In this document: positions 1-47,376 of the stretch, piece after piece
Position numbering within the stretch: position 1 is the first letter of the stretch
Layout: the number at the start of each line of letters is the position of its first letter
From: a virus
Strand: one strand, 5' to 3'
DNA: 47,376 bases
Virus record (IMG/VR): IMGVR_UViG_3300029577_000022
Span: 1-47,376 of that record
Position numbers and translations under genes: made by a program
Notes under the pieces: generated by a model
What the model was told of the DNA's origin: nothing
Database searches by the model: none
The model's input: the letters and a program-made list of their open reading frames with translations, nothing else

Positions 1-89
1 CAAGAACATGCTGACTTATGGAAGTATATTGTAAAGAATTATGGTAGAACTCCTACTAATAAAATGTACAAGAAGTTAGGTGGCATACT
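1..89. repeat. Terminal overlap, copy A (identical to 47288..47376)
   Basis: Base-by-base comparison shows caagaacatgctgac...ggtggcatact at both ends, 89/89 identical. Confidence 0.95.
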
Positions 90-585
90 AGGCGTAAAAA
101 CAGATGACACGGTTACATCGAAACAAAAAACTGCTATTCTTAATAGGATGAAATTTAATGGCTATAAAAAAGGTTCTGAACACATAGACAAGAGTCAATT
201 AGCATGGACACAAGAAGATAAACGAGAAATGATTTATCGTGCTTCTGACGGTGCAGTTTTAACAAAACTTAATCCAGGAGATAAAGTGTTCACAAATGGG
301 ATGACTGAGAATCTTTGGAAAATGGCACAGATGAATCCTTCTTTATTGACCTCTGGTATCAACTATATGCCGAATTTACCTGAAATAACAAAATCTGCTG
401 GCACATCTACGATTGTTGAAGTTGGTGATATCGTGATGAACGGTGTCAATGATCCTGAAACATTCGGTAGACAGTTGCGAGAAGAAATTTGTAAGAACGG
501 AAAGACAACACAGTGTATTACTGAAGCAGTTTCTGCCAAGCAACTTGGTAAAAATGGTGTAGGTAATGCAAGGTTATATAAGTAA
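1..585 (+). CDS. Tail tape measure protein, C-terminal part (continuation of 40304..47376 across the circular junction)
   Basis: Frame 1 is open from base 1 and is the same frame as 40304 once the 47,287 offset is applied. The segment AWTQEDKREMIYRASDGAVLTKLNPGDKVFTNGMTENL resembles the conserved C-terminal TMP module. Stop at 583..585. Confidence 0.8.
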   Translation, partial: QEHADLWKYIVKNYGRTPTNKMYKKLGGILGVKTDDTVTSKQKTAILNRMKFNGYKKGSEHIDKSQLAWTQEDKREMIYRASDGAVLTKLNPGDKVFTNGMTENLWKMAQMNPSLLTSGINYMPNLPEITKSAGTSTIVEVGDIVMNGVNDPETFGRQLREEICKNGKTTQCITEAVSAKQLGKNGVGNARLYK

Positions 586-600
586 ATATGTCTAATCTTT

Positions 601-630
601 AAGAGAGTGTCTTTATGGCATTCTCTTTTT
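601..630 (+). terminator. Rho-independent terminator after the TMP gene
   Basis: Stem aagagagtg/cattctctt followed by a T-run. Confidence 0.6.
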
Positions 631-761
631 AATGGAGGAAGGATGAAAATATATACAACAAAAATCGAGCGCAAGGTTTTTGATTGATGAAGAAATGAAT
701 AACGACTTGCTACAGAAATATAAGGACATTTGTGAAATATAAAACATGGAGGAAAAATTAA

Positions 762-1043
762 ATGACAAAGAAAATGGAAAAACTTATTAGAAATTATTGG
801 AGCATCAGTAAGATTGTTGCGGTAGTGCTTACAATCTGCAATTACAGTATGTGGACAGAACCTTTTAACTTTATCAAGGCTATTGCGATGCTTGTTATTG
901 GTTCAGTTGCTACGTTTATTGCAATCAATGTATTTGATATGGTTGTAGGTGTTATTGTGAGTATTTGTAAGAAAGTTCATAGACATTTCTATGACAAAAG
1001 ATTATTAAAAGCATTCTGTGAGCAGAAGGAAGATGAGGTATAA
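762..1043 (+). CDS. Small membrane protein (two hydrophobic helices). A holin-like role is only a guess.
   Basis: GGAGGA ribosome-binding site. Hydrophobic segments IVAVVLTICNYSMW and AIAMLVIGSVATFIAINVFDMVVGVIVSI. Confidence 0.6.
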   Translation: MTKKMEKLIRNYWSISKIVAVVLTICNYSMWTEPFNFIKAIAMLVIGSVATFIAINVFDMVVGVIVSICKKVHRHFYDKRLLKAFCEQKEDEV

Positions 1044-1045
1044 AG

Positions 1046-1669
1046 ATGCATAACATTAAAGCAAAGCATTATATAGAATATACAAAGGATGGTATTACAG
1101 ACAAATTCCACGAAGGAGATAAGGTGATATGCCGAACTGCGGACAAGGAACACACAGGAACAATCACTTGTGTTGGAGAGTTCAAAGAGAATGAAGAAGC
1201 AGAACCAGTAACAGTTATTTGTCTTGATACTTCTAAATCTGTATGGAGTTATTCAAGTGAGATTATCAAATTTGATGATATTGAGTTTATGTGCAAGGAT
1301 TTCTTGGCAGATTGCAATATAGATAATGATATGACGGATGAAGAGTTACAGAAAAATACATATATTAGCTTATTTGTCGGTATGGGATATGACAGAGGGA
1401 AGGTAGAAAATACATGGAATAACGTGTATAGCTTGATGAAACAGTTTGATATTCCATTTGAAAAAGCTATGGGATGTATGATGTACGCATTCCAATATGA
1501 TTGTGGAATTGAAATTCCATTAAGAAATATTTGCGGTATTAATGTATCTGGTATCGAAAAATCAATGCCTATATATCAGAGAGAAGCTACAAAATGTTTA
1601 TGTGGAGCGTTGGTAAGTGGTCTTGTTTACTTACTTGCCGATAAATTGGAAAAGGAATTAGAAAAATAA
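1046..1669 (+). CDS. Hypothetical protein
   Basis: 207-aa ORF tightly coupled to the upstream gene. No motif recognised. Confidence 0.55.
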   Translation: MHNIKAKHYIEYTKDGITDKFHEGDKVICRTADKEHTGTITCVGEFKENEEAEPVTVICLDTSKSVWSYSSEIIKFDDIEFMCKDFLADCNIDNDMTDEELQKNTYISLFVGMGYDRGKVENTWNNVYSLMKQFDIPFEKAMGCMMYAFQYDCGIEIPLRNICGINVSGIEKSMPIYQREATKCLCGALVSGLVYLLADKLEKELEK

Positions 1670-1684
1670 TAGTGATGATTATAG

Positions 1685-1716
1685 GGCAGAGGTTGTAATG
1701 ACTTCTGTCTTTTATT
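1685..1716 (+). terminator. Rho-independent terminator
   Basis: 8-bp stem ggcagagg/cttctgtc (2 G-U pairs) followed by ttttatt. Confidence 0.55.
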
Positions 1717-1738
1717 AAGGAGTGTGATTTTTATAGAA

Positions 1739-1963
1739 ATGACAGAGCAAGAAGAAAGAACAAATTGTGTAATACCGATTTGGAAGAAGTACACACTATC
1801 TGTTCAAGAAGCAGCAGAGTATTTTGGCTTTAGTGATAAAAAGATTAGAAAGATTGTTGATGAACACGAAAACGATAACTTTATTTTGTGGAATGGTACA
1901 AGACCACGCATAAAACGACAGTTATTTGAAAAGTTTGTAGATGAGAAATTGACAGCCATTTAG
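1739..1963 (+). CDS. xis: Excisionase-like helix-turn-helix DNA-binding protein
   Basis: YTLSVQEAAEYFGFSDKKIRKIV resembles excisionase-family HTH, and the gene sits directly upstream of int. The track start GTG 1724 is only 1 nt from the ribosome-binding site, so ATG 1739 is an alternative. The start is uncertain. Confidence 0.55.
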   Translation: MTEQEERTNCVIPIWKKYTLSVQEAAEYFGFSDKKIRKIVDEHENDNFILWNGTRPRIKRQLFEKFVDEKLTAI

Positions 1964-1993
1964 TGCTGATTATATAGGTTTTTAATAGATTTT

Positions 1994-2036
1994 GAGCCTT
2001 GGTTATGATATATTAAGAAGTATCATACCGAGGCTC
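1994..2036 (+). promoter_or_regulatory. Long stem-loop between xis and int
   Basis: gagccttggttatgata ... tatcataccgaggctc forms a stem of about 16 bp followed by ttct. Confidence 0.5.
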
Positions 2037-2061
2037 TTCTGTATGAAAGGAGAGATACTGA

Positions 2062-3255
2062 TTGTCAGAAATTAGAAGAGACAACAAAGGTCGTAAGCTA
2101 GCGACTGGGGAGAGCCAGGATAAAGATGGAAGATACCGTTATAAATATAATGATTCATTTGGAAAGAGAAAATCAGTATATAGTTGGAGATTGACTGAAT
2201 CTGATCCATACCCAAAGGGGAAACGAAAAGATATTTCTCTTAGAGAAAAAGAGAAGGTTATTGAGAAAGCATTAAGTGATGCAGTTTCTACTAATGGTGG
2301 AGATATGACGGTATTAGAATTGGTACAGAGATATATTAGTCAAAAACGAGGTGTAAAACATAATACACAGGCGAATTATAACTTTGTTATCAATGTGATT
2401 AAAAAAGAAGATTTTGGAGCAAGGCGAATTGATACAATCAAATTATCAGATGCTAAAACATGGCTGATAAAGTTACAGGATGATGGTAGAGGATATAGTT
2501 CTATCCATTCTATTAGAGGTGTTGTAAGACCAGCTTTTCAGATGGCAGTTGATGATGATTTGATAAGAAAGAATCCGTTTGAGTTCCAGCTTGCAACGGT
2601 AGTTGTGAATGATAGTGTAACAAGAGAAGCTATTACAAGAAAACAGCAGAGAGAATTTTTGAGGTTTATTAAAGAGGATAAGCATTTCTGCAAATACTAT
2701 GATGGAATTTATATCTTATTTAATACTGGATTGCGTGTCTCTGAATTTGTCGGTTTGACAGCAAATGATATTGAATTTGACAAGCAGAGAATTAAGATTG
2801 ACCATCAATTACAAAGGACACGCAATATGGAATATGAGATATTAACACCTAAGACTGAAAAGGGTGAGAGATATGTTCCTATGAAAGAAGATGTTGCAGA
2901 TTGTTTTCGTAGGATTATACAGAATAGAAAGCATCCAAAGATTGAGCCTATGATAGATGGTTATAGTGGCTTTTTGTTCTTAGATAAGAATGATATGCCT
3001 ATGGTTGCTTTACATTGGGAAAAGTATTTCCAACATATCCGTGAGAAGTATAACAGTATTTACAAAGTACAAATGCCGTGTATTACACCTCATGTATGCA
3101 GACACACCTTCTGCTCTAATATGGCAAAGTCTGGTATGAACCCAAAAACATTACAATATATAATGGGACATTCAGATATAGGAGTTACCCTTAATACATA
3201 TACTCATTTACAGTTTGAGGATGCCTTAGTAGAGATGAAAAAGGTCGTGGGCTAA
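2062..3255 (+). CDS. int: Tyrosine integrase, Tn916-Int-like, with an N-terminal arm-binding domain
   Basis: The N-terminus MSEIRRDNKGRKLATGESQDKDGRYRYKY closely parallels the Tn916 Int N-terminus. The C-terminal catalytic region reads HVCRHTFCS...GHSDIGVTLNTYTH. TTG start with an AAGGAGAG ribosome-binding site. Confidence 0.9.
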   Translation: MSEIRRDNKGRKLATGESQDKDGRYRYKYNDSFGKRKSVYSWRLTESDPYPKGKRKDISLREKEKVIEKALSDAVSTNGGDMTVLELVQRYISQKRGVKHNTQANYNFVINVIKKEDFGARRIDTIKLSDAKTWLIKLQDDGRGYSSIHSIRGVVRPAFQMAVDDDLIRKNPFEFQLATVVVNDSVTREAITRKQQREFLRFIKEDKHFCKYYDGIYILFNTGLRVSEFVGLTANDIEFDKQRIKIDHQLQRTRNMEYEILTPKTEKGERYVPMKEDVADCFRRIIQNRKHPKIEPMIDGYSGFLFLDKNDMPMVALHWEKYFQHIREKYNSIYKVQMPCITPHVCRHTFCSNMAKSGMNPKTLQYIMGHSDIGVTLNTYTHLQFEDALVEMKKVVG

Positions 3256-3525
3256 AAGGTATGAAAATAGCCCAGAATTTAGCCCAAATGAAGGAAAAGT
3301 TATGCAAAGTTATTCCAAATTATGCTGAAAATGTGAACAAAAGCACTATCACAGAAATATTGCAGAATTGTTGTAAGTGCCGAAAATACAGTAAAATCAA
3401 GCGTTTAGAGAGGTTTTAGATATATGATAAAAATATTATTTGTTTGCCACGGCAGGAGACTAACTTCTTGTTAAAAGTGCTTTATTTACTAGGGTTTGAG
3501 CGATACAGCATTGGATTTTAGCCCA
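3248..3525. promoter_or_regulatory. Candidate attP arm-type sites: TAGCCCA at 3268, 3280 and 3519, plus an inverted copy at 3248
   Basis: The 7-mer recurs within extended similarity TTTAGCCCA..AAATGAA, in the ORF-free region directly after int. Confidence 0.4.
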
Positions 3526-3666
3526 TTTTTAGGACAAATGAACAGAGAGCATCGGTATGGAAAATAGAATATTAGGACATCTAAATAAGTCCCATATCAT
3601 TGTAGAAATATGATGGTATGAGGCTTATTTTAGTGCCTTAATTTGCATAGACACAGAAATACTCAC

Positions 3667-3718
3667 TAATGGCTTTAAAACGCTTATATGAGCCACAGAG
3701 AGCGTTATAGAGCCATTA
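3667..3718. repeat. 18-bp imperfect inverted repeat (16/18) with a 16-bp spacer
   Basis: Left arm taatggctttaaaacgct, right arm agcgttatagagccatta. Confidence 0.7.
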
Positions 3719-3774
3719 TATACACTATATTTGAAATGGTGATTTCATCAGAAAAAACGACAGGAGGATAATGA

Positions 3775-3927
3775 ATGTTTGGAACAGTAACACGATATTT
3801 TAATGACAAAGGATATGGATTTATCCGTGGAGAATTTGTAAGTGACAGAAGCGATTATAACGCAGCAGATGTATCTATCATTGATGCACCAGAAAGGAAC
3901 AGACAGCATGGCAAAGGTAATAAATAA
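3775..3927 (+). CDS. Short protein with a cold-shock-domain-like N-terminus (50 aa)
   Basis: AGGAGG lies 7 nt upstream. MFGTVTRYFNDKGYGFIRGEF carries the RNP1-like KGYGFI motif. The protein is shorter than a canonical CSD. Confidence 0.5.
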   Translation: MFGTVTRYFNDKGYGFIRGEFVSDRSDYNAADVSIIDAPERNRQHGKGNK

Positions 3928-4348
3928 TATGGACGATTTAGCTATTGCATTGCAGCCAGTAATGAAGAAAATGGTTGACAATATGGCGAATAGAGTATAT
4001 GAAACTTTAAACTTCTTTCTGCAAAGATATTACGATTCATATGATCCGATTTATTATCGCAGACAGTATGACTTCTTGAGGTCAGGCTTTAAGGTTAATG
4101 CAAGAATTGTCAGAGGTAAGGCGATAGCATCGGTTTATATTGATGTGGACTATATGAGTAATTACTATGGTGTAACTGGTCAACAGGTCGCAACATGGGC
4201 GAATGAAGGGTTACATGGTGGAAAGAATTTAGCATCTAACACACCGCATGTATGGGATGCAACAATGGCAAATACTGTAGACAATGGAGCATTGTTAAGA
4301 GATGCAGTTGCTTATTTGAGAAGTCAAGGATTTACAGTTAGAGTATAA
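3908..4348 (+). CDS. Hypothetical protein. It could be a phage morphogenesis remnant, but that is unverified.
   Basis: The ORF track frame begins at 3842. ATG 3908 (MAKVINNMDDL) is the more plausible start. No firm motif. Confidence 0.55.
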   Translation: MAKVINNMDDLAIALQPVMKKMVDNMANRVYETLNFFLQRYYDSYDPIYYRRQYDFLRSGFKVNARIVRGKAIASVYIDVDYMSNYYGVTGQQVATWANEGLHGGKNLASNTPHVWDATMANTVDNGALLRDAVAYLRSQGFTVRV

Positions 4349-4365
4349 GGAAGGAGGGTGACACA

Positions 4366-4659
4366 ATGAGATTACTTAAACAGGATGTAATAGACAAATT
4401 AGCTGAAAAGACAGGCTTATATAAAAAAGATGTACGAGCTGTATTAGATTCATTCCATGAATTAGTTTATGAAGAATTGGATGCAGATAATTCAATTCTT
4501 ATCACAAATCTTTTTAAGGTTGAGCCAATAACAGTTGATTCAAGAAAAAGATACAGTCCGTATGTTGATGATAATTACTACATTGAGAAAGAACATAAGA
4601 CAGTAAAAATCACACCAGCTTCAAATCTATTGGATAGCTTGAAGAAAGAGGAAGAGTAA
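4366..4659 (+). CDS. hup: HU/IHF-family DNA-binding protein
   Basis: 97 aa. KQDVIDKLAEKTGLYKKDVRAVLDSFHELVYEEL and the overall layout match the HU fold pattern. Strong ribosome-binding site. Confidence 0.75.
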   Translation: MRLLKQDVIDKLAEKTGLYKKDVRAVLDSFHELVYEELDADNSILITNLFKVEPITVDSRKRYSPYVDDNYYIEKEHKTVKITPASNLLDSLKKEEE

Positions 4660-4844
4660 TGAGTAAGATTTTACATATCAAGGATGCTTAATTTTGAGTT
4701 ACAAGAGAAGTGCAAGGATGATATAGGTTGTATGGTATCTCTGTTAGGAATGCATCTACAACAAGACAGAGACTTTCAAAAGCCACTGATAAAGAAAAAT
4801 GTACAATACAATATGAATTGATAACAAAATAAAGGACGTAAAGC

Positions 4845-5021
4845 ATGAATGATATACCAGATTGCAGTAGATGTGAACGCTGTAAAAGTATGGAATATTT
4901 ATTTGATGATTTTTATTGTTGCGAAGAAAACGAACCATCACAAGTATATGGATTGCTTGGTGCATATTGTCCACCAGAAGTCAGTCCTATATGGTGTCCA
5001 AAGAGAGTAAAGGAGAAATAG
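4845..5021 (+). CDS. Small Cys-rich protein (58 aa, below the ORF-track cutoff)
   Basis: The sequence reads MNDIPDCSRCERCKSMEYLFDDFYCCEENEP...CPPEVSPIWCPKRV. The ribosome-binding site is weak. Confidence 0.4.
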   Translation: MNDIPDCSRCERCKSMEYLFDDFYCCEENEPSQVYGLLGAYCPPEVSPIWCPKRVKEK

Positions 5022-5026
5022 AAAAA

Positions 5027-5185
5027 ATGAAAACTATTAACAAGGAATTACAGAATATTGGTAGTCTTAGAGTGAATTTTATTGGGAAGGTAGACAATCC
5101 TAGAAAAGACAAGAAGAAAACTAACGGTATTGGGGATATGTTTGTTGCATTATTTGGTAATCTTGGGAAAGAAGGTACAAGATAA
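5027..5185 (+). CDS. Small hypothetical protein (52 aa)
   Basis: ATG follows AAGGAGAAATAG. It is the internal start of track ORF 4916..5185. Confidence 0.45.
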   Translation: MKTINKELQNIGSLRVNFIGKVDNPRKDKKKTNGIGDMFVALFGNLGKEGTR

Positions 5186-5237
5186 GAAATTAAAGCTACA
5201 TTATCGGAAATTTTATCAGAGAAGGAGAAATAAGATT

Positions 5238-5372
5238 ATGACAAAATTAAATATCAAAATCAAGGTAAGCGAGATTGAGGAGCTTGCACCAGTTATTGAA
5301 AAAGTGAAGAATTTAGAATTAGGTAAGGTTGCTGAATGCAATCCAGAAGTAACAGTAGAACTTGAAGTATAG
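5238..5372 (+). CDS. Small hypothetical protein (44 aa)
   Basis: ATG lies inside the 26-nt repeated translation-initiation block. It is the internal start of track ORF 5130..5372. Confidence 0.45.
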   Translation: MTKLNIKIKVSEIEELAPVIEKVKNLELGKVAECNPEVTVELEV

Positions 5373-5394
5373 GATTGGAAGGAGAAATAAGATT

Positions 5395-5859
5395 ATGACA
5401 AAAGAATTAAGCATTGAAAACATTAAGAAGGAACTGATTGACAAGATTTCAAACAATGAGGAAGTGTTAGAATATTTTGAAGAACATTATCGTGAGAATG
5501 GTGCCAATGATATTTTGAAAAGGTATGGAACAAAAGTAATAAAAGATAATTTTATCTTTGCACATGATATGTCAGTATCAAATATGGATATGTTTATATC
5601 TGTAGAAGTTAATGAAGAAGAGATATATACTCTTACTACAAGTGGAAGAGAAGTAAAAACTCTTTACAAAGTAAATATTATGGTGGCTCTTGAAAAGGAT
5701 AATGACCTTGATAAAATGGCTATGTTACTTGGAAAGATTGCAACAGAATTATACCCTGATAGATGCGATTACAAAAATTCTGTATATAATATTGAACATT
5801 TATACCCATATGGGAAAAAACAGATTGTAAGGGTTGTGCAGTTTAGAGTTGATAAATAA
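5395..5859 (+). CDS. Hypothetical protein (154 aa)
   Basis: ATG lies inside the second copy of the 26-nt initiation block. Confidence 0.6.
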   Translation: MTKELSIENIKKELIDKISNNEEVLEYFEEHYRENGANDILKRYGTKVIKDNFIFAHDMSVSNMDMFISVEVNEEEIYTLTTSGREVKTLYKVNIMVALEKDNDLDKMAMLLGKIATELYPDRCDYKNSVYNIEHLYPYGKKQIVRVVQFRVDK

Positions 5860-6086
5860 TCGGCAGAAATACACCGATTCAAAAAATATGATGGATATTT
5901 CCCAACAGGCAGGAAGTAAAAGAAAGCCTGTATCAGAGATCAAGAATATCTATAGTGCGATTCTGCACAATTTCCAATAGTGAAAAATAGTGAAATTACG
6001 ACTGCTGCATTTAGCGGTTTATTAAGGGTGAACGAAATTTAGTTTACCTTTATTTCTTGACCTCTGATTTATAGCAAAGGAGGATC

Positions 6087-7952
6087 ATGTATAGTGAAAA
6101 TAAGATTAAATGTATGTACTTCAATAACCGATTCAAGGAGAAACCACAAGGAAAACAATGTGGGTGGGTACAGAAAAGTCTAACAGAGACAGATATTACA
6201 ATAGAAGAATTGGCAGATGCTTTGTGTCATGGAGCATCATTTAAGCCGGGAGTATTACAGGGCGGTATGAAAGCTGATAACTGGGTGCAGCAACAGTTAT
6301 TTGGCTTGGATTTTGATAATGGAATGTGCATAGAAGAAGCATATAACAAGGTCATTTCTCTTGGAATTGTACCATGTTTTATGTACACCACATTTTCACA
6401 CAAGGAAGAACATCATAAATTCCGCATGATATTCTGCAATGATACAGTTATTACAGATGGCAGTATCAGAGATAAATTACAAGCTACACTTATGGGTGCG
6501 GTGGGTGGAATTGATGAGGTATGTTTCAATAGAGATAGATTGTTTTTCGGTGGCAAGGGGAATGAGACATTATATCCATCTTATGACAGTAGAATCAATG
6601 CAAAATCAGTTATTGATAAATACTGGAAAGATGAGTATGAGCAATATATATCAAATGCACAGCCAAAATCAAAGAAGAAGCCTGCTGCAAAAAAGGAAAA
6701 AGCTGATACGGAGGTAAAACCCGTATATGAAAACTTAAATGTCAAAGCAATCAAGGAACATGATGTTGAATATTTGCGTACAGTATTAGCACATGAACCG
6801 ATTGAGTTTGATACAAAAAATGAATTTTGGGATTATATCTATTCGGAACTGGATATCGCAGAACTGATAGATATTGACGATCCGAGGTCTTTTTGCTGTA
6901 TTCTGCATGAAGATCATAACCCTTCTGCAAACATCTTTACTACGAAAAATGGAGTTCAAAAGTATAGATGTTGTTCTGAAAATCTTACTCTTAACATAAA
7001 ACAGTTGATTGAAATGTTGGGAGATTTCAAATCTGAATATAAAGCTATTCAATTCATAATGGATATTTATAATCTGTCTATAAAGGAATCTCAATGGAGC
7101 ATTGAACAGCGTGAAAACATAGACATGATGATAAGTAATATCACTCTGAATAAATTTCAAGAACTATGTCCACAGGCTGATAAAAATATCAAATATGCAA
7201 AGGACACATTTCTTATGATGCTGTCTATTGCACGAAACAATATTTATAGCGAGAAGTTTTCTAATGATGATGGAGAAATAATCTTTTACGTTACCAATAA
7301 AAAGTTGGCTGAATACATGGGAAAAGGTAATAGCCAGAAGAAGATTGACAAGATCAATAAGTATGTGAAAATGCTTATCTATCACGATTTAATACGGATA
7401 TTAGATAATGACCAGATACCAAAGGAATTATTGAAAAACGCATTAAAATATACGAATGGCAATAAGAATCGTGTCAATTTCTATGCTATTCCATCATGGG
7501 TAGTACAACAGTTGAAAACAATAGAAGATAACGGAATCCGTTGGAAAGATAAAGGTTATAGAATTGGCGGTGTATCGTTTGATATGTTCTATCGTTCTGA
7601 AGGTTTTGAGGTAGCCGCCTCATTATATCCCCAGTATAAGAAAAAGAAAAATGAATATGGTGAGATTGTAAACAGAACTACCACAAAGGCTAGTGATGAA
7701 TGTACATTGAAGATTTCAGAAGTGATTTTGCATTGTATTCAAAGAAAAGGATATTGTACCGAGAAAGAGGTTGTTTATATTCTTGGTAATGAGTATAGAT
7801 ACGAAGTCACAGAGACACAGATTAAGCGATGTTTAAATGAGATTATGGATTGTTATGGATTGAAGAAAGTCAAAGCTAATAAGGTATTAAAGGAACAATT
7901 TGATATAAAATCAGACGGCTATCCCTACATAATAATTGAAGATGAGATGTAA
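6087..7952 (+). CDS. Primase-polymerase (AEP-like N-terminus) with a CHC2-type zinc finger. Likely the element's replication protein.
   Basis: LFGLDFDN matches a DxD motif, TTFSHKEEHHKFRMIF an sxH-like motif, and RDRLFFGG is also present. CCILHEDHNPSANIF...YRCCS resembles a CHC2 finger. Confidence 0.6.
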   Translation: MYSENKIKCMYFNNRFKEKPQGKQCGWVQKSLTETDITIEELADALCHGASFKPGVLQGGMKADNWVQQQLFGLDFDNGMCIEEAYNKVISLGIVPCFMYTTFSHKEEHHKFRMIFCNDTVITDGSIRDKLQATLMGAVGGIDEVCFNRDRLFFGGKGNETLYPSYDSRINAKSVIDKYWKDEYEQYISNAQPKSKKKPAAKKEKADTEVKPVYENLNVKAIKEHDVEYLRTVLAHEPIEFDTKNEFWDYIYSELDIAELIDIDDPRSFCCILHEDHNPSANIFTTKNGVQKYRCCSENLTLNIKQLIEMLGDFKSEYKAIQFIMDIYNLSIKESQWSIEQRENIDMMISNITLNKFQELCPQADKNIKYAKDTFLMMLSIARNNIYSEKFSNDDGEIIFYVTNKKLAEYMGKGNSQKKIDKINKYVKMLIYHDLIRILDNDQIPKELLKNALKYTNGNKNRVNFYAIPSWVVQQLKTIEDNGIRWKDKGYRIGGVSFDMFYRSEGFEVAASLYPQYKKKKNEYGEIVNRTTTKASDECTLKISEVILHCIQRKGYCTEKEVVYILGNEYRYEVTETQIKRCLNEIMDCYGLKKVKANKVLKEQFDIKSDGYPYIIIEDEM

Positions 7953-7957
7953 GGGTA

Positions 7958-8017
7958 GGTAAAAGGGTAGGGGTGTAACTAAGATATATATATATGTTAC
8001 TACCCACCCCTTTTACC
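7958..8017. repeat. 22-bp imperfect inverted repeat (18/22) around a (TA)n core. Candidate origin or unwinding element.
   Basis: Arms ggtaaaagggtaggggtgtaac and gttactacccaccccttttacc flank taagatatatatatat. GGGTAGG occurs twice as a direct repeat. The element starts 6 nt after the primase stop. Confidence 0.45.
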
Positions 8018-8041
8018 CCCTATTCGATATTGATTGACTGA

Positions 8042-8078
8042 AAGACAGTATGAATTTGATTCTGCTGTCTTATTTTTA
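8042..8078 (+). terminator. Rho-independent terminator
   Basis: Stem aagacag/ctgtctt followed by atttttat. Confidence 0.6.
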
Positions 8079-8105
8079 TGCGAAGAATAAGGAGAAATTT
8101 TATAA

Positions 8106-9365
8106 ATGGATACAGCAAAAATATGTAAGAAATGTGGGAGAGAACTCCCAATAAATAAATTTGGAATAAACCATAATTATACAAGAAGTATGTGTAAAGA
8201 GTGTTTTAATGAAGGAATGCGAGAAAAGCGTTATCAACAAAGATTATCAGATGGCATAGAAATATATCATAAAGATAAGTCGATGAAGATACAGAGGAAA
8301 TATAAGAAACCATACCATTTTCAAATCTTGTATAGGTCGGAATCTGGTATTGATACTATTGCAAAAGATGAAGTGTTTGTGCGTTTATTTGACTATAAAT
8401 CTGTATGGACTTCTAATTATGGTAGGATAATTCAGAGATTGAATGATGGAACATACCAGCTTGTAAAAGGTGTATATTCAAGAGCCACAAAGGAATTGAC
8501 CTATACACTTGACAGGAATATTTATTTCAAATCTAAGAACAGATGGGGATATAGGAAAGAGAAGGTAACTGCCAGTGATCTTGTAATTCAGATGTTCGTT
8601 GTCAATTATGACATGAAAAATAATACAATGGTTTGGCATAAGAAGAATGATACAAAGGATAATTACTATAAGCATTTATTCCCAGTCACAGATAAACAAT
8701 ACAATGAGATTTTAAGCATATATGAACAGGACGGAACAATCACAGATAAGCAGATTATGGAGATTGTGAATGCGGTAGAGTTTAAACCCGATGATTGGAA
8801 ACCTTGGCATAATAAAAGAACTTATGAAGGTGTCGGTTATGTCGGTGCTGATACTTCAGATATTGATTATGAATCATACTCATTTGTAAAGTGGAAGAAT
8901 ATGATCCAGAGGTGCTATAGCGATGTTGTACATAAATTAAAACCTTATTACATGGATAAGGAAGTTTGTATTGAATGGCAGAACTACCAGAATTTCAAGA
9001 TATGGTTTGACGCACATTATATTCCTGGGACTAAGGTCGATTTAGACAAAGATTTACTCTATAAGGAAGGTAATATCTACAGTCCAGAAACGTGTGCATT
9101 TATGACGCATTTCTTGAATACAGTATTTGAGGATAGAGGAATTGAGAGCAACATCAAACAGAATGATGATGGTACATATTCAGTATCAATGATAGTTCTT
9201 AATAAGAAGATGGATATAGGTGTATTCGATTCAGAGGAAGAAGCGCATACTGGATTTATAGATGGCAAGATTGATTATATTTGTGACCTTGCAGAAAAGT
9301 GTAAGGACAAAGTACCAGATTATGTGTATGAAGGTATGCTGAATTATAAGATTGAAATTGACTAA
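8106..9365 (+). CDS. Homing-endonuclease-like protein: zinc ribbon + NUMOD4-like + HNH_3-like + AP2-like DNA-binding domain
   Basis: The motifs seen are CKKCGRELP...CKECF, WTSNYGRIIQ, VWHKKNDTKDNYYKHL and a C-terminal YSVSMIVLNKKMDIGVFDSEEEAHTGF. Confidence 0.6.
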   Translation: MDTAKICKKCGRELPINKFGINHNYTRSMCKECFNEGMREKRYQQRLSDGIEIYHKDKSMKIQRKYKKPYHFQILYRSESGIDTIAKDEVFVRLFDYKSVWTSNYGRIIQRLNDGTYQLVKGVYSRATKELTYTLDRNIYFKSKNRWGYRKEKVTASDLVIQMFVVNYDMKNNTMVWHKKNDTKDNYYKHLFPVTDKQYNEILSIYEQDGTITDKQIMEIVNAVEFKPDDWKPWHNKRTYEGVGYVGADTSDIDYESYSFVKWKNMIQRCYSDVVHKLKPYYMDKEVCIEWQNYQNFKIWFDAHYIPGTKVDLDKDLLYKEGNIYSPETCAFMTHFLNTVFEDRGIESNIKQNDDGTYSVSMIVLNKKMDIGVFDSEEEAHTGFIDGKIDYICDLAEKCKDKVPDYVYEGMLNYKIEID

Positions 9366-9431
9366 TAATCGGAGGTGGCAGATTTAACCCTGCTGCCTCT
9401 TTGCAGTTTATAAAGGAGAAAAAAAGGAATT

Positions 9432-9950
9432 ATGGCTTATATAAAGGTCAAAGATAGAAGAAGATTTGAACGAAAAGAGTTCAGAGATTACATAAAGTTA
9501 TCAGATGATAAAGTGCTTGACACAAAAAAGAATAATATAGATTTACTTGGTGATGATGAAATATTTGTACAGTTGGAAGATACACAGCATTATTGGATTT
9601 CAAGTCATGGCAGACTTACAAACAATATGAGGAAAGATAAAACATTCTTCTTTCATAAAATGGATAGCGGTGATCCCAAAAGAAGTGTGCATTGGACGAT
9701 TGTAACCTATGATATTGACGGAACTGCTTTACATGAAGAGACAAGTCCAGAAATTCTTGTAGCAAAGTATTTCTTAATCAAGCCGACAGGATGCAATAAG
9801 ATATGGCATATAGACGAAAATATGAATAATAATTACTACAAGAATCTGATTTATGTATCTGCGGAAGAGTATGAGGTGTTGAGAAAGCACGTTAAAACAG
9901 TTGCAGAGATATTGGCAGAGAGCAGGAATATTATGATTACAATACGATAA
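9432..9950 (+). CDS. NUMOD4/HNH_3-like protein. It looks like the N-terminal half of a split paralog of 8106..9365.
   Basis: WISSHGRLTNN and IWHIDENMNNNYYKNL are present. See the finding on the frameshift. Confidence 0.55.
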   Translation: MAYIKVKDRRRFERKEFRDYIKLSDDKVLDTKKNNIDLLGDDEIFVQLEDTQHYWISSHGRLTNNMRKDKTFFFHKMDSGDPKRSVHWTIVTYDIDGTALHEETSPEILVAKYFLIKPTGCNKIWHIDENMNNNYYKNLIYVSAEEYEVLRKHVKTVAEILAESRNIMITIR

Positions 9951-10012
9951 AGGGCAATCCAGCTTATAAAATTTATGAGGGGATTTATGCAAGATGTTAT
10001 GGCGGTAGTTCG

Positions 10013-10513
10013 TTGTATGTGAATCAATGCTACGATGATGCTTATATGTGTGACGAGTGGAAGAATAGCAGAGATTCTTTTGCTGAATGGTACTCTGCTA
10101 ACTATTATGAATGTGACGGAGAACGCATGGCAGTTGATAAGGATTTATTATGTCGTGGCAATAAAGAATATGCAGCAGATAAGTGTTGTATATTGCCGGA
10201 GACTATCAATTCTGCCTTGGCAAGTGCTACAAAGAGAAGAAGTCGTTATAAATCAGCAAAGGTTTATGCTATCGGTGTTGATTATGACAAAGCAAGGGAT
10301 AAGTTCTTTGCAAGGATCACACCATTCGGGCATGACAAACAAGTTAAGCTGCATTATTGGGACACAGAGGAAGAAGCGTTTCAAGAATATAAGTTATTCA
10401 AGGAATCGGAGATTAGGGTATTGGCATTGAGATACAGAGATAAGATACCAGACAGACTGTTTGATGCATTGATTAAATATGAGGTGCGTCCTTATAGTCC
10501 GTATGAGAGTTAA
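10013..10513 (+). CDS. AP2-like DNA-binding protein. It looks like the C-terminal half of the split paralog, and its frame is open from 9896.
   Basis: CDEWKNSRDSFAEWY and AIGVDYDKARDKFFARITPFGHDKQVKLHYWDTEEEAFQEY parallel the C-terminus of 8106..9365. The upstream in-frame codons read PAYKIYEGIYARCY. Confidence 0.55.
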   Translation: MYVNQCYDDAYMCDEWKNSRDSFAEWYSANYYECDGERMAVDKDLLCRGNKEYAADKCCILPETINSALASATKRRSRYKSAKVYAIGVDYDKARDKFFARITPFGHDKQVKLHYWDTEEEAFQEYKLFKESEIRVLALRYRDKIPDRLFDALIKYEVRPYSPYES

Positions 10514-10517
10514 GATT

Positions 10518-10562
10518 AGGGCATATTGGATATTAGTTTATCTGATATGCCTTATTTTTTAC
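10518..10562 (+). terminator. Rho-independent terminator
   Basis: Stem ggcatat/atatgcc followed by ttatttttt. Confidence 0.55.
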
Positions 10563-10579
10563 CTTTTTTGTATGATGTA

Positions 10580-10588
10580 TGGTATAAT
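10580..10588 (+). promoter_or_regulatory. Extended -10 promoter element TGgTATAAT
   Basis: The sequence tatggtataat lies about 90 nt upstream of the 10676 start. Confidence 0.5.
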
Positions 10589-10675
10589 TACACAATAAAG
10601 GGAATTTGGTTTTTGTGTGTGGTTTTATACTTGGAATAATTGGATTGCTGTAGAGAAAAAGGAGTAGTTGCATAT

Positions 10676-11353
10676 ATGGCTAAGAATTGTTTGTGTTGTG
10701 GTAAAAATATTGGATTACTTACAGTACGCATTCCTTTATTAGAAAATGAAGAGTTGGTTATATGCTCTGATTGCTTTGAAAAAATGCCTTCAGTGCTTAA
10801 CGATTTATACCAGAAGAGAATACATCCGACAAAATCAGAACTGCTTACAATAAAAGAAGAAATAATTGAGCAGCTTAATTTAGGATGTTATAACAAAGAT
10901 GTAATCAATGTGGTTACAAAGTATTTAGATAATAAAATTTCAAAAGCAAAAGATCCAGAGGTTAGTGAAGATGGTGCAATATTAAAGAAATGCCCAATAT
11001 GCAACAAGAATGTGAATTATGATGTAGAAGTGTGTTCGGGTTGTGGTTATTCTTTTTCATCTGGGTATGAGTTTGTAAATAATGAGATTGCCAATATATA
11101 CAATCAGAGAATGGAACAATATAAAAGGAATCCATTTTATGAATATGATTATATTGTTGTCCATAATAAATCAGATGGATCTACAGATAAAGAGAAGATA
11201 GAAAAAATCATCCGTAATCATGCAATGCAAGGATGGAGATTGATTACTATGTATTCAAATGAGATTGGTAAAAATGCAATAGCCGGTGTAAATGCAACTA
11301 TGTGTGAAGATATTATGGTCTTTGAAAGATGTATAAAAGGTGAAAATGTATGA
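10676..11353 (+). CDS. Zinc-ribbon protein with a DUF4177-like C-terminus
   Basis: CLCCGK...CSDCF and CPICNK...CSGCG are present. The C-terminus reads YEYDYIVVHNK...MQGWRLITMYSNE. The ATG follows AAAAGGAG. Confidence 0.55.
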   Translation: MAKNCLCCGKNIGLLTVRIPLLENEELVICSDCFEKMPSVLNDLYQKRIHPTKSELLTIKEEIIEQLNLGCYNKDVINVVTKYLDNKISKAKDPEVSEDGAILKKCPICNKNVNYDVEVCSGCGYSFSSGYEFVNNEIANIYNQRMEQYKRNPFYEYDYIVVHNKSDGSTDKEKIEKIIRNHAMQGWRLITMYSNEIGKNAIAGVNATMCEDIMVFERCIKGENV

Positions 11354-11799
11354 GTAAATATTGTCCCAAGTGCAAGATGAATTTCTCCGATGAATTTGAT
11401 GAATGCATATATTGTGGAGAAGATTTAAAAGATGGGATTATTGAAACAGAAGATACAGTGTCAGAAAAATCAATTAGTAAGCTATCTGATGCTGAAATAC
11501 TAGAAAAATACTCTGATTATAGAAAAAGAATTGAGAAACAAACTGGTAGACAAATGACGGATTTTGAATTTTTGTCTGGTATCATGGAAGCTAGAAGAGA
11601 TAGTTTAAATCATCAAGCAGAAACATATTTTGCAAGCAACAAAGAAGCAAATGTTAGTAAACCGAAATGCTCTACATGCCAAAGCGAAAATATTCAAAAA
11701 ATTTCTACTATGACAAAAGCAGGGAGTGTAGCATTATGGGGAATATTTTCGCAAAAGATTAAGAAGCAATGGCATTGCAATTCGTGTGGAAGTGAATAG
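11350..11799 (+). CDS. Zinc-ribbon protein
   Basis: CPKCKM...CIYCG and CSTCQS...CNSCG are present. It overlaps the upstream gene by 4 nt (ATGA). Confidence 0.55.
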   Translation: MSKYCPKCKMNFSDEFDECIYCGEDLKDGIIETEDTVSEKSISKLSDAEILEKYSDYRKRIEKQTGRQMTDFEFLSGIMEARRDSLNHQAETYFASNKEANVSKPKCSTCQSENIQKISTMTKAGSVALWGIFSQKIKKQWHCNSCGSE

Positions 11800-11817
11800 T
11801 AGAGGAGGTGTCAGTGA

Positions 11818-12195
11818 ATGAAAAATAAAAAGGCAATCATTATATCATTTTTTGTGATGACCTTAATCTTATTTCTATGTATTTTGATTATGGTAATATC
11901 CAATAAAAATGCTAAGTTCCAGAGTAAAGATGAAATGTCAGAAGTGATAAATGGTATATGGAGAACGGGTGCTTCTGAATATGATTTTGTTTTCACCATT
12001 GATAACGACAGTGCATATTTGAGCAATGGAGATAAAGTCGATGATCCATCTAAAATAGTGTTAGTTCCAGAAAAGGGATATTTTTATTATGAATATAAAG
12101 GTGATACGAAGAAGTCCAGATATAATGTTGTTTACGAGGATGGAGAGTATTTGATTAAGGATAAATATTGGACGTTTAAGAAAACGGAAGAGTAA
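11818..12195 (+). CDS. Membrane-anchored or secreted small protein
   Basis: N-terminal hydrophobic segment AIIISFFVMTLILFLCILIMVI. GGAGG ribosome-binding site. Confidence 0.6.
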   Translation: MKNKKAIIISFFVMTLILFLCILIMVISNKNAKFQSKDEMSEVINGIWRTGASEYDFVFTIDNDSAYLSNGDKVDDPSKIVLVPEKGYFYYEYKGDTKKSRYNVVYEDGEYLIKDKYWTFKKTEE

Positions 12196-12920
12196 TTTTA
12201 TTGGTACGTCTGCTGCTGTTAGGTACTTAATAGGACATGGTTTAAGAGTACCCCTCTCCCTGTTATATGTTATTATCCTTTGCAAAAATAAGTGATTTTG
12301 AGGGTAAATTGGCTTTGTAATTGCGTAGCTGATAAAGTTTACCTATGATGTATTTTGAAGCGGATTTGAGTTGATTTTTATTGATTTATTCAAAGGATAT
12401 GGGGTAAGTTCTCCGTGGGGACTAGGGAAGAATGAATCGGAATTTCAGATTCCGAAAAAGCGGTAATCCACAGTGGTACAGCGAAATTTTTCGCTCGTTA
12501 TCTGAAACAGATAGTGTCGGTTTAGAGGTGTTGCATATTTGCAATAGTTGAAGGGAACTAAATTTCGTTCCCCCATGAGATACCGCCAGAAGTGGTGAAA
12601 ACTTTAAATGAAGCTTGTGTCCAAATGGACGCATCTTGAAGAATAAAAATTTTTCGCATACAAGTGTGCGAAAAATTTTATCTTTTAAGTGGAACTGTTT
12701 CACTTAGGGGGATTTTCCCTTTAGGTGAGAATAGAAAATCAGATTTCCAGAATGAGAATGTGAAAATATCGTAGAGGTAAAATTTTCAAGTCACTGTATG
12801 GAATAACCAACTACAAGGCGGTGGAGAAAAACAATTCCCTTTTTTGGTTTTTGATACCCCGGACTATGCAATCCCTACCAAACTAGTAGGACATAAGAAC
12901 ATTAAAAAATATCAATAGAG
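12196..12920. ncRNA. Candidate large structured RNA region. Class and strand are unknown.
   Basis: About 740 bp between convergent genes has no credible ORF. It holds at least 7 compact hairpins, including cggaat..attccg, gcgaaa..ttcgc, tatctg..cagata, ttgca..tgcaa, gggaac..gttccc and gtgtcc..ggacgc. Possible long-range pairing gcggta/taccgc. The region looks more GC-rich than its flanks. Confidence 0.35.
12641..12686. terminator. Bidirectional intrinsic terminator (13-bp stem) inside the ORF-free region
   Basis: aaaatttttcgca / tgcgaaaaatttt with an 8-nt loop. There are T-rich tracts on both sides when each strand is read. Confidence 0.6.
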
Positions 12921-12960
12921 CATATAAAAAAATATGGTGTAACTTTATCGGTTACACCAT
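12921..12960 (-). terminator. Rho-independent terminator for the minus-strand gene 12989..13297
   Basis: Stem atggtgtaac/gttacaccat. On the minus strand it is followed by attttttta. Confidence 0.7.
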
Positions 12961-12988
12961 TGTATTATAATTATATTATGTTATTGCT

Positions 12989-13297
12989 TTATTCTTCTAA
13001 ATCTGTCAAGTGTGGCAAGTCTGAAATAATATCATTGTAACTTTTTCCGTTTGGATTGTCTAACTGTTTTCCTATGTCTCCTAGTTCAAAACAAATATAA
13101 TCATATTTATCATAGTACCAACCGCACACATCATCAAGCGGTATACAATTATCAAGTGATATATAATTTTGTGGGATAACTTCAATCTCTTTTATAACTG
13201 TTTCTGTTTTGGCTTGTGTAGTTCCTACCATGTAAGAGCATACCGACATAGTAACCATAATTGCGATAATTCCGATTTTTTTTATTGATTTCTTCAT
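12989..13297 (-). CDS. Small secreted protein or lipoprotein candidate
   Basis: Signal-peptide-like MKKSIKKIGIIAIMVTMSVCSYMVG. AAAGGAG ribosome-binding site. Confidence 0.65.
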   Translation of the reverse strand: MKKSIKKIGIIAIMVTMSVCSYMVGTTQAKTETVIKEIEVIPQNYISLDNCIPLDDVCGWYYDKYDYICFELGDIGKQLDNPNGKSYNDIISDLPHLTDLEE

Positions 13298-13325
13298 ATT
13301 GTTTTTATCTCCTTTTCTATGTATC

Positions 13326-13362
13326 GGGTGCAGGCTTGTAAGTCATGCACCCTTATTTTTTT
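13326..13362 (+). terminator. Plus-strand-oriented intrinsic terminator between two minus-strand genes
   Basis: Stem gggtgca/tgcaccc is followed by ttattttttt on the + strand only. Confidence 0.45.
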
Positions 13363-13873
13363 ACGCTTCTTTCAGTCTCTTTGTTGCTTCTGTCTGTACT
13401 TCTGTACTTCCGTAATAGTTCCGTATATCATCCATAGATAATTTTTTCTTGCTTCTCTTTCTGAATGCTTCTGTATGAAAATACCACTTCTTTTTCTCTC
13501 TTGCCCATTTAAACCCTAGAGCCTTTAAGCTGTCTTTGTGTTCGTATGTGTTACCATCAACCCATATCCAACAACCGACTATTTCAATATTGATATTTTC
13601 CATTGTAACAATATGCTGTAATACTTCCCTTAATTTTTCATCTTCTGAAAAATCATACTTCATATTATTATAATCTGTTTTGTTGTCGGTGGTGTCGCTT
13701 GCGTTGTGTTCGTGTCTGTCTTTTAATGTTTTGAATAATGTATCATATTCTACATTTATTTCTTTTGTGGCTTCCGTTGATCCGTTTGGGTTGTCTGGGT
13801 GGTACTTCTTTAATAGCTCTTTGTACTGTTTTCTTAATTCTTCTAATGTTTCTACATTCTTAAAATATTTCAT
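13361..13873 (-). CDS. J-domain (DnaJ-like) protein
   Basis: LRKQYKELLKKYHPDNPNGS contains the HPD motif. Strong AAAGGAGG ribosome-binding site. Confidence 0.8.
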   Translation of the reverse strand: MKYFKNVETLEELRKQYKELLKKYHPDNPNGSTEATKEINVEYDTLFKTLKDRHEHNASDTTDNKTDYNNMKYDFSEDEKLREVLQHIVTMENINIEIVGCWIWVDGNTYEHKDSLKALGFKWAREKKKWYFHTEAFRKRSKKKLSMDDIRNYYGSTEVQTEATKRLKEA

Positions 13874-13920
13874 ATAGAAAACCTCCTTTAAAAAATTGAT
13901 AATGTTTTGTTGTTGTCTTG

Positions 13921-13950
13921 ATTATAATATGGGTACATATAAAAAGTCAA
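13921..13950 (-). promoter_or_regulatory. Sigma-A-like promoter for the J-domain gene (TTGACT-N18-TATAAT on the minus strand), with an operator inside the spacer
   Basis: The minus strand reads ttgact ttttatatgtacccatat tataat. Confidence 0.55.
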
Positions 13951-14047
13951 TAAATATGTACCCATAAAAATATACAAAAATATGTACCCATATTTGTGCA
14001 ATTTGTATATTGATATGTACCCATATTAGTGATAATATGTACCCATA
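13928..14047. repeat. Operator array: TATGTACCCATA at 13955, 13981, 14014 and 14036, plus an inverted copy at 13928
   Basis: Five exact 12-mers lie within 120 bp of a divergent intergenic region. Confidence 0.85.
14010..14038 (+). promoter_or_regulatory. Sigma-A-like promoter TTGATA-N17-TAATAT overlapped by operator copies 3 and 4
   Basis: The hexamers were read directly. The promoter lies about 60 nt upstream of the 14096 start. Confidence 0.5.
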
Positions 14048-14095
14048 CCGATGAGGTACACAACAAAACAATATCATTTTAAGGAGGTAGTCATT

Positions 14096-14413
14096 ATGTG
14101 TATGACAGTTAAAGAAATGAATGAAGCAATGAAGCAGATTCAAGAGTGGAAAAGAATCAAAGAAGAAGCAGAGGACAACATCACAACTTTAAATTTAAAG
14201 GTTATGGAGTTTCTTAATGAAACAGAAGAATGTGAAGCAGTTGATGACAAGGGCAAGCCAATCCGTAGATTTATCGGTAACATTTTCAAAGCTACTCTTT
14301 CAAGTGTTGAGCGTGAAACAGTCAACAAAGATGAAGTAAAGAAATTACTTAGTAAAGATGATTATGCAAAGGTTAGTAAAGTTAGTAGGTATCAGTCTTT
14401 AAGAATCAACTAA
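14096..14413 (+). CDS. Hypothetical protein (105 aa)
   Basis: ATG lies 8 nt after AAGGAGG. It is the internal start of track ORF 14051..14413. Confidence 0.6.
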   Translation: MCMTVKEMNEAMKQIQEWKRIKEEAEDNITTLNLKVMEFLNETEECEAVDDKGKPIRRFIGNIFKATLSSVERETVNKDEVKKLLSKDDYAKVSKVSRYQSLRIN

Positions 14414-14482
14414 CAACAAGCAATCAGCAGGGCAAGGGTGGAAAAATCCACCCGATACCCTAAAGAATAGGAGTGATTGACA

Positions 14483-14650
14483 ATGAAAAAATATATAACC
14501 TATGAAGAGCCATTACAAGGAAGAATTTTCACAGAAAAACAGATGCACGAAGTTTATAGAGACTTAGCAGACAAAGCAGAATATCCCGATTTTGAGTGTT
14601 GGTTTACAGATATGTTGAGAAGTGGAGTATTTGAGGAGGTGCAAGCATGA
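14483..14650 (+). CDS. Small hypothetical protein (55 aa, below the track cutoff)
   Basis: The sequence reads MKKYITYEEPLQGRIFTEKQMHEVYRDLADKAEYPDFECWFTDMLRSGVFEEVQA. A GGAG lies upstream. Confidence 0.5.
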   Translation: MKKYITYEEPLQGRIFTEKQMHEVYRDLADKAEYPDFECWFTDMLRSGVFEEVQA

Positions 14651-14780
14651 AAACGTGGTACGAGGATAAGAAGAAAGCAGACAAATGAGCACAACGAGGC
14701 GAACGGTCAAGCCGTGGTATTCAATTACAACTTGCCTATCGGCAGTAATGCCACATTATAACAAGAAAGAAGGTGAGACA

Positions 14781-15359
14781 ATGACAAGTGCAGATTTAAC
14801 AGTATTAGAGCCATATTGTAAAGATAATATGCGACTGCTAAAAAAGTTATCAAAGTCAATCTTTTTGAGGCTTAACGAGCCATTGACAGAAGCAGACTAT
14901 GACGATTTTTACAGCATTGCAAATATGACATTGTGGCAGTGTTACAACTCTTATAGCACCGATAAAGGAGCAAGTTTTAATACTTTTCTTTGTGATTGCT
15001 TAAAGAAAAAATTTAAGACAGAGATAAGAGACAGACACAGAGAAAAACGAGTTATCAATCAGTTTACAACCTCATTAGATGCAACTAATGACAGCGAGGA
15101 AGAATGTAGCATACTGGATTTTATACCATCCGATTTTGACACATTTGAGGAAGTAACCAAAAACAACAACGAACAATTTCAAGACAAGGTACAACAGTAC
15201 ATTTCAAAACTTTCTAATCAGCAGGTAAATATATTAAACCTTTTGATTGATGGGTACACACCTAAAGACATACGGCAGATTTTAGAAATTTCATCAACTG
15301 AATATGCTGAAAATATGAAGATTATGAGAAGTTTTGAAAATGTAAAGATTTTATTTTAG
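14781..15359 (+). CDS. Sigma-70-family (ECF-like / conjugative-transposon type) RNA polymerase sigma factor
   Basis: Region-2-like DYDDFYSIANMTLWQCYNSY...FNTFLCDCLKKKFKTEIRDRHREKR and region-4 HTH LSNQQVNILNLLIDGYTPKDIRQILEIS. ATG 14781 follows GAAGGTGAG. Confidence 0.7.
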   Translation: MTSADLTVLEPYCKDNMRLLKKLSKSIFLRLNEPLTEADYDDFYSIANMTLWQCYNSYSTDKGASFNTFLCDCLKKKFKTEIRDRHREKRVINQFTTSLDATNDSEEECSILDFIPSDFDTFEEVTKNNNEQFQDKVQQYISKLSNQQVNILNLLIDGYTPKDIRQILEISSTEYAENMKIMRSFENVKILF

Positions 15360-15371
15360 GAGGTAATCACT

Positions 15372-16469
15372 ATGAAGAATATCAGAAAGCAGACATACAC
15401 ATTAGAGCAGTATTTAAAGGACATGAAGGCAGAAAAAATCAGAACAGACCAGGAATGTCAGAGATTATCAGGACAATGGAATCCAAACATGGTAAATGAA
15501 CTGATTGCATCGGTTCTGACAGATGATTATATCCCACCTATTATTTTAGGTGAGGAAACAACATCAAACGGAATCACAAGACAATGGATAATTGACGGAT
15601 TGCAGAGAAGTAGCACATTATCATTATTCAGATATGGAAACGCAAAAATAACAAAGAATCTTGATGAATATATGGTTACTTATCAGACAAAGGCAACCGA
15701 TGCAGATGGAAATATAAAGCGAGACAAGCAGGGCGAAATTGTATGGGAGAATGTAGATTTTGACATTCGTAACAAGACATACGAGCAGTTACCAGAAGAA
15801 TTGAAAGAGGTATTCAATGGCTATCAGTTAGAGGTTGTAATTCATCAGAATTGCGACACAACGCAAATTTCAAAATTGGTGCGCAAACTGAATAACTGCA
15901 AGCCGATGAATCAAGCCCAACGTGCTTTTACATATATTGATGCGTTTGCAAGGGAAATAAGAGAAATTGCAGACAACAGATTTTTCAAAGATATGTACTC
16001 TTGCAACAACAAAGACAGAATAAACGGAACTTTTGAAAGAGCCATCGGAGATATGGTTATCTTATCTGAATATCCTAATCAGTACAGAAAAGATACAAAG
16101 ATAGGATTCAAGTGGTTAAATGAAAATGCAACCATTCTTGATTTTGAAAATCTTGATGATTTACTCACAAGGTTAGTAGAATCAACGGAAATCACAAGCG
16201 AGATAAGGGAACTGTTCAATAGAAAGAGTGCATATATCTTTGTGGCAGCATTTAAGGCATTTACAAAGTTAGGAAGGGAAGATAAAGCGTTTGGAGAGTT
16301 CCTGCATTGGTTAATTGCAGAAGGTAAAAATACAGAAATCAATGGAAAGACATGGACTGAATTAGATATAGACCGTTCTACAAGGGATAGCAATGTAGTA
16401 CACGGAAAACTTGATTATCTTACAGCACTTATCAATCAGTATTTTACAGAGGTTAAGAAAGTAGCATAA
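15372..16469 (+). CDS. DUF262 / ParB-like nuclease-domain protein
   Basis: ECQRLSGQWNP...YIPPIILGE...WIIDGLQRSSTL matches the DGQQR-type motif. Confidence 0.7.
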   Translation: MKNIRKQTYTLEQYLKDMKAEKIRTDQECQRLSGQWNPNMVNELIASVLTDDYIPPIILGEETTSNGITRQWIIDGLQRSSTLSLFRYGNAKITKNLDEYMVTYQTKATDADGNIKRDKQGEIVWENVDFDIRNKTYEQLPEELKEVFNGYQLEVVIHQNCDTTQISKLVRKLNNCKPMNQAQRAFTYIDAFAREIREIADNRFFKDMYSCNNKDRINGTFERAIGDMVILSEYPNQYRKDTKIGFKWLNENATILDFENLDDLLTRLVESTEITSEIRELFNRKSAYIFVAAFKAFTKLGREDKAFGEFLHWLIAEGKNTEINGKTWTELDIDRSTRDSNVVHGKLDYLTALINQYFTEVKKVA

Positions 16470-16522
16470 GGTAAAAGGGGAGGGCAAACCTCCCCGATAT
16501 AAGAGAAATTGAGGTAAAGCAT

Positions 16523-16879
16523 ATGAATACAATATCAGATATTTTGATGGATATAGACAGAGGTTGCCTTGCTAATAATATGATTGAGGATTGCTTCACA
16601 TACAGAATTGTATATTTTGTCAATGAGGGAAACAACGGAAAGAAATATTATCTTGACAGCTCATACAGAGATTTACGGAAATCATTGGAAAGTATTATTA
16701 GAGGGAATTTAACCTTGACAAATAATGTTGTTATAGCAGAGACAACAGTATTAAAAAGAGGGAAATGTACTTGCTTACAGAGTAGGTCATATTCATTCAA
16801 TTTAGAAGAGTATTTCAAGCGGATCAAGGGAGAATGTAACAGTAACAGAAATAATCAGTATTGCAGATATGCAGGATAA
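16523..16879 (+). CDS. Hypothetical protein
   Basis: 118-aa ORF with a GAGG ribosome-binding site. Confidence 0.5.
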   Translation: MNTISDILMDIDRGCLANNMIEDCFTYRIVYFVNEGNNGKKYYLDSSYRDLRKSLESIIRGNLTLTNNVVIAETTVLKRGKCTCLQSRSYSFNLEEYFKRIKGECNSNRNNQYCRYAG

Positions 16880-17134
16880 ATGGAAAGGCAGGATACATAT
16901 ATGTTCAATTTTAGAATAATCAATACAGCAGACGGAAACCAGATTATTGATAGAAACTTAAAAACTCCATATGAGGCACTTACACCAACGCAAATGTTGG
17001 AATACATGGAAATGGATAACAGCCTTGCTTTTATGGACAGGGTGGAACGTAAAGCCAAACAGAAAGCGGAGCAGACGAGGAAACTTGCAAAGAACCCATT
17101 GTATAAAATGGCTTGCATGGTTGGCTTGATATAA
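16880..17134 (+). CDS. Hypothetical protein
   Basis: 84-aa ORF abutting the upstream stop. An alternative start is ATG 16901. Confidence 0.5.
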   Translation: MERQDTYMFNFRIINTADGNQIIDRNLKTPYEALTPTQMLEYMEMDNSLAFMDRVERKAKQKAEQTRKLAKNPLYKMACMVGLI

Positions 17135-17152
17135 GGATATGGGTGATAAGGA

Positions 17153-17386
17153 ATGTATAAAAATTATGTCTATTTTAATAAAGAAAAGTCCATTGAAAAA
17201 TATAAGCAGAAAATGTTTGACAATAGTATTTTTTCAAACATGAGAAAAGTCAATCAAGGAAAAAAGGAAGAGGTATATAAAAACCACGAGGCTTTAATTT
17301 GTATAGGAAAGAGAATTGTTAGCTTTTTAATCTATGATGAATACAATGCGAAAATGATAGAGGCAGTAAAGACATTGAACGAATAA
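17153..17386 (+). CDS. Hypothetical protein
   Basis: 77-aa ORF. Confidence 0.5.
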   Translation: MYKNYVYFNKEKSIEKYKQKMFDNSIFSNMRKVNQGKKEEVYKNHEALICIGKRIVSFLIYDEYNAKMIEAVKTLNE

Positions 17387-17405
17387 GGAAAGGACTGAAA
17401 GCAAA

Positions 17406-17714
17406 ATGATTACATCAAAATTTTTCAATATGGGACAGGTAGTAACTACAAGATTAATCAATGATCTTATGGCAGCGGAACAGAAATTTGCGGTTGAGGT
17501 AACAGTTGCATTACAGAGATTTGCAGTTAAAGACTGGGGAGATATGGACGCAGAAGATAAACAGACAAATGAGGATGCTTTGAATTATCCAGATGATTTA
17601 TATGTTATGGGTGTTTACAATACCTCAAAAGGCAGAATTTGGATTATTACAAATCGAATCTCCGAAACACCAGGAGACAATGCGACAACAGTTTGTTTCC
17701 CAGATGAAAGATAA
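17406..17714 (+). CDS. Conserved-looking mobile-element protein of unknown function
   Basis: 102 aa. The C-terminal KGRIWIITNRISETPGDNATTVCFPDE pattern feels familiar from plasmid/ICE genes, but I cannot name the family. Confidence 0.55.
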   Translation: MITSKFFNMGQVVTTRLINDLMAAEQKFAVEVTVALQRFAVKDWGDMDAEDKQTNEDALNYPDDLYVMGVYNTSKGRIWIITNRISETPGDNATTVCFPDER

Positions 17715-17735
17715 AAGGAAACTGTAAAGGATGAA

Positions 17736-17761
17736 AGGACAGTCTGAAATATGGCTGTCCT
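17736..17761 (+). terminator. Hairpin, possibly a terminator or attenuator
   Basis: Stem aggacag/ctgtcct. The T-run is weak. Confidence 0.35.
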
Positions 17762-17783
17762 TAATGGAAAAGAGGTTGATATT

Positions 17784-18311
17784 ATGGCTTATATACTTAC
17801 AAATGGAAATTATTACATAACAGTTACAGACACAGGAAAGACAACAAAAACGAATAATATAGATGAAGCAAAGTTATTTGCAACTATTGGTAAAGCACAA
17901 GAGAAAATCAAGAAAGCACCAGCAAAAACGAAAAATTATTATATTGAGGATATAGATACGAATGTAAAAATACAATGTAATGCAGATGGAAAAATCAAGC
18001 GAAAAAGATATTCTGATAATGTAAAGAAATTGCTTTATATGAATGCAAATGGAAAATGTGCTTTATGTGGTAGGAAGTTGTTATTTGAAGATATAACGAT
18101 TGACCATAAAATTCCTTTGGCTTGTGGCGGTGCTGATTCTGTGGAAAATTTACAAATTTGTTGTCTGGAAGATAACCAGTTCAAAGGTTCAATAATGCCT
18201 GATGATTTTATGGAACGGATAACGAGAATTTTTCTATATCAGATGGATCAGAAAGAAAGCAAGCGGTTATTATGGAAGATTGTGCATAAAATATTAAATA
18301 AGATGATATAA
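17784..18311 (+). CDS. HNH endonuclease
   Basis: The motif CALCGRKLLFEDITIDHKIPLACGGADSVENLQICCLEDNQFKG is present. ATG 17784 lies after the hairpin, whereas the track start 17751 lies inside it. Confidence 0.8.
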   Translation: MAYILTNGNYYITVTDTGKTTKTNNIDEAKLFATIGKAQEKIKKAPAKTKNYYIEDIDTNVKIQCNADGKIKRKRYSDNVKKLLYMNANGKCALCGRKLLFEDITIDHKIPLACGGADSVENLQICCLEDNQFKGSIMPDDFMERITRIFLYQMDQKESKRLLWKIVHKILNKMI

Positions 18312-18317
18312 GCGAAA

Positions 18318-18344
18318 AGAGTGCTGATTTTTGGCACTCTTTAT
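18318..18344 (+). terminator. Rho-independent terminator
   Basis: Stem agagtgc/gcactct followed by tttat. Confidence 0.5.
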
Positions 18345-18353
18345 GTACCCATA
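18342..18353 (+). promoter_or_regulatory. Sixth copy of operator TATGTACCCATA, upstream of the RHH gene
   Basis: The 12-mer is identical to the 13.9-14.05 kb array. Confidence 0.8.
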
Positions 18354-18394
18354 GAATTTTATTGAAAAAACGGAGGAGGTGTTGTATACTTATT

Positions 18395-18661
18395 ATGAAA
18401 AAGTATATAGAAACGGAGGGTTACATTGTGGCTTCTGCGACTGATAAACAAAAAGATAGTTTAAAAGAATATATGAAGAAAATTAAAGATATAAAATTAA
18501 GAGTTCCAGAGGAATATCTACAACTAATCAAGGATCATGCAAAATCAAAAGGGATGAGTGTTAATCAATTAGTAATCTCATTGCTTGAAAAGGATATGGG
18601 GATAGATATTGTTACAGTAAGGGAACAAAACAAGCAAAATAAGGAAAATGAGGATGAATAA
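18395..18661 (+). CDS. Ribbon-helix-helix (Arc/CopG-like) DNA-binding protein
   Basis: LRVPEEYLQLIKDHAKSKGMSVNQLVISLLEKDMG matches the RHH pattern. Confidence 0.6.
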   Translation: MKKYIETEGYIVASATDKQKDSLKEYMKKIKDIKLRVPEEYLQLIKDHAKSKGMSVNQLVISLLEKDMGIDIVTVREQNKQNKENEDE

Positions 18662-18714
18662 TAGCATATAAAGAAACGACGATTTCATCCGAAAATTTAA
18701 AGGAGGTATGACCT

Positions 18715-18939
18715 ATGACAGCATTAAGACAGAGTGCAATAATGGAACTGGAAAAGATACCAGAAGATAAGTTATCCTTTGTAATTCAGATTATGCAGGG
18801 TGTAAATGGATTGTACAATGATTCTAATAAGGAAAGGAAAGAAGCCTTTGCAAGATTAGAACAGTTACGTAAAAAGGGAACTGTTACCGATGATGATGCA
18901 GAATTAGCTTCTTACAGGGAAGATAAATATGGTAGGTAA
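18715..18939 (+). CDS. Antitoxin-like small protein (partner of the PIN toxin)
   Basis: 74 aa. It overlaps the PIN gene by 11 nt. Confidence 0.55.
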   Translation: MTALRQSAIMELEKIPEDKLSFVIQIMQGVNGLYNDSNKERKEAFARLEQLRKKGTVTDDDAELASYREDKYGR

Positions 18940-19342
18940 AATTCTGATTGATACCAATGTATTACTTGATTATCTTCTTGGAAGAGAACCCTTCTTTGAG
19001 GATGCAAAGAAAGTAATCTCGTCATGTACCGAGGAAAATACAAAAGGTTGCATTGCAGCGCATTCTATTTCTAATATGTTCTTTATATTAAGGAAAGATT
19101 ATACTGCAAAGGAAAGAAGAGAAATATTATCAAACCTATGCACGATTTTTGATGTAGAGGGCATAGACAAAGCAAAATTATTATCTGGTCTTGCAAATGA
19201 GGAGTTCTCTGATTTTGAGGATTGCTTACAAATGGAATGTGCAAAAAGTTATGGAGCAGAATATATTGTGACAAGAAATGTATCGGATTATTCAGTATCA
19301 GACATAAAGGCAATTCTGCCAAGTGAATACTTAGGACTATAA
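18929..19342 (+). CDS. PIN-domain toxin (VapC-like)
   Basis: ILIDTNVLLDYLLGREPF at the N-terminus, with later acidic residues (FSDFEDCLQ). Confidence 0.75.
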   Translation: MVGKILIDTNVLLDYLLGREPFFEDAKKVISSCTEENTKGCIAAHSISNMFFILRKDYTAKERREILSNLCTIFDVEGIDKAKLLSGLANEEFSDFEDCLQMECAKSYGAEYIVTRNVSDYSVSDIKAILPSEYLGL

Positions 19343-19348
19343 TAAACA

Positions 19349-19388
19349 AAGCACCAACGGAAAGAAGCATATCTTTCTGAAGGTGCTT
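19349..19388. terminator. Hairpin between convergent genes (bidirectional terminator candidate)
   Basis: Outer stem aagcacc/ggtgctt and inner stem gaaaga/tctttc. Confidence 0.5.
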
Positions 19389-19391
19389 AGT

Positions 19392-19655
19392 TTAATCCTG
19401 CTGCTTGTTATGAATTTTATCAACAGCTTTTTCTAATTCTATTGTCTGCCAGCGTTTGCGGATGATTTGACTTTGTAATTCTGATAATCTTTTATTTGTG
19501 TAGTGTTCCATCCAATTCATAAGAAAAGATGGTATATGCTTTTCTGGTATCTTTTGAATGATAGCGAATATCAAATTTTCTAAGTGGTCATAAATCTTAT
19601 GTAAAAAATCTTTGAAGCGGTTCGGCTTCTGAATCTCAATATTTATGTGAATCAA
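19392..19655 (-). CDS. Hypothetical protein
   Basis: 87-aa ORF. The TTG start directly abuts GGAAGGAG, which is poor spacing, so the start is uncertain. Confidence 0.4.
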   Translation of the reverse strand: MIHINIEIQKPNRFKDFLHKIYDHLENLIFAIIQKIPEKHIPSFLMNWMEHYTNKRLSELQSQIIRKRWQTIELEKAVDKIHNKQQD

Positions 19656-19717
19656 CTCCTTCCATATATAGTATAGCGGTAAAAATGCAATGCTACAAGT
19701 GAAAATGGAAACTGTCT

Positions 19718-19744
19718 ATAAAGGTGTCATTTTACGGAGAATAC
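19718..19744 (+). promoter_or_regulatory. Element-specific promoter-like motif, site S5 (ATAAAG-N12-GGAGAATAC)
   Basis: Matches the bipartite consensus described in the findings. It is the weakest member. Confidence 0.35.
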
Positions 19745-19779
19745 TTATTATGTAAGGAAATGTATTTGTAAAGGTGTCA
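19719..19779 (+). repeat. Direct repeats TAAAGGTGTCA (19719 and 19769) upstream of the serine recombinase. Candidate res or operator subsites.
   Basis: Two exact 11-mers lie 50 bp apart. Confidence 0.5.
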
Positions 19780-19840
19780 ATTCTATTTACAGATATATCC
19801 GAAAAGTGACAAGTGTTTTACGAACAGAAAGGACAGTAAT

Positions 19841-20494
19841 ATGAAAAATGAAGTATGGGGATATGCAAGAGTTTCTACAAAAGAACAGAATCTTGCACGA
19901 CAAATTGAACAGTTAAAAGAGTTTGGAATATCTGAGAGAAATATTAAGTGTGACAAAATAAGCGGAAAGACATTTAATCGAATGGAATACAACGCATTAG
20001 TTGGAACAGAAACAACAGCACCAACTTTAAGAGAGGGAGATTTGCTTGTTATTGTCAGTCTTGATAGGTTGGGTAGAAACTATACGGAAATCAAGGAACA
20101 GTGGAACTATATTATCAATGTTATTGGAGCAGATATTGTTGTGTTGGATATGCCATTACTCGACACAAGGCAATCTGGTGATAATCTTGATAAAAGATTT
20201 ATTGCTGACCTGGTATTACAGATTTTGTCTTATGTGGCACAAAAGGAACTTGAAAACACAAGACGTAGACAAAAACAGGGAATGGATGTTATGCCAGTAA
20301 TCAATGGAAAGAAAACTTCTTTAAAGACAGGCAGACCAACAGGCAGACCAAACGCACAGTTTCCCGATAATTGGAAAGATTACTATGAAAAATGGAGACT
20401 AGGAGAAATGACAGCAACAAAGTGTATGGAAATACTGAATTTGAAAAGGTCAACATTTTATAAGCTGGTTAAGATTTATGAAAAGGATCTGTGA
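19841..20494 (+). CDS. Serine recombinase (resolvase/invertase family)
   Basis: VWGYARVSTKEQNLARQ contains the catalytic Ser motif, and there is a C-terminal HTH (RSTFYKLV). Confidence 0.85.
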   Translation: MKNEVWGYARVSTKEQNLARQIEQLKEFGISERNIKCDKISGKTFNRMEYNALVGTETTAPTLREGDLLVIVSLDRLGRNYTEIKEQWNYIINVIGADIVVLDMPLLDTRQSGDNLDKRFIADLVLQILSYVAQKELENTRRRQKQGMDVMPVINGKKTSLKTGRPTGRPNAQFPDNWKDYYEKWRLGEMTATKCMEILNLKRSTFYKLVKIYEKDL

Positions 20495-20567
20495 ATTTAA
20501 TACAAGGATGTAGAAATATAGAGAAACATTATATGAAGCATTTACCAAAGATGGGAGGCATAGACAG

Positions 20568-20795
20568 ATGAAAAGACAAGTAGCATATAAGCAAGGATAT
20601 AAAATTGTAATCTGTGGAAAATTTTATGAGGTGGCAGATACAAAGAGGATTTTACATTATGGAAATCTATCTCATATACCGACAGTACAAGAGGTATGGA
20701 ATAAAACAATAGGAATACAGTTAGCAGAAGAGAATTATAAAGTACATAGGAATAACGCATATAGCAGATTGAGAGGAAAAGCCCTTGAAGCATAA
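20568..20795 (+). CDS. Hypothetical protein
   Basis: 75-aa ORF with a GGGAGG ribosome-binding site. Confidence 0.5.
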   Translation: MKRQVAYKQGYKIVICGKFYEVADTKRILHYGNLSHIPTVQEVWNKTIGIQLAEENYKVHRNNAYSRLRGKALEA

Positions 20796-20885
20796 AGAAT
20801 CAAATAATCATAAGTGTATCAGATTTGTTATATCTCTGATTATACTTTGCGGTTTATTTTATTTATCGTGGAGGTGGAAATTATA

Positions 20886-21068
20886 ATGGATGAAATTTTT
20901 GAAAGTCAGGCTTTTTGTAATGGAGTTGCTGTAGGAATCAACCTTTATCAGCAAAAGGTTATTATGGCACATGAGAATAATGAAGCTATTAAGATTAATG
21001 GAGAATTATATTATATCCAAAGCGGAAAGGAACGATTGCAGGAAATGATTGATAAAATGCGTAAATAG
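20886..21068 (+). CDS. Small hypothetical protein (60 aa)
   Basis: ATG follows GGAGGTGG. It is the internal start of track ORF 20814..21068. Confidence 0.5.
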   Translation: MDEIFESQAFCNGVAVGINLYQQKVIMAHENNEAIKINGELYYIQSGKERLQEMIDKMRK

Positions 21069-21372
21069 CTTATCGAACCATATATCGCAAAATGCGTAAA
21101 TACGTGATTTTCCTATACTTTTTTGCTTAGGAAGTACGATAACCTACCTATTCACTAGGGATTAAATGACATCGTAAAAACTTTGTAACTACAATGTAAT
21201 TATAAATTGATATGCAAAATATTGAATTGCATATACAATTTGGATTTTCGCTGTAAGTACAATAGATTTTAATAATTTTTGTTGGAAGAGGCTTATCGTA
21301 AATAGAAAGCAATTTTTCAATGTAACCAGTAATGTTACAACAAAACCACAAAAAGAAAGAGAGGTCAACACA

Positions 21373-21750
21373 ATGAAAATAAACGTAGAAACAAAATTTG
21401 AAGTAGGACAGGAAGTTTTTCTTATTAAGAAACAGAAAAAAGTAATCGAGACAAAAGCTACCTGCGACATATGTTTTGGAACTGGTAGTATTTCATATAA
21501 AGGATATGACATGAGTTGTCCTAAGTGTCATGGAAATAGAAGCATTGTATTAGATTCAAAAGATAGGATGATATATGCAGTAGAAGATCCATGTAAAATT
21601 ATTAGCTGTAGATATATGATTACCCAAAAGGAATCTTGTTTATATTACAAAACAAGCGGTAGAAATAGTCTTGTTCCAGAAAATGAAATATTTGCCACAC
21701 AGGAAGAAGCAGAAACCAGATGCAACAAACTTAACAATGAGGTACAGTAA
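21373..21750 (+). CDS. Protein with a DnaJ-type CxxCxGxG zinc finger
   Basis: The motif CDICFGTGSISYKGYDMSCPKCHGNR is present. Confidence 0.6.
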   Translation: MKINVETKFEVGQEVFLIKKQKKVIETKATCDICFGTGSISYKGYDMSCPKCHGNRSIVLDSKDRMIYAVEDPCKIISCRYMITQKESCLYYKTSGRNSLVPENEIFATQEEAETRCNKLNNEVQ

Positions 21751-21752
21751 CC

Positions 21753-22118
21753 ATGATTAAAAATATAAAAAATAATGATATGAAAAGCTATGCAAAGAAA
21801 TTGAAAGCATATACCTATTACTCTTATATATCCTTAACAGCATGGATATTAAGCGGTGTAATACTTGCGGTTTTACTTATAACCGACATTAAATTACCAA
21901 TTATCAGTTTAATTGTGTTACTGGTAGCTTGCGGAATTGATTTGTATATATCTCATAAGAAGAAACAATTAGGAGTAGAGGAAGGAATTACACAAGCATT
22001 TCTTGTAAATGATGATACAGGCGAAAAAATCAAAATCAACATGCTAAAGATTGACAAGATGGAAGAGTTGTTAAATTTCTTAGGAATCGAATTTACGGAA
22101 AGCACTGTAGAGAATTAA
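21753..22118 (+). CDS. Membrane protein (two transmembrane segments)
   Basis: Hydrophobic segments ISLTAWILSGVILAVLLI and PIISLIVLLVACGIDLYI. Confidence 0.55.
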   Translation: MIKNIKNNDMKSYAKKLKAYTYYSYISLTAWILSGVILAVLLITDIKLPIISLIVLLVACGIDLYISHKKKQLGVEEGITQAFLVNDDTGEKIKINMLKIDKMEELLNFLGIEFTESTVEN

Positions 22119-22133
22119 ATAAGGAGGTACAAG

Positions 22134-22346
22134 ATGAGCATAAAAATTGAATACGACTATGACATAAACCAGGTATTTATCAGCAACAATAATAAATCAA
22201 TTCCAATAGACAGGACAGAGGTAGCAAGAATTGAGACTATTCTGGAAGCATTGGAAATTCCATACACTGAAAAGTTGGGTAAGGTCTTTCTATTTGATAA
22301 GGAAATAGCCGATGAAGATAGGCAGACAATGTTAAAGGCTGGTTAG
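22134..22346 (+). CDS. Hypothetical protein
   Basis: 70-aa ORF with an AAGGAGG ribosome-binding site. Confidence 0.55.
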   Translation: MSIKIEYDYDINQVFISNNNKSIPIDRTEVARIETILEALEIPYTEKLGKVFLFDKEIADEDRQTMLKAG

Positions 22347-22384
22347 CATCATAGCATTATAATAAGGAAGAAATAGGTTATATT

Positions 22385-22543
22385 ATGATAGATACAAATA
22401 TTGAATCATTAGCAATCAAAGCGGAAATTAAACAGAGACTTAGAAATGAGATGGAGAATAGTATATCAGAGGATGATATGAAATTCGTTCTAAAAACATT
22501 TGACGATGTATCAAGCCGATTCAGATTTTCCAAGGAAAAGTAG
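22385..22543 (+). CDS. Small hypothetical protein (52 aa, below the track cutoff)
   Basis: The sequence reads MIDTNIESLAIKAEIKQRLRNEMENSISEDDMKFVLKTFDDVSSRFRFSKEK. The antisense track ORF 22378..22560 is judged spurious. Confidence 0.4.
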   Translation: MIDTNIESLAIKAEIKQRLRNEMENSISEDDMKFVLKTFDDVSSRFRFSKEK

Positions 22544-22740
22544 ATAGAAAAAATCGGCAAGGTATGTTATACTCATTAGGTATTAAGGGCGTGATGAACC
22601 CTTGATATACATTTTTTGATCATAGGATTACCTATAGATTGAAATTGTTTTGTTGTTGAAAAGTCATGGCTGTAATAAGTCATGGCTTTTCTGTTTATGT
22701 AGAAAGAATTGTATTTGTGGAAATTCTGCAATCTGTTATA

Positions 22741-22806
22741 ATAGGTATTACATAGAAATATGAAAAATAAGATTTGCAAAGGAGATATATGTAATACATA
22801 TAAGCA
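22741..22806 (+). promoter_or_regulatory. Operator-like boxes B1 (ATAGGTATTACATA) and B2 (GTAATACATATAAGCA) flanking promoter-like site S7
   Basis: B1 recurs exactly at 23384. B2 matches 23388..23403 at 15 of 16 positions. Confidence 0.55.
22763..22790 (+). promoter_or_regulatory. Element-specific promoter-like motif, site S7 (AAAAAT-N12-GGAGATATAT)
   Basis: Matches the bipartite consensus. It lies 68 nt upstream of the 22858 start. Confidence 0.45.
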
Positions 22807-22857
22807 ATTTGAAATAATGGATATGCACTATATAGGTACTACATATAAATAATATAT

Positions 22858-23370
22858 ATGAGTGAAAGCAAAGTGTCGGATTCACAGAAACAAGCCCAGA
22901 AAAGATATGATAAGAAAATAAAGATGGTGTCAGTAAAATACACTCTTTCCGAAATGGAAGAATACACACAGCTAAAAGAATATCTGGAAAAGACAAATCA
23001 AAGTATGAACGGATTTGTTAAAGCTCTAATCAGAGCTTATTTTGAATCAGGTAAGGGTACAATATATGAAAGACCACTTGAAAAGAAACTTCATAATACA
23101 AGAACATACCATAACTACAAAAATATAACTATAGATGATATGCAACCTTTGATAGATTATTTTGGAGAAACACAAACACGGGCGTTATTATTCAAATATG
23201 AAAAAATTTTTAAAGATGCTGTTTTAGCTGAAAGAGAAGAGTATGAGACAAAATTATTGATATGGATGGAAGATGTTATGAAAAGAGTTGAACAAGGTGA
23301 GTTTGAGGATATGAAACGAAATGAAAAATACCATAAGTTAAAGGCTGAATTGATTGAATTGATGAAATAG
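22858..23370 (+). CDS. Putative ribbon-helix-helix DNA-binding protein with a C-terminal extension
   Basis: KKIKMVSVKYTLSEMEEYTQLKEYLEKTNQSMNGFVKALIRAYF matches the RHH pattern. The gene is flanked by the B boxes. Confidence 0.5.
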   Translation: MSESKVSDSQKQAQKRYDKKIKMVSVKYTLSEMEEYTQLKEYLEKTNQSMNGFVKALIRAYFESGKGTIYERPLEKKLHNTRTYHNYKNITIDDMQPLIDYFGETQTRALLFKYEKIFKDAVLAEREEYETKLLIWMEDVMKRVEQGEFEDMKRNEKYHKLKAELIELMK

Positions 23371-23383
23371 AAAAAATAATCAG

Positions 23384-23403
23384 CATAGGTATTACATATA
23401 AGC
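23384..23403 (+). promoter_or_regulatory. Operator-like box B3 (ATAGGTATTACATATAAGCA)
   Basis: It combines the B1 and B2 sequences. It sits between the RHH gene and site S1. Confidence 0.55.
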
Positions 23404-23458
23404 ACTATATAAAGATTTTGAAATATAAGTCTTTGTATGGTGCTTTTTTAATTTGCAC

Positions 23459-23485
23459 AAAAATACAAAAACAAGTGGAGAATAT
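23459..23485 (+). promoter_or_regulatory. Element-specific promoter-like motif, site S1 (AAAAAT-N12-GGAGAATAT, exact 12-mer AGTGGAGAATAT)
   Basis: One of three exact 12-mer copies. It lies upstream of the tubR-like/tubZ-like genes. Confidence 0.55.
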
Positions 23486-23502
23486 TATGTTGAAAGGGTT
23501 GA

Positions 23503-23611
23503 TTGCAAAACATTTCATAAAAATTTTCTCATTCTATGGAAATCTGATAAGAGAATGTTTTGAAAAAAATTTTTGATGGTGTAGAAATTTTGCAAAAAAC
23601 AATTTTCAAAA
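23503..23611. repeat. Cluster of T4-(G/C)n-A4 palindromic boxes, including a perfect TTTTGCAAAA at 23588. Candidate centromere (tubC-like).
   Basis: The boxes are ttgcaaaa at 23503, ttttgaaaa at 23558, ttttgcaaaa at 23588 and ttttcaaaa at 23603. The AT-rich background lowers their significance. Confidence 0.3.
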
Positions 23612-23692
23612 GGCGAATAAGTATATAGAGGGCAGAAATGCCAATATATTTTTTAACATTTAATGACGAGAGACAAGGAGGTGTGGAAAGTA

Positions 23693-23938
23693 ATGACAAA
23701 ATTTGATTATGAAATTCTAATGTTACTTTGTAATCAGAATGTGGACAATCCATTAAAAGCTATGAATATTTCACAGATATTAGAAGAAATTTCAGTAGCA
23801 AAAAGAAAATCATACAGTACAACATACAGGCATTTGCAGAGTATGAGCAAACAAGGATATGTGGAATGTGGTCTGATAGATGGATTGGCAAGCACATATT
23901 ATATTAGCGAACTTGGAAAAGCCTACTATAAATCATAG
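23693..23938 (+). CDS. tubR: Winged-helix DNA-binding protein, TubR-like (copy 1)
   Basis: 81 aa. ISQILEEISVAKRKSYSTTYRHLQSMSKQGYVECG...TYYISELG matches the wHTH pattern, and the gene sits immediately upstream of the tubulin-like gene. AAGGAGG ribosome-binding site. Confidence 0.55.
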   Translation: MTKFDYEILMLLCNQNVDNPLKAMNISQILEEISVAKRKSYSTTYRHLQSMSKQGYVECGLIDGLASTYYISELGKAYYKS

Positions 23939-23957
23939 CAGAATGGAGGTAAGAATT

Positions 23958-24230
23958 TTGAAAGTCATTAGTTATTTGATACTTAGTTGGTTATATAGAA
24001 CTGATGCAAAAAGCAAAATTATAGCAGCCACAAGAAAAATGATACTTGATGGACTTGCAGAAGAAGGAACAAGTTATTGTGATAAGACCATTTATAACAA
24101 CCTTAGAAATCTGATACAAGGTGGGTATGTAAAAAATGGAATGCCAGTAGGTAATACATATACATATTACATTACATCTAAAGGTATGAATTGGTTAAAA
24201 GAAATGGAAGAGGAAGAAACGGAGGAATAA
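23958..24230 (+). CDS. Winged-helix DNA-binding protein, TubR-like paralog (copy 2)
   Basis: TIYNNLRNLIQGGYVKNG...TYYITSKG parallels copy 1. The TTG start lies 7 nt after GGAGGT, and ATG 23943 is an alternative. Confidence 0.5.
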   Translation: MKVISYLILSWLYRTDAKSKIIAATRKMILDGLAEEGTSYCDKTIYNNLRNLIQGGYVKNGMPVGNTYTYYITSKGMNWLKEMEEEETEE

Positions 24231-24235
24231 TTATT

Positions 24236-25339
24236 ATGAACAAAAAAATTAACGCAGGATTAAAAATTACAGGCATTGGATGTGGTCAGTGCGGAACACA
24301 GATTATTGCAGAAATCGAAAGAGCAGTAAATCTTCTTGATGGTGATAAGTCAAATCTTTCATTTATTGGAATTAACACAAGTACAGAAGATTTAGCATCT
24401 GTTAGCTTATCTCACAAGATTCATATCAATAATTCTAAGGGTGCTGCTTGCGATAGGGATAAGAGTACAGAAGCATTGGCAGAAGGCATTGATGAAATTT
24501 TAGAAGAATTACAGTCTTACATTATTGAGGATTCAATTATTTTTATTGCATTTTCATGTGGTGGAGGAACAGGATCGGCTATTGCACCTATTCTTAGTGG
24601 AATATTAAAGGAAATGGGATATTCGGTTGGTATGATTCCTGTATTGCCAGCAGATACAGAACCATTAAAGGTAAGAGATAATGCAAGATTGACATTTAAT
24701 GAGATTGATGAATTAAAGCCAGAAATGGGAAGTATTTTTATCCTTGACAATAATGCAAGCGACAAAATTACTGTAAATAAAGTGTTCGCTTCATTATTTA
24801 CAGGTATTCTTTGTATCAATAATAAATCCCAGGATGGAAATATGGATTTGGCAGAAATTGAAGCTTGCTTAAAGTGTCCGTCATTCTCTGTCATTACAAA
24901 AACCAATGCAACAAAGGGAACGACTGCAAATATCATTGATATTTTAAATAAGGATAACAATATTTTTGCAAAGAGAGAGGACAAGACTGTTACGATTATG
25001 GGTATTTCTGAAGCTGTATCAGCAAAGGAAAGTAAGATTGATATTATTCAGTTGCGTAAAGAGGTAGGAACAGCACCAACAGAATTTCATGGTTATCTGT
25101 CTGAATCAGAAGAAAATGTAATTATTCTTAGTGGTTTAACAATGCCATACAGTAGATTGGATTCAATGACAGATGCTATTGAGAAAGAAGCTGTGAATGT
25201 TCAAAACTCTATGAAAGCATTAACAGAAGTAAGAACTGCAAAATCATTAGATATATTTGGACAGAAGGCAGAGCCAGTTGTAGCACCAAAGAAGTCAAAT
25301 AGATTAGATGCACTAAAAGCAAGAAGAATCAGCAAGTAA
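24236..25339 (+). CDS. tubZ: Tubulin/FtsZ-superfamily GTPase, TubZ/PhuZ-like
   Basis: T1-like GIGCGQCGTQI and the tubulin signature SCGGGTGSAIAP are present. 367 aa. ATG follows GGAGGA. Confidence 0.75.
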   Translation: MNKKINAGLKITGIGCGQCGTQIIAEIERAVNLLDGDKSNLSFIGINTSTEDLASVSLSHKIHINNSKGAACDRDKSTEALAEGIDEILEELQSYIIEDSIIFIAFSCGGGTGSAIAPILSGILKEMGYSVGMIPVLPADTEPLKVRDNARLTFNEIDELKPEMGSIFILDNNASDKITVNKVFASLFTGILCINNKSQDGNMDLAEIEACLKCPSFSVITKTNATKGTTANIIDILNKDNNIFAKREDKTVTIMGISEAVSAKESKIDIIQLRKEVGTAPTEFHGYLSESEENVIILSGLTMPYSRLDSMTDAIEKEAVNVQNSMKALTEVRTAKSLDIFGQKAEPVVAPKKSNRLDALKARRISK

Positions 25340-25406
25340 AACAGAGAACAATATAGTGTGTGTGGTGGAAATCCACCCTCACGAACCAAAGAAAGGACTT
25401 TGCTAT

Positions 25407-25808
25407 ATGGGAAAATCAAAAGTAATACAGATGAAGAAAGCAGACAAATCACAGGAAGCGAGACAGATTCTAAAGAATGGTATCGTAAATGGAATGTGTA
25501 TTGAAAAACTAATTCAGATGACAGAATTTGGGCTTGTTGGAAATATAGACAGTGTAAATGGTACGAATGGCACAAGTCATTATTTTAATCGTATGAAATA
25601 TGTTGTGGCTGAAAATGAAAGAGGATTCGATCTTATAAATTATTTCTTCACAGATAAAGAAAACATCATTATAGCAACAACTTCCATCAGCATTGACCAT
25701 ATAGACAATATTTCAGGTTGTATCAATAAAGATAATCCTGACAATGTGCTTGATATAAATATTGTTATGGTGGATGGCGCAGAGATTACAATCAACGTGA
25801 TTTATTAG
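25407..25808 (+). CDS. Hypothetical protein
   Basis: 133 aa from ATG 25407, an internal start of the track ORF. Confidence 0.5.
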   Translation: MGKSKVIQMKKADKSQEARQILKNGIVNGMCIEKLIQMTEFGLVGNIDSVNGTNGTSHYFNRMKYVVAENERGFDLINYFFTDKENIIIATTSISIDHIDNISGCINKDNPDNVLDINIVMVDGAEITINVIY

Positions 25809-25827
25809 ACAGAGGAGGACTAATTAC

Positions 25828-26247
25828 ATGGAACTTACAGAATTATCAAATTTATTAAAGGAACAGAATGAGAGTGGCAAAGGTTTTCAAATTCATTTGA
25901 ACAGTGGAAATCTTGATGAAAAGAGCCAGCATAACACAGATGTTGAGTTTGGTGATTTATATTTCACTAATTGTAGGATGTTGGGAAATACAACACTTCT
26001 GTCATTCGGTAACAACGAAAAAAAGCCAGTAGGATTCAATGAGGAAATCAATCAGCCACTTTATCCAATGGAGATTAATAGCAGTATATTCATTGATATT
26101 GCAAAGATCGAAGCAGTTGAGGCAGTAGAAAATTTTGAGGACTGGTTTATATTTACATCATCGAGAGTCATTAATCTGTACATGCTGCCTCAAAACAACA
26201 ATGTAGACGGACACAGAAATGTTGTAACAATCGGTTTTATTGAGTAA
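25828..26247 (+). CDS. Hypothetical protein
   Basis: 139-aa ORF with a GAGGAGG ribosome-binding site. Confidence 0.55.
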   Translation: MELTELSNLLKEQNESGKGFQIHLNSGNLDEKSQHNTDVEFGDLYFTNCRMLGNTTLLSFGNNEKKPVGFNEEINQPLYPMEINSSIFIDIAKIEAVEAVENFEDWFIFTSSRVINLYMLPQNNNVDGHRNVVTIGFIE

Positions 26248-26280
26248 CAAACAGAGAATGTATATAGGAAGGAAACAGGC

Positions 26281-26421
26281 ATGGTTAAGATATGGATAAG
26301 AGCAGATACTGGTAAGTTATCACATGTAATCGAGTATGAGAACGGACAACGAGTACAGATACCAATAAACAAAGATGGCACTATTAAATGGCTGTCAGAT
26401 AAGATTAAAAAGCATAAATAA
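26281..26421 (+). CDS. Small hypothetical protein (46 aa, below the cutoff)
   Basis: The sequence reads MVKIWIRADTGKLSHVIEYENGQRVQIPINKDGTIKWLSDKIKKHK. AGGAAGGA ribosome-binding site. Confidence 0.45.
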   Translation: MVKIWIRADTGKLSHVIEYENGQRVQIPINKDGTIKWLSDKIKKHK

Positions 26422-26437
26422 ATGGAGGAAAATTATT

Positions 26438-27148
26438 ATGACAAACAAAGATTATGAAATTATTATGGGTTACTTTAACGGAAAGCACATTGATCGTGAG
26501 GGATTAGAGAAATCTTGCGATTTTGATAATTTGACAATGACAAAAGATGTTACAACAGATATTACAAAACTGCTTTCAGATGAAGGATATAAAAAATCTG
26601 AATCACAGAATGCTATCAAACAGTTCGTTGGGTTTGTAAAAAGTAGAAGTGGTTCAGGTGAAATTACATGGGATGGTTTAATTAAAGATTTAAAGAATTT
26701 AGAGCTTGCAGAATCAGCGTTTGGTATTAGAGTGCAGAATTTTGGAAAGGCATATTGGGAAGTATTTTTCGATCACTTTGATATAGAAAAGTGTGAAGAT
26801 GGAAATGTAAAATTAACATTCGACCATGAATATTATTATGACACGGAGAATGAAAGAGCATGGGAAGTATTAGATAAATACGGTATTGATGGTAATGTTC
26901 CGACAGAAAAAGCACTTTCTATCATTAGCGAGAAATGGACTGGTTTATCAGATGAAGAAAAAGACGAGTTGATTTCTGCACTTTCAGTACCGACAACTAC
27001 TCATTATGTGGATAAATCACGAATGGTAATCTTAAAAGAGGATATCGAAAAGATTAACAGGACAAGTGCAGATTTAGTACCTCATGTGGGATTGCGTAAT
27101 TATACAATCACTTTTACAAATGGAGAAAATGTGTATCTGAGATTTTAA
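26438..27148 (+). CDS. Hypothetical protein
   Basis: 236 aa from the ATG after GGAGGA. Confidence 0.55.
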   Translation: MTNKDYEIIMGYFNGKHIDREGLEKSCDFDNLTMTKDVTTDITKLLSDEGYKKSESQNAIKQFVGFVKSRSGSGEITWDGLIKDLKNLELAESAFGIRVQNFGKAYWEVFFDHFDIEKCEDGNVKLTFDHEYYYDTENERAWEVLDKYGIDGNVPTEKALSIISEKWTGLSDEEKDELISALSVPTTTHYVDKSRMVILKEDIEKINRTSADLVPHVGLRNYTITFTNGENVYLRF

Positions 27149-27253
27149 AACAGAGAGCAAATACAGTAAACGGTCAGCCAGTTAAGCAGATAAAAGAGAA
27201 TTATATGGGATTTCCATATCTCTGCCAGCATAGAAAATGGAGGATTAAAAGAT

Positions 27254-27766
27254 ATGACAAATTTAAGTTTAGACAAATTAAGAAAAGGAACAGGCGCATT
27301 TATTTCAGAATCCGATTTTCAGGTTATTCAGTTAGAATATCTTGATTATTTGGAAGAGAATGGTTTGATAGACGCAGAAGCTAATGCTGAAAAATTTTGT
27401 GAGATTTGGGTAGAGGAGCAAGAAAATCTTGATACATTCAAACAAACTTCTGATGGCAAGATTGAATATTACAGCATGGATGCAGATGATACACCTATGA
27501 CAACAGAAGAATATCTGAATGATTTGGATATGACATCGTATCATTGGGAAAATCTATGCCGTAGCTATTGGAAGATTTTTGAGGACATTCTTAACACGGG
27601 TAATGTGGATATGAAATTGCTTGCAAATATTTTAGCAGAAAGAACAATCTCACATGAGCAGATCTATGAATTGCAGAAGGCAATCAAATGTCGAGTCGCA
27701 GAGTTAGTGGCAAATGACAATAAAGATTTATTGGATGACAGCTTGAAATATCCATGTGGATGTTAA
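27254..27766 (+). CDS. Hypothetical acidic protein
   Basis: 170-aa ORF with a GGAGGA ribosome-binding site. Confidence 0.55.
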   Translation: MTNLSLDKLRKGTGAFISESDFQVIQLEYLDYLEENGLIDAEANAEKFCEIWVEEQENLDTFKQTSDGKIEYYSMDADDTPMTTEEYLNDLDMTSYHWENLCRSYWKIFEDILNTGNVDMKLLANILAERTISHEQIYELQKAIKCRVAELVANDNKDLLDDSLKYPCGC

Positions 27767-27772
27767 TAACGT

Positions 27773-27799
27773 AAAAAGTATTTTCTTAACGGAGAATAT
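27773..27799 (+). promoter_or_regulatory. Element-specific promoter-like motif, site S4 (AAAAAG-N12-GGAGAATAT)
   Basis: Matches the bipartite consensus. It is followed by a roughly 100-nt hairpin-containing leader before 27907. Confidence 0.5.
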
Positions 27800-27906
27800 T
27801 AATAATAGGTGGAAGTCCTGATAGGGTAAGTTCCTATCCCATCAAAACATTAACATAAAACCGTGGATCAGCGAAATGTTGATCCCGTACATAAAGGAGC
27901 AAGTAT

Positions 27907-28272
27907 ATGGGAAGCACAAGACCAACAACGGCGAAAAATCTTCAGAAAGCAATTAAAAATCATTTGGTCACAGTCGTAAATGCACAGACAGAGTGCAAAG
28001 ATACAAATGAAGTTCAGACTATTACGACAGAACAGTTTATAACAGATTTGAATTTTTATATGGAATCAGGTATCTTTTCTGATTCGTTGGATTTCAAATA
28101 TAGAATCACAGGAAAAGAATTTTTACAAGTTGAAGTTGGATATATGAGCAGTTTCTGTCAGTGCAGTATTGAAGTTACATTGAGATTGTGTGATGGTGTG
28201 ACACTTGATGAAGCTACAAAACAATTGAAAGAGACAATATTTGATCTTATTCCACCTGCAAAGAGAGAATAG
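27907..28272 (+). CDS. Hypothetical protein
   Basis: 121-aa ORF with an AAGGAG ribosome-binding site. Confidence 0.55.
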   Translation: MGSTRPTTAKNLQKAIKNHLVTVVNAQTECKDTNEVQTITTEQFITDLNFYMESGIFSDSLDFKYRITGKEFLQVEVGYMSSFCQCSIEVTLRLCDGVTLDEATKQLKETIFDLIPPAKRE

Positions 28273-28330
28273 AGTATATGAAAGGCAAGCTGCAGCAGCG
28301 GTGTGCCTGGAATATCATAAGGAGCTTACA

Positions 28331-28555
28331 ATGAAAAACTATGTATTTCAAATGCCGTTAGATCGGCTGACAGTTATAAAAGCGTTTGCAGTCGAAAAGT
28401 TGATGGAAAATGACAGAACAGTAATTTATCAGAATAAGTCTTTGAGAATGGCATTTGATAAAAAGGTTGTTCGAGTATTAGTTTTTCAAGAAGATGAAAC
28501 TATAGAACGAAAATTGTACAGATATTTCTATGAGACGGAGAAATTAAATAAATGA
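28331..28555 (+). CDS. Hypothetical protein (74 aa)
   Basis: ATG follows AAGGAG. It is an internal start of the track ORF. Confidence 0.5.
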
Positions 28556-28989
28556 AAACAGGAAAAGTTAAGTGGTTCAACGATGCAAAAGGTTGGGGAT
28601 TTATCACAGATGAAACAGAAAAGGATGTATTCGTACATTATTCAAGTATTCAGATGGAAGGTCGGAAGTCTTTAAATCAGAATGACATTGTGGAATTTGA
28701 AATTGGAGAAGGCACAACCGGCAGGACACAGGCGGTAAATGTCAAGAGAACTTCTAATAATAAGAAATACGATGACATGACACAAGCTGAATTAACAGAA
28801 GAATTTGTCAATATTATAAAACAGAATTATGAGAATGGAATATGTTTATTAGATTCTAATTATGAACTGATACAATTTGATCAAATCTTAGAGAAAGATA
28901 TTATTAAAATTGATGATGCAATTAGCATTGTGCGTAATTTAAAGAGAATGCCCAATTTTAAAGAATATTGTAAAGGTATGACTCAATAA
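28552..28989 (+). CDS. Cold-shock-domain protein with a roughly 75-aa C-terminal extension
   Basis: The CSD motif [50 protein letters not shown] is present. Confidence 0.8.
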
Positions 28990-28999
28990 TCAAATCAGT

Positions 29000-29026
29000 A
29001 AAAATCAATCTCCGAGTGGAGAATAT
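29000..29026 (+). promoter_or_regulatory. Element-specific promoter-like motif, site S2 (AAAAAT-N12-GGAGAATAT, exact 12-mer)
   Basis: One of three exact AGTGGAGAATAT copies. Confidence 0.55.
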
Positions 29027-29271
29027 AGTATTAACAGAGATATTGTTGCAGTGAGACGAAGCAACCGACTATTGAAGCGAATAGTTACAATCGTTGTACG
29101 GAACGGACTCGTTGATGATACTACTAGAAATATATCAGTGAAGATGCTGATTACCACGAAACGGAATCACAATACCATTGAAGATAATGGTTATATATAG
29201 AACGGAATAACAGGCACATTACCTATTATTGGTGGTGTGCCTACATTAAATTGAAAAAGAGGTATAGCAAT
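29027..29271 (+). ncRNA. Long structured 5' leader candidate (about 245 nt)
   Basis: Hairpins gttgc..gcaac, actatt..aatagt and aggcaca..tgtgcct are present. AACGGA boxes lie at 29102, 29160 and 29201, plus an extra ACGGA at 29098. Confidence 0.35.
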
Positions 29272-29934
29272 ATGGAACAAAGAGAAATGAAGCTAAGACA
29301 ACAGTTAGGAAGACATGGTTATAAATTAAAAGGTGCAAACGAAAGATTCTTTGTTAAATGCACATATACAGACAAGGTAGCATCACCATTAGATGATAAT
29401 AAACAGCCAGTTTATATGACATTGGATGAAGTAAAAAAATGGCTGAACGACAGAACCAATGAAGAAAAGCAGAAGGAACAGCTATGGAAAGACAAGCTCA
29501 ATAAATATAAGAGCATTCTGAAATATCCACAGTATGCTGAGTGGTGCAAGGATGTTGTGTTTGATACTTTGAAGGAATATAAAGCAGTTATAAATGAAAA
29601 TATCGACTTTATCAAAGCAGAGGTATTTAATTCCGAAAGTGAATTATACGCTTTTGTGGGATATAACGTAGAAAATATTTTGGATGAACTACAGATTCAC
29701 AAATACGATATGTCAATGTCAGAGGAAATCAGAATTGCTTTTTCGGAGACATATTATAAAAAGTATGAAGAACTGAATGCAGATGTACTTGAAAAAGAAG
29801 TGGACGATGGAGAGTATATTTTACAGGATTTGGTAGGCGATGGCGAATTGACAGAGAATGATTTATTGGAAATTGCTTTCAATGACATTGGTGTTGATGG
29901 TCTGAAAAAATTTATTTTGAATGTGGAGGATTAA
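29272..29934 (+). CDS. Hypothetical protein
   Basis: 220 aa from ATG 29272. Confidence 0.55.
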   Translation: MEQREMKLRQQLGRHGYKLKGANERFFVKCTYTDKVASPLDDNKQPVYMTLDEVKKWLNDRTNEEKQKEQLWKDKLNKYKSILKYPQYAEWCKDVVFDTLKEYKAVINENIDFIKAEVFNSESELYAFVGYNVENILDELQIHKYDMSMSEEIRIAFSETYYKKYEELNADVLEKEVDDGEYILQDLVGDGELTENDLLEIAFNDIGVDGLKKFILNVED

Positions 29935-29962
29935 CAGTATGAAATCAGTAAAATTATCATAA

Positions 29963-30352
29963 TTGAAGTTTAAGGATTTGGGACTGGATATAAAGAAAAA
30001 TTTTCTTAATCCACCAAAATGTGAGTGTGAGTGTGGGTGTGATGAGTACGGTCTATTGAGATGTGATAATTCAAATAAATTACAGGACAATATTTGTCAC
30101 ATGGTTTGTGAGAGTGGTAAATATCCATGTGGAGTAGTGGTGTTAAGAAAAGACAATACGATTTTAATTGGATTTTCAGACAAAGAACAACCTGCATTAT
30201 TATGCGGATATAGAAGCTATGCTTTTAAAGACGTACCAAAAAAGCAGCAGTATTTATCAGTTGGAGAACTGATTACAAAAACATATGAATTAGAGCATTA
30301 TGGAGTAATGATTGAATTAGAGGATAATTTCTATCAGACCATAATGGAATAA
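29963..30352 (+). CDS. Cys-rich hypothetical protein
   Basis: CECECGCDEYGLLRC...CHMVCESGKYPCG. TTG start with no clear ribosome-binding site. Confidence 0.45.
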   Translation: MKFKDLGLDIKKNFLNPPKCECECGCDEYGLLRCDNSNKLQDNICHMVCESGKYPCGVVVLRKDNTILIGFSDKEQPALLCGYRSYAFKDVPKKQQYLSVGELITKTYELEHYGVMIELEDNFYQTIME

Positions 30353-30368
30353 ATGGGGGTGATGCACT

Positions 30369-30962
30369 ATGAAGCAATATGTCAATTTGGAAACTGTAGA
30401 TATGTTTAAAAATAAATCAATTGAAATTATGCCATTAACTGTATTAACAGGAGTGAATGGTAGTGGAAAAACAACAATTCTAAAAGCTATTGAAGATCAA
30501 TTCTCTAACACGAGACATTATAAATGGACTGGATTTTCTATATTTAAAGAACATTTTGAAGGGGAAAAAGGAGATATTCTTTTATTTGAGCAACCAGAAG
30601 CAGGACTCCATCCAAAATTTCAGCTTGCACTTGCAGATATTATACTTGCCTATGCTCAAGCTGGACGAACGGTTGTTGTAGAAACTCATAGCGATCATAT
30701 TATAAATAGATTGACAAGGCGGTTTATTGAGAAACAAGAGGTTAGAGATATACTTAAAATTTATTTCTTGAAACATGAGGCTGATTTAGAACAAAACGTA
30801 TTCGAAATTACAAATATCCATACTGATGATGTAGATGGATGTATATGTGATGATAAAGATTTTTTTTATCAGTTTGCAGATGAGACATTAGAAATAACTA
30901 GTGCAGGATATAAAAATTTGCAAAAGAAATGTAAAGGACATGAAAGACAAGAGATATTTTGA
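30369..30962 (+). CDS. Miniaturised ABC/OLD-type ATPase with a DUF3696-like tail
   Basis: Walker A GVNGSGKTT, Walker B/D-loop ILLFEQPEAGLHP and H-loop VVETHSDHIINRL are present. The tail reads DKDFFYQFADETLEI. Only about 35 aa separate Walker A from Walker B. Confidence 0.6.
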   Translation: MKQYVNLETVDMFKNKSIEIMPLTVLTGVNGSGKTTILKAIEDQFSNTRHYKWTGFSIFKEHFEGEKGDILLFEQPEAGLHPKFQLALADIILAYAQAGRTVVVETHSDHIINRLTRRFIEKQEVRDILKIYFLKHEADLEQNVFEITNIHTDDVDGCICDDKDFFYQFADETLEITSAGYKNLQKKCKGHERQEIF

Positions 30963-31032
30963 GACGGAACATTTCAAGATTGATTTTATCGAGTTAGATT
31001 AGGAGGAATGAGTTATTACAAGCGAAAAAGAA

Positions 31033-31203
31033 ATGTGTCCAGTGCGTTCACTGGCATTAGCAAATTATTTATGTGGTCACGGTTACGAAATAAAGAAAGT
31101 TATTGATTCTGAAAAGAATCCACAGTACAAAATATTTTTATTTGAGGACAATAAAGCTATTCATAATAGTATTACTACATATCTCACAAACAGGGAGGTG
31201 TAG
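31033..31203 (+). CDS. Small DUF5659-like protein (below the cutoff)
   Basis: MCPVRSLALANYLCGHGYEIKKVIDSEKNPQYKIFLFEDNKAIHNSITTYL. The frame is open from 31012, and an upstream non-ATG start near the AGGAGGA site is possible. Confidence 0.45.
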   Translation: MCPVRSLALANYLCGHGYEIKKVIDSEKNPQYKIFLFEDNKAIHNSITTYLTNREV

Positions 31204-31209
31204 GATTTA

Positions 31210-32355
31210 TTGACCAAAAGCAGCGAAGAAAATAGATTGTCACAAAAGGTCTTTCTATTAAATAATGTCATTAGAGATAAGACCATATCTGATAATGGAA
31301 TCTTGGTTTATTGCTATCTAAGAGCAATTCAAAGAACAGATATGAATTATTATCCAATATCAGTTGATATAATGGATTATTTCTTTCGACACACATTTGA
31401 TATTGAGTCAAGAGACAAGAAAAAATATGTAGATGGATTAAATGATTTGGAAGAACATGGTCTAATCCATAAAATCAACGAAAAGAAGTATAACTTTGAG
31501 TACGATTTAGAACCTATATATTTTGATCCAACGAAAACCAACAAGGAAAATAATTTATGGTTCACAGTAGTTTATACGGACGAATTAACCACAATTATGC
31601 AGATTGATGATAAGAAATCTAACGTTAGCAAAGCTAAATTGATTAGATATTTTGTGAACGTTGTCAGTACCTTCCGTCATGGAAAAAGCTGGACATTTGT
31701 ATTATCCAATGGAAAAGAAACGGATGGAGTTATAGGATTTTCTTCTATAGAAGTATTATCGAATATATCCAATATAAGCAAAGATACTGTATTGGCATAT
31801 AACAAAATTCTGGAAGAGAACAAGATTCTATATATTTATAGGGCAAACGATTTACTACTCATAGACAATGAAATATCTGGAATCACCAATACATATGGAA
31901 GATACAAATATAAGAAGTTCATCATTGATGAGGGTGAAGATCATAAAAAGGAATATGGTTATTGTCAATCAGTAGAGAGCATAAAGCACAAGACAGCAAA
32001 GACATCAAAGCGAAAGAGTCTGGGAGCAAAATATTTCAACTTGGTATCAGGAAATAAAATGTACGATAAAGAAACTATCATTGAGATATACAAATATGCG
32101 GTTGAATTTAATAAAAGACATGAAAACGATGGATATTGTGAAAACGATTTGAAAGATATTTATTTCTTTGACCAGTTCCCATTCATAACAGAAGATTGCT
32201 TGAAAAATAAGGACAAAGCAAAAAGACCATTTCCAATAGAAGAAAAAAGTAATGATGATATATGGGGAGAAGCTGATCCATTAGAGAATGATTTTAGCAT
32301 AGAGGAAATAATTGATATGCCAGGTATGAATGAAACTAAACATAATATAGAATAA
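31210..32355 (+). CDS. Putative replication initiator or organiser (RepA_N/DnaD-like N-terminus)
   Basis: The N-terminal QKVFLLNNVIRDKTISDNGILVYCYLRAIQ pattern resembles RepA_N-type initiators. This is weak evidence. Confidence 0.35.
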   Translation: MTKSSEENRLSQKVFLLNNVIRDKTISDNGILVYCYLRAIQRTDMNYYPISVDIMDYFFRHTFDIESRDKKKYVDGLNDLEEHGLIHKINEKKYNFEYDLEPIYFDPTKTNKENNLWFTVVYTDELTTIMQIDDKKSNVSKAKLIRYFVNVVSTFRHGKSWTFVLSNGKETDGVIGFSSIEVLSNISNISKDTVLAYNKILEENKILYIYRANDLLLIDNEISGITNTYGRYKYKKFIIDEGEDHKKEYGYCQSVESIKHKTAKTSKRKSLGAKYFNLVSGNKMYDKETIIEIYKYAVEFNKRHENDGYCENDLKDIYFFDQFPFITEDCLKNKDKAKRPFPIEEKSNDDIWGEADPLENDFSIEEIIDMPGMNETKHNIE

Positions 32356-32400
32356 ATTTCATTATTCAACAATGAACAATGATTAAAAAAATAATGGAGT

Positions 32401-32583
32401 ATGGATGCGATAGCAGCCATACGAAATTATACATTAAACCAAAAAGAAACGATACAAAAAAGATTTTCTTTAGTAAAAAGTATCTTTAGTAAGATAATCC
32501 TAAAATATGTCAAAAAACATACAAATAATCGGATGGTTGCTATCCTAAAATATGTAAGAAAATTGACAAATTTTAGGATGTGA
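32401..32583 (+). CDS. Doubtful small ORF overlapping a DNA repeat cluster
   Basis: The peptide repeats ILKYVKK/ILKYVRK mirror the DNA repeats, which include an inverted copy. The region is more likely regulatory DNA. Confidence 0.2.
   Translation: MDAIAAIRNYTLNQKETIQKRFSLVKSIFSKIILKYVKKHTNNRMVAILKYVRKLTNFRM
32497..32579. repeat. Iteron or operator-like repeats: ATCCTAAAATATGT at 32497 and 32542, plus inverted ATTTTAGGAT at 32570
   Basis: Exact 14-mers lie 45 bp apart, and a TTGACA hexamer sits at 32563. Confidence 0.6.
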
Positions 32584-32615
32584 GGAAATCAGATAGAAGA
32601 AGGAGAATATTTAAG

Positions 32616-33257
32616 ATGAAAGTAGAAAATTTAACAGTAGGCAATATCTATTATGTTTCAGTTACAGATTATAAAGGAATAGCAACTTCTTTTAAGGTTG
32701 GGAAGTTAGTAGAAATTGTTAATAAAAGTAGTGTAATTCTTGAGGATAGAAAAGGAAAACAATTTAAGTGTGCAGTAAAAAAATTACATAAAACAGCAGA
32801 TAAGGCAGTTCAGACTAAAAAAGGAAAGCAGTTAGCAAAACAGTATATGGCTGAATTGAAGCAAAAAGAGGAAGAAAGTCTGGTTGATAAGAAAATACAA
32901 AGCAGAATAAAACAGTTGGGAAAATCAATATATGTAACAATGGTAAAAAATAAATACATTGTTAAAGGTTATGAGCAATCAATATCTTTTCGTACAGTAG
33001 AAGAATTAAATGCATGGATAGATACCGAACTTGCAAAATTTGAGATTATCAAAGCAGAAATATTGAATAATGGGTATAAGCATTTATGTGTAACCTGTAA
33101 AGATGGACATAAGGAATACTACACCATTATCAATATATCATTCAAGAAATTTGAAATATTTTGTAAGCATTTCAGAGGAAACAGCAAAGACCTTGAGAAT
33201 GAAAATTTATTGATGCGTGAGGATGTAAGAGGTCTTAAATTAAGGATTCATAAATAG
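32616..33257 (+). CDS. Hypothetical protein upstream of clpX
   Basis: 213 aa from the ATG after GAAGGAG. Confidence 0.55.
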   Translation: MKVENLTVGNIYYVSVTDYKGIATSFKVGKLVEIVNKSSVILEDRKGKQFKCAVKKLHKTADKAVQTKKGKQLAKQYMAELKQKEEESLVDKKIQSRIKQLGKSIYVTMVKNKYIVKGYEQSISFRTVEELNAWIDTELAKFEIIKAEILNNGYKHLCVTCKDGHKEYYTIINISFKKFEIFCKHFRGNSKDLENENLLMREDVRGLKLRIHK

Positions 33258-33269
33258 AAGGAGATTTTA

Positions 33270-34496
33270 ATGATGGCAAATAAAAAGAACGAATTTTGTT
33301 GTATGTGTGGAAGCTCAAAAGATGAGGTAGACAAGCTGATTAGAGGAAAATATGGTTACATCTGTGATAGCTGTATTTCTATTGCAAGCGGATTACTCAA
33401 CGATGAAGAAGAGGAATTTGTCACAGATAATATGCGGCTTGCTACACCATCACAGATTAAGGCACATTTAGATCAGTATGTTATTGGACAGGATGAGGCA
33501 AAGAGAACATTAGCAGTTGCAGTCTATAATCACTATAAGAGATTAAAACAGAATAAAAAATCAGATGTTGAGATACAGAAGTCCAACATTTTAATGATTG
33601 GTTCAACAGGTAGTGGAAAGACATATCTTGCACAGAGCCTTGCAAAATTTTTAGGTGTTCCTTTTGCTATTGCTGACGCTACCTGTTTAACTGAGGCTGG
33701 ATATGTCGGCGAAGATGTTGAAACCATGTTGCGTACACTTTTACAGAATGCAAACTATGACATTGAATCAGCACAGCGAGGAATTATCTATATTGATGAG
33801 ATAGATAAGATTTCTCGTAAAGGCGAAAATATGTCAATCACTCGTGATGTATCTGGTGAGGGAGTACAGCAAGCACTTCTTAAAATCATCGAGGGTACAA
33901 TATCAGAAGTGCCAGTAACAGGCAGTAGGAAACATCCACAGGGAGAGACAATAAAGATAGATACATCTAACATACTTTTCATCTGTGGTGGAGCTTTTGA
34001 TGGAATTGATAAGATTATTGGCAAGGAAGAGACACATAACAGCATTGGATTTGGTGCTAATGTTGCCGATAAGAAAGAATCAATTACCGATTTGTCAAAG
34101 GTTGAGCAGCATGATCTTGTTAAGTATGGTCTTATGCCAGAACTTATAGGCAGACTTCCTATTATTACCGCATTGAATCCGCTGTCAGAGGAAGATTTGG
34201 TACATATTCTCACAGAGCCGAAAAATGCTATTACAAAGCAGTATCAAGAATTGCTGTCTATGGATGGTGTGAAACTGGAATTTGAGGATGAAGCATTGAG
34301 AAAGATTGCGGAGTTGGCTATTCAGAAGAAAACCGGTGCAAGAGGATTACGTTCTATAATCGAGGGTTCTATGCAGAAGATAATGTTTGAAATTCCCGAT
34401 ATGTCAATAGCAAAGAGAGTTATTGTGACTGTTGCTTGTGTAGAAGGAAAAGAGGATGCATTGGTGTATGGTGCAAGGAATAAGAAGATAGCTTAG
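33270..34496 (+). CDS. clpX: ClpX-type AAA+ unfoldase, full length
   Basis: C4 zinc domain CCMCGSS...YICDSC, Walker A GSTGSGKT, pore loop AGYVGEDV, Walker [13 protein letters not shown] loop NSIGFGAN, and the sensor region [10 protein letters not shown]. Confidence 0.9.
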
Positions 34497-34518
34497 TACC
34501 ATTTAGTGCTAAGTCATA

Positions 34519-34538
34519 TGCGTCCATTTGGACGCAAT
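34519..34538 (+). terminator. Hairpin gcgtcc-attt-ggacgc after clpX
   Basis: 6-bp GC-rich stem. The 16-mer atgcgtccatttggac also occurs inverted at 12617..12632. Confidence 0.4.
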
Positions 34539-34588
34539 TGGTAATTTACTGACTACGAAATCGTGGCAAGTTAAGAAAGGAATGAGAT

Positions 34589-35539
34589 ATGTCGTTAAAG
34601 CAAGAATGTATTGATATGATAAATTTGATAATAAAGCCATTACAAGATGATGCAACATATTACACATTGGAAGAAGATGTATTTGTGGATATATGTGGAA
34701 AGACAGGCGAAGATATTACATATACATTATGTGAAGATTGTGAAAATTGCAATAAAGACTGTAAATATAAGAATGAAAACATAAAAGTTGATATATCCTT
34801 TTGTGATTATGCTACAGATTGCATACGAAATTATGTTTTTGGGAAAAATGCAGTTGATTGTAAAGGTGTTAGTGTAATAAGAAATCGAAAACAACTTATG
34901 GAAGAAATGTTCTCATTGAAGAATGAGCTGGAAACATATAAAAACTGGTATGCAGAATTTGGAGAGCGTTACAATGAATATTTGAAGTATGCAAAACAAT
35001 TTGCAGAAGATATTAAAGAAGAATATCTGTTTTTTGGAATGATTCAGACGGAAATATTACCAATAGTTTTTCATACAAATCATGCTTATTATGATGGAAA
35101 AATCAATTATAGTACATTAGGAAATCTTCATATAGCAGAAAAGCAGAATGTTATCAATGTTTTTTGTTGTATGGAAAATGAAGAAGAAACGAAACGTACA
35201 ATTAGACATGAGGTGTTACATTACTTGCTTTATATTGCAGGTTTAAAATATCAAGATGATAAAGCAATCTTCCATTATTTATGTGGTAAATATGATGCCT
35301 ATGCTTATAAGAAAATGGATGCTACAGAACAAGAATTATACAATCGACTAATTAATGGGATAGAAATGTTAGATAGTATATCAAAAGGACAGAAGGAAAT
35401 AGAAGATAATTACAATTCTAATTATATATGTATGCTCTTAGCGGTAAGCACAGATGAAAATGATCCTATATATGGTGCACTTTGTAAGAATGGTAAAGAA
35501 ATATTACAACTATTTGATTTGAAAAAGAAGGTAGGTTAG
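34589..35539 (+). CDS. SprT-like / HExxH zinc metallopeptidase candidate with a Cys-rich N-terminus
   Basis: RTIRHEVLHYLLYIAGLKYQDDKAIFHYLCGKY contains the HExxH motif. The N-terminus reads CEDCENCNKDCKY. Confidence 0.5.
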   Translation: MSLKQECIDMINLIIKPLQDDATYYTLEEDVFVDICGKTGEDITYTLCEDCENCNKDCKYKNENIKVDISFCDYATDCIRNYVFGKNAVDCKGVSVIRNRKQLMEEMFSLKNELETYKNWYAEFGERYNEYLKYAKQFAEDIKEEYLFFGMIQTEILPIVFHTNHAYYDGKINYSTLGNLHIAEKQNVINVFCCMENEEETKRTIRHEVLHYLLYIAGLKYQDDKAIFHYLCGKYDAYAYKKMDATEQELYNRLINGIEMLDSISKGQKEIEDNYNSNYICMLLAVSTDENDPIYGALCKNGKEILQLFDLKKKVG

Positions 35540-35563
35540 TTTCGGAAGGAGAATATACATTAT

Positions 35564-36262
35564 ATGAATACATTTACAGTAACTACAGGAAATAAGAAAG
35601 AAACAGAACTAAAGGAATTTACAAGGCTGTTTGCATTACATGATATGTGGTGCAGACAGTATTACAATACTGTGACAAGCATATTTGGAAAGTACAGAAA
35701 AATTGATGATTGGTCACAGGATGAACTTATGAAAGCCGCTCTATGCGGTGTAAAGTATATGAATTCTGTGATTGAAATTGAGGCTGTAACTCATAGGGTG
35801 GATAATACATATCAGACACCGTTTGAAGCAAAGCAAACAGCCTTTAAACTGATAGATGCCTTATTTGGTATTATCGGTCGTATCAAACTGAAAAATCTGA
35901 TTAAGATATTTCCGATAGATAAAATCTACGATGGCGATAAATATGAATGCAAGGATTACTTTTTCACAATGGATGTTCTGAAGGAAAAAGGATTGGACAA
36001 TGCGGTTGGTCGTGATGGTGTATTCGATCTTATGTGGGATTATGAGAACAGAGATTTGAGAGAGTTTACAGTATTCTATATGAGCTGTATGAGTGCGATG
36101 TATCAGAGTCAAACTGGTGTTAGTTTTGCTGAAAAATTTTGTGAGGACAATTGGATTGGTACATATCATGTGGATCGTGAAAATGGCATCATAGTTAATA
36201 ATCAGACTGGAAAAATTGCAAAATTGAGCAATAAGCCCTCATTTATGCAGATTGTGAAGTAA
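35564..36262 (+). CDS. Hypothetical protein
   Basis: 232-aa ORF with a GAAGGAG ribosome-binding site. Confidence 0.55.
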   Translation: MNTFTVTTGNKKETELKEFTRLFALHDMWCRQYYNTVTSIFGKYRKIDDWSQDELMKAALCGVKYMNSVIEIEAVTHRVDNTYQTPFEAKQTAFKLIDALFGIIGRIKLKNLIKIFPIDKIYDGDKYECKDYFFTMDVLKEKGLDNAVGRDGVFDLMWDYENRDLREFTVFYMSCMSAMYQSQTGVSFAEKFCEDNWIGTYHVDRENGIIVNNQTGKIAKLSNKPSFMQIVK

Positions 36263-36472
36263 AATTGCATTTTTCGGAAAAGTGACCTTCAATATTGTGC
36301 CTATGTAGGCAACATTTTATTTTGAAATAAGCAATGAAATCTACATTTCTTGTCAAGCATTTTCAATAGTCGTTGCATGAGTTTTCATAGCTTATGTAAT
36401 GGCTTTTCAAGCGTTACTCACGCAGTATTCAAAAGTAATGATGATAACTGAATATGGAACACAAAAAAATCA

Positions 36473-36500
36473 AAAAAGTTTCTTCCTAAGTGGAGAATAT
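36473..36500 (+). promoter_or_regulatory. Element-specific promoter-like motif, site S3 (AAAAAG-N13-GGAGAATAT, exact 12-mer). A tandem partial copy AAGTGGAGAG lies at 36504.
   Basis: One of three exact AGTGGAGAATAT copies. It lies about 97 nt upstream of the polymerase-like gene. Confidence 0.55.
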
Positions 36501-36596
36501 ATTAAGTGGAGAGCAGTGTAAACATAACTTAGTAGAATAGAGAGGTGTGTTATTATAGGAAAGAAGACTATAAACTATACAAAAGAATTAAAGCCA

Positions 36597-39398
36597 GTGT
36601 ACATAGAGTCAATGCAAGCAAATCAAGTGTATATAGATGCGTTAAAAGATGAGGGCATTGTCATTCACAAGATAAAAGATGAATGGGTAGAATTGAACAA
36701 GGTATCTACTAGAAAAGCAGTACTTGCAGATAGCTTATTTCTTAGATTTATGGATGAAAGTATTACAAGAATTGGTGGTAAATTTAGCAAGGACTTCATT
36801 ATATTAAAGTTTGATTATGATGCTGAATATAAAATTAATGGTGGAGAACCCCAAAAGATAAAGAAAGACGATTTAAGAACATATTACTATACGAATGGAG
36901 TGACATTTACTTCTGAGGTCAAGGACACAAAGAAGAGGAAACAGGCAAAGGAAGATGAAAGATGTCATCCAATACATTATAAGATGCTTATGCGCTCCCC
37001 TGGTAAAGCAAAAGATGGAGAATGTGTATTTATTAGGGATAATCTGTATCATAAAGCTATAAATTTTTTGACTATGGGTTTATACGACATAATGGATGAG
37101 CAATCAAAACAGAATCCAGATAAAATATTTAAGATAGTCGAATTATCAGCATATCTTACGTTAACAACAGCATCTGCCAATGGTTATATAAGGATTCCTT
37201 GGAATAGAATACTTGTTGTTCCAGATGAGGAAGTTTATTCCAAGCCACAAAAGGCTGTAATTGTAAGCAATAAATCTGTGTCATATACATATGATGAAAA
37301 AGAGTTTTTTATTCATTTTGACGATTCACATATTGAAGAACTTATTAACAAGAAGGGCTGTACATTTGATAAGAATAAATCAATCAATGAAAATCTTAAA
37401 TACATTGAGAAGACAAAGGAAGCTCTTAAAGATAATGGTATTAGATGGAATGGAAACTATGGTCATTCAGAGATAACTAAAAAAGAAGAAATAAGACAAG
37501 AATGTGATGCAAAATATGTTTCTGATGAGAGGGTAAAAAATATTCTGTGGGACGGAATGGGATTAATTGATGAATCAATTTTTCCTAAAAATATGAATGG
37601 ATTTATATACTGTAGGTCACATTTCTTCAAGAGTTGTTTGTTCTGTGGAAATATTCAAGAATTTTTCAGAGACTATTGTGCGGAAAATGGAATTGACTAC
37701 AATAGTTTTACTACTGAGAAAATTGATTTATTTGGAAGAAAACTAAGCTTATCTAATATTGATGTTGTTATTACAGATAAATCACTAAAATGGTTGAAGT
37801 TTGTTGATATGATGGGAGGGACGCAAAAAGAAGCGTTTAAATTTTATAAAAATTATATGAAAGAACATGATAATTGGTTTACGATTGTAAAGACAGCTCA
37901 TCCTAGTAAATGGGGAGGTATGCAGTTAATGGCTTATCAAATGAATAATTCACTGCCTACTACAGATGAAGAGATTCTTTCCCGAATTGCAGAAGATTCA
38001 GTTGATTATATTAAAGAGTTAAAGAAAACAACGGATACAGCATATTTACAATATCTTAATCAAAAGAAAAATAATTTCAATATTAATGAAGTTATTTTGG
38101 CATTGGTAAAATGGAATCCTGATTTTAGGAGGACAGCTTTTTTTAGGGATAAAAAGACTAAAGATATAAGCAAACTGAAAAATGAATATTTTAAACAGGG
38201 AAGATTGCTACAGAATGGGGACAATCTTACAGTTATGGGAAACCCGATTGCTTTATTAATGAAAGCAGTAGGTGGAAATCCAATAGAAGAAAATATTTTT
38301 GAGGTGGAAAAGGATGCAATTCAATGTTATACAGCAAGGTTTAAAGATGGAGAAAAATTAGCCGCTTTTAGAAGTCCACATAATTCTCCGAATAATATTC
38401 TACATTTTCATAATGTCTATTCAGACAAATTATCCAAGTACTTTGCAAATTTAGGACGAAATGTGATTGTGATAAATATGGTTGGAACAGATGTACAAGC
38501 TAGAGCCTCGGGAATGGATGAAGACACCGACTTTGTTTATACAACAAATCAACCAGACCTTGCGGAACTTGCGAGAAAAGCTTATACAAATTATCCGACT
38601 ATCATCAATGGTGTGGCAGAAAAGGGGAATAGTTCATATCATTTTAGATTAGAAGATTTTGCACAAATGGATAATCAAATTGCAACAGCACAGCAATCTA
38701 TTGGCACCTCTACAGATACAGCGCAATTAGCCTTGAGTTATTACTATGATGAGGGAATGGATGAGGGGCAAGATGGGGAGGAATTGAAGAAATGTTTTGT
38801 TATATTATCTGTAATTGGTCAGATTAGTATTGATCTTGCTAAAAAGGAATTTGATATAGATGTAGTAAACGAAATTAATCGTATTAAAAGACTACCATGT
38901 ATGAAAGGTAAGGATATACCTGAGTTTTTTGCAAGTACAAAGAAAAGTCGAAATAATAAAGAATTTAATGAAGAAGAAATTCGCTCGATGAATTGTCCTA
39001 TGGATATAATTGCTAGAAATATAGATAGTAGAGTTGTGGGACAAGCTATGGGTGTAACAAGACTTCCTATATCAAAATTTCTTAATAGCAACATTAAAGG
39101 CAAGGGAAATAAATATAAATGGAAAAAATTTATAGAAGCGTCAGAAGTGTATAATAGGTCAATAAAGTATATTGAACAACACAAAACTCAATATACCAAA
39201 AATAGTTACATAGATTTAAAAATGGACTGTATGAGTCATTTTTTGAATTGCACAAACAATAATTTAGATCAAGAGACAGTTATGTTGTTGGTAAAATATG
39301 CTTTTAGTAATAATAATTCAGATGTATGCCAAACAATTTTAAACTTCCTTTATATGAATAATCGTGATAAATTTCTAAATTGTTTTGTGAAAAAGTGA
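36597..39398 (+). CDS. YonO-like single-subunit RNA polymerase candidate (two-barrel, eukaryotic-RdRP-related family)
   Basis: LAAFRSPHNSPNNILHFHNV...RNVIVINMVGTDVQARASGMDEDTDFVYTTNQ parallels the RdRP/YonO pattern R-P-x-x-x-P-x-x-I ... V-I-V-F ... S-G-G-D-L-D-G-D. The upstream WDGMGLIDESI and SAYLTLTTAS...ILVVPDEE resemble earlier conserved RdRP blocks. The start is uncertain (GTG 36597 or ATG 36612). Confidence 0.55.
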   Translation: MYIESMQANQVYIDALKDEGIVIHKIKDEWVELNKVSTRKAVLADSLFLRFMDESITRIGGKFSKDFIILKFDYDAEYKINGGEPQKIKKDDLRTYYYTNGVTFTSEVKDTKKRKQAKEDERCHPIHYKMLMRSPGKAKDGECVFIRDNLYHKAINFLTMGLYDIMDEQSKQNPDKIFKIVELSAYLTLTTASANGYIRIPWNRILVVPDEEVYSKPQKAVIVSNKSVSYTYDEKEFFIHFDDSHIEELINKKGCTFDKNKSINENLKYIEKTKEALKDNGIRWNGNYGHSEITKKEEIRQECDAKYVSDERVKNILWDGMGLIDESIFPKNMNGFIYCRSHFFKSCLFCGNIQEFFRDYCAENGIDYNSFTTEKIDLFGRKLSLSNIDVVITDKSLKWLKFVDMMGGTQKEAFKFYKNYMKEHDNWFTIVKTAHPSKWGGMQLMAYQMNNSLPTTDEEILSRIAEDSVDYIKELKKTTDTAYLQYLNQKKNNFNINEVILALVKWNPDFRRTAFFRDKKTKDISKLKNEYFKQGRLLQNGDNLTVMGNPIALLMKAVGGNPIEENIFEVEKDAIQCYTARFKDGEKLAAFRSPHNSPNNILHFHNVYSDKLSKYFANLGRNVIVINMVGTDVQARASGMDEDTDFVYTTNQPDLAELARKAYTNYPTIINGVAEKGNSSYHFRLEDFAQMDNQIATAQQSIGTSTDTAQLALSYYYDEGMDEGQDGEELKKCFVILSVIGQISIDLAKKEFDIDVVNEINRIKRLPCMKGKDIPEFFASTKKSRNNKEFNEEEIRSMNCPMDIIARNIDSRVVGQAMGVTRLPISKFLNSNIKGKGNKYKWKKFIEASEVYNRSIKYIEQHKTQYTKNSYIDLKMDCMSHFLNCTNNNLDQETVMLLVKYAFSNNNSDVCQTILNFLYMNNRDKFLNCFVKK

Positions 39399-39422
39399 CA
39401 AAAAACAATGCTATTTTTTGTT

Positions 39423-39450
39423 AAAAATTCAAAAAAGTGTAGGGAAAATA
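39423..39450 (+). promoter_or_regulatory. Element-specific promoter-like motif, site S6, a degenerate member (AAAAAT-N13-GGGAAAATA)
   Basis: Matches the bipartite consensus. It shares TCAAAAAAGT and AAGCATTTTCAATA with the region upstream of 36597. Confidence 0.4.
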
Positions 39451-39921
39451 AGCATTTTCAATATCTCCTTATGGAAGAAAGTACTGCGCATGAAAAGACC
39501 GTAGGCTGAGTAGTGCGTGGGAAACTTCCAACAACAATTTAATCAATAGCTCCTATAAATCACTTCTATAGGATTCACTATTATTTCACTAAAGTAAGGT
39601 AGGGTGTGATAGCTCTGCCATTCTCCGATAATATCACCCTATGGGTGTTTATTATATGTTTTGAATATCATATTATTGGCAGGATTTAATTGTCCTGCCA
39701 GACAAGGGTAATAATGGTTTCTGAGGTGGGCAGTAACTTTTATTATAAGCGTTGATGTGCTGGCTCAAACACGGCATGTTAGCATAAAGTACACACGTTG
39801 TATTTCAAAACAATAAACAATGATTAAGTGGACAGACTGATTCAAACTAGGTCTGTCCTCCTAATTGTACGAATTTAAAATATTACCAGTGTGATTGATT
39901 TTTGCACTGGTCTATTTTTTT
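39451..39921 (+). ncRNA. Hairpin-rich non-coding transcript or leader candidate ending in an intrinsic terminator
   Basis: Stems seen are tggaag..cttcca, cctata..tatagg, agggtg..caccct, ggcagga..tcctgcc and ggacagac..gtctgtcc. The last hairpin is accagtg..cactggt followed by ctattttttt. Confidence 0.35.
39885..39921 (+). terminator. Rho-independent terminator upstream of the HTH-TMP gene pair
   Basis: 7-8-bp stem followed by a T7 run. Confidence 0.65.
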
Positions 39922-39973
39922 ATATAAAAAATTATATATTGAATAAGAAAATATATAGGAAGGAGCAGTATGA

Positions 39974-40150
39974 ATGACACAGGAAGAACTTAGGGCTATG
40001 CTAAATAAGAGATTGATTCGAGAAAAAGCAAGTTATATCTGTTCTGTTACAGGACTAAATAAAGATGTATTATCACGATTCAAAACAGGAAAAATTGACT
40101 TATATCCTAATCTATTCGAGAGATTAGAAGACTATCTATTAAATTCATAA
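39974..40150 (+). CDS. Small XRE/Cro-like HTH protein (58 aa, below the cutoff)
   Basis: MTQEELRAMLNKRLIREKASYICSVTGLNKDVLSRFKTGKIDLYPNLFERLEDYLLNS. GGAAGGAG ribosome-binding site. Confidence 0.55.
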   Translation: MTQEELRAMLNKRLIREKASYICSVTGLNKDVLSRFKTGKIDLYPNLFERLEDYLLNS

Positions 40151-40303
40151 CAAACAATTCAAATTTATCTCAGGCGAAAAGCCACAATCTGATTATTCAA
40201 TCAAAAATTCAATAAAAAATGTACAACTTGATAAAATTCATTGATATGGTCGCATTTAGCAACCATTTATTTGTATGTTGAAATTTATAGAAAGGAGTCG
40301 TAA

Positions 40304-43300
40304 TTGAATAACTTTATTTTACAGTTGGTTGCTGGTCTTAATAAGACAAAAAGCAAGCAACAGATTAAGTCAGACGCAAAAAGTCTTGGCGACATGAAGT
40401 TCGTCAAGCTGATTGGTAACCTTGATATGCCAAAAACAAGGAAAGCAATCAAAGCACAGTTGAAGGGATTAAATAATCTTACATTCAACATCACACCGAA
40501 TGTAAATACAAAAGGTGTACAGACAGCAACCAAACAGGCAATTAACAATGCACAGAGGGTTGCAAATAGTAATAAGGTTCATCTGAACTTTGATACAAGC
40601 AAGCAACAGTTAGTGAACCAGATTAAGATTCTGGGAAGGAATAATAATAAACTTTTCAATAATCATGAAATGACCGCTAAATACAATCAGTTGCTTAATG
40701 CCGCTAATGTAGCAAAGAGTACAGGAGAACTAAAAACTCTTAGAGGTGAGTTGTCGGCATTTAAGACGGAGCTTGTAGCAACGAATAATGCAGGTATGAC
40801 TTGGGGAAGTAAATTCAAAGAATCTGTTAAGAGTTATACGAAATTTTTTAGTGGTGCAAGTCTGGTTTATGCCATTTCTAATCAGGTCAGAAATGCAGCA
40901 ACCGAAGCAAAGACATTAGATGATAGTCTTGTAAATCTTCAGAAAGTAACAGATGAAATTTCTGACAGAGATGCGTTATACAAGTATTTTAACAAATCTC
41001 TTAGCAAGGCACAGGAACTTAATGTAAAAGTTGGTTCATTGATTGACGCTGTAACAGAGTTTAAAAAGCTTGGTTGGGATTTAGACGATGCAGAACTTGG
41101 TTCGAAGTGGGCAAACATTTTATCAAACGTTGGAGATCTTAATATTGATACGGCAATCGGTTCAATTAAAACCTCTATTGCTTCATTTGATGAAATTGGT
41201 GGATATGGTAATGACCAGATGGACAAGAAACTTGAAGCTTATGCAGACCTCATCAATAATATGTCAAACAAGTACAGTATTGATGCGGAAGGGTTAGCCG
41301 AAAGCATTAGATTATCGGCTGGTACATTGACAGAAGCACATATGAGTATTGAACAAGCTGCTACAATGTTTGCTACAGCTAATAAATACTATAATGATCC
41401 GTCATACCTCGGTAACACAGCAAAGATCGGTTCATTAAGAATGAGAGCTTCATCTGGTGACACAGATGCTATTGAAGAGTTGCAGGAGATGGGCGAAGAA
41501 GTTGACGATTTAGCAACAGCCACAAGTAACTTGCGTGAAAAGCTCATGGCATTAACTGGTGTTGATATTATGGAAGATGAGCATACATTCAAATCTTATT
41601 ATGACCAGTTATACGAGATTTCACAAGTTATGGATAAGTTGGATGATACCTCACGTGCAAATGTTCTTGAGACTATATTCGGTAAATCGAGAAGTGCAGC
41701 AGGTGCCGCTATTTTATCTGGTATGAAGGAATCTGCATCAGCTTATGAAGATGCAATCAATAGTGCAGGAAGTGCTACAGAAGAGTATCAAACTTGGATG
41801 ACCAGTGCTGACGCAGCGTGTCAGAGGTTTTCTAACACTCTTACAGAGACATATCAGAGTATTATCAATGGTAATACAGTACGTGACCTTGCCAATTTAG
41901 GTTCGGCAGTTTTGGAATTTGCTAATAATTGGGGAATTGTAGAAGGTACGCTAAAAGGTGTAATTGCACTCAATCTTGGTAAATTTATTGCTACTGGTGG
42001 TATGGCACTCATTACAGCTACAAAACAAGTAGAGCAATATGGAAAAGCCTTACAGAAGGCAAGTAATGTTCCGAATGGTAACTTATCTGCTAGATTCCAG
42101 GCATTAAAGAGTATTGCACAGGCAACAAGTACATTGACAACAGAACAGTTAAGAAATGTATTAGCCACAAACACACTTACTCAGGCTGACAGAGTGCGTA
42201 TCTTACAGATGCAAGGTATGACAAAAGAGATGGCATTACAGAAACTTGCTGAAATGAATTTAACGCAAGCGACAAATGCACAGACCGCAGCTAATACAGC
42301 TAGTACAGCAAGTACATTTTCGCTTAAAGCGGCTATGACAGGACTTGGTGCGACATTAAAGAGTGTGTTTCTTAGCAATCCAGTAGGAATTGTACTTATG
42401 GGTATAAGTCTTGGAGTTAGTGCAGTAACATCCGCAATATCTAAGCATAATCAAAAGTTAGAGGAAGATCGGCAGAAAGCTAAAGAAGCAGCAGACGCAG
42501 CCAATACATTAGGTGATGAGATTGCTACATTAGCAAACAAATACATCCAGTTATCGGATGCAGTAAAAACAGACGCAAGTGCAAAAGAAGATTTAATGAC
42601 TACACAGACAGAGTTATTAAAGAAACTTGGACTTGAAGGAGAAAGCATTGATGATTTGATTGCGAAATATGGTTCTTTATCAAATGCCATTAAACAAGCA
42701 AGCATTGATTCATTGAAAAATCAACAGATTGACTTGATTGCTGGTGTAAATGCAGCAAAAGAAGAGTTGATGGATGTTGCAAAAGATAACTTCTGGGGTA
42801 CTAACAATATTATTAGTGCATCGGGAGAAGAAGCAGTAAAAGCATTTAAAGAGCTTGAAAAAGCTGGTGTAATTGATAGTGGTTCATATGGTACTGGTGG
42901 TGGTCAGTTAGTTTTAATTGGCGATGATACAGTTGAGGGAGCATTAGAAAATTACAAAAAACTCGAAGATGCAGTAAACGCATTAAGAGATTCAGAAGCA
43001 TTCACGGCTGATGAATTATCAGACAATTCACTATTTAATTCTATCTATAGTAGGTATAGTGAGATGAAGGAATCAGTAGAGGCATACAATTCATCTATTG
43101 ATAACTTAAATGAAAACTTGGCTCAACAGACAATGTTGATAGCGTTACAGGGTAATGAATTACCTAAGACAGAAGAAGACTTTAACAAATTTAAGCAAGA
43201 GCTGATTGATACAGCAGTTGCAAGTAAACAATTTATTGGAAACGAAAAGGAGATTACCGATGCGATTAACAATTATCTATCGACAGTTCCTGAGTTTGAA

Positions 43301-46300
43301 GGCTATTACAGCATTCCTCTGGAAAACGAACTTGATAAAGTAGATGAATTGTTGAATCAAGAGGACTTTTCAAAAACATTTACTGATACGCTTGCACAAG
43401 TTCAGGCTTTATCGGATGGTTTAGACCAACTTGATAAAATCTATGCTGATGTTTACAACAAAGAGGATTTTGATTGGTCATCTATTCTAAATAATGACGA
43501 CTTCAAAGAACAATTCGGGTCATTAAAAGATACTACAGAAGAATATGCAAATGCATATAATAATTTTATCAAAACAGTAAGCAATTCTCCGTCTGATTTG
43601 TCGGCTTGTCAATCAGCATTTGATAATCTTGCATCGGCATATATTTATAATTCTGATGCACTAAAAAATGTAACAGAAGAGACAAAAACAGCTACAGTGG
43701 CTATGCTTGAGCAAATGGGTGTTGCTAATGCATCTGAAATTGTTGATTATCAATTAGCCGCAAGCAAGGAGTATGCTGCACAGACAGGCAGAGACTTAAA
43801 AAATGCTACATTGGAAGAACTCGTTGCATTTGCACAGGAAGCAGATATGTCAGATGTGACAAAAGCTTCTCTAGCAAGTTACATAGCAGAAAAAATACGT
43901 GCAGCAAGTATTACAATCACCACTTCTGCGGATATTGCAAATCTTACAGCTTTATGTTCGCAACTTGGAGTCGCAGGAACTGCACTACAACAGTTTGCTC
44001 GCTTAAAAGCTATCGCAATGGATACAAGTGGAAAATATACAGATGGTTATAAAGAATATGCTACTACTGCGGCTGATCAGATTTTACAAAACGCTGTGAG
44101 CAAAGCAACAAGTGCGTATAAACCACAAGTTAACTATTCTGGTGGTGCATCTACTAAATCTGCAATAGATAAAGCCAATAAAGCAGCGAAGGACTCTGCT
44201 AAAGATGCAAAAGAAACCGCACAAAACATCGACTGGATCGAAACGAAATTAAAATTGGCTTCTAAGGAAACAGAAAAGCTTAGCAAATCTTTCGACAAAG
44301 CGTTTGGTATGAATCAGACAAGAGAAAGATACCAAGCATATATTTCTCAGATAGAATCCGAGATCCATGACAATACAACCGCCGCACAGGTATATCAAGA
44401 GAAGTTAAATCAGATTGGTTTATCCTATGAGTGGATTGCAAAGATTCAGTCAGGTGCATTTTCTATTGACAGTATTACAGACGAAAATCTCAAAACTCAG
44501 ATATCCGAATATCAGACATATTCAGATAAGTTAAATAGCTGTTACGACACTATTGAGAGTCTTGAAGAAGAACGTCTGCAAGCTTCTGTTAATTATGCTG
44601 AAAAATTAATTGACTCCCATGAAAAAGAAATAGATTCGATTAATAAACTGATTGATCGTAGAAAAGCATTAGTTTCTTTAAAGGAAACATTCGGTTTATC
44701 TGCTTCCAAATCTGACTTGAAATATCAACAGGATCAGTATGAACAGGAAATTGATGCGCTTGAAAGACAGAATAAAGAAATATACGATCTCATGTGGACT
44801 ACTACTTATGGTGACGAAGCATGGCAAAAGTATAACGACCAGATGATTGAAAATACTTCCAGTATTCAAGATCTCACACAGTCTCTTGCTGATTTAGCAT
44901 CTGAAATGGCTAATCTTCCGATTGACAAGTATGAAAAAGCTTTAGATAAGATTTCTGCAAAAAATGATTTACTTGATGCAAAACTTGAGAATGCTACGAG
45001 CGATAAAGCTAAGAGTAAAATTATTGGTAGTCAGTTGAAGCTTACTAGGAAGAAAGATAACAGTGCTCAGTCTGCGGCTAAAACGACACAAAGTAATTTG
45101 AATCAGTCTGTTAAGGATTTAAAAACTGCAACGAAAAAGGATAATAATATATCTGTTTACAACGTTGACGCTTCGGGTCCCAATGTAAAAGCAAGAACTG
45201 CGGTAAATGGCTACTATAAAAAAGTACAGAATTATACCAAGGCAAAGAAACAAATTCCAGCTTCTTTAATTTCTAAAATTTCTGGTGACGGATACTCTAC
45301 ATTATCAAAAGCATGTGCTAATTACAATGCTGCTTTAGTTGCCAACGACACAGCACAAGCAACGGCTGCTTTAAGTAGAGAAACTATCAGACAGGAACTC
45401 GCTGATTTAGCGGAACAGAGAGCGAGTCTTGCAAAGACAACTGCTGATTCCAAAGTTGAGAAATATGATTCTAAAGACGAACTGTATGATGCTAAACTCG
45501 ACAACGCTACTTCTACTTCTTCTAAGAATAAACTGATTGACAGAAAGATTTCTAATATCAACAATCGTCAGAGTGCGTATAATACTGCGGTTAAAACTGA
45601 TAATAAGAATATCAAATCAGCACAGAAAAATATCAGCAAAATCAAGTCTACGAAAGAGAATAAGAAGGTTCTCACTTCTATCAAGAAGACTGCTAAAGCT
45701 GGGAAACGTATTTCCCAATCTTTGTTAAACAAAGCTGCAAAACTGAATGATGGTGGAAAGTTATATGATGCATGTATTCAGTATAACGCTTATTTAGATG
45801 CGAAAGAAGCCGACAAAGCTACTGCTGATTTATACAAAGAAACAGCAAAACAGGATAAGGCTACTCTTGCAAAAGAAAAGTTTGATAATATTGCATCCAA
45901 CTATGATAATAAAATTTCTAGCAATGAGCAGAAAAAGACAGAAATAAATAATAGAATTTCTCTCGTAGAGGAATTTGGTGAACAGGCAAATGTATCTGAT
46001 TATAAGTCACTTATCTCTGCTGAAAATGGCGAATATCAAAAACTCATTAAAGAGCGTGAAGAACTTCGGAGAAATTTAGAAGAGTCTGTTGTAAATGGTT
46101 CTATCAAAAAAGGCAGTGATGAATGGTATGATATGGTCGCTAAAATCAATGATGTAACAAATGCCATAGATGAATCAATTCAATCAATTAAACAATACCA
46201 GAACGCTCTTCGTCAATTAAAATGGGATACTTTTGACAAGTCCATGGAAACTGTAAAACGTGTCAATAGTGAAGCTGATTACTATATTGATCTTTTGAGT

Positions 46301-47376
46301 CATAAAGATATGACTGATAAAGACACTGGTAATTTCACTGAATATGGTATTGCTACAATTGGATTGCACAAGACGAACTATGACAATTATATTGCACAGG
46401 CAGAAGCATATCAGTCTGAATATGATAAAATTATGAAACAGATTGAGAAAGGCGAATTGTCTGCATCTGATGAAAATGTTATTCAACGTCTGCGTGATTT
46501 ACAGGATGCTCATAGAGAGGCGAAGAAATCTGCCGAGGATGAGTTAGAGTCTATTAATGATCTTGTGAAACAGGGCTATGAAGCACAAACAGATGCGCTG
46601 AGTAAACTGATAGAAAAGTTCAAAAAGTTAAAAAATAACGCTCTTGACTATTATAAATATGCTAAGTCTATAATAGAAAAAACTAAGCAGATTGCAGCAT
46701 TACAGAAACAGTTAATTGCTTATAATGGCAATGATTCCGAAGAATCTCGTGCGACAATTCAGAAGTTAAAAGTACAGCTTGAAGAATCAAAAAGTGATTT
46801 ACAGGATACTATTTATGAACGGTATTTATCTGATACTGAGGATATGCTTGACGATCTGATGAGTGATTATCAGGAATTCATTGACGAAAAACTCAATGAT
46901 ACTAATAACATTCTTGACGGTATCAAAACCCTTATTGGTGGCAATGATGGTATTATTGCAACACTGAAATCCTTAGATTCAAGTCTGACAAATACTACAA
47001 AAGATCAGATTGATTCTAGTACTACCAATGGTGGTGACGGAGGACAAGGCGCAAAGGATTATGTAAATAATACTGTTACTAATGATCGGAATACTATCAA
47101 TTCATCTTATAAAACTGGACTTTTACGACCAACAGCAGTTGGTGCTATAACTCTTGATAATTCCTTGGAGTCAAAAAAGAAAAATACAACTTCTATTGAT
47201 GATAAGTTAAAAAAGGAAAAGAAAGCAGTTAAAGATGCCATTAATTCTGGTAAATCTCGCAGTAAGAAATTAACTGATAAAGAGAACCAAGAACATGCTG
47301 ACTTATGGAAGTATATTGTAAAGAATTATGGTAGAACTCCTACTAATAAAATGTACAAGAAGTTAGGTGGCATACT
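40304..47376 (+). CDS. Tail tape measure protein, N-terminal and central part. The ORF runs off the window end and continues at 1..585.
   Basis: TTG start lies 6 nt after AAAGGAG, with an in-frame TAA at 40301. The frame has no stop to the window end, which is why it is absent from the ORF track. The translation contains a TP901-type TMP core (SLVNLQKVTDE...GSLIDAVTEFKKLGW...ANVLETIFGKSRSAAGAAIL), hydrophobic segments and long coiled-coil-like stretches. Confidence 0.85.
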   Translation, partial: MNNFILQLVAGLNKTKSKQQIKSDAKSLGDMKFVKLIGNLDMPKTRKAIKAQLKGLNNLTFNITPNVNTKGVQTATKQAINNAQRVANSNKVHLNFDTSKQQLVNQIKILGRNNNKLFNNHEMTAKYNQLLNAANVAKSTGELKTLRGELSAFKTELVATNNAGMTWGSKFKESVKSYTKFFSGASLVYAISNQVRNAATEAKTLDDSLVNLQKVTDEISDRDALYKYFNKSLSKAQELNVKVGSLIDAVTEFKKLGWDLDDAELGSKWANILSNVGDLNIDTAIGSIKTSIASFDEIGGYGNDQMDKKLEAYADLINNMSNKYSIDAEGLAESIRLSAGTLTEAHMSIEQAATMFATANKYYNDPSYLGNTAKIGSLRMRASSGDTDAIEELQEMGEEVDDLATATSNLREKLMALTGVDIMEDEHTFKSYYDQLYEISQVMDKLDDTSRANVLETIFGKSRSAAGAAILSGMKESASAYEDAINSAGSATEEYQTWMTSADAACQRFSNTLTETYQSIINGNTVRDLANLGSAVLEFANNWGIVEGTLKGVIALNLGKFIATGGMALITATKQVEQYGKALQKASNVPNGNLSARFQALKSIAQATSTLTTEQLRNVLATNTLTQADRVRILQMQGMTKEMALQKLAEMNLTQATNAQTAANTASTASTFSLKAAMTGLGATLKSVFLSNPVGIVLMGISLGVSAVTSAISKHNQKLEEDRQKAKEAADAANTLGDEIATLANKYIQLSDAVKTDASAKEDLMTTQTELLKKLGLEGESIDDLIAKYGSLSNAIKQASIDSLKNQQIDLIAGVNAAKEELMDVAKDNFWGTNNIISASGEEAVKAFKELEKAGVIDSGSYGTGGGQLVLIGDDTVEGALENYKKLEDAVNALRDSEAFTADELSDNSLFNSIYSRYSEMKESVEAYNSSIDNLNENLAQQTMLIALQGNELPKTEEDFNKFKQELIDTAVASKQFIGNEKEITDAINNYLSTVPEFEGYYSIPLENELDKVDELLNQEDFSKTFTDTLAQVQALSDGLDQLDKIYADVYNKEDFDWSSILNNDDFKEQFGSLKDTTEEYANAYNNFIKTVSNSPSDLSACQSAFDNLASAYIYNSDALKNVTEETKTATVAMLEQMGVANASEIVDYQLAASKEYAAQTGRDLKNATLEELVAFAQEADMSDVTKASLASYIAEKIRAASITITTSADIANLTALCSQLGVAGTALQQFARLKAIAMDTSGKYTDGYKEYATTAADQILQNAVSKATSAYKPQVNYSGGASTKSAIDKANKAAKDSAKDAKETAQNIDWIETKLKLASKETEKLSKSFDKAFGMNQTRERYQAYISQIESEIHDNTTAAQVYQEKLNQIGLSYEWIAKIQSGAFSIDSITDENLKTQISEYQTYSDKLNSCYDTIESLEEERLQASVNYAEKLIDSHEKEIDSINKLIDRRKALVSLKETFGLSASKSDLKYQQDQYEQEIDALERQNKEIYDLMWTTTYGDEAWQKYNDQMIENTSSIQDLTQSLADLASEMANLPIDKYEKALDKISAKNDLLDAKLENATSDKAKSKIIGSQLKLTRKKDNSAQSAAKTTQSNLNQSVKDLKTATKKDNNISVYNVDASGPNVKARTAVNGYYKKVQNYTKAKKQIPASLISKISGDGYSTLSKACANYNAALVANDTAQATAALSRETIRQELADLAEQRASLAKTTADSKVEKYDSKDELYDAKLDNATSTSSKNKLIDRKISNINNRQSAYNTAVKTDNKNIKSAQKNISKIKSTKENKKVLTSIKKTAKAGKRISQSLLNKAAKLNDGGKLYDACIQYNAYLDAKEADKATADLYKETAKQDKATLAKEKFDNIASNYDNKISSNEQKKTEINNRISLVEEFGEQANVSDYKSLISAENGEYQKLIKEREELRRNLEESVVNGSIKKGSDEWYDMVAKINDVTNAIDESIQSIKQYQNALRQLKWDTFDKSMETVKRVNSEADYYIDLLSHKDMTDKDTGNFTEYGIATIGLHKTNYDNYIAQAEAYQSEYDKIMKQIEKGELSASDENVIQRLRDLQDAHREAKKSAEDELESINDLVKQGYEAQTDALSKLIEKFKKLKNNALDYYKYAKSIIEKTKQIAALQKQLIAYNGNDSEESRATIQKLKVQLEESKSDLQDTIYERYLSDTEDMLDDLMSDYQEFIDEKLNDTNNILDGIKTLIGGNDGIIATLKSLDSSLTNTTKDQIDSSTTNGGDGGQGAKDYVNNTVTNDRNTINSSYKTGLLRPTAVGAITLDNSLESKKKNTTSIDDKLKKEKKAVKDAINSGKSRSKKLTDKENQEHADLWKYIVKNYGRTPTNKMYKKLGGI
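47288..47376. repeat. Terminal overlap, copy B (identical to 1..89)
   Basis: Same comparison as copy A. This is the signature of a circular or terminally redundant assembly. Confidence 0.95.

Follow-up and report, generated by a model that had tools for sequence, protein, structure and literature searches.

The described elements closest to this locus are non-coding RNAs and repeated stem-loops of phages, plasmids and bacteria. ROOL and GOLLD are highly structured non-coding RNAs of phages and prophages of Firmicutes. AgvB and AsxR are reportedly anti-sRNAs that prophages of enterohaemorrhagic E. coli carry in moron positions. The antisense RNAs of phage immunity and plasmid copy control, which include P4 CI RNA, P1/P7 c4 RNA, the pT181 and pIP501 attenuation RNAs and ColE1 RNA I, act by opening or masking leader hairpins; they are encoded in or beside their targets, and RNA and target co-vary with specificity. 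The PeSL (promoter-stem-loop) cassettes of T4-type phages and the REP/BIME mosaics of bacteria are repeated stem-loop modules.

The window, which is the whole 47,376-nt stretch of IMG/VR record IMGVR_UViG_3300029577_000022, holds an optional non-coding unit of ~360 bp (~12402-12762) in a variable slot of a gut Lachnospiraceae prophage (temperate phage). This cassette is made from short, individually exchangeable hairpins. It is patchy among phages, unusually well folded and terminator-bearing, and has modules in common with gene leaders. Like ROOL and GOLLD it belongs to a Firmicutes prophage, is non-coding and is highly structured; unlike them it would give an RNA of ~330 nt built of interchangeable hairpins, without a covariance-model match and without a conserved multi-domain architecture. 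It resembles the AgvB and AsxR loci in being non-coding, in ending at an intrinsic terminator and in its patchy presence in the variable accessory slot of a temperate phage. It differs from them in its host, in a predicted RNA some 3-5 times longer with many short hairpins, and in having no sequence or Rfam similarity to them. As in the P4 CI, c4 and pT181-type systems, stem-loops are complementary to leader hairpins (H7 to 6026-6049, H9 to 34519-34536), and one of these candidate targets resembles a terminator. In contrast to those systems, the targets lie 6 and 22 kb off and do not co-vary with the cassette, and the leader copies in one cassette type, C, are same-sense. With PeSL and REP/BIME elements the locus shares short intergenic palindromes in both orientations, mosaic clusters, modular gene shuffling and a hairpin (H0) at junctions. 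Its modules are nevertheless very low in copy number (at most one further copy per hairpin in 47 kb) and lack a common consensus, and about ten hairpins are joined in one 330-nt unit.

Results

A first-pass annotation had described ~740 bp between convergent genes as an ORF-free, hairpin-dense island and a candidate large structured RNA. The non-coding character of the region was borne out, and 12196-12988 is non-coding. The 93-aa ORF at 12422-12703 (- strand) is interrupted by stops or frameshifts (1- and 2-nt indels) in most relatives, and its only match among 5.8 billion proteins was an ORF call that overlaps a related cassette. A tblastx search of 12402-12762 against the loci collected by then matched only homologous cassettes. 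Small + strand peptides from ATG 12399 or 12432 were rejected because, in the alignments, their frame and length differ between variants. The search for a gene relict that the annotation had proposed thus came back negative. Although - strand stop-free runs of 78-99 codons occur in all A-type variants, the protein search, tblastx and the frame comparison make a decayed or cryptic gene on either strand a very improbable explanation. BLASTN of the region against 50,697 phage records gave no match. The region is roughly the longest ORF-free stretch, as had been claimed, but by mechanical count 39399-40284 also lacks an ORF of at least 60 aa; a small helix-turn-helix-like ORF with a ribosome-binding site was spotted there by eye. 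The reported enrichment in G+C is real, at 0.44 in 12400-12599 vs about 0.30-0.34 in the flanks.

The view of the ~740 bp as a single RNA unit did not survive. The region has two components, a conserved framework (12196-12401 plus 12763-12990) of ~430 bp, kept in all related Lachnospiraceae prophages and not unusual in its folding (z = -1.6 and +0.25), and the optional cassette of ~360 bp. The features of the region and of the related gene leaders are as follows.

12222..12252, + strand: hairpin H0, ggtacttaa...ttaagagtacc; unique in the window, 0 matches expected by chance
12321-12326 and 12344-12349, + strand: promoter-like candidate 1 (by eye), -35 TTGCGT, 17-nt spacer, -10 TATGAT
12309-12314 and 12330-12338, + strand: promoter-like candidate 2 (by eye), TTGGCT, 18-nt spacer, TGaTAAAGT
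12357..12401, + strand: framework leader, ending at the insertion point that follows caaaggatatg(a)gggtaa; in all relatives, empty slots included
12402..12762, + strand: A-type hairpin cassette, optional cargo; delimited by a precise insertion/deletion difference in alignments and by nhmmer
12408..12422, + strand: H1, guucuc[cgu]ggggac; common to types A, B, C and E and to short-slot loci
12437..12455, + strand: H2, ucggaau[uucag]auuccga; invariant in 14 A-type sequences
12460..12479, + strand: block S1/H3, gcgguaauccacagugguac; conserved in sequence and common to types A, C and D
12480..12495, + strand: H4, agcgaa[auuu]uucgcu; one true compensatory pair
12498-12514, + strand: H5, ttatctg/cagatag; overlaps block S3
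12504-12527, + strand: block S3, gaaacagauagugucgguuuagag; conserved in types A, B, D and E
12530..12545, + strand: H6, guugca[uauu]ugcaau; one pair broken in 7 of 14 sequences
12553..12572, + strand: H7, gggaac[uaaauuuc]guuccc; partly an inverted copy of the gene-6087 leader hairpin
12584..12597, + strand: H8, cgcca[gaag]uggug; one pair alternates between G-C and G·U, and a pair is broken in two sequences
12616..12633, + strand: H9, ugugucc[aaau]ggacgca; one G·U pair
12646..12686, + strand: T1, intrinsic terminator-like hairpin (12646-12679) with U-rich tail, bidirectional in form
12687-12705, + strand: H10; in L078 and type B one G·U pair is replaced by U-A, a double change
12706-12724, + strand: block S5, ggggauuuucccuuuagg; conserved from type A through type E, and forms the cassette's 3' end together with H10
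12763..12933, + strand: right-hand framework, kept with or without the cassette
12934..12960, no strand assigned: hairpin, terminator-like in both directions; the convergent gene 12989-13297 (- strand) ends at it
6026..6058, + strand: terminator-like hairpin and U tract in the leader of gene 6087-7952; inverted copy of H7
34519..34566, + strand: hairpins 34519-34536 and 34553-34566, both in the leader upstream of gene 34589-35539

The short stems listed in the first-pass annotation were all found in place, and the bidirectional terminator reported there was confirmed at 12646-12679, with 15 pairs on the + strand and 13 on the - strand. Folding of 12380-12700 (+) gave z = -5.5, with 0 of 100 shuffles as good. 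When the terminator was excluded (12402-12640), z was -3.3 on the + strand and -3.8 on the - strand, and the free energy was -72.2 vs -60.4 kcal/mol, so that the + strand folds better by 12 kcal/mol. In a scan of 472 windows of 200 nt on the + strand, in which 12 shuffles per window leave the z-scores noisy, 12401-12600, 12501-12700 and 12601-12800 took three of the four lowest free energies, the lowest of the window among them. Other cassette types are likewise well folded (z = -4.8 for B and -4.4 for C, beside -3.3 and -5.5 for A).

Sequence variation among relatives follows the hairpins to a limited extent. Variable columns make up 25 of 204 in stems and loops vs 29 of 124 in linkers (Fisher p = 0.013), and loops vary least (3 of 42). 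Covariation among homologues, the check suggested at first, is weak within type A: across the 14 sequences, both partners have changed in only 2 of the 81 pairs, and compensatory change goes no further. The compensatory double transversions number one each in H4, where the pair is A-U in five sequences and C-G in nine, and in H10. H1 variants keep pairing by G·U pairs or double changes, as read by eye in L099 (guuuuu..gggggac) and L187 (guuuc..gaaac). In type B the H2 stem is identical with a different loop (ggugg), and an unrelated 10-bp hairpin takes the place of H6. Some of the sequences have a broken H5 or H6. The H5 stem is lost in 4 of 14 A-type sequences and the overlapping block S3 is conserved, so here it is the sequence and not the hairpin that is kept. 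The long-range pairing suggested between gcggta (12460) and taccgc (12580) stands as far as both hexamers are present, but it has two uncompensated changes and zero compensated ones. No long-range helix or global fold is conserved among cassette types A, B, C and E.

These comparisons point to the + strand as the RNA strand, because the wobble pairs of the hairpins are all G·U on that strand, because it has the better fold and because the cargo genes of relatives lie on it. The two variable pairs of H9 change only between Watson-Crick and + strand G·U, and the changes in H9, H8 and the H1 variants are G·U-compatible on the + strand only. The T1 terminator is clear; 12 IMG/VR contigs with types A, B and C match its 20-nt core exactly, and type E differs from it by one change. 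Both promoter-like elements were recognized by eye, and a consensus promoter scan reported neither (12309-12349). As read from the sequence and the alignments, their hexamers are conserved and the spacer is variable; a 13-nt deletion in L008 places TTGGCT 16 nt from TATGGT. Together, the hexamers, the orientation of cargo genes, the G·U wobbles and T1 favor what is probably a + strand RNA of ~330 nt (~12357-12684).

The slot varies between syntenic phages. It is empty in L009, L017/L100, L104, L105 and L106. In L096 and L109 the cargo is protein-coding, with + strand genes that begin just behind the framework; in L096 the cargo gene follows the framework leader directly with its own ribosome-binding site. 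Other hairpin cassettes fill the slot in L011 (type B), L082 (a hybrid), L107 (C) and L216 (E). The types have swapped single hairpins as well as blocks of them, and L082 and L078 are the resulting hybrids. About 25 distinct cassettes were found, all in one narrow phage group, and 46 Lachnospiraceae genome loci contained no further type. Between phage contigs, 12402-12685 is 92-99.6% identical, compared with 79-97% for the flanking framework and 83-100% for downstream genes. Inspection of the cassette ends for MITE signs (terminal inverted repeats, target-site duplication) revealed nothing convincing, and the ends pair only via many G·U pairs. The D-type cassette lies at a different genomic location, outside the slot. 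By eye, an A/T-rich, origin-resembling stretch with three ATTGCAC repeats adjoins it.

None of the known classes that the annotation had suggested testing was recovered. Rfam 15 at gathering score gave 0 matches in the whole window (ROOL, GOLLD, HEARO/omega RNA and raiA included), and ARAGORN found no tRNA or tmRNA genes there. At E <= 10 the best match in 11700-13400 was antisense_SR1, at 24.8 bits vs a cut-off of 45, a score that rests mainly on the terminator part of the alignment. At E <= 0.5 there was no match inside the cassettes of four loci with types B-E. Eye-spotted likenesses to a T-box, a tracrRNA and a Cas13/Cas12a repeat mimic (gtggtacagcg, ggggacta) were dropped because they vary between relatives and are without Rfam support. 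A large ornate RNA was rejected in view of the ~330-nt length, the 2 of 81 co-changing pairs, the lack of long-range pairs across types and the lack of an Rfam match. Of the original proposal, then, a non-coding, unusually structured and terminated element stands; the large structured RNA does not.

Two parts of the cassette are exact reverse complements of other parts of the window, and both matches fall on leader hairpins. The segment 12556-12570 in H7 matches 6030-6044 over 15 nt (E = 0.009), and the match grows to 18 nt in phage contig 180016 / L198. The segment 12619-12634 in H9 matches 34518-34533 over 16 nt (E = 0.002), such that leader hairpin 34519-34536 is an inverted copy of H9. An inverted copy of H4 (21 nt, 1 mismatch) stands upstream of the gene-6087 homologue in L192, and the L194 leader is almost identical. 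Leader hairpin 34553-34566 has a same-sense copy within the C-type cassette, and the leader-hairpin copies of that type are same-sense rather than antisense. At the 6087 leader position, relatives have two or three unrelated hairpins instead; in six further A-type contigs with a readable 6087 leader, H7 is present and the leader hairpin is unrelated. In phage contig 186499 the hairpin of the 34589 leader has the loop of H9 in the same sense and is therefore not complementary. Co-variation of cassette and leader between phages was not found. A duplex-energy scan that paired the RNA with the window without restriction predicted duplexes of unrealistic length and was uninformative. The protein of gene 6087 matches only distant hypothetical proteins (<30% identity) and thus offers no annotated relative as a guide.

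Discussion

The cassette is plausibly a new phage non-coding RNA without a match to a known RNA family. We tentatively favor the reading that ~12402-12762 encodes a + strand cargo RNA, the RNA counterpart of a phage "moron" gene. The framework's promoter-like elements would drive + strand transcription, which would start near 12357 and stop at the intrinsic terminator 12646-12679, giving an RNA of ~330 nt. This RNA would consist of some ten short hairpins (5-7 bp, with A/U-rich loops) joined by the linker blocks S1, S3 and S5. We infer its transcription, its ends and any regulatory effect from the DNA and its relatives.

If such an RNA acts on other transcripts, RNA-RNA pairing is the likeliest mode, a suggestion made with low confidence. 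The cassette RNA could open or mask leader hairpins of genes 6087-7952 and 34589-35539, because H7, H9 and H4 are inverted copies of leader hairpins and one of these leader hairpins is terminator-like. The three inverted copies in the leaders of these genes or their homologues hint at antisense control. A bolder version seems improbable. It would make the cassette a modular library of hairpins, antisense or decoy copies of the leader hairpins of essential operons in the same phage or in its relatives. H7, H4 and T1 would face three hairpin variants found before gene-6087 homologues, and H9 would face the 34589 leader. Prophage expression of this RNA would put those leaders under control in trans, and swaps of hairpins would set the specificity of immunity or exclusion among competing Lachnospiraceae phages. 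The system would be comparable to the P4 and P1 immunity RNAs, in an RNA-only form with multiple targets.

The main competitor to a cargo RNA, which we regard as somewhat less likely, is that the cassette is recombination debris. An exchange hot spot would have piled up terminator and boundary hairpins from other intergenic regions in either orientation, perhaps transcribed and with no function of its own beyond halting transcription between convergent units. Much of the variation is as this account would have it: single hairpins and blocks are swapped between types, identical modules stand in gene leaders in both orientations, the 6087 leader hairpin is itself exchanged between phages, and an empty slot is tolerated. 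H5 and H6 decay in subsets, covariation is weak and the global fold is not conserved. Even the few compensatory changes are ambiguous on this view, since template switching can both create short palindromes and "correct" them, and so imitate compensatory change. Debris should hardly be conserved better than the framework that flanks it, however, nor should hairpin columns, and loops above all, vary less than linkers. S1, S3 and S5 are kept across otherwise unrelated types and in the second genomic context of type D. The neighboring framework is also non-coding and has no excess of structure; hairpin build-up is therefore no general property of non-coding DNA here.

The conserved linkers are equally left unexplained by a cis-acting insulator or RNA-stabilizing 3' structure that would stop and protect transcripts or block convergent read-through without a trans role. 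The position between convergent units, the bidirectional terminator-like form of both T1 and 12934-12960, and the six terminator-like sites in 11700-13400 (0.9 expected) suit such a role. Against it, relatives with an empty slot have only the 12934-12960 hairpin, and nine of the ten hairpins upstream of T1 are without U tracts; we give it only a small chance. Less probable still is an element acting as DNA, in which the palindromes would be protein-binding sites, an accessory to a replication origin or single-strand initiation hairpins. The many near-perfect palindromes with AAAT, ATTT or AATT centres in both orientations, and the origin-resembling surroundings of the D-type cassette, agree with this idea. 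But about ten distinct palindromes would demand as many binding proteins, no iterons were seen by eye in the stretch, and the element is dispensable, because the slot can be empty. The wobbles, too, are all G·T on one strand, which argues for folding of a single + strand, G·T being weak in DNA.

If the cargo RNA is real, temperate phages of the Lachnospiraceae gain an unclassified family of non-coding RNA. These hosts are abundant bacteria of the human gut, and, to our knowledge, almost no regulatory RNAs have been described for their phages. Its make-up would be unusual, with short exchangeable hairpins between conserved ends, some of them mirroring leader hairpins of the phage itself. The mirrored hairpins offer a concrete hypothesis, that of RNA control in trans over leader and terminator hairpins. 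If the cassette is only debris, it is a clear case of a mosaic-phage cargo slot that collects hairpin modules, and a warning that hairpin density alone is poor evidence of an ornate RNA.

The hairpin at the left of the framework bears on how such modules are delimited. The H0 pattern was found in 56 of 219 fetched loci, one per locus. In L009 two H0-type hairpins flank an inserted gene block, and in L216 two are adjacent. H0 probably ends the upstream + strand operon and is probably a recurring module boundary.

Genomic setting

The window is a temperate phage that encodes an HNH endonuclease and, among its other proteins, the following:

2062-3255, tyrosine integrase
14685-15359, the phage's own sigma factor
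19841-20494, serine invertase
24191-25339, TubZ/PhuZ-like protein

To the left of the hairpin stretch lies 11818-12195, the final member of a long run of + strand genes; to its right are two convergent - strand genes, 12989-13297 and a DnaJ-like gene at 13361-13873. Relatives of the DnaJ-domain gene are found in Lachnospiraceae prophages, for example in genomes of Jutongia hominis, Parablautia, Roseburia and Petralouisia, and in IMG/VR contigs, part of which come from human-gut samples.

A non-coding, strongly hairpin-forming cassette

The first-pass annotation had described 12196-12920 as a G+C-richer island of short stems with no credible ORF, and as a candidate large structured RNA. Every listed stem was found in the sequence, and G+C peaks at 0.44 in 12400-12599 versus 0.30-0.34 around it. 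The supposed bidirectional terminator corresponds to T1, a terminator-like hairpin at 12646-12679 (15 pairs when read on +, 13 on -). Compared with shuffled sequences, 12380-12700 (+) folds with z = -5.5, and 12402-12640, which leaves out the terminator, with z = -3.3 (+) and -3.8 (-). When the entire + strand was scanned (472 windows), the three windows over 12401-12800 ranked within the four most stable by free energy. The 93-aa - strand ORF is not a gene; it is interrupted in most relatives, and a search of 5.8 billion proteins gave no homologue except an ORF call overlapping a related cassette. The tblastx check for a decayed gene matched homologous cassettes only, and a cryptic gene is extremely improbable. 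The stretch is real, non-coding and strongly hairpin-forming, but it is not a large ornate RNA: ROOL and GOLLD are bigger and have a conserved architecture, both of which are missing here, and no Rfam 15 family matched. A tmRNA search found none.

Framework and variable slot

The window was aligned with 13 related loci of IMG/VR phage contigs (14 sequences), and the alignment was later extended with metagenome, genome and assembly loci. It resolves into two layers, a framework kept in all relatives and a slot with variable content. The framework, whose folding is not unusual (z = -1.6 and +0.25), comprises:

12222-12252, hairpin H0
up to 12401, promoter-like hexamers and leader
12763-12933, right-hand block
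12934-12960, bidirectional terminator of the convergent gene

The slot is bordered by caaaggatatg(a)gggtaa on the left and aaaatatcg on the right. Its content varies among phages, the related loci being designated by L-numbers:

empty: L009, L017/L100, L104, L105, L106
66-nt remnant: L099, and L142 (Jutongia hominis)
+ strand gene that begins directly behind the framework and encodes an unknown protein of 179 aa: L096
+ strand Cro/C1-type helix-turn-helix gene: L109
small - strand gene: L187
several kinds of hairpin cassette: the window and other loci, as follows
type A: 12402-12762 in the window, about 14 distinct sequence variants found
type B: L011
A/B hybrid: L082
type C: L107
type D: not in this slot but elsewhere, in another phage (L022), directly 3' of a 53-aa gene read from its sequence as ribbon-helix-helix-like
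type E: L216, about 560 nt

Common to the cassette types are two 5' hairpins (H1, H2), three linker blocks (S1, S3, S5), T1 and the hairpin H10; between these pieces each type has short hairpins of its own. The departure of folding from chance is as large in type B (z = -4.8) and type C (z = -4.4) as in type A. The surplus of structure therefore belongs to the cargo and not to non-coding DNA at this site. The distribution of the cassette is limited to a narrow set of Lachnospiraceae prophages.

The H0 pattern ggtacttaa...ttaag.gtacc was found at cassette junctions (window 12222-12252; L009 4405-4435 and ~5320; L216 3524-3600). It flanks an inserted gene block of ~870 bp on both sides in L009, and two copies are adjacent in L216; H0 may be a recombination boundary in addition to a terminator. 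Many A-type loci carry, right of the cassette, an extra insert of ~55-60 nt that is absent from the window (L001 ~4925-5000; same place in L002, L005, L006 and L007), or ~85 nt counting flanking sequence that differs from the window. Within it, ACTTCCGT(A/T) stands twice as a direct repeat, a possible protein-binding site. Beside the D-type cassette, L022 11760-12180 (- strand) is an A/T-rich stretch in which ATTGCAC(A/G)A occurs three times and the motif TACCCTAAAAT several times; it resembles a replication origin or operator array.

Strand and predicted transcript

The evidence favours reading the cassette as an RNA of the + strand. Protein genes carried as cargo in this slot have + orientation, and the framework most likely supplies the promoter of the L096 gene because there is no room for one of its own. 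Two candidate arrangements were read in the framework sequence, TTGCGT, 17 nt, TATGAT (12321-12349) and TTGGCT, 18 nt, TGaTAAAGT (12309-12338). The hexamers are kept in the alignment and the spacer is variable; a 13-nt spacer deletion in L008 brings the upstream -35 hexamer into register. A consensus promoter scan reported neither arrangement, and the promoter is therefore putative. The wobble pairs in the window's hairpins are all G·U on the + strand, the folding energy of 12402-12640 is -72.2 kcal/mol (+) versus -60.4 (-), and single-side changes in hairpins H9 and H8, like the H1 variants, keep pairing on the + strand only. The RNA 3' end is predicted near 12684, set by T1, giving a product of ~330 nt (12357-12684; fold z = -4.2). 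Both promoter and terminator are plausible.

Sequence variation and pairing

Structural support is moderate for individual hairpins and poor for the global fold. Pairing was checked in 14 distinct A-type sequences with a mean column identity of 96%; 96.8% of cells are paired, a value biased upward by drawing the structure from the window itself. Only two of 81 pairs change on both sides, one in hairpin H4 (A-U to C-G) and one in T1; another, from G·U to U-A, is seen in H10 of L078 and type B. Three pairs of hairpin H5 are lost in four of the 14 sequences, and one pair of hairpin H6 in seven. The long-range pairing suggested earlier, gcggta with taccgc, shows two uncompensated changes (L079, L001) and zero compensated; in the other predicted long-range helix (12520-12527 with 12602-12609) variation is only G-C versus G·U. 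Variable columns are fewer in hairpins (25/204) than in linkers (29/124; p = 0.013), and loops are least variable (3/42). Identity between phages is 92-99.6% over 12402-12685 versus 79-97% in the flanking framework, a pattern compatible with constraint or with a recent recombinational spread.

Hairpin modules shared with gene leaders

Two cassette hairpins match leaders of other genes in the window. H9 (12619-12634) is the exact reverse complement of 34518-34533 (16 nt, E = 0.002), a leader hairpin of gene 34589-35539, and H7 (12556-12570) that of 6030-6044 (15 nt, E = 0.009), which belongs to a terminator-like hairpin and U tract lying ~40 nt 5' of gene 6087-7952; the H7 match reaches 18 nt in phage contig 180016. 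Upstream of the 6087 homologue, L192 has an inverted copy of H4 and its flanks (21 nt, 1 mismatch), the L194 leader reads nearly the same, and L196 and L200 have a T1-like palindrome in this region. The C-type cassette carries same-sense copies of both 34589-leader hairpins (20 nt in L188 and 15 nt in the window). These modules are therefore common to cassettes and gene leaders, but the orientation is not always antisense. Co-variation was not seen: six further A-type phage contigs whose 6087 leader is readable retain H7 and have an unrelated hairpin in that leader, and the 34589-leader hairpin of phage contig 186499 has a loop identical to that of H9.

The terminator-like hairpin and U tract of the 6087 leader lie at 6026-6058 in the window and at ~1440-1475 in L191-L201. 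Two or three unrelated hairpins occupy this fixed position in relatives, between conserved flanks TTTATTAAGG ... ATTTCTTGACC, which is the behaviour of a structure-only element such as a terminator; the hairpin looks like an attenuator/terminator swapped by recombination. The 92-nt gap before gene 34589-35539 (34497-34588) is packed with three small hairpins; relatives have different ones (CACTCCAATTGGAGTG, CCGTCCAAATGGACGG), and the AAAT/ATTT loop is flipped among phages.

Interpretation

The best-supported reading, for which the chances appear about even or slightly lower, is a non-coding RNA cassette, the RNA counterpart of a phage moron gene, that would be transcribed from the framework promoter and end at T1. 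In genomic logic it is like prophage sRNAs in moron positions. The main rival, that the array is recombination debris, terminator-type or boundary hairpins collected at a cassette-exchange hot spot, is less probable; such debris would behave like PeSL or BIME mosaics, but the copy number differs. A purely cis-acting insulator or stabiliser is improbable, and a DNA-level element even more so.

P4 CI RNA, P1 c4 RNA and plasmid attenuation RNAs act by pairing with leader hairpins. By analogy, the proposed cassette RNA might pair in trans with leader hairpins of phage operons, a mechanism that is doubtful and put forward with low confidence. Being complementary to leaders, the cassette is like antisense immunity RNAs, but it lacks the RNA-target co-variation that defines them. 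As a candidate for a new non-coding RNA of phages it is credible, with an unusual modular build and a putative function. Candidate structured RNAs of viruses, 10,006 in number, have been catalogued (PMC10690425).

Other features of the window

A + strand gene series at 8106-11799 encodes zinc-ribbon/DZR-like proteins with weak AP2, DUF4177 and DUF4428 matches; none matched known defence systems, and the genes are probably accessory, with no role assigned. One frame, open for more than 2,357 codons (40304-47376), continues past the window end and probably encodes a giant phage protein; truncated there, it is missing from the ORF list. Directly 5' of it, 39399-40303 is a second long ORF-poor stretch with several strong hairpins (z = -3.8) and what reads by eye as a short helix-turn-helix-like ORF that has a ribosome-binding site (MTQEELRAMLNKRL...). 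The next most structured + strand windows after the cassette are 22501-22700 and 35601-35900 (z ~ -5.8 and -6.7, each estimated with no more than 12 shuffles); 22119-22747 holds no ORF of at least 80 aa.

Follow-up and report, generated by a model that had tools for sequence, protein, structure and literature searches.

A mobile element of ~48 kb from a gut bacterium, analysed here as a stretch of 47,376 nt (the window), carries a short two-part signal that is repeated 5′ of several of its gene blocks, raising the question of what this signal does and which protein reads it. The signal consists of an upstream AAAAA(T/G), an unconserved spacer of 12–13 nt and a downstream (G)GAGAATAT. The motif is real and has four solid members, all of which share the 9-mer box GGAGAATAT. 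The first-pass annotation had noticed the exact 12-mer AGTGGAGAATAT at 23474, 29015 and 36489; all three copies lie on the + strand, whereas 0.01 are expected and none of 100 shuffles reached three. Its list of exact copies missed two more occurrences of GGAGAATAT, at 32602 and 35548 (Table 1). The four relatives and the seven A-rich hexamers that it described are located where it put them, with a spacer of 12 nt in five of the seven sites and of 13 nt in 36492 and 39442. AAAAAK-N12/13-GGAGA has five matches versus 0.5 expected, every one of them intergenic and on the + strand. Motif discovery over intergenic DNA, an unbiased count of every 5-mer/spacer/5-mer pair, also returned AAAAA-N13/14-GGAGA as the top dyad (5 gaps, against a maximum of 4 in 30 shuffles).

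Membership was assessed by leave-one-out model scoring, in which each site is ranked among 94,657 positions. The seven members originally claimed are thereby reduced: next to the four solid sites, 19736 is probable and 22781 weak, while 39442 drops out, its box reading AAGAAAAATA in two related loci (L002 and L005) and ACAAAAAACA in a third (L003). The reported restriction to one half of the element holds for 19.7–36.5 kb, but not for its extension to 39.5 kb. All member sites are intergenic, on the + strand and co-directional with the genes, which start 68–245 nt downstream.

Table 1. Motif sites, rejected candidates and associated features in the window.
Feature	Coordinates	Strand	Box	Leave-one-out rank	Remarks
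Core member, AAAAAT-N12-GGAGAATAT	23459..23485	+	23477	1	
Core member, AAAAAG-N12-GGAGAATAT	27773..27799	+	27791	1	
Core member, AAAAAT-N12-GGAGAATAT	29000..29026	+	29018	1	
Core member, AAAAAG-N13-GGAGAATAT	36473..36500	+	36492	1	
Probable member, ATAAAG-N12-GGAGAATAC	19718..19744	+	19736	18	
Weak member, AAAAAT-N12-GGAGATATA	22763..22789	+	22781	215	
Rejected seventh site, AAAAAT-N13-GGGAAAATA	39423..39450	+	39442	1234	Box unconserved
Rejected copy of GGAGAATAT	32602..32610	+			Shine-Dalgarno; ATG 5 nt downstream; no A-hexamer
Rejected copy of GGAGAATAT	35548..35556	+			Shine-Dalgarno for ATG 35564; no A-hexamer
TATGTACCCATA, five copies	13928..14047	.			Over divergent sigma-A-like promoters
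Sigma-70-family factor, 192 aa	14781..15359	+			Proposed motif reader; Pfam Sigma70_r2, TIGR02937
YonO-family single-chain RNA polymerase homologue, 933 aa	36597..39398	+			phrog_8308, 2e-74
Covarying hairpin, conserved 23-nt loop (39491-39513)	39473..39529	+			Head of late region

The sites precede units of diverse content. A terminator-like hairpin (23400-23445) directly precedes site 23477, which in turn lies upstream of a PadR-like/TubR-like gene (23663) and TubZ (24191-25339; Pfam Tubulin match, 5.8e-17). The gene at 27907 starts 107 nt downstream of site 27791, which heads a block that closes with a cold-shock-domain gene (28552-28989); site 29018 begins 10 nt past the stop of the latter and heads the block 29251-36262, with an AAA ATPase and a ClpX-like gene. 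Site 36492 is the sole promoter-like + strand site in the 334-nt gap 5′ of the YonO-family polymerase gene. The probable member, 19736, is followed after 96 nt by a resolvase/invertase gene (19841-20494) and is overlapped both by a sigma-A-like GTGTCA-16-TATTAT match and by a TAAAGGTGTCA direct repeat; it leaves no specific footprint because the whole region is conserved (L006, L007, L012-L022, L028). The weak member, 22781, stands 68 nt before the gene 22858-23370; L012 and L013 retain its box and hexamer, and the sequence 3′ of the box diverges.

Related loci show what is held constant. Across 19 distinct instances, which were chosen by means of the motif model itself, positions -18 to -13 are 63-89% conserved and +2 to +7 89-100%, with the spacer and +10 onward at background level. 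A TATNNT-like tail had been described 3′ of the box; its TAT belongs to the conserved box, but the positions from +10 are unconserved. Four versions of the region 5′ of the polymerase gene (window, L003, L078, L035) retain both boxes between unrelated spacers and unalignable flanks, and L014 and L018 likewise keep both boxes of site 23477 within altered flanks. Orthologues of site 27791 occur at L001:1485, L002:965 (with a different spacer), L003:3215 and L035:4605, and those of site 29018 at L007:20098 (GGAGAACAA), L035:5040 (AGAGAATAT), L078:488 and L111:3999. As at 23477, terminator hairpins stand directly 5′ of copies in L003, L004, L035 and L011. Over 459 kb of window and related loci, the gene strand holds 40 matches of at least 15.5 bits and the opposite strand none, although these strand counts, like the conservation, are not independent samples because the related loci are homologous to each other. 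The motif also has limits: the 10 kb downstream in L024, L026 and L027, whose sigma is ~70% identical, contain no copy, so either the motif does not extend to the sigma family as a whole or it has changed there, and the A-hexamer version is absent 5′ of the polymerase gene in L036 and L037 (60% polymerase identity) and in L111 (40%).

Orientation, intergenic position and placement directly after terminator hairpins, together with the block/spacer/block profile and the persistence of both boxes where the surrounding sequence is not homologous, support what had been proposed: a promoter class particular to the element, with a -35/-10 geometry that departs from the sigma-A consensus. The class would comprise the four solid sites; 19736 probably belongs to it as well, and 22781 possibly does. 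Its -35 would be AAAAA(T/G) and its -10 hexamer the GAATAT within GGAGAATAT, extended upstream by the GGA that precedes it. For the reader, the annotation had offered either the element's own sigma factor or the YonO-like enzyme; we favour the former because of the sigma-70-family architecture, a -10 box that matches the sigma-H consensus RNNGAATWW, and a best solved relative that is a sigma-H. On balance, at somewhat better than even, we take the motif to be a class of promoters for middle genes, recognised by host core polymerase in complex with the element's sigma. This factor passes the cutoffs of Pfam Sigma70_r2 (31.3 bits; cutoff 24) and TIGR02937 (47.8 bits; cutoff 42.9) and has 1430 homologues, typically of 193 aa, in Lachnospiraceae. 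Its profile finds 3mzy, a sigma-H, as the best solved relative (E 2e-4), and it appears weakly closest to sigma-H: in NCBIfam, SigK, SigH, FliA and SigI score similarly, all far under their cutoffs (SigH equivalog 31.7 bits; cutoff 294.8). Co-residence and family resemblance tie the motif weakly to this particular protein. Three of the four gaps that contain core sites are free of sigma-A-like promoters on the + strand. Its gene lies in an early operon upstream of the motif sites and downstream of a promoter region covered by operators, where TTGACT-18-TATAAT (- strand) and TTGATA-17-TAATAT (+ strand) diverge; this region is presumed to act as the lysis/lysogeny switch through which the early operon, sigma gene included, is released.

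The resemblance to sigma-H makes a host factor the rival that survives best. Sigma-H promoters of Bacillus and Clostridia combine a -35 RNAGGAWWW, 11-12 nt and a -10 RNNGAATWW (PMC8510167), and at the four core sites GGAGAATAT matches this Bacillus/Clostridia -10 at 9 of 9 positions, with 11-12 nt separating the two 9-mers. If sigma-H or a relative were the reader, the middle genes would be tied to the host's transition-phase or sporulation programme. Two full host-type matches on the + strand, both intergenic (3808 and 20709; expected 0.25, P ~0.017), agree with such a link, and box and spacing fit the consensus (PMC8510167). The -35, however, requires AGGA where every core site carries AAAA, and the element encodes in its upstream operon a sigma of its own, an orphan far under the SigH equivalog cutoffs; we hold this reading unlikely. 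SigF-type forespore promoters (-35 GYATA, 14-15 nt, -10 GGnnAnAHTR; PMC11599450) also have an A/T-rich spacer and a GG lying two turns 5′ of their A/T-rich -10, but the element has T, not A, at position 7 of the -10, a -35 unlike GYATA and another spacer geometry.

Sigma-A promoters with a poor -35 are a further option. TATNNT, beginning at position 7 of the box, would then serve as the -10, with GGAGAA bound by an element-encoded activator, an arrangement for which late-promoter activation in phage phi29 is a precedent. In three core sites GGAGAA is indeed followed by TATTAT, TATAGT or TATATT, and the sigma-A-like match overlapping 19736 points the same way. Yet +10 to +12 are unconserved, the last T of this -10 reading T, A, T, T, A and C across versions; no TTGACA-like hexamer lies 16-18 nt upstream, and the conserved A-tract occupies the place of the -35 while being unlike TTGACA. 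We regard this as quite improbable.

The sites might also not be promoters at all, serving instead as protein-binding sites (for a regulator, a recombinase or as a TubR centromere) or, at the RNA level, as ribosome-binding, standby or processing sites. GGAG is a Shine-Dalgarno core, the 9-mer genuinely serves as a Shine-Dalgarno sequence in its two rejected copies, an ATG 1 nt past the box at 23477 opens a 29-codon ORF, and a TCTCC...GGAGA inverted repeat is present at 29018 and in L002 and L007. This is nonetheless very unlikely: the boxes at 27791, 29018 and 36492 are not followed by a start codon, a frameshift in L014 breaks the ORF at 23487, and 23477, 19736 and L003 lack the inverted repeat; the copies are direct, non-palindromic and scattered across 17 kb, unlike the arrays formed by tubC iterons or recombinase sites, and none of these readings gives a role to the other conserved block, which keeps a constant distance of 12-13 nt.

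That the YonO-family polymerase reads the sites deserves very little credence, since one copy heads the polymerase's own gene, which would leave it no way to start, and SPbeta YonO transcribes one long late operon from just one start site, located 3′ of yonO (PMC5467207); the element does encode such a protein, and the promoter recognised by SPbeta YonO was never defined (PMC5467207), but the bipartite geometry is that of sigma-dependent promoters, 45 kb of SPbeta around yonO hold no motif copy, the gap 3′ of the polymerase gene has a different and far better conserved element, and a contig comprising L013 and L003 keeps the motif unchanged with a sigma 100% identical to that of the window and a polymerase only 70% identical.

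The polymerase is of the same family as SPbeta YonO, which also matches phrog_8308 (E 0). Its start is probably an ATT or ATA near 36552-36557 rather than the listed GTG at 36597, and its N-terminal peptide is homologous to relatives having a canonical ATG. Both elements share a local layout of polymerase gene, long non-coding gap and late or structural genes. In SPbeta the late promoter P_YonO provides the single start site (PMC5467207), as opposed to the six motif sites here; the motif does not occupy the P_YonO position, and a sigma–motif link is unreported for SPbeta. The gap of the present element contains the hairpin of Table 1, which is separate from the motif family. Compensatory changes affect 5 of its 14 pairs, and its loop motif occurs once per locus in 10 loci, always within 100 nt past the polymerase stop, and nowhere else in 1.5 Mb; the stem in L111 is entirely different. 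We consider it a candidate late promoter or leader.

Bacillus phage SPO1 uses a sigma cascade of gp28 and then gp33/34, each with its own promoter consensus. The element resembles it in having a sigma gene in the early operon and a non-sigma-A bipartite consensus repeated before later blocks on one strand. It differs in that neither the consensus sequences nor the sigma families are related, that no recognisable capsid genes are found in the element, and that the regulon would include the gene of a second, non-canonical RNA polymerase. On the reading that we prefer, with the element's sigma as the reader, derepression of the TATGTACCCATA operators would open the early operon (14.05-19.3 kb), including the sigma gene, to transcription by the host's sigma-A polymerase. 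The sigma would then join host core polymerase and fire the motif promoters. The middle units under their control would be the recombinase, the 22858 gene, the TubR/TubZ partition block, the cold-shock block, the ATPase/ClpX block and the YonO-family polymerase gene. The YonO-family enzyme would presumably transcribe the late region via another signal, in the 39.4-40 kb gap. If this is true, one copy of the motif switches on the gene for the element's unusual YonO-type RNA polymerase.

The 12-mer AGTGGAGAATAT occurs in three exact copies in the window (23474, 29015 and 36489, all on the + strand), where 0.01 would be expected, so that the first-pass annotation was right to regard them as more than chance; the four variant boxes and all seven A-rich hexamers that it listed were also found at its positions; five of the sites have a 12-nt spacer and the other two a 13-nt spacer. 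The dyad AAAAAK-N12/13-GGAGA has five matches in the window against 0.5 expected, all of them intergenic and on the + strand. In an unbiased count of all 5-mer/spacer/5-mer dyads over 7 kb of intergenic DNA, this same dyad ranks first, occurring in five gaps, while the maximum over 30 shuffles is four. Membership was ranked with a two-block weight matrix over 94,657 positions on both strands, each site being left out in turn (Table). Here, the proposed class of seven shrinks: four core sites are solid, one further site is probable and one weak, and the seventh is rejected. Two more exact copies of the downstream box GGAGAATAT, at 32602 and 35548, had gone unnoticed in the earlier annotation and are rejected as members, being ordinary Shine-Dalgarno sites with an ATG 5–7 nt downstream and without the A-hexamer.

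Table. Motif sites (named by the position of the downstream box) and recognised genes of the element.
Feature	Position	Strand	Rank when left out	Standing
Tn916-type integrase	2062-3255			
Minus-strand module	12.4-13.9 kb	-		
Sigma-70-family factor	14781-15359			
GmrSD_N protein	directly after sigma gene			
Motif site	19736	+	18	probable
Resolvase/invertase	19841			
Motif site	22781	+	215	weak
Motif site	23477	+	1	solid
TubZ	24191-25339			
Motif site	27791	+	1	solid
Motif site	29018	+	1	solid
ClpX-like ATPase	33270			
Motif site	36492	+	1	solid
933-aa YonO-family protein	36597-39398			
Proposed seventh site	39442		1234	rejected
Tape-measure protein	from 40304, runs off window			
Cold-shock-domain protein				recognised in window

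Among 19 distinct instances from the window and its relatives, which were picked with the model itself and whose box values (but not the spacer and flank values) are therefore partly circular, the upstream block (AAAAAT/G, -18 to -13) is 63–89% conserved and the box positions +2 to +7 (GAGAAT) are 89–100% conserved, with conservation at background in the spacer of 12–13 nt and from +10 onward. Conservation of the downstream box as a whole extends over +1 to +9. Two conserved blocks around an unconserved spacer of constrained length are the bipartite feature of the sigma-70 family, and, judged from sequence, the motif has the block/spacer/block layout of promoters of this family. The GAATAT of the four core sites (23477, 27791, 29018 and 36492) has both the A and the T called for at positions 2 and 6 of a -10 hexamer, unlike GAATAC in 19736 and GATATA in 22781. 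The TATNNT-like sequence previously placed after the box stands in part, as its beginning is the end of the box itself, while its remaining three bases are unconserved. All six retained sites are intergenic, on the + strand and co-directional with transcription units, 68–245 nt ahead of the next gene start, and a terminator-like hairpin directly precedes site 23477. Of the four gaps containing core sites, three gave no + strand candidate in a sigma-A consensus scan.

Several members carry additional features. In the 29018-type promoters (window 29009–29022; related loci L002, ~950, and L007, ~20085), the spacer TCTCC pairs with GGAGA of the box to form a 5-bp stem with a 4-nt loop, a pairing absent from the other members. 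A direct repeat, TAAAGGTGTCA, flanks the 19736 box (19720–19782) and could be a recombinase or regulator site before the resolvase/invertase gene; because the ATAAAG hexamer of 19736 is part of the upstream repeat copy, the membership of this site is ambiguous. At 23477, a 29-codon ORF (23487–23576) opens 1 nt past the box, and the 90 nt following the box are kept in relatives. A 1-nt deletion in the related locus L014 breaks the frame of this ORF, so that the conserved stretch may be a DNA or RNA element (possibly a TubR-binding region) rather than a peptide.

Over 459 kb of the window and related loci, all 40 model matches that reach 15.5 bits fall on the gene strand and 0 on the opposite strand, although these loci are homologous and the events not independent. 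More telling than this count is the promoter-like site before the polymerase gene, which was found in four versions, their spacers unrelated and their flanks unalignable: AAAAAG, spacer tttcttcctaagt and box GGAGAATAT in the window, CAAAAT with the same box behind spacer cggaaacagaac in L003 and behind spacer cacattccagat in L078, and CAAAAT, spacer caggatggaagc and box AGAGAATGT in L035. In three of the four versions a terminator hairpin lies immediately 5′ of the site, and alignment with MAFFT failed between the window group and the L003/L035 group in the regions upstream of the polymerase, a failure that itself marks the flanks as unrelated. In L035, with a polymerase identity of 59%, the 27791-type box (GGAGAATAT) and the 29018-type box (AGAGAATAT) are both found at orthologous positions, and a single contig (L003 and L013) with a sigma 100% identical to that of the window and a polymerase 70% identical retains the motif.

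The motif is bounded in its distribution. Its A-hexamer form is missing upstream of the polymerase gene in relatives at 60% and 40% polymerase identity, and three loci with a sigma ~70% identical (L024, L026 and L027) have no motif copy within 10 kb downstream and no substitute obvious by eye. No motif match of at least 12 bits, nor the loop motif of the hairpin described below, was found in 45 kb of SPbeta (NC_001884, 50–95 kb). The motif is also absent from MT835469, a 176-kb phage whose sigma (28%) and polymerase (27%) are both distant; the one recurrent intergenic 10-mer followed up in it, TATGAATGTA, is found mostly within coding sequence. Nucleotide searches with 19–40 kb found nothing among annotated phages and plasmids, and an exact IMG/VR scan for GTAAAAAK-N12-GGAGAATAT returned 75 stretches, just 7 of which belong to relatives; across a whole database, the pattern by itself therefore has no diagnostic value.

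The window is a ~48-kb integrative element of Lachnospiraceae type in IMG/VR. In its relatives (L002 and L035), homologues of window 762–1669 come next after the tape-measure gene, then Tn916-type xis and int, and then host DNA, a gene order that makes the window circularly permuted relative to the integrated form. Despite the tape-measure gene and TubZ, no capsid, portal or terminase genes were recognised in the ~48 kb, and the element, for which a complete phage, a satellite and a plasmid-like integrative element are candidates, may not be a complete phage. The window has no Rfam match at gathering scores and no match in a tRNA scan.

The sigma factor of the element (192 aa) is recognised through its region 2 (PF04542, 31.3 bits with the cutoff at 24; TIGR02937, 47.8 bits against 42.9), while the NCBIfam equivalogs of the named subfamilies SigH, SigK, SigI and FliA score 20–38 bits against cutoffs of 185–415, placing it about equally far from all four. 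The best solved relative of its family profile is the sigma-H structure 3mzy (E 2e-4); taken together with the sub-cutoff scores, this makes it, by sequence comparison, an orphan sigma with a weak sigma-H resemblance. With E at or below 0.001, the family comprises 1430 homologues, the majority of them from Lachnospiraceae and gut metagenomes. The sigma gene is located in an operon behind an operator-covered sigma-A-like promoter, a position that fits an early-to-middle relay. Five copies of TATGTACCCATA, one of them inverted, lie over divergent sigma-A-like promoters (13928–14047) between the minus-strand module and the early operon, with a sixth copy at 18342, and these repeats are probably repressor operators. 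In every locus examined (window 14781–16469; L006–L011, L024–L029), the sigma gene is immediately followed by a 365-aa GmrSD_N (DUF262) gene, and the two look like a conserved module. Most loci also have an ArdC-N/MPTase gene upstream, on the other strand; the window and L028/L029 do not.

We rate the motif as the putative promoter class of this sigma family, which is large and previously had no assigned promoter. Sigma-H promoters consist of the 9-mers RNAGGAWWW and RNNGAATWW, 11–12 nt apart (PMC8510167). The block-to-block distance of the motif equals theirs, and GGAGAATAT fits the -10 element RNNGAATWW at 9/9 positions in all four core sites (with one mismatch in 19736 and no fit in 22781). 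Unlike in sigma-H promoters, AAAA replaces the AGGA core of the -35 element at every core site, which puts the motif outside the sigma-H class. The same AAAA speaks against sigma-H of the host as the reader of the core sites, a reading that we consider improbable even with two full host-type matches (RNAGGAWWW-N11/12-RNNGAATWW) at 3808 and 20709, where 0.25 would be expected. Both matches are intergenic and on the + strand; the one at 3808–3837 overlaps the Shine-Dalgarno site of gene 3842, and the one at 20709–20737 is located in a gap devoid of the main motif, 100 nt ahead of gene 20814.

The YonO-family enzyme is likewise an unlikely reader, as the geometry of the motif is sigma-like, one copy precedes the enzyme's own gene, and 45 kb of SPbeta holds no copy. 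In SPbeta, the sequence recognised by YonO was never defined, and YonO starts at one site only, P_YonO, which heads the late operon downstream of its gene (PMC5467207). The motif sites do not correspond to P_YonO: six precede middle genes and the polymerase gene itself, and the sole downstream site, 39442, fails membership. The sigma-A and SigF-type consensus sequences fit worse than that of sigma-H. No sigma-A consensus site (TTGACA, 16–18 nt, TATAAT) overlaps a core member, with 19736 alone overlapping a sigma-A-like match (9-of-12, consensus scan), and a SigF-type promoter (-35 GYATA, 14–15 nt, -10 GGnnAnAHTR) leaves 1–2 mismatches in the -10 and no match in the -35. Shine-Dalgarno sites, expected to have a start codon 5–10 nt downstream and a conserved ORF, are rejected since no start codon follows 27791, 29018 or 36492 and L014 does not preserve the ORF that begins at 23487. 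Recombinase sites, tubC iterons and nut-like RNA sites are dismissed, the copies being direct, dispersed, non-palindromic and without a shared hairpin.

The 933-aa protein and SPbeta YonO share phrog_8308 (E 2e-74 and E 0, respectively), while a pairwise BLASTP between the two was not significant. A DEDTD sequence, a candidate for the metal-binding DxDxD motif of a double-psi beta-barrel catalytic fold, was read by eye ~45 residues after RSPH. The AlphaFold model has a pLDDT of 70, falling below 50 in the catalytic region (566–650), and with this model Foldseek gave no match in the PDB at E 0.001 or better. Where its relatives start, the polymerase gene has no ATG, GTG or TTG (36528–36600), and the relatives' N-terminus, MAKSKKIDYSKRLKPIYIES, aligns with IIGKKTINYTKELKPVYIES of the window. 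The reading frame of the GTG at 36597 contains a TAA 24 codons before it, and GAGAGG precedes ATT ATA; translation probably begins at a non-canonical ATT or ATA near 36552–36557.

After the polymerase gene, the box of the rejected site 39442 (GGGAAAATA) is unconserved, reading AAGAAAAATA in L002 and L005 and ACAAAAAACA in L003. A different, much better conserved element lies ~30 nt downstream of it: a stem-loop (39473–39529) with the 23-nt loop TGAAAAGACCGTAGGCTGAGTAG (39491–39513) and compensatory changes in 5 of 14 pairs among seven sequences. In L111, whose polymerase is 40% identical, the stem is wholly different (ATGAAGAGA/TCTCTTCAT) and the loop is retained. All 10 loci holding the region (window, L001–L005, L035–L037 and L111) have a single copy of the loop motif, on the gene strand and at most 100 nt after the polymerase stop, and there is no other copy in 1.5 Mb. 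The stem-loop is not in Rfam, where the 39.35–40.35 kb gap gave just a chance-level match. We take it as a candidate for a late promoter or a leader.

Redirecting host RNA polymerase through sigma factors of their own is a known strategy of mobile elements, and phage SPO1 has such a sigma cascade; the present system would resemble it in function, with its sequence resemblance lying instead with sigma-H promoters. We tentatively envisage a three-tier polymerase relay, possible but doubtful as a whole. Here, host sigma-A polymerase would express the orphan sigma-H-like sigma, whose -35 specificity would have moved from AGGA to AAAA. This sigma would subsequently serve six middle promoters, one of them for the YonO-family single-chain RNA polymerase, which in turn would start late transcription at, or be controlled by, the stem-loop. 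The functions of the element assigned throughout, namely promoter, reader and order, are read from sequence. If the relay is true, no recognition element of a YonO-type polymerase would have been defined in sequence before this stem-loop. The consensus AAAAA(T/G)-N12/13-GGAGAATAT offers a direct handle for annotating transcription units in such uncultured elements, and suggests that sigma-H-type -10 recognition can persist while -35 specificity changes. It also puts a YonO-type polymerase gene inside a putative sigma regulon, and this placement, with a separate conserved hairpin downstream, would make the 2017 question of what a YonO-type polymerase recognises directly testable.

Follow-up and report, generated by a model that had tools for sequence, protein, structure and literature searches.

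A c-st-type TubZ gene and two TubR-family genes in a temperate phage of gut Lachnospiraceae

What is known of type III (TubZ) segregation reportedly comes from a few Bacillus plasmids and a single Clostridium phage. Here we consider 47,376 nucleotides of viral DNA (IMG/VR record IMGVR_UViG_3300029577_000022; hereafter the window), whose source is a phage of a gut bacterium of the Lachnospiraceae and in which a tubulin-like gene is preceded by two small winged-helix genes, R1 and R2. Do both of these serve the tubulin as a duplicated adaptor, as a first-pass annotation proposed, and does the DNA in front of them hold the centromere? Our argument draws on family assignments, gene order, distribution in relatives and conservation of the upstream region, all demonstrated here. 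On balance, we think that R2 and TubZ probably make up a cassette of the c-st type (type III, TubZRC-like) that segregates or positions DNA and that lies directly behind R1, a separately evolving gene with a putative regulatory role.

TubZ and the TubR gene that adjoins it

The tubulin-like gene (24236-25339, plus strand) encodes 367 aa from an ATG with GGAGG 10 nt upstream, and it holds both motifs on which its first reading was based, GIGCGQCG (T1, 24272-24295) and GGGTGS (T4, 24560-24577). Motif mapping on the same strand also places an LDNN motif at 24743-24754 and a T7-like motif, GNMDLAEIE, at 24836-24862. The C-terminal tail (25289-25336), which ends …LDALKARRISK and has a net charge of +6 over the last 20 residues, is conserved as a basic tail. 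Across 14 aligned sequences including c-st TubZ (alignment A1), G17, G20, GGTGS, D171, N172, N173, D204 and E207 are invariant. Two Pfam families exceed their cut-offs, Tubulin (PF00091) with 63 bits (33 required) and TubZ_C_3 with 28.3 bits (27 required), whereas the NCBIfam FtsZ equivalog reaches 51 bits against 295. The best solved-structure matches are c-st TubZ (4xcq/3v3t; E 4e-22, 82 bits, 28% identity across 89% of the length), with weaker matches to RepX (4ei7; E 6e-11, 45 bits) and FtsZ (about 1e-8, at most 38 bits). Among PHROGs, phrog_17961 scores 79.5 bits and PhuZ, a weak match far below it, 33.8 bits; tblastn finds the c-st and D-1873 phages. The grouping with TubZ as opposed to FtsZ and PhuZ is one of profile, PDB and PHROG scores. 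Judged by its sequence, the protein is a TubZ of the c-st type and not an FtsZ, with its GTPase motifs intact; the profile searches favour the TubZ family, as the annotation had it, over FtsZ, and the alignment shows the GTPase residues in place.

R2 (23958-24230, plus strand; 90 aa) starts at a TTG with GGAGG 8 nt upstream and ends in an acidic tail, EMEEEETEE, of charge -6. A longer call of 116 aa is closed in one relative (L006) and is not conserved. In every type A locus an R2 orthologue lies directly 5' of TubZ, with identities of about 40-55% in alignment A5 and of 41-44% by tblastn in L007-L013; in L007-L020 (type A, TubZ 63-72% identical) this single orthologue is present and R1 is absent. 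A profile of the R2 family made without c-st matches c-st TubR (6tey) at E 1.3e-9. The AlphaFold (AF2) model of R2, for which five homologues were supplied, has low confidence (pLDDT 42). By its conserved position and profile match, R2 is predicted to be the cognate adaptor for this TubZ type.

The closest solved TubZ match belongs to the c-st prophage of Clostridium botulinum (TubZ 3v3t/4xcq, TubR 6tey, tubC, TubY). As in c-st, a small winged-helix TubR stands directly 5' of TubZ in the same orientation, the system is phage-borne with a host in the class Clostridia, and the one solved protein significantly related to R1 and R2 is c-st TubR. Unlike c-st, the window has two TubR-family genes rather than one, a basic TubZ tail, no homologue of the MerR-like TubY and no tubC with a recognisable block structure of TTGAC and (A/T)GAA iterons; and whereas c-st is a plasmid prophage, the window element has an integrase and occurs on chromosome-sized records. 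The Bacillus TubZRC systems (pBtoxis, pXO1 RepX, pBM400, pBsph) have the tubR-tubZ operon logic in common with the window and supply both the RepX match to TubZ and the TubR that superposes best on the R1 model (pBM400, 4asn), but their sequence identity to the window proteins is very low, and they are plasmid-borne whereas the window module is phage-borne. The TubZ of Bacillus thuringiensis also has a basic C-terminal tail. Ahead of their single tubR, the Bacillus systems carry clear 12-bp iteron arrays, with TubY nearby (PMC7762940).

For the cassette itself, we infer DNA binding and a contact between R2 and TubZ. R2 would bind the phage DNA at a putative centromere, the R2-DNA complex would capture the basic C-terminal tail of TubZ, possibly through the acidic tail of R2, and GTP-driven TubZ filaments would move the phage DNA.

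The element and the stage at which TubZ may act

The element is a temperate phage with copies also on chromosome-sized records, and for that reason a role other than plasmid partition is possible. A Tn916-type tyrosine integrase is encoded at 2062-3255 of the window. The exact R2 protein occurs on a record from Roseburia rectibacter (WP_186900398.1); of the contigs with that exact sequence the longest, at 3.96 Mb, is presumably the R. rectibacter chromosome, accession and contig size being listed separately. Cluster members lie on contigs of 140-375 kb and also on many of 57-62 kb, MAG contigs with type A relatives span 166-322 kb, and one copy (L053) is flanked by host-like genes. A DNA-level search of 22800-26300 against phage and plasmid collections returned no match.

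The integrase, the long contigs and the host-like flanks are consistent with a reading, separate from the question of R1, in which TubR-TubZ does not partition a plasmid but positions or transports replicating DNA in the induced or lytic phase of an integrating phage. Like the window TubZ, jumbo-phage PhuZ and the AlpC/AlpA system of CGP3, both of which serve in lytic replication, are phage-encoded cytomotive filaments, and a possible lytic-phase role in an integrating phage is a further likeness; PhuZ, unlike the window module, has no TubR adaptor, and AlpC is actin-like where the window protein is tubulin-like. AlpC/AlpA offer a precedent in an integrated prophage (PMC4446434). Against such a role stand the plasmid-style maintenance genes near the TubZ locus: a PIN toxin gene (18929-19342) and a small serine resolvase gene (19841-20494), the latter slot being filled by a XerC-like recombinase in relatives, suggest a plasmid-like lifestyle. 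Moreover, the closest characterised homologue, c-st TubZRC, partitions a plasmid prophage (PMC6009700), many of the roughly 57-62 kb assemblies could be free circular forms, and megaplasmids or chimeric binning might account for the long contigs. We regard action in the lytic phase as possible, without leaning towards it.

R1 and its distribution among relatives

R1 (23693-23938, plus strand; 81 aa from an ATG) is the first gene of the operon and is assigned to the TubR family by alignment, profile and AF2 model. A longer call of 91 aa is not conserved, its extension being interrupted by a stop in L034. R1 and R2 are open reading frames just where the annotation had placed its two small winged-helix genes, and its view of them as paralogues with a common wing motif, GYV..G....TYYI(S/T)..G, is borne out by 29% identity over 82 residues (pairwise E 1e-6) and by TubR-family profile matches for both. 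Within the R1 family the recognition helix, RKSYSTTYRHL, is invariant and the wing, DGLASTYYI, is conserved (alignment A2). Against the PDB, the R1 family profile matches c-st TubR at E 6e-7, its sole match below E 0.7, and hhalign gives 98-98.7% probability against TubZ-adjacent TubRs. For R1, the resemblance to TubR extends to predicted structure, in that the AF2 model (pLDDT 92.5) has pBM400 TubR as its top fold match (TM 0.82) and also resembles c-st TubR 6tey (TM 0.73). On sequence evidence, both R1 and R2 are members of the TubR winged-helix family.

The gene neighbourhoods of R1 tell the two apart. R1 orthologues that are 56-89% identical precede a very different TubR-TubZ cassette (type B, TubZ about 30% identical), and R1 is present in all seven IMG/VR type B loci. 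In L042, R1 is 89% identical to that of the window whereas TubZ (type B, 349 aa) is only 30% identical, and R1 is separated from TubR-TubZ by one or two unrelated genes; in L048, R1, TubR-B and TubZ-B directly adjoin in that order. Such a separation by one or two genes recurs in several loci, and roughly two in three of the sampled R1 lineages have a TubR-TubZ pair within about 1.6 kb downstream of R1. In all, R1/TubR-like proteins fall into 162 clusters. Elsewhere R1 stands apart from any tubulin gene in the DNA read. L036-38/L050 combine an R1 that is 81% identical with an upstream 170-aa gene that is 86% identical and the same upstream non-coding region, while the DNA read to either side of their R1 (10 kb for L050) contains no tubulin gene; L046/47, L067 and L039-41 have none in the 4-6 kb read on each side. 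The TubZ-less phages, of which logan SRR33870861_17128 (66 kb) is an example, were read over 4-10 kb to each side of R1 (10 kb for L050 alone), and a Pfam search of the loci for an alternative partition NTPase found none. As TubZ-less loci, intervening genes and uncoupled identities show that R1 is not co-inherited with tubZ in the manner of a TubR, we class it as a TubR homologue, and any function as a TubR would be hypothetical. By these comparisons R1 is a separately evolving lineage that heads the operon, rather than half of a local duplicated pair.

The annotation was right that the two-gene layout is unusual: roughly 25 readable TubZ loci outside the window clade, c-st and a C. perfringens plasmid being two of them, have a single TubR-like gene upstream, the lone exception being an archaeal MAG (L030) with no TubR-like ORF upstream of TubZ. 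Its explanation by duplication is not supported, as R1 is a distinct lineage that occurs upstream of another type of TubR-TubZ cassette and also where the flanks read hold no tubulin gene.

These distributions also weigh on a reading in which R1 and R2 form a two-adaptor system, whether they pair as a heterodimer or sit together on one centromere, with tubC at 23450-23660 and TubZ partitioning an extrachromosomal prophage. Such a pairing would fit two TubR-family genes that are adjacent and co-oriented, separated by a 19-nt gap and equipped with strong ribosome-binding sites, that occur together in 10 of 10 independent contigs of the window clade, and of which the first recurs 5' of a second, unrelated TubRZ cassette type. 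The frequent closeness of R1 to a TubR-TubZ pair and its presence beside two unrelated cassette types are compatible with a functional link beyond mere synteny. Canonical type III systems, moreover, use a second DNA-binding protein, TubY (PMC7762940); c-st TubY has no tblastn match at E ≤1 in the whole window and the neighbouring ORFs scanned contain no MerR domain, so R1 could fill the role of TubY. This reading is hard to square, however, with R1 orthologues that keep the same upstream region where no tubulin gene is nearby, with the closest type A systems, which manage with one TubR, with R1 and TubZ identities that are uncoupled, and with the genes that intervene between R1 and TubR in several loci. 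We consider it unlikely, and the DNA upstream of R1 bears on it further.

The region upstream of R1

At 23400-23445 (plus strand) a terminator scan and RNA folding place an intrinsic terminator for the 170-aa gene upstream, a hairpin with U6 behind it. The hairpin has a folding energy of -23.2 kcal/mol (z -7.18; none of 200 shuffles as stable) and is kept in L003, L004, L006 and L036. By eye the product of the 170-aa gene resembles a ribbon-helix-helix protein, but Pfam, NCBIfam and the PDB give no support, and we do not adopt that assignment. Behind the terminator lies a conserved non-coding promoter/leader region (23446-23692, plus strand), which in alignments with L005, L006, L036, L042-44 and L048 travels with R1. 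It comprises two conserved blocks (about 23465-23552 and 23580-23692) with a variable A/T spacer between them, and it precedes R1 with a type A cassette, with a type B cassette or without TubZ. Two direct copies of AATTTT(G)CAAAA at 23586-23611 (plus strand), 15 bp apart, comprise TTTTGCAAAA (23588) and TTTTCAAAA (23603) and are the only boxes kept across R1 loci with 68-95% R1 identity; they are a candidate R1 operator. The perfect palindrome reads TTTTACAAAA in L036. The boxes are not conserved upstream of R1 in L034, L039 and L046.

The first-pass annotation had seen several T4-(G/C)-A4 boxes here, with a perfect palindrome among them, and had suggested that they could be the centromere, the part of its claim that it called weakest because of the AT-rich background. 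Two strict boxes (23558 and 23603) and a single occurrence of TTTTGCAAAA, at 23588, remain of that count, but across the window the strict pattern is found 6 times against 3.7 expected, which is not significant. The local clustering is unusual, in that two strict boxes in 217 nt are matched by just 0.3% of windows of that size and 0.7% of shuffles, for a pattern that was picked post hoc. The box at 23558 sits in a spacer that varies even between close relatives, and an imperfect fourth box, TTTTGAAAT at 23416, is the loop of the terminator hairpin. The distribution does not support the centromere proposal: the region, its terminator and its conserved boxes also precede R1 in a relative that has neither R2 nor TubZ.

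Searches for a centromere by other means gave little. Neither a repeat search upstream of R1 nor TRF over 20-29 kb found tandem or iteron arrays, a repeat search ahead of the type A TubR gene at five loci gave nothing convincing, and k-mer enumeration upstream of type A TubRs in ten loci yielded no common repeated k-mer; in all such scans of the window and the type A loci, no R2 centromere was found. Neither of the c-st iterons, TTGAC and (A/T)GAA, is enriched, such 4-5-mers being beyond reliable detection by scans of this kind. Among the divergent R1 upstream regions of the window, L034 and L039 no common operator was found despite the invariant recognition helix, and their sole common element is the leader AATGACGAGAG. 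A sigma-70 promoter scan found sites no commoner than in shuffles, with no convincing -35/-10 pair by eye, and Rfam matches no family to 22.5-26 kb or to the leader of L007. Where type A phages lack R1, the non-coding DNA ahead of their TubR shares 85% identity over 346 nt with the pre-R1 region of a TubZ-less phage. Since these regions are so alike with or without TubZ, we regard them as probable backbone leaders rather than cassette-specific centromeres.

For two adaptors on one centromere there is also the location of the non-coding DNA: in R1-bearing phages R2 and TubR-B have no non-coding region of their own, so that the only sizeable non-coding DNA 5' of tubR, and the nearest site for a classical tubC, is the R1 upstream region. 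The tubC iterons of c-st are, besides, very short and would be missed by sequence scans (PMC6009700). One proposed box is a terminator loop, however, and another is not conserved. A variant that we find decidedly improbable makes R1 a cassette-independent centromere or 'landing-pad' protein, which would tag the phage genome at the conserved upstream region and cooperate with a type A or type B TubR-TubZ in a three-protein type III system, a TubR paralogue replacing TubY; in TubZ-less relatives R1 would be regulatory only. The weakest reading, a divergent FtsZ/cell-division protein or inactive tubulin-fold relic beside unrelated PadR/MarR-type regulators, draws on source annotations of some cluster members ('cell division GTPase FtsZ', 'PadR family transcriptional regulator') and on weak sub-threshold Pfam matches of R1 to IclR, ArsR and PadR helix-turn-helix families, and is already contradicted by the present data and extremely improbable: TubZ matches far outscore FtsZ and include the TubZ C-terminal domain, the catalytic T7 residues are kept in 14 sequences, TubR is the sole significant solved relative of both small proteins, and TubR-TubZ pairing is kept across highly divergent loci.

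Our preferred reading remains an R2-TubZ cassette behind a separately evolving R1. Across this group of temperate Lachnospiraceae phages R1 heads a long operon that runs rightward; it would function independently of TubZ and is most likely a regulator that binds DNA in its own conserved promoter/leader, for which the sites at 23586-23611 are candidates. This role of R1 and the biological stage at which R2 and TubZ would act are inferred.

As this locus shows, c-st-like TubZ-TubR cassettes occur widely among the temperate phages of Lachnospiraceae from the human gut, with 226 protein clusters at E <1e-5, and they act as exchangeable two-gene units, with at least two highly divergent types in the same slot. 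As such phages also integrate into chromosomes, episomal maintenance versus lytic-phase DNA positioning becomes a testable question for TubZ. A TubR paralogue that exists independently of TubZ is a natural test case for the divergence of adaptor and transcription factor from one fold.

The TubZ gene and its TubR-family neighbours

Three plus-strand genes, each with a strong GGAGG ribosome-binding site, follow one another in the window, which is 33% G+C and transcribed almost wholly from that strand: R1 (23693-23938, 81 aa), R2 (23958-24230, 90 aa, TTG start) and a 367-aa ORF (24236-25339). Upstream of R1, a strong intrinsic terminator, a hairpin at 23400-23445 followed by a U-run (-23.2 kcal/mol, z -7.2), closes a 170-aa gene (22858-23370, +), and about 250 nt of non-coding DNA separate this terminator from R1. 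Most R1 loci have the 170-aa gene directly before R1, with 86% identity in the relative L036 and 33% in L034. By eye, its N-terminus looks ribbon-helix-helix-like; its product had no match in Pfam, NCBIfam or the PDB.

The first-pass annotation had read the 367-aa ORF as a TubZ-like GTPase, and profile searches bear this out. The protein exceeds the Pfam cut-off for Tubulin (63 bits) and passes that for TubZ_C_3 (28.3 bits, cut-off 27). Its closest solved structures are of TubZ from the Clostridium botulinum phage c-st, 4xcq (E 4e-22) and 3v3t (E 3e-21), followed by RepX/TubZ of pXO1 (6e-11) and FtsZ proteins (about 1e-8). The NCBIfam FtsZ equivalog yields 51 bits, far short of its cut-off of 295; among PHROGs, phrog_17961 (79.5 bits) far outscores PhuZ (33.8 bits). 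An alignment of 14 sequences, c-st TubZ among them, shows the T1 glycines, GGTGS, LDNN and the D and E residues of T7 to be invariant, and by tblastn c-st, D-1873 phage and C. botulinum phage-plasmids are 28% identical along 89% of the length. Judged by its sequence, this GTPase is TubZ; it neither groups with FtsZ nor is short of GTPase residues, either of which would have counted against the first-pass annotation.

The two winged-helix genes likewise encode TubR family members, as first proposed. They share 29% identity (E 1e-6). With an R1-family profile of 27 sequences, the only PDB match below E 0.7 is c-st TubR (6tey, E 6e-7), and a profile made from R2 orthologues, with c-st left out, recovers the same structure at E 1.3e-9, with the runner-up at 0.011. 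When the R1 family is compared profile to profile with TubZ-adjacent TubRs, the match spans the full length at 98-98.7% probability. The AlphaFold model of R1 is a winged helix (pLDDT 92.5) that best matches pBM400 TubR (TM 0.82, the sole hit at E <=1e-3), with c-st TubR fifth. The R2 model (pLDDT 42) was unusable because its alignment held only five sequences. Across the R1 family, identities range from 53 to 99%, and the recognition helix RKSYSTTYRHL is invariant.

Distribution of R1 and of TubR-TubZ cassettes

The first-pass annotation read R1 and R2 as a duplicated adaptor. We surveyed TubZ loci in IMG/VR, GTDB genomes and metagenome assemblies. Among cassettes of the window's kind (R2 plus TubZ, type A), both genes occur only in the window clade (TubZ identity at least 92%, 10 independent contigs). 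The closest type A loci beyond it, L007-L020 (TubZ identity 63-72%), carry one TubR, an R2 orthologue 40-55% identical, and are missing R1. A single TubR is also found at more distant TubZ loci, in c-st and on a C. perfringens plasmid; the exception among the distant loci is L030, from an archaeal MAG, where no TubR-like ORF was found upstream.

R1 also accompanies a divergent cassette (type B), whose TubR has 81-94 aa and whose TubZ, 349-350 aa long, is only about 30% identical to that of the window. It directly adjoins this cassette in L048, lies upstream with one or two unrelated genes between in L034, L042-45 and L063-66, reaches 89% identity to window R1, and is present at 7/7 of the IMG/VR type B loci. 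R1 also occurs with tubulin-less flanks: in L036-38/L050, where R1 is 81% and the upstream 170-aa gene 86% identical, no tubulin gene was found in the flanks read (up to 10 kb on each side, in L050), and none in the 4-6 kb read on each side in L046/47, L067 and L039-41. A Pfam search of these tubulin-less loci for an alternative partition NTPase found none. R1 thus has three settings, upstream of type B, in tubulin-less flanks and directly upstream of R2 in the window clade, and is therefore best read as a backbone gene heading the operon. TubR-TubZ pairs would then be exchangeable cassettes placed behind it, and the idea of a locally duplicated adaptor is not supported. Our best guess is that R1 acts on the conserved leader as an autoregulator; a role as a third segrosome component, independent of the cassette, seems improbable.

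The region upstream of R1

T4-(G/C)-A4 boxes upstream of R1 had been proposed as a possible centromere. Strict boxes are indeed present at 23558 and 23603, with TTTTGCAAAA at 23588, and the two conserved boxes make up a direct repeat of AATTTT(G)CAAAA (23586 and 23601). Over the whole window, however, there are 6 boxes against 3.7 expected, which is not significant; their clustering near R1 is unusual, but the pattern was picked post hoc. At 23416, the imperfect box forms the loop of the terminator hairpin, and the box at 23558 sits in a spacer that varies even between close relatives. For the genes the original observation holds; for the boxes it is weak.

The two conserved boxes and the rest of the region are kept upstream of R1 in type A, type B and TubZ-less loci, with a perfect palindrome, TTTTACAAAA, in TubZ-less L036. 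A 346-nt non-coding region before TubR in an R1-less type A locus shares 85% identity with the one that precedes R1 in TubZ-less L046. The leader AATGACGAGAG is the sole element common to all divergent R1 upstream regions. We found no iteron arrays or shared repeated k-mers in the upstream region, its neighbourhood or the loci of relatives. The iterons of c-st tubC are only 4-5 nt, spread over >350 bp (PMC6009700), so such repeats could escape these scans and sequence alone is insufficient to dismiss a centromere. Nevertheless, the centromere assignment is probably wrong, and the regions before R1 and TubR look like backbone promoter/leader sequences rather than centromeres travelling with TubZ.

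Several further elements lie in these regions. A possible 29-aa ORF (23488-23577, +; MLKGLIAKHFIKIFSFYGNLIRECFEKNF), with GGAG 7 nt upstream, falls in the most conserved block before R1; L005, L006, L036 and L042-44 retain the frame and an ATG in spite of a 1-nt indel, at a level of variation too low to separate coding from DNA-level conservation. Just before the R1 ribosome-binding site, a small hairpin, GGCA-GAAA-TGCC (23615-23662, +), is followed by a T-run. Its stem is kept through wobble or compensatory changes in L042, L046, L048 and L034. The hairpin, whose fold has only modest stability (-7.6 kcal/mol, z -2.6), could be an attenuator. The 346-nt region (L007 3334-3678, L046 3539-3876) begins with a TTGACA...TATAGT promoter, lies ahead of TubR in L007 and of R1 in L046, and is flanked by divergent repressor-like genes only 24% identical. 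It had no Rfam match and may be a structured leader RNA or regulatory element. In several loci, related proteins encoded immediately before TubR, or in the interval from R1 to TubR (L009 3156-3671, L014 1947-2798, L015 3333-3647, L034 5295-5927), share a motif like 'KKYP.VDI.KV.I...' then '…L.NGYEQYLIAKE', and might be ParB/Srx-like.

Phage lifestyle and relation to type III systems

The window comes from a temperate Lachnospiraceae phage, whose hosts include Roseburia and Eubacterium. On the plus strand it encodes a Tn916-type tyrosine integrase (2062-3255), a phage-encoded sigma-70-family factor (14685-15359), a GmrSD-like protein with a GmrSD_N domain (15372-16469) and a ClpX-like AAA+ ATPase with the ClpX zinc finger (33270-34496). 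It also encodes HNH nucleases and a cold-shock-domain protein. A giant tape-measure-like ORF (40304-47374, +; >2357 aa, PF10145, a phage minor-tail/tape-measure domain, at residues 237-460) is open at the window end, implying that the tail is very long and that the genome extends beyond the window. A 933-aa ORF (36597-39398, +) appears to be a YonO-like, RdRP-type single-subunit RNA polymerase. It matches phrog_8308 (252 bits, function unknown); its L052 homologue carries Pfam PF05183 (RdRP), that of Enterocloster phage PMBT24 is annotated 'RNA-dependent RNA polymerase', and others are encoded on C. botulinum plasmids of 197 kb.

A protein identical to R2 is on record for Roseburia rectibacter (WP_186900398.1); of the contigs bearing its exact sequence, the longest is 3.96 Mb, presumably the R. 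rectibacter chromosome. R2- and TubZ-cluster members occur on 140-375 kb contigs and on many independently assembled 57-62 kb contigs. The integrase, the 3.96-Mb contig and the recurring 57-62 kb assemblies suggest a temperate phage of about 60 kb that integrates.

The phage may also persist as an episome, and TubZ may serve either partition or lytic-phase DNA positioning. The stretch 3-5 kb upstream of the TubZ module encodes a PIN-domain toxin (18929-19342, +) and a small serine resolvase (19841-20494, +), with a XerC-like tyrosine recombinase in the resolvase's position in relatives (L036/L050, L043). This looks like a plasmid-style toxin-antitoxin and multimer-resolution block, which favours episomal maintenance, although the 3.96-Mb and 140-375 kb contigs count against it.

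The canonical type III system consists of tubC, a single TubR, TubZ and, close by, a MerR-like TubY (PMC7762940), so two TubR-like genes are, as first noted, non-canonical. At the sequence level, the window's TubZ and R2 match such systems, whereas no TubY homologue was found in the window, tubC has no recognised counterpart, and R1, though homologous to TubR, is not co-inherited with TubZ. Collectively, these comparisons place TubZ and R2 in the c-st-type TubZR family, in an R1-TubR-TubZ arrangement that is new.

Follow-up and report, generated by a model that had tools for sequence, protein, structure and literature searches.

A divergent YonO-like single-chain RNA polymerase encoded upstream of a tape-measure-like gene on a compact 47-kb element

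Introduction

The window analysed here is a stretch of viral DNA of 47,376 nucleotides whose open reading frame (ORF) at 36597..39398 (plus strand) encodes a 933-aa protein, read in an initial annotation as a YonO / RdRP-like two-barrel RNA polymerase with an unusual DEDTD metal-binding motif and viewed as part of an autonomous transcription machine. The locus therefore raises the question of whether this protein is a polymerase of that kind and, if so, which genes it would transcribe and with what degree of independence. To our knowledge, YonO of the Bacillus prophage SPbeta is the sole bacterial two-barrel RNA polymerase of the single-chain kind to have been characterised biochemically. The two-barrel polymerases are defined by eight invariant residues, namely an aspartate and two basic residues in the beta-like barrel followed by R-x-P and DxDxD in the beta-prime-like barrel (PMC2919709).

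Results

Homology and fold of the 933-aa protein

Direct BLASTP of the 933-aa protein against YonO gave no similarity, Pfam returned no family at E up to 1, the RdRP family PF05183 included, and NCBIfam and the PDB sequences gave no match with the single protein and the family profile among the queries. PF05183 is likewise carried by none of the listed members of the protein's family. A match to this family is not a strict mark of membership, since YonO itself is without an NCBIfam model and PF05183 is present in only part of the YonO relatives. A transitive BLAST chain nevertheless connects the 933-aa protein to a PMBT24 protein (4e-11) and the latter to YonO (8e-30), and the alignment of the family profile with the YonO profile (hhalign) gave a probability of 99.7% and an E-value of 3.2e-26 over 642 aligned columns, with every catalytic residue aligned.

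The AlphaFold2 model of the protein (pLDDT 92.1, pTM 0.87) was compared with the PDB by Foldseek, and RDR2 and QDE-1 accounted for every one of the top 20 matches (E 1.4e-14 to 3.6e-9, probability 1.00), at a TM of about 0.45 and a sequence identity of 9-11%. The largest subunits of multisubunit RNA polymerases gave weak matches (probability <=0.15) and the crAss-like RNA polymerases weak fold matches. The best viral structure matches were phage proteins with the annotation 'RNA dependent RNA polymerase' (E 3e-50) and protein A7KVB1 of 0305phi8-36, which is cited as YonO-like (PMC2919709, PMC7824862). The comparison with YonO, QDE-1 and double-psi beta-barrel polymerases that had been proposed for this protein thus found similarity both by profile, to YonO, and by fold, to RDR2 and QDE-1. 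The 933-aa protein is a real, very divergent YonO relative.

Catalytic residues and the DxDxD variant

The ORF and every sequence block quoted in the initial annotation were located exactly. The three blocks singled out there are genuine conserved motifs, and in the profile-profile alignment they pair with their YonO counterparts. The quoted stretches are SAYLTLTTAS (residues 184-193), ILVVPDEE (residues 205-212), LWDGMGLIDESI (residues 317-328), FRSPHNSPNNILHFHNV (residues 591-607, nt 38367-38417), NVIVINMVGTDVQARASGMDEDTDFVYTTNQ (residues 622-652) and the DEDTD stretch GATGAAGACACCGAC (nt 38517-38531). The position of the start codon, annotated as GTG, is uncertain: with a conserved GAGAGGTG ahead of it and an N-terminus about 15 residues longer in the homologs, translation may in fact begin about 45 nt further upstream.

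Within the single ORF the beta-like barrel comes first, with residues D319-G320, R340 and K345 (37551..37631, plus strand) aligning with YonO D249/G250, R266 and K271; the order of the motifs and the R-to-K spacing equate them with QDE-1 D709, R738 and K743. The beta-prime-like barrel follows, with R592-S-P594 (38370..38378, plus strand) aligning with YonO R492/P494 and corresponding to QDE-1 R962/P964 and Rpb1 R446/P448, and the metal-binding D641-E-D643-T-D645 (38517..38531, plus strand) aligning with YonO D535/D537/D539.

The conservation of these positions was evaluated in a diverse alignment of 112 relatives, which reaches down to about 27% identity and was too variable to seed a genome scan. 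D319, G320, R340, K345, R592, P594, D643 and D645 do not vary in it, while D641 is kept in 111 of the 112, so that all eight defining two-barrel residues are present in the 933-aa protein, seven of them invariant in the alignment. Because the catalytic residues are kept across these relatives, the quoted blocks are not chance matches. The aspartates of DxDxD line up with those of the YonO homologs as anticipated, and the assignment to YonO / RdRP-like two-barrel polymerases with an intact DxDxD is supported by profile homology, by fold and by the eight residues together.

The fourth position of the motif is Ser in 90, Gly in 9 and Thr in 8 of the 112 sequences, giving the consensus D-x-D-S-D. 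Replacement of the glycine by Thr was correctly noted in the initial annotation but is not a peculiarity of this gene, being a trait of the clade. Since the motif is defined in the field as DxDxD with no requirement for glycine (PMC7824862; 10.1101/2022.12.01.518664), a Thr at this position doesn't exclude the protein from the YonO-like enzymes. At 90% identity the clade falls into at least 1,543 clusters, and at 50% identity into at least 914; it is found in gut Clostridia, mainly Lachnospiraceae, and has full-length ORFs throughout. It is a very large sister clade of YonO that is unannotated in Pfam, NCBIfam and PHROGs.

Genes downstream of the polymerase gene

Two ORFs follow the polymerase gene on the plus strand. 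The first (39974..40150) encodes 58 aa with no family match, and in 25 of 71 genome loci a homolog of it is found close to the polymerase gene. The second is a giant tape-measure-like ORF of 2,522 aa in total (40304..47376, continuing at 1..585 across the junction of the element) with a PhageMin_Tail match and homology to SPbeta YomI (BLASTP E 1e-15), and tblastn matched it to the tape measures of Sundance, Bacillus and Enterocloster phages. Wherever a YomI-like giant gene could be detected, in 40 loci, it lay downstream of the polymerase gene and on its strand, and this order is kept down to about 33% protein identity amid highly variable surrounding gene content. A fusion of polymerase and tape measure in the style of P23-45 was rejected, the giant ORF having neither a DxDxD nor a polymerase-like region or profile match.

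A conserved hairpin behind the polymerase gene

A hairpin with a covarying stem and a near-invariant loop of 23 nt, UGAAAAGACCGUAGGCUGAGUAG, lies at 39472..39530 (plus strand; covariance-model match 39480-39524). In 50 of the 51 loci with a match, it stands no more than about 130 nt past the polymerase stop codon. It is strand-specific and rich in G-U pairs, and therefore RNA-like. Rfam gave no match at E up to 1, and membership in a known RNA family or ribozyme class, hammerhead-like or otherwise, was accordingly rejected. A four-codon mini-ORF (MKRP-stop) in the loop was discarded as well, the variable base falling at codon position 1 instead of 3 and the ATG being absent in 5 of 25 sequences. 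A DNA hairpin promoter of the N4 type on the template strand was also rejected, since the many G-U pairs allow the sense strand alone to fold.

Large phages have the same hairpin within their tRNA arrays, where the surrounding 7-12 kb contain no polymerase gene, and the loop of the 47-kb element shares a 27-nt identity with the tRNA-array hairpins of 88-104-kb phages from the same metagenome; three large-phage contigs bearing the hairpin, IMGVR_UViG_3300045988_122193, _135479 and _133793, are absent from the 80 of 132 loci of the family's polymerase that were listed. A search of 80 kb of SPbeta with the hairpin model found nothing, nor was there a match in the approximately 9-40 kb around the YonO-like genes of PMBT24, c-st and a C. 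botulinum plasmid.

Further non-coding features, all on the plus strand, flank the gene. A terminator-like hairpin (36298..36311) precedes the 334-nt intergenic region 5' of the polymerase gene. A second conserved block (39750..39860), seen in close relatives only and with few distinct sequences available for covariation, contains the hairpin GGACAGAC-N13-GUCUGUCC at 39830-39858. The non-coding stretch is closed by an intrinsic-terminator-like hairpin of 10 pairs followed by a T-run (39885..39921), situated beyond the conserved hairpin and ahead of the two ORFs.

The 47-kb element and its sigma factor

Bases 1-89 of the window are identical to bases 47288-47376, and the circular junction is spanned by an independent contig that is colinear with the element. 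The possibility that the window is a cut piece of a larger phage, raised by the giant ORF running off its end, was overturned by these two observations, and the element is a complete circular or terminally redundant molecule of 47,287 bp. It encodes, on the plus strand, a Tn916-type excisionase (1724-1963) and a tyrosine integrase (2062-3255; together 1724..3255), a TubZ-like tubulin typical of plasmid/prophage partition (24191..25339) and an HU-type DNA-binding protein (4366..4659), one of which is also carried near the YonO genes of SPbeta, PMBT24 and c-st. Among about 50 ORFs of the window that were scanned with Pfam and/or PHROGs, no terminase, portal or major capsid gene was recognisable, though the many unassigned ORFs may include very divergent versions. 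A 621-aa ORF considered as a virion protein has motifs resembling a primase-polymerase and a zinc finger, an AlphaFold pLDDT of 42 and no match in a PDB profile search. The tape-measure-like gene is the sole recognisable 'late' virion module. The element is thus a compact, integrative, TubZ-partitioned molecule with a polymerase and a tape-measure gene and without recognisable head genes, and it fits no known category of mobile element neatly. Eisenbergiella tayi DSM 26961 and Lachnospiraceae bacterium 28-4 are examples of hosts with an element of this kind.

A sigma-70-family factor of 224 aa is encoded at 14685..15359 (plus strand), with matches to Sigma70_r2 (31.3 bits, cut-off 24), TIGR02937 (47.8 bits, cut-off 42.9) and phrog_351 (E 1.2e-15). 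The earlier description of a small plasmid-like element with its own sigma factor is therefore borne out; the autonomy attributed to it was overstated. The factor lies 21 kb from the polymerase gene, such a factor is found within 10 kb of it in only 11 of 71 genome loci, and YonO-type enzymes have no flap domain, to which sigma binds (PMC7824862). Consequently, the element's sigma factor probably serves to redirect the host polymerase.

Comparison with known two-barrel polymerases

The 933-aa protein resembles SPbeta YonO in size (933 vs 839 aa), in carrying both barrels in one chain and in the same order, and in its aligned catalytic residues, and differs from it by DxD(S/T)D in its clade in place of DNDGD and by the lack of pairwise BLAST similarity. 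SPbeta is likewise a temperate Firmicutes mobile element with an HU-like protein and a giant YomI-type gene on the strand of its polymerase gene, but it is a complete phage of 134 kb, whereas the present element has 47 kb, no recognisable head genes and a conserved hairpin after the polymerase gene that finds no counterpart in the part of SPbeta searched. In structure, QDE-1 and RDR2 match the protein best (E 1e-14 to 4e-9), and QDE-1 has the same eight residues with an R-to-K spacing of 5 (D709, R738, K743, R962, P964, D1007/1009/1011); both differ by a glycine-containing DYDGD, a role in RNA silencing and an identity of only 9-11%. The YonO-like enzymes of Enterocloster phage PMBT24, Clostridium phage c-st and Bacillus phage 0305phi8-36 belong to the same branch of the superfamily, that of PMBT24 bridging the 933-aa protein and YonO by BLAST and that of c-st occurring with TubZ and SPbeta-like structural genes. 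Their genomes, in contrast, are complete phages of 100-219 kb, and the c-st polymerase gene is split into two ORFs. Far more distant are crAss-like phage gp66 and Thermus phage P23-45 gp64/gp96, which share the two-barrel single-chain architecture with DxDxD; in P23-45 the polymerase is fused to the tape-measure protein, unlike the separate genes of the 47-kb element.

Discussion

The homology, the fold, the conserved catalytic residues and the conserved gene order are observed directly. On these grounds the 933-aa protein is likely to be a YonO-type single-chain RNA polymerase that is active, is probably DNA-dependent by analogy with SPbeta YonO, and transcribes the module downstream of its own gene. 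The chain would hold two double-psi beta-barrels, with D641-x-D643-x-D645 binding the catalytic magnesium. The enzyme itself would be made by the host polymerase, possibly guided by the element's sigma factor, and would then, without the host polymerase, transcribe the adjoining same-strand module of hairpin, small ORF and 7.6-kb tape-measure-like gene. We infer DNA dependence and these target genes, together with a putative use of the hairpin as entry or leader site. Since we know of no promoter for any YonO-type enzyme, it is gene order that links the polymerase to the downstream genes. YonO transcribes the late genes of SPbeta as one operon starting upstream of a non-coding RNA, and its Asp triad is essential for template-dependent RNA synthesis, as shown for YonO only (PMC5467207).

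Several of the observations described above run against this reading: the closest solved structures are RNA-dependent enzymes, a terminator-like hairpin (39885-39921) separates the conserved hairpin from the ORFs that follow, only one 'late' virion module was recognised, and the conserved hairpin recurs in large-phage tRNA arrays with no polymerase gene within 7-12 kb.

The enzyme could instead be mainly RNA-dependent, copying or extending RNA of the element with the hairpin as template, primer or recognition site, in the manner of QDE-1 and the cellular RdRPs, which act on RNA or single-stranded templates. The RDR2 and QDE-1 folds, the RNA-like character of the strand-specific, G-U-rich hairpin and its tight linkage to the polymerase gene in 51 loci are consistent with such activity. 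This is nonetheless unlikely, as the one bacterial relative to have been characterised, YonO, is reported to work processively and to depend on DNA (PMC5467207), these bacteria are not known to possess a silencing pathway mediated by RNA (PMC2919709) and the hairpin also occurs where the surrounding 7-12 kb hold no polymerase gene. An equally improbable alternative is an active polymerase with another job, such as replication priming or the synthesis of regulatory or anti-defence RNA. The element has no normal late gene set, and because a YonO-type polymerase and the tape-measure family co-occur in SPbeta, in PMBT24-like Enterocloster phages and in this clade, their linkage could be ancestral, the gene order reflecting co-inheritance from SPbeta-like ancestors. 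Against it, order and strand persist in 40 of 40 loci and to about 33% protein identity although the surrounding genes vary, and SPbeta yomI lies on the strand of yonO in the structural/late block, whose genes depend on YonO (PMC5467207). Finally, an inactive relic with a structural or regulatory role, to which the missing canonical DxDGD glycine and the absent Pfam RdRP match might point, is highly improbable given catalytic residues that show next to no variation across 112 sequences and 914 clusters, ORFs that are full-length throughout, and Ser, Thr and Gly at position 4 that are all small residues.

Beyond the preferred reading of a YonO-type enzyme transcribing its downstream module, a more speculative and rather doubtful proposal is that the hairpin serves as the clade's cognate cis-element (initiation, leader or anti-termination site), giving the polymerase access to the tape-measure operon downstream, and that the head-less element is a satellite-like derivative of SPbeta-like Lachnospiraceae phages. 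The parent phages would be large (80-220 kb) and carry the sister polymerase clade, and the element would keep the polymerase, the hairpin and the tape-measure gene and take its capsids from a helper phage. If so, the 27-nt identity with the tRNA-array hairpins would reflect shared recognition.

Taken together, the clade brings to the YonO-like polymerases a fixed downstream partner, the giant tape-measure gene, to which the lineage of small elements adds a strongly covarying hairpin, a concrete candidate for how these polymerases locate their targets.

Identification of a YonO-family polymerase

The ORF designated in the initial annotation as a two-barrel RNA polymerase gene (36597..39398 (+), GTG start, 933 aa) was confirmed exactly by the ORF listing of the window, with DEDTD encoded at 38517..38531 and each quoted peptide block in place. 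Sequence searches gave no Pfam family for its product at E up to 1, no NCBIfam model (none matches YonO itself either), no match among PDB sequences with the protein or its family profile, and a sole PHROGs match to phrog_8308, of 'unknown function'. BLASTP against SPbeta YonO (from NC_001884) likewise gave no match. At least 1,543 relatives were found among 90%-identity clusters (914 clusters at 50% identity), with a conserved core at residues ~300-930 and no informative name among those listed. A weak relative, the Enterocloster phage PMBT24 protein annotated as 'RNA-dependent RNA polymerase', gave an E of 4e-11 against the window protein and 8e-30 against YonO.

Profile-profile comparison by hhalign of a 60-sequence alignment of the window's family with a 20-sequence YonO alignment gave a probability of 99.7% and an E of 3.2e-26 over 642 aligned columns. 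Window D319/G320 were paired with YonO D249/G250, R340 with R266, K345 with K271, K398/K401 with K316/K319, Q448 with Q355, R592/P594 with R492/P494, G703 with G593 and D746/K749 with D625/K628. The two blocks noted earlier ahead of the DEDTD segment also proved to be true motifs common to both families, and the DxDxD aspartates D641/D643/D645 line up with YonO D535/D537/D539.

According to Ruprich-Robert and Thuriaux, eight invariant residues define all two-barrel polymerases, namely D709, R738, K743, R962, P964, D1007, D1009 and D1011 in QDE-1 (PMC2919709). Their window counterparts are D319, R340, K345, R592-x-P594 and D641-x-D643-x-D645, with the same R-to-K spacing of 5 as in QDE-1. Among 112 diverse relatives, seven of the eight are invariant and D641 is kept in 111. 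Changing the three aspartates of YonO to asparagine abolished its activity (PMC5467207), and the strict conservation of the catalytic aspartates argues for the window polymerase being an active enzyme. The replacement of the motif glycine is real, as had been noted, but it is not peculiar to this gene: of the 112 relatives, 90 have Ser at position 4, 9 have Gly and 8 have Thr. The absence of glycine is therefore a signature of the clade, and the metal-binding motif is defined in the literature as DxDxD (PMC7824862; 10.1101/2022.12.01.518664).

An AlphaFold2 model built from the family alignment (pLDDT 92.1, pTM 0.87) was compared with the PDB by Foldseek. The top 20 matches were all two-barrel cellular RdRPs (maize and Arabidopsis RDR2, QDE-1; E 1.4e-14 to 3.6e-9, probability 1.00), and the largest subunits of multisubunit RNAPs ranked below them with low probability. 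In a viral structure library, the best matches (E 3e-50 and 3e-25) were two proteins of gut phages that bear the name 'RNA dependent RNA polymerase', followed by A7KVB1 of phage 0305phi8-36, cited as YonO-like (PMC2919709, PMC7824862), and, weakly, by crAss-like RNAPs. Profile homology, fold and conserved defining residues together show that the protein is a two-barrel polymerase of the YonO family and that its active site is intact.

The start of the gene is uncertain by ~45 nt (region 36539-36600). A conserved GAGAGGTG lies ~50 nt 5' of the annotated start, and homolog N-termini begin ~15 residues earlier, where a matching in-frame VIIGKKTINY is encoded ahead of the first canonical start; the sequence thereby implies a start codon either non-canonical or recently changed. 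The catalytic core is untouched by this uncertainty.

The element and its hosts

Window bases 1-89 are an exact 89-bp terminal repeat of bases 47288-47376, the giant ORF at the right end runs on in frame into 'ORF 64..585', and the junction is spanned colinearly by an independent viral contig of 49 kb. The window is therefore complete, a circular or terminally redundant element 47,287 bp long. Its genes include those for Tn916-type Xis and Int, an HU-type protein, a serine resolvase, TubZ, a ClpX-like ATPase and a cold-shock-domain protein. Scans of ~50 ORFs against Pfam and/or PHROGs revealed no recognisable terminase, portal or capsid protein. Four HNH endonucleases are encoded at 8106-9365, 9432-9950, 10013-10513 and 17751-18311 (all +); three are clustered, and 10013-10513, which like 8106-9365 matches phrog_953, resembles a copy of the latter's C-terminal part. 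A GmrSD_N (DUF262)-like protein, whose gene (15372-16469, +) directly follows that of the sigma factor, and a short ATPase of the AAA_15/AAA_21 type (30369-30962, +) are possible defence or anti-defence cargo. The sole minus-strand gene block (12422-13873, -) includes a DnaJ-domain protein (phrog_15863) and coincides with a GC-skew dip at 12-14 kb.

A 621-aa protein (6087-7952, +; phrog_25531, unknown function; 447 relatives) carries the invariant motifs LDFDD, TTFSH..HKFRMIF and CCVLHDDHNPS..KYRCC, suggestive of a primase-polymerase bearing a zinc finger; its PDB profile search was empty and its AlphaFold model failed (pLDDT 42).

Close polymerase relatives occur in 71 species-representative genomes. 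Lachnospiraceae and other Clostridia account for almost all of these, and the embedding of many copies in large chromosomal scaffolds indicates that the element integrates. Among the IMG/VR matches listed, the window's subclade (>=40% identity) is mostly on ~12-58 kb contigs and the sister clade (33-37% identity) mostly on 80-250-kb phage contigs. In Clostridium phage c-st, the YonO homolog (18616-22549 of the locus compared) has been annotated in two parts, CST179 (N-terminal) and CST177 (C-terminal); the unrelated ORF CST178 between them suggests an internal insertion.

The giant tape-measure gene as constant partner

The giant gene (40304-47376 continuing through 1-585, +) encodes a 2,522-aa tape-measure-like protein with a PhageMin_Tail domain, homologous to the SPbeta giant tape-measure protein YomI (E 1e-15) and to bona fide phage tape-measure proteins, including those of Enterocloster phages encoding a YonO-like gene. 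The protein lacks a DxDxD and any polymerase-like part, and Pfam found in it no lytic domain of the type annotated for its Brevibacillus phage Sundance homolog ('lytic transglycosylase'). The element that carries it has no other recognisable tail gene and no recognisable capsid, portal or terminase gene. No other gene accompanies the polymerase as constantly in the 71 genome loci: the giant gene was detected in 40, in every one (40/40) 0.9-9 kb downstream and on the polymerase strand. A homolog of the window's 58-aa ORF lies near the polymerase in 25/71 loci, and in one homolog locus a YomN-family gene lies between the polymerase and tape-measure genes.

A conserved hairpin 3' of the polymerase gene

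The polymerase stop codon is followed by a 570-nt non-coding stretch in which two blocks are conserved in relatives. Block 1 (39472-39530, +) is a hairpin with a covarying stem and a near-invariant 23-nt loop, and its core ATGAAAAGACCGTAGGCTGAGTAGTG (39490-39515) was found at 30 loci, each time on the strand that carries the polymerase gene. Stem bases differ between lineages with pairing kept. Over 22 sequences aligned without gaps, 86.9% of cells were paired versus 66.9 +/- 2.3% in 500 shuffles, none of which reached this value; compensatory changes were present in 8/9 pairs (0/500 shuffles), the covariation score was 0.632 versus 0.264, and sliding the register by +/-1 or +/-3 reduced pairing to 31-42%. 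The stem has numerous G-U pairs, so that folding is limited to the sense strand.

A covariance model detected one hairpin per locus in 41/83 sources and 10 further viral loci (spread over the window, L004, L009-L055, L073, L074 and L100-L111), all on the sense strand and at most ~130 nt 3' of the polymerase stop in 50/51 loci (exception L037). The parts of SPbeta, PMBT24, c-st and a C. botulinum plasmid that were searched gave no hit, nor did the 33-37% clade, and Rfam gave no match. The polymerase-adjacent hairpin is a new observation.

An exact-pattern scan of all viral contigs returned ten loci with the loop pattern: four were polymerase loci already known, three had no stem and are probably chance, and three were 88-104-kb phage contigs with two tandem hairpin copies inside a tRNA array (L086 3073-3163, L088 5435-5525, L089 3629-3719; all -). 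One tandem copy is identical to the window's hairpin loop over 27 nt. Their neighbours are a suppressor tRNA (anticodon tta) and an RNA resembling RAGATH-27, which at 65.7 bits falls short of the gathering score of 76.1; the 7-12 kb examined around the hairpins holds no polymerase gene.

Block 2 (39750-39860) contains the hairpin GGACAGAC-N13-GUCUGUCC; upstream of it lies a possible covarying stem, seen in few distinct sequences. The window and the relatives closest to it have a spacer of ~220 nt (39530-39750) between the blocks; in the loci L004, L011 and L012 it is missing and the blocks are adjacent.

Proposed role and relation to known polymerases

The polymerase position is fixed: the giant tape-measure gene lies downstream and, within the window's subclade, so does the structured element. 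YonO transcribes the SPbeta late genes as a single operon, starting upstream of an unannotated non-coding RNA (PMC5467207). By analogy, the window polymerase would be DNA-dependent and would transcribe the module downstream of its gene, with the hairpin region as a candidate leader or entry site.

The presence of the element's own sigma factor was borne out by a sigma-70-family ORF. YonO-type enzymes lack the flap domain, the part that sigma binds (PMC7824862), and the sigma factor therefore most likely acts on the host polymerase. Sigma homologs lie within 10 kb of the polymerase in 11/71 loci. Within the 32-35% sister clade, four loci (L062, L064, L065 and L069) have the homolog, at locus positions of about 8.3-9.4 kb on the minus strand, directly upstream of the polymerase gene and divergent from it, which hints at a recurrent, differently arranged sigma-polymerase association.

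This kind of polymerase is already known, since YonO-like proteins have been recorded in Firmicute phages and genomes since 2003-2010 and their activity was shown in 2017 (PMC2919709, PMC5467207); no description of the window's clade was found in the literature searched. What differs here is a very large, unannotated and BLAST-invisible clade with a DxD(S/T)D signature and a conserved polymerase-hairpin-tape-measure module, carried here by a compact, head-less, integrative, TubZ-bearing element.

Follow-up and report, generated by a model that had tools for sequence, protein, structure and literature searches.

Why does a mobile element of 47 kb carry the gene for a giant tape measure protein (TMP), when the genes for building a virion around it are missing? 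The question is raised by the IMG/VR virus record IMGVR_UViG_3300029577_000022, whose whole length of 47,376 nucleotides is termed the window in what follows. Unlike typical TMP genes, the giant gene does not lie among chaperone genes and distal-tail and baseplate genes. A first-pass annotation offered three explanations: a satellite or plasmid lending a tail ruler of its own to some helper phage, a bipartite phage, or a TMP fold put to some other use.

The window represents a 47,287-bp circle, its two ends being identical over 89 nt. The giant ORF, announced at about 2,522 aa, does reach 2,522 aa when read through the circle junction, joining 40304..47376 with 90..585 (Table 1). Independent assemblies contain an uninterrupted counterpart of 2,524 aa at 96% identity, one copy being chromosomally integrated, and the giant gene recurs whether the assembly comes from SPAdes, MEGAHIT, Logan or IMG; an assembly chimera is therefore ruled out. 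Both junctions of integrated copies map to the att core, placing the insertion at the start of a host phosphatase gene. Megablast with the giant gene gave no match in phage and plasmid collections, and a scan of GTDB species representatives gave a single distant Lachnospiraceae MAG and nothing else.

Table 1. Features of the element, by position in the window; aa ranges refer to the giant protein
Feature	Position	Strand	Basis or remark
Terminal duplication	1-89 (copy of 47288-47376)		ends of the window
Giant tape measure gene, codons 1-2357	40304..47376	+	TTG start; RBS GAAAGGAG upstream
Giant gene 3' end, aa 2358-2522 and stop	90..585	+	contiguous gene in loci L002-L005
N-module, aa 1-1027	40304..43384	+	private to the 42-58 kb element family
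C-module, aa 1028 onward	43385..47376, on to 585	+	
PF10145 PhageMin_Tail domain, aa 237-460	41012..41683	+	Pfam
Hydrophobic segment, aa 552-572	41957..42019	+	
Hydrophobic segment, aa 681-714	42344..42445	+	
C-terminal conserved TMP motif, aa 2396-2445 (WTQEDKREM...GDKVFTNGMTENLWKMAQMNP)	202..351	+	aligns with PMBT24 TMP C-terminus
93-aa hydrophobic protein	762..1043	+	conserved partner 3' of giant gene
207-aa protein	1046..1669	+	confined to this element family
Tn916-type excisionase (Xis)	1724..1963	+	Pfam
Tn916-type tyrosine integrase (Int)	2062..3255	+	Pfam, PHROGs; Tn916 DNA-binding domain
att core, 31 nt	3424..3454	+	equals first 31 nt of host low-molecular-weight phosphatase gene
146-aa YomN-family protein	3908..4348	+	UniRef label 'HK97 gp10 family phage protein'
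HU-like DNA-binding protein	4366..4659	+	counterpart of SPbeta yonN
TubZ-like tubulin GTPase, plasmid/prophage partition	24191..25339	+	
YonO-family single-chain RNA polymerase homologue, 933 aa	36597..39398	+	DxDxD motif 'DEDTD' at aa 641
58-aa ORF	39974..40150	+	directly 5' of giant gene throughout family

The giant protein is a TMP, as had been proposed. Its PF10145 domain scores 41.9 bits (E 1.3e-10), where 33.2 would satisfy the gathering score; aa 56-1401 match PHROG 4211 ('tail length tape measure protein') with an E-value of 5e-51; and its tblastn matches are the TMPs of SPbeta-like, Brevibacillus, Enterocloster and Lactococcus phages. SPbeta YomI is collinear with it in both the N-terminal and the C-terminal regions (E 2e-15 and 2e-5), and the TMP of phage PMBT24 is collinear too, its end falling in register with the C-terminal motif. 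The conserved C-terminal module and the hydrophobic central segments of the first-pass annotation were both located (Table 1). Between aa 1001 and 2200 proline and glycine together make up 2-5% of residues, and charged residues 23-36%. Only the finer label of a TP901 core (TIGR01760) found no support, since NCBIfam, TIGR models included, gave no family at E<=0.01 for aa 1-2357.

Genes for a terminase, a portal, a capsid, a tail tube or a lysin, reported as missing on first reading, are indeed found in none of the 72 ORFs by Pfam or PHROGs, nor by phmmer with the ORFs of three related complete phages, a query set that took in PMBT24, the SPbeta late region and the large class-B phages described below. 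The ORFans thus yielded none of these virion genes, and the giant ORF does match TMP families. The broader statement that the element has no recognizable virion module holds for these main genes but overlooked the YomN-family ORF at 3908-4348. Compared with a complete SPbeta-like phage, the late operon has shrunk to the TMP gene and the YomN-like gene, with the polymerase homologue retained. Nothing pointing to packaging or to redirection of capsids (small terminase, scaffold, pac/cos match) was found, and in a comparison covering ~60 kb of one class-B contig the head and tail regions had only the C-terminal module of the TMP in common with the element. One possible small-terminase link, between the ORF at 26375-27148 and the class-B ORF 5' of TerL (phmmer E 0.008), was rejected, with neither the alignment nor PHROGs supporting it; the 15-mers common to the window and class-B loci amounted to noise, the one exception being integrase matches in other members of the element family. 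Relaxase, coupling protein, VirB4 and FtsK-like translocase were likewise found in none of the ORFs by Pfam or PHROGs, and with no conjugation gene at all a conjugative element is ruled out. ARAGORN found no tRNA in the window.

The YomN family is a late-module gene in SPbeta-like phages. In class-B phages a homologue (E 2.5e-7) immediately precedes the TMP gene, and PMBT24 has another close to its TMP gene. A model of the element's own YomN-like protein (pLDDT 70) has no fold match in the PDB, and a PDB sequence profile search was uninformative. A sister subtype, L006, additionally encodes a minor tail protein that matches PHROG 6211 (E 8e-54), homologous to the product of the gene that follows the phage TMP gene. 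Elsewhere on the element, the TubZ-like protein matches PF00091 with an E-value of 2e-16 and TubZ_C_3 with 5.6e-6, at 26.7 bits slightly below the cut-off of 27. A 621-aa PHROG 25531 protein and a 381-aa ORF are candidate replication genes that carry no functional annotation in PHROGs or NCBIfam. Genes of defence type are also aboard: GmrSD_N/DUF262, PIN/CopG and an AAA_21 ATPase.

The immediate surroundings of the giant gene are constant in the family to which the element belongs: YonO-type RNA polymerase, 58-aa ORF, giant TMP, two small ORFs, Xis and Int, in that order. The downstream series of 93-aa ORF, 207-aa ORF and xis/int is as first described, Pfam identifying Xis and Int as Tn916-type. 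The 58-aa gene said to encode a helix-turn-helix protein is where it was placed, but its identity as a regulator comes from one weak transcriptional-regulator match (E 0.014) and nothing else. In its model (pLDDT 77) the 207-aa protein combines a beta-barrel with a helical domain and a C-terminal helix; no known fold emerged from fold searches in the PDB and BFVD, the sole significant match being an uncharacterized family member, and a PDB sequence search gave one non-significant match (E 0.98). The YonO-type polymerase had no match in a PDB sequence search. YonO itself transcribes the SPbeta late operon (PMC5467207).

Elements of this family measure 42-58 kb and are widespread, their architecture being kept in more than 650 homologues and in many contigs of that size. 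Host names in the sources are Agathobacter, Roseburia and Eubacterium, human-gut Lachnospiraceae. Members are inserted at at least two host sites, with different integrases; several diverged subtypes keep the giant ORF intact at 2,100-2,800 aa, and sister alleles bear an NlpC/P60 cell-wall hydrolase domain. The class-B phages are complete temperate phages of 150-190 kb with TerL, portal, capsid, a Dit-like protein and a tail fibre, and they have a YonO-like polymerase and an integrase of their own. Their TMP gene consists of three ORFs, arranged as piece 1, a homing endonuclease gene, piece 2, an 8-kb island and piece 3, the last of which lies 5' of the Dit-like and fibre genes. This split arrangement is kept in hundreds of contigs, with piece 3 under purifying selection. 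Neither the window nor the two class-B loci scanned with Rfam gave an RNA family, and no intron was seen around the homing endonuclease gene.

It is within the TMP gene that element and phage meet. The N-module is 85-96% identical among the sister loci nearest the window and 66-68% identical between the most divergent subtypes, but only ~23% identical to its phage counterparts. The C-module (~1,490 aa, the rear 60% of the gene) shares 95-97% DNA identity with piece 3 of the 150-190 kb phages, exactly up to the stop codon; taken from 43382/43395 to that codon, the range is 90-97%. At the junction motif, ...LLNQEDFSKT ends the one module and FTDTLAQVQALS... begins the other. Both modules are under purifying selection: dN/dS is 0.09-0.23 in the N-module and, when the C-module is compared with the phage copy, 0.17. 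Two of the three other subtypes tested have phage twins of their own, L006 at 88-90% and L014 at 96% aa identity; for the L009 type no close twin was present in IMG/VR. Through their near-identical C-module the class-B phages present themselves as candidate helpers. At 47 kb to 150-165 kb the size ratio of element to large phage is ~0.3, a ratio that also holds for P4 and P2 and for SaPI and 80alpha.

Most likely, then, the element borrows or sabotages the tails of the large phages. Of the explanations first offered, a satellite or plasmid supplying its own tail ruler is the best supported, by the near-identity of the C-module and by the phage twins of the subtypes. In its fuller form, to which we give a probability of roughly one half, the element is a phage satellite of large size and SPbeta-like descent, which puts its own TMP into chimeric tails. 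The window would be the excised or episomal 47.3 kb form of a satellite that arose from SPbeta/c-st-like temperate phages and lives in gut Lachnospiraceae. It would have retained Int/Xis integration, TubZ partition, replication and regulatory genes and the YonO-type RNA polymerase, and lost all head and tail genes other than the TMP gene and the small YonN/YomN-type pair. When a co-resident 150-190 kb class-B temperate siphophage enters its late phase, the element polymerase would transcribe the short 'late operon' that follows it (58-aa ORF, TMP, 93-aa ORF, 207-aa ORF). The helper-matched C-terminal 1,490 aa would dock the chimeric TMP to the tail-tip and tail-tube machinery of the helper, while the tail would become element-specific through the N-terminal 1,027 aa, private to the family, and through the YomN-family protein. 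Helper-made particles with chimeric tails would then carry the element, as for Vibrio PLEs.

Several observations count against the satellite reading. No gene for packaging or capsid redirection was recognized; its own partition system and polymerase, at a size of 47 kb, could allow the element to live as a plasmid with no helper; IMG/VR offers no close phage twin for the L009 type; and the YomN-family protein, modelled without a fold match, has no established function. The near-identity of the C-module could moreover be plain recombination among related prophages.

A decoy of tail assembly would use the same similarity to the opposite end: the TMP of a resident plasmid or island, its C-module matched to invading class-B phages, would co-assemble with their tail-tip proteins, poison tail formation and so protect the population, the element itself remaining unpackaged. 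Tracking of phage variants by the C-module is equally expected here, defences against tail assembly are known (for example Rta of PLE11; PMC12987554), and the defence-type genes aboard fit such a role. A decoy, however, needs no complete TMP, and yet strong purifying selection (dN/dS given above) acts on the N-module, where the PF10145 core and the membrane segments lie; 2,522 aa are costly, and the YomN-family gene is retained, together with a minor tail protein in sister elements. We therefore regard a decoy as unlikely.

An SPbeta-like prophage or plasmid-prophage in decay, its structural module deleted, its TMP left by chance or for some non-virion role and its C-module exchanged by ordinary recombination, would account for a gene set that is a subset of SPbeta-like genes (yonO-, yonN-, yomN- and yomI-like genes and an integrase, with TubZ as in c-st) and in which no helper-exploiting gene was recognized. 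Decay nevertheless sits poorly with a reduced architecture that is stable in several diverged subtypes, each with an intact ORF of 2,100-2,800 aa and with differing integrases and sites; purifying selection extends across the whole gene, module exchange with phages is repeated, and the family is abundant, at 658 homologues. This account, too, appears improbable.

Distinctly less credible is a TMP fold repurposed independently of any helper, for instance as a membrane-spanning conduit for DNA transfer or secretion. The membrane segments of the protein, the NlpC/P60 domain of sister alleles and the Tn916-type Int and Xis could be taken that way. NlpC/P60 domains are, however, frequent in genuine TMPs, searches of the ORFs turned up neither a relaxase nor a coupling protein, a VirB4 or an FtsK-like translocase, and a C-module so close to the TMP ORFs of virions points to a virion role; the proposal is in any case unnecessary. 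A bipartite phage, with head and tail genes on a partner replicon that lacks, or is unable to make, a functional TMP, is the least credible of all: a class-B TMP broken into three ORFs makes an intact TMP in trans imaginable, but the split is conserved in hundreds of contigs with piece 3 under purifying selection, the TMP of ICP1 is likewise made from a split gene (PMC12987554), and the large phages hold their own TMP pieces, YonO-like RNA polymerase and integrase.

Returning to the satellite with chimeric tails, we tentatively propose that the 42-58 kb elements form a new satellite family, the largest known, abundant in dominant gut Lachnospiraceae, capable of plasmid life and equipped with its own polymerase. 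Its members may track their helpers by an undescribed 'adaptor' strategy, swapping the tail-tip-proximal 60% of the TMP at a fixed junction while keeping the head-proximal module and the YomN-type partner. If so, satellite-encoded TMPs and chimeric tails extend from Vibrio PLEs to Gram-positive gut commensals and to elements three times larger than classical satellites, and recombination at one TMP junction would be a concrete way of keeping up with helpers. With candidate helper phages named, the idea is directly testable. It bears on the movement of mobile DNA among abundant butyrate producers, and on gut catalogues, in which some 'viral' contigs are called siphoviruses solely on this one gene.

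Among known systems, Tn916-family elements share the Tn916-type Xis and an Int with the Tn916 DNA-binding domain, but their conjugation genes are missing here. P4, SaPIs/PICIs and cf-PICIs resemble the element in having an integrase and about one-third the size of the helper, and probably also in their own replication and regulation and in reliance on helper virions; they differ in measuring 10-20 kb, in redirecting capsid size or packaging and in classically lacking a TMP, although some cf-PICIs are reported to contain putative tmp genes (PMC12987554, Extended Data Fig. 10). The EPIP satellites of Mycolicibacterium, for which a TMP and tails of altered length are reported (PMC12822802, bioRxiv 10.64898/2025.12.02.691453), encode small terminase, scaffold, major capsid protein and connectors, whereas this element encodes none of these.

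The Vibrio cholerae PLEs (PLE11 and PLE4), which have genes of their own for a TMP, a tail assembly chaperone and a baseplate hub, form chimeric tails with ICP1 (PMC12987554, Nature 2026). The first-pass annotation knew of no description of any such arrangement for a TubZ-bearing plasmid-like element; satellite TMPs have in fact been shown by experiment for the PLEs (PMC12987554) and reported for EPIPs (PMC12822802), and its statement stands for a TubZ-bearing element of this size. PLEs and this element are unrelated in sequence. The PLE TMP is uniformly diverged, whereas in the one described here, a chimera, the rear 60% all but matches the phage version; PLEs measure ~18 kb against 47 kb, and TubZ and an own RNA polymerase are features of the present element, which has no confirmed Rta-like inhibitor, chaperone or baseplate hub. 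The likenesses are those of design: both are integrative, have no full virion module and combine their own TMP with small tail-assembly partners, putative ones in the present element, the element proteins being only ~20-40% identical to the helper versions, and in both the TMP gene of the helper or candidate helper is split (gp79/gp81 of ICP1, pieces 1-3 of class B). The SPbeta-, c-st- and PMBT24-like phages have about three times the genome size and the head, tail-tube, baseplate and lysis genes that the element lacks, but they share with it the YonO-type polymerase and the HU-like, YomN-family and YomI-like giant TMP homologues, with TubZ as in c-st, and in all of them the polymerase gene lies immediately 5' of the late genes.

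This element is an SPbeta/c-st-like genome that has lost its virion module save for an intact, selected tape measure protein (TMP) gene and a YomN-type gene; in its TMP, the tail-tip-proximal part has been exchanged repeatedly for the counterpart from complete phages that circulate with it. Because its ends are identical over 89 nt (1-89 = 47288-47376), the window closes into a circle of 47,287 bp, all of which belongs to the element. Over the 2.8 kb compared, the window was 100% identical to a 47,342-nt contig from ENA. The giant ORF starts with TTG, has the ribosome-binding site GAAAGGAG upstream, and crosses the window end in frame, bearing out the length of 2,522 aa in the first-pass annotation. 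A 96%-identical protein of 2,524 aa is encoded by an unbroken ORF on SPAdes, MEGAHIT, Logan and IMG contigs, one of them a chromosomal contig of 176 kb; its recurrence in these four kinds of assembly rules out an assembly artefact as the source of the ORF.

Pfam PF10145 matches aa 237-460 of the giant protein (E 1.3e-10; 41.9 bits versus a gathering score of 33.2), and PHROG 4211 ('tail length tape measure protein') spans aa 56-1401 (E 5e-51). Its tblastn matches are TMPs from large siphophages of Firmicutes (SPbeta-like, Brevibacillus Sundance, Enterocloster PMBT24/CB473, Thomasclavelia and Lactococcus 949-like). SPbeta YomI is collinear with it near both ends, and the last part of the PMBT24 TMP lines up in register with the C-terminal motif GDKVFTNGMTENLWKMAQMNP of the giant protein. 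Two hydrophobic segments (aa 552-572 and 681-714) precede a long stretch with few prolines or glycines and many charged residues. The profile matches and the collinearity with YomI and the PMBT24 TMP uphold the earlier call of a TMP; the label TIGR01760 attached to it is unsupported, as NCBIfam, which includes the TIGR models, gave no match to the giant protein.

More than 650 homologues of the giant protein were found. Contigs of 42-58 kb repeatedly show the gene order ClpX … YonO-like polymerase … 58-aa ORF … giant TMP (2,092-2,790 aa) … small ORFs … Xis … Int, and the ClpX-to-Int order is also found chromosomally integrated, at no fewer than two sites and with different integrases; source names are Agathobacter rectalis, Roseburia hominis and Eubacterium spp. 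Alignments to integrated copies always end on the right at window 3454 and start on the left at 3424, which delimits the att core. This 31-nt core is identical to the start of a low-molecular-weight phosphatase gene of the host. On contigs L299 and L300 the same att site also carries, in tandem, a second small element, which encodes RepA_N, IstB and an Int of Tn916 type.

An IMG/VR scan sorted the relatives of the giant gene into two classes. Class A, the sister elements of 42-58 kb, has the N-terminal 1,027 aa (N-module) in common, at 85-96% identity in the loci nearest the window and 66-68% between the most divergent subtypes; ClpX is shared too, as is a portion of the polymerase region in some members. 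Contigs of 80-200 kb (many of 148-167 kb) make up class B, which shares with the window only the stretch from 43382/43395 to the stop at 585, with a DNA identity of 90-97% that stops exactly at the giant-gene stop codon. Read along, one 165-kb class-B contig is a complete phage. Its genes run from large terminase and portal (E 5e-85) through a 352-aa product that GenBank names capsid protein and virion structural proteins to a YomN-like ORF. Next comes the TMP gene, in three ORFs, and after it stand a 1,256-aa protein, a Dit-like protein (DUF6558), a BppU-type fibre and the phage's own Int/Xis. A gene for a GIY-YIG homing endonuclease separates TMP piece 1 (642 aa) from piece 2 (249 aa), which carries the second half of PF10145; piece 3 has about 2,000-2,160 aa. 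Between pieces 2 and 3 lies an island of ~8 kb with GmrSD_N/GmrSD-like, Ant and minus-strand ORFs, including homologues of the window GmrSD_N/DUF262 protein (25% identity, E 1e-10). The large phages have their TMP gene split in this way, and Rfam gave no intron match at it. On one contig (L011) a ToxN gene follows piece 3.

The element N-module is only ~23% identical to class-B pieces 1 and 2. It gives way to the C-module (aa 1028 onward) at a sharp junction (…LLNQEDFSKT followed by FTDTLAQVQALS…), which several subtypes share. Two other class-A subtypes have different C-modules, each with its own class-B twin, at 88-90% aa identity in the L006 type and 96% in the L014 type; the fourth subtype (L009) has no close class-B twin. 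For the full giant gene, dN/dS between two class-A copies was 0.18; it was 0.09-0.23 for the N-module and, against the phage copy, 0.17 for the C-module. The L006-subtype TMP ends in an NlpC/P60 domain and is followed by a 955-aa minor tail protein (PHROG 6211, E 8e-54), 28-32% identical to the protein after class-B piece 3.

Features of the element and of compared loci (coordinates without prefix refer to the window)
Feature	Coordinates	Remark
att core	3424-3454	also L002:20414-20444 and L299:4682 onward
YomN-family ORF	3908-4348	146 aa
Three adjoining ORFs	8106-10513	HNH-endonuclease PHROGs 953, 374, 959; first ORF previously noted as HNH-AP2
GmrSD_N/DUF262 protein	15372-16469	
Further HNH endonuclease	17751-18311	
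CopG-like + PIN toxin-antitoxin pair	18715-19342	
Serine recombinase or invertase	19841-20494	
TubZ with two small ORFs ahead	23663-25339	
ClpX homologue	33270-34496	with zinc finger
YonO-family protein	36597-39398	933 aa; PHROG 8308
Terminator-like hairpins	39635-39647, 39885-39911	
Giant TMP gene	40304-47376 and 90-585	
Minor tail protein, L006 subtype	L006:17710-20577	
Split class-B TMP gene	L034:7214-10750 and L027:855-15604	IMGVR_UViG_3300045988_143977

A Pfam and PHROGs scan of all 72 window ORFs found no terminase, portal, capsid, tube, baseplate or lysin. The reported lack of a virion module therefore stands for terminase, portal, capsid, tail tube and lysin, but the YomN-family ORF had been overlooked. 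It is PF27376 'YomN' in precomputed Pfam annotation and 'HK97 gp10 family phage protein' in UniRef. A profile made from it matches the ORF directly upstream of the class-B TMP gene (E 2.5e-7 and 7e-5) and a PMBT24 ORF two genes upstream of the TMP (E 0.003); its structure model, of mediocre quality, gave no fold match. When window ORFs of at least 40 aa were searched by phmmer, the queries being all ORFs from three related complete phages, only the TMP, polymerase, integrase, GmrSD-like and HU proteins were matched.

Apart from the tabulated ORFs, the HNH/AP2-like ones among them, the scan matched Tn916-type Xis and Int, HU, a 621-aa protein (PHROG 25531), a sigma factor, an AAA_21 ATPase, an SprT-like protein and a cold-shock protein. 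Nearly all sister elements keep the ClpX homologue (~86% DNA identity). The first small ORF ahead of TubZ has a weak PadR-like match and may be a TubR-type partner. A YonO homologue is also present in Clostridium phage c-st, a known carrier of TubZ. Several class-A subtypes retain the 93-aa and 207-aa ORFs as conserved partners; the 207-aa family was found only in this element family and has no recognisable fold. BFVD entry A0A8S5L818 (Siphoviridae sp. ctDmQ3), an 87%-identical fragment of the 207-aa protein, was deposited as a siphovirus protein, and gut virome catalogues probably file elements of this family as 'Siphoviridae sp.'.

The 933-aa protein is a single-chain RNA polymerase of the YonO family (DxDxD motif, variant DEDTD), homologous to the PMBT24 'RdRP'. 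The alleles that sister elements carry at this position diverge strongly (954-1,152 aa; DFDGD, DVDGD, DSDFD). Sister alleles match SPbeta yonO (E 8e-35), and one class-B relative has a YonO-like polymerase (39% identity) upstream of its terminase gene. YonO transcribes the SPbeta late operon, which starts just downstream of yonO (PMC5467207). A polymerase upstream of the late genes is the layout common to PMBT24 and SPbeta. The polymerase gene and the 58-aa ORF are 575 nt apart, and both hairpins fall into this gap. Several sister loci regain DNA similarity to the window only from about 40060-40070 onward.

In the simplest functional reading, the element TMP would have to fit the tail machinery of class-B phages, and the element would thus be a satellite that builds chimeric tails with these helpers. 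The element/helper size ratio of ~0.3 fits classical satellite-helper pairs. We put this reading at a probability of about 0.5 and not above, because helper dependence, packaging and uptake of the element TMP are what we infer, and no packaging gene was found in the element. The same TMP acting as a tail-assembly decoy, for defence only, is unlikely. Equally unlikely is a decaying prophage. A TMP repurposed as a conduit is more doubtful still, and a bipartite virus is highly improbable.

A satellite building chimeric tails would have known counterparts; our literature search found no description of this element family. Satellite-encoded TMPs have been known since 2025-2026, and the kind itself is not new. 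In Vibrio PLEs, which bring a TMP, a tail assembly chaperone and a baseplate hub of their own, chimeric tails were demonstrated experimentally (PMC12987554); a chimeric-tail mechanism is also reported for mycobacterial EPIPs (PMC12822802). New here are the host group, the size, the equipment with TubZ and YonO, the lack of a capsid gene and, above all, a modular TMP with a fixed junction and a rear module matched to the putative helpers.
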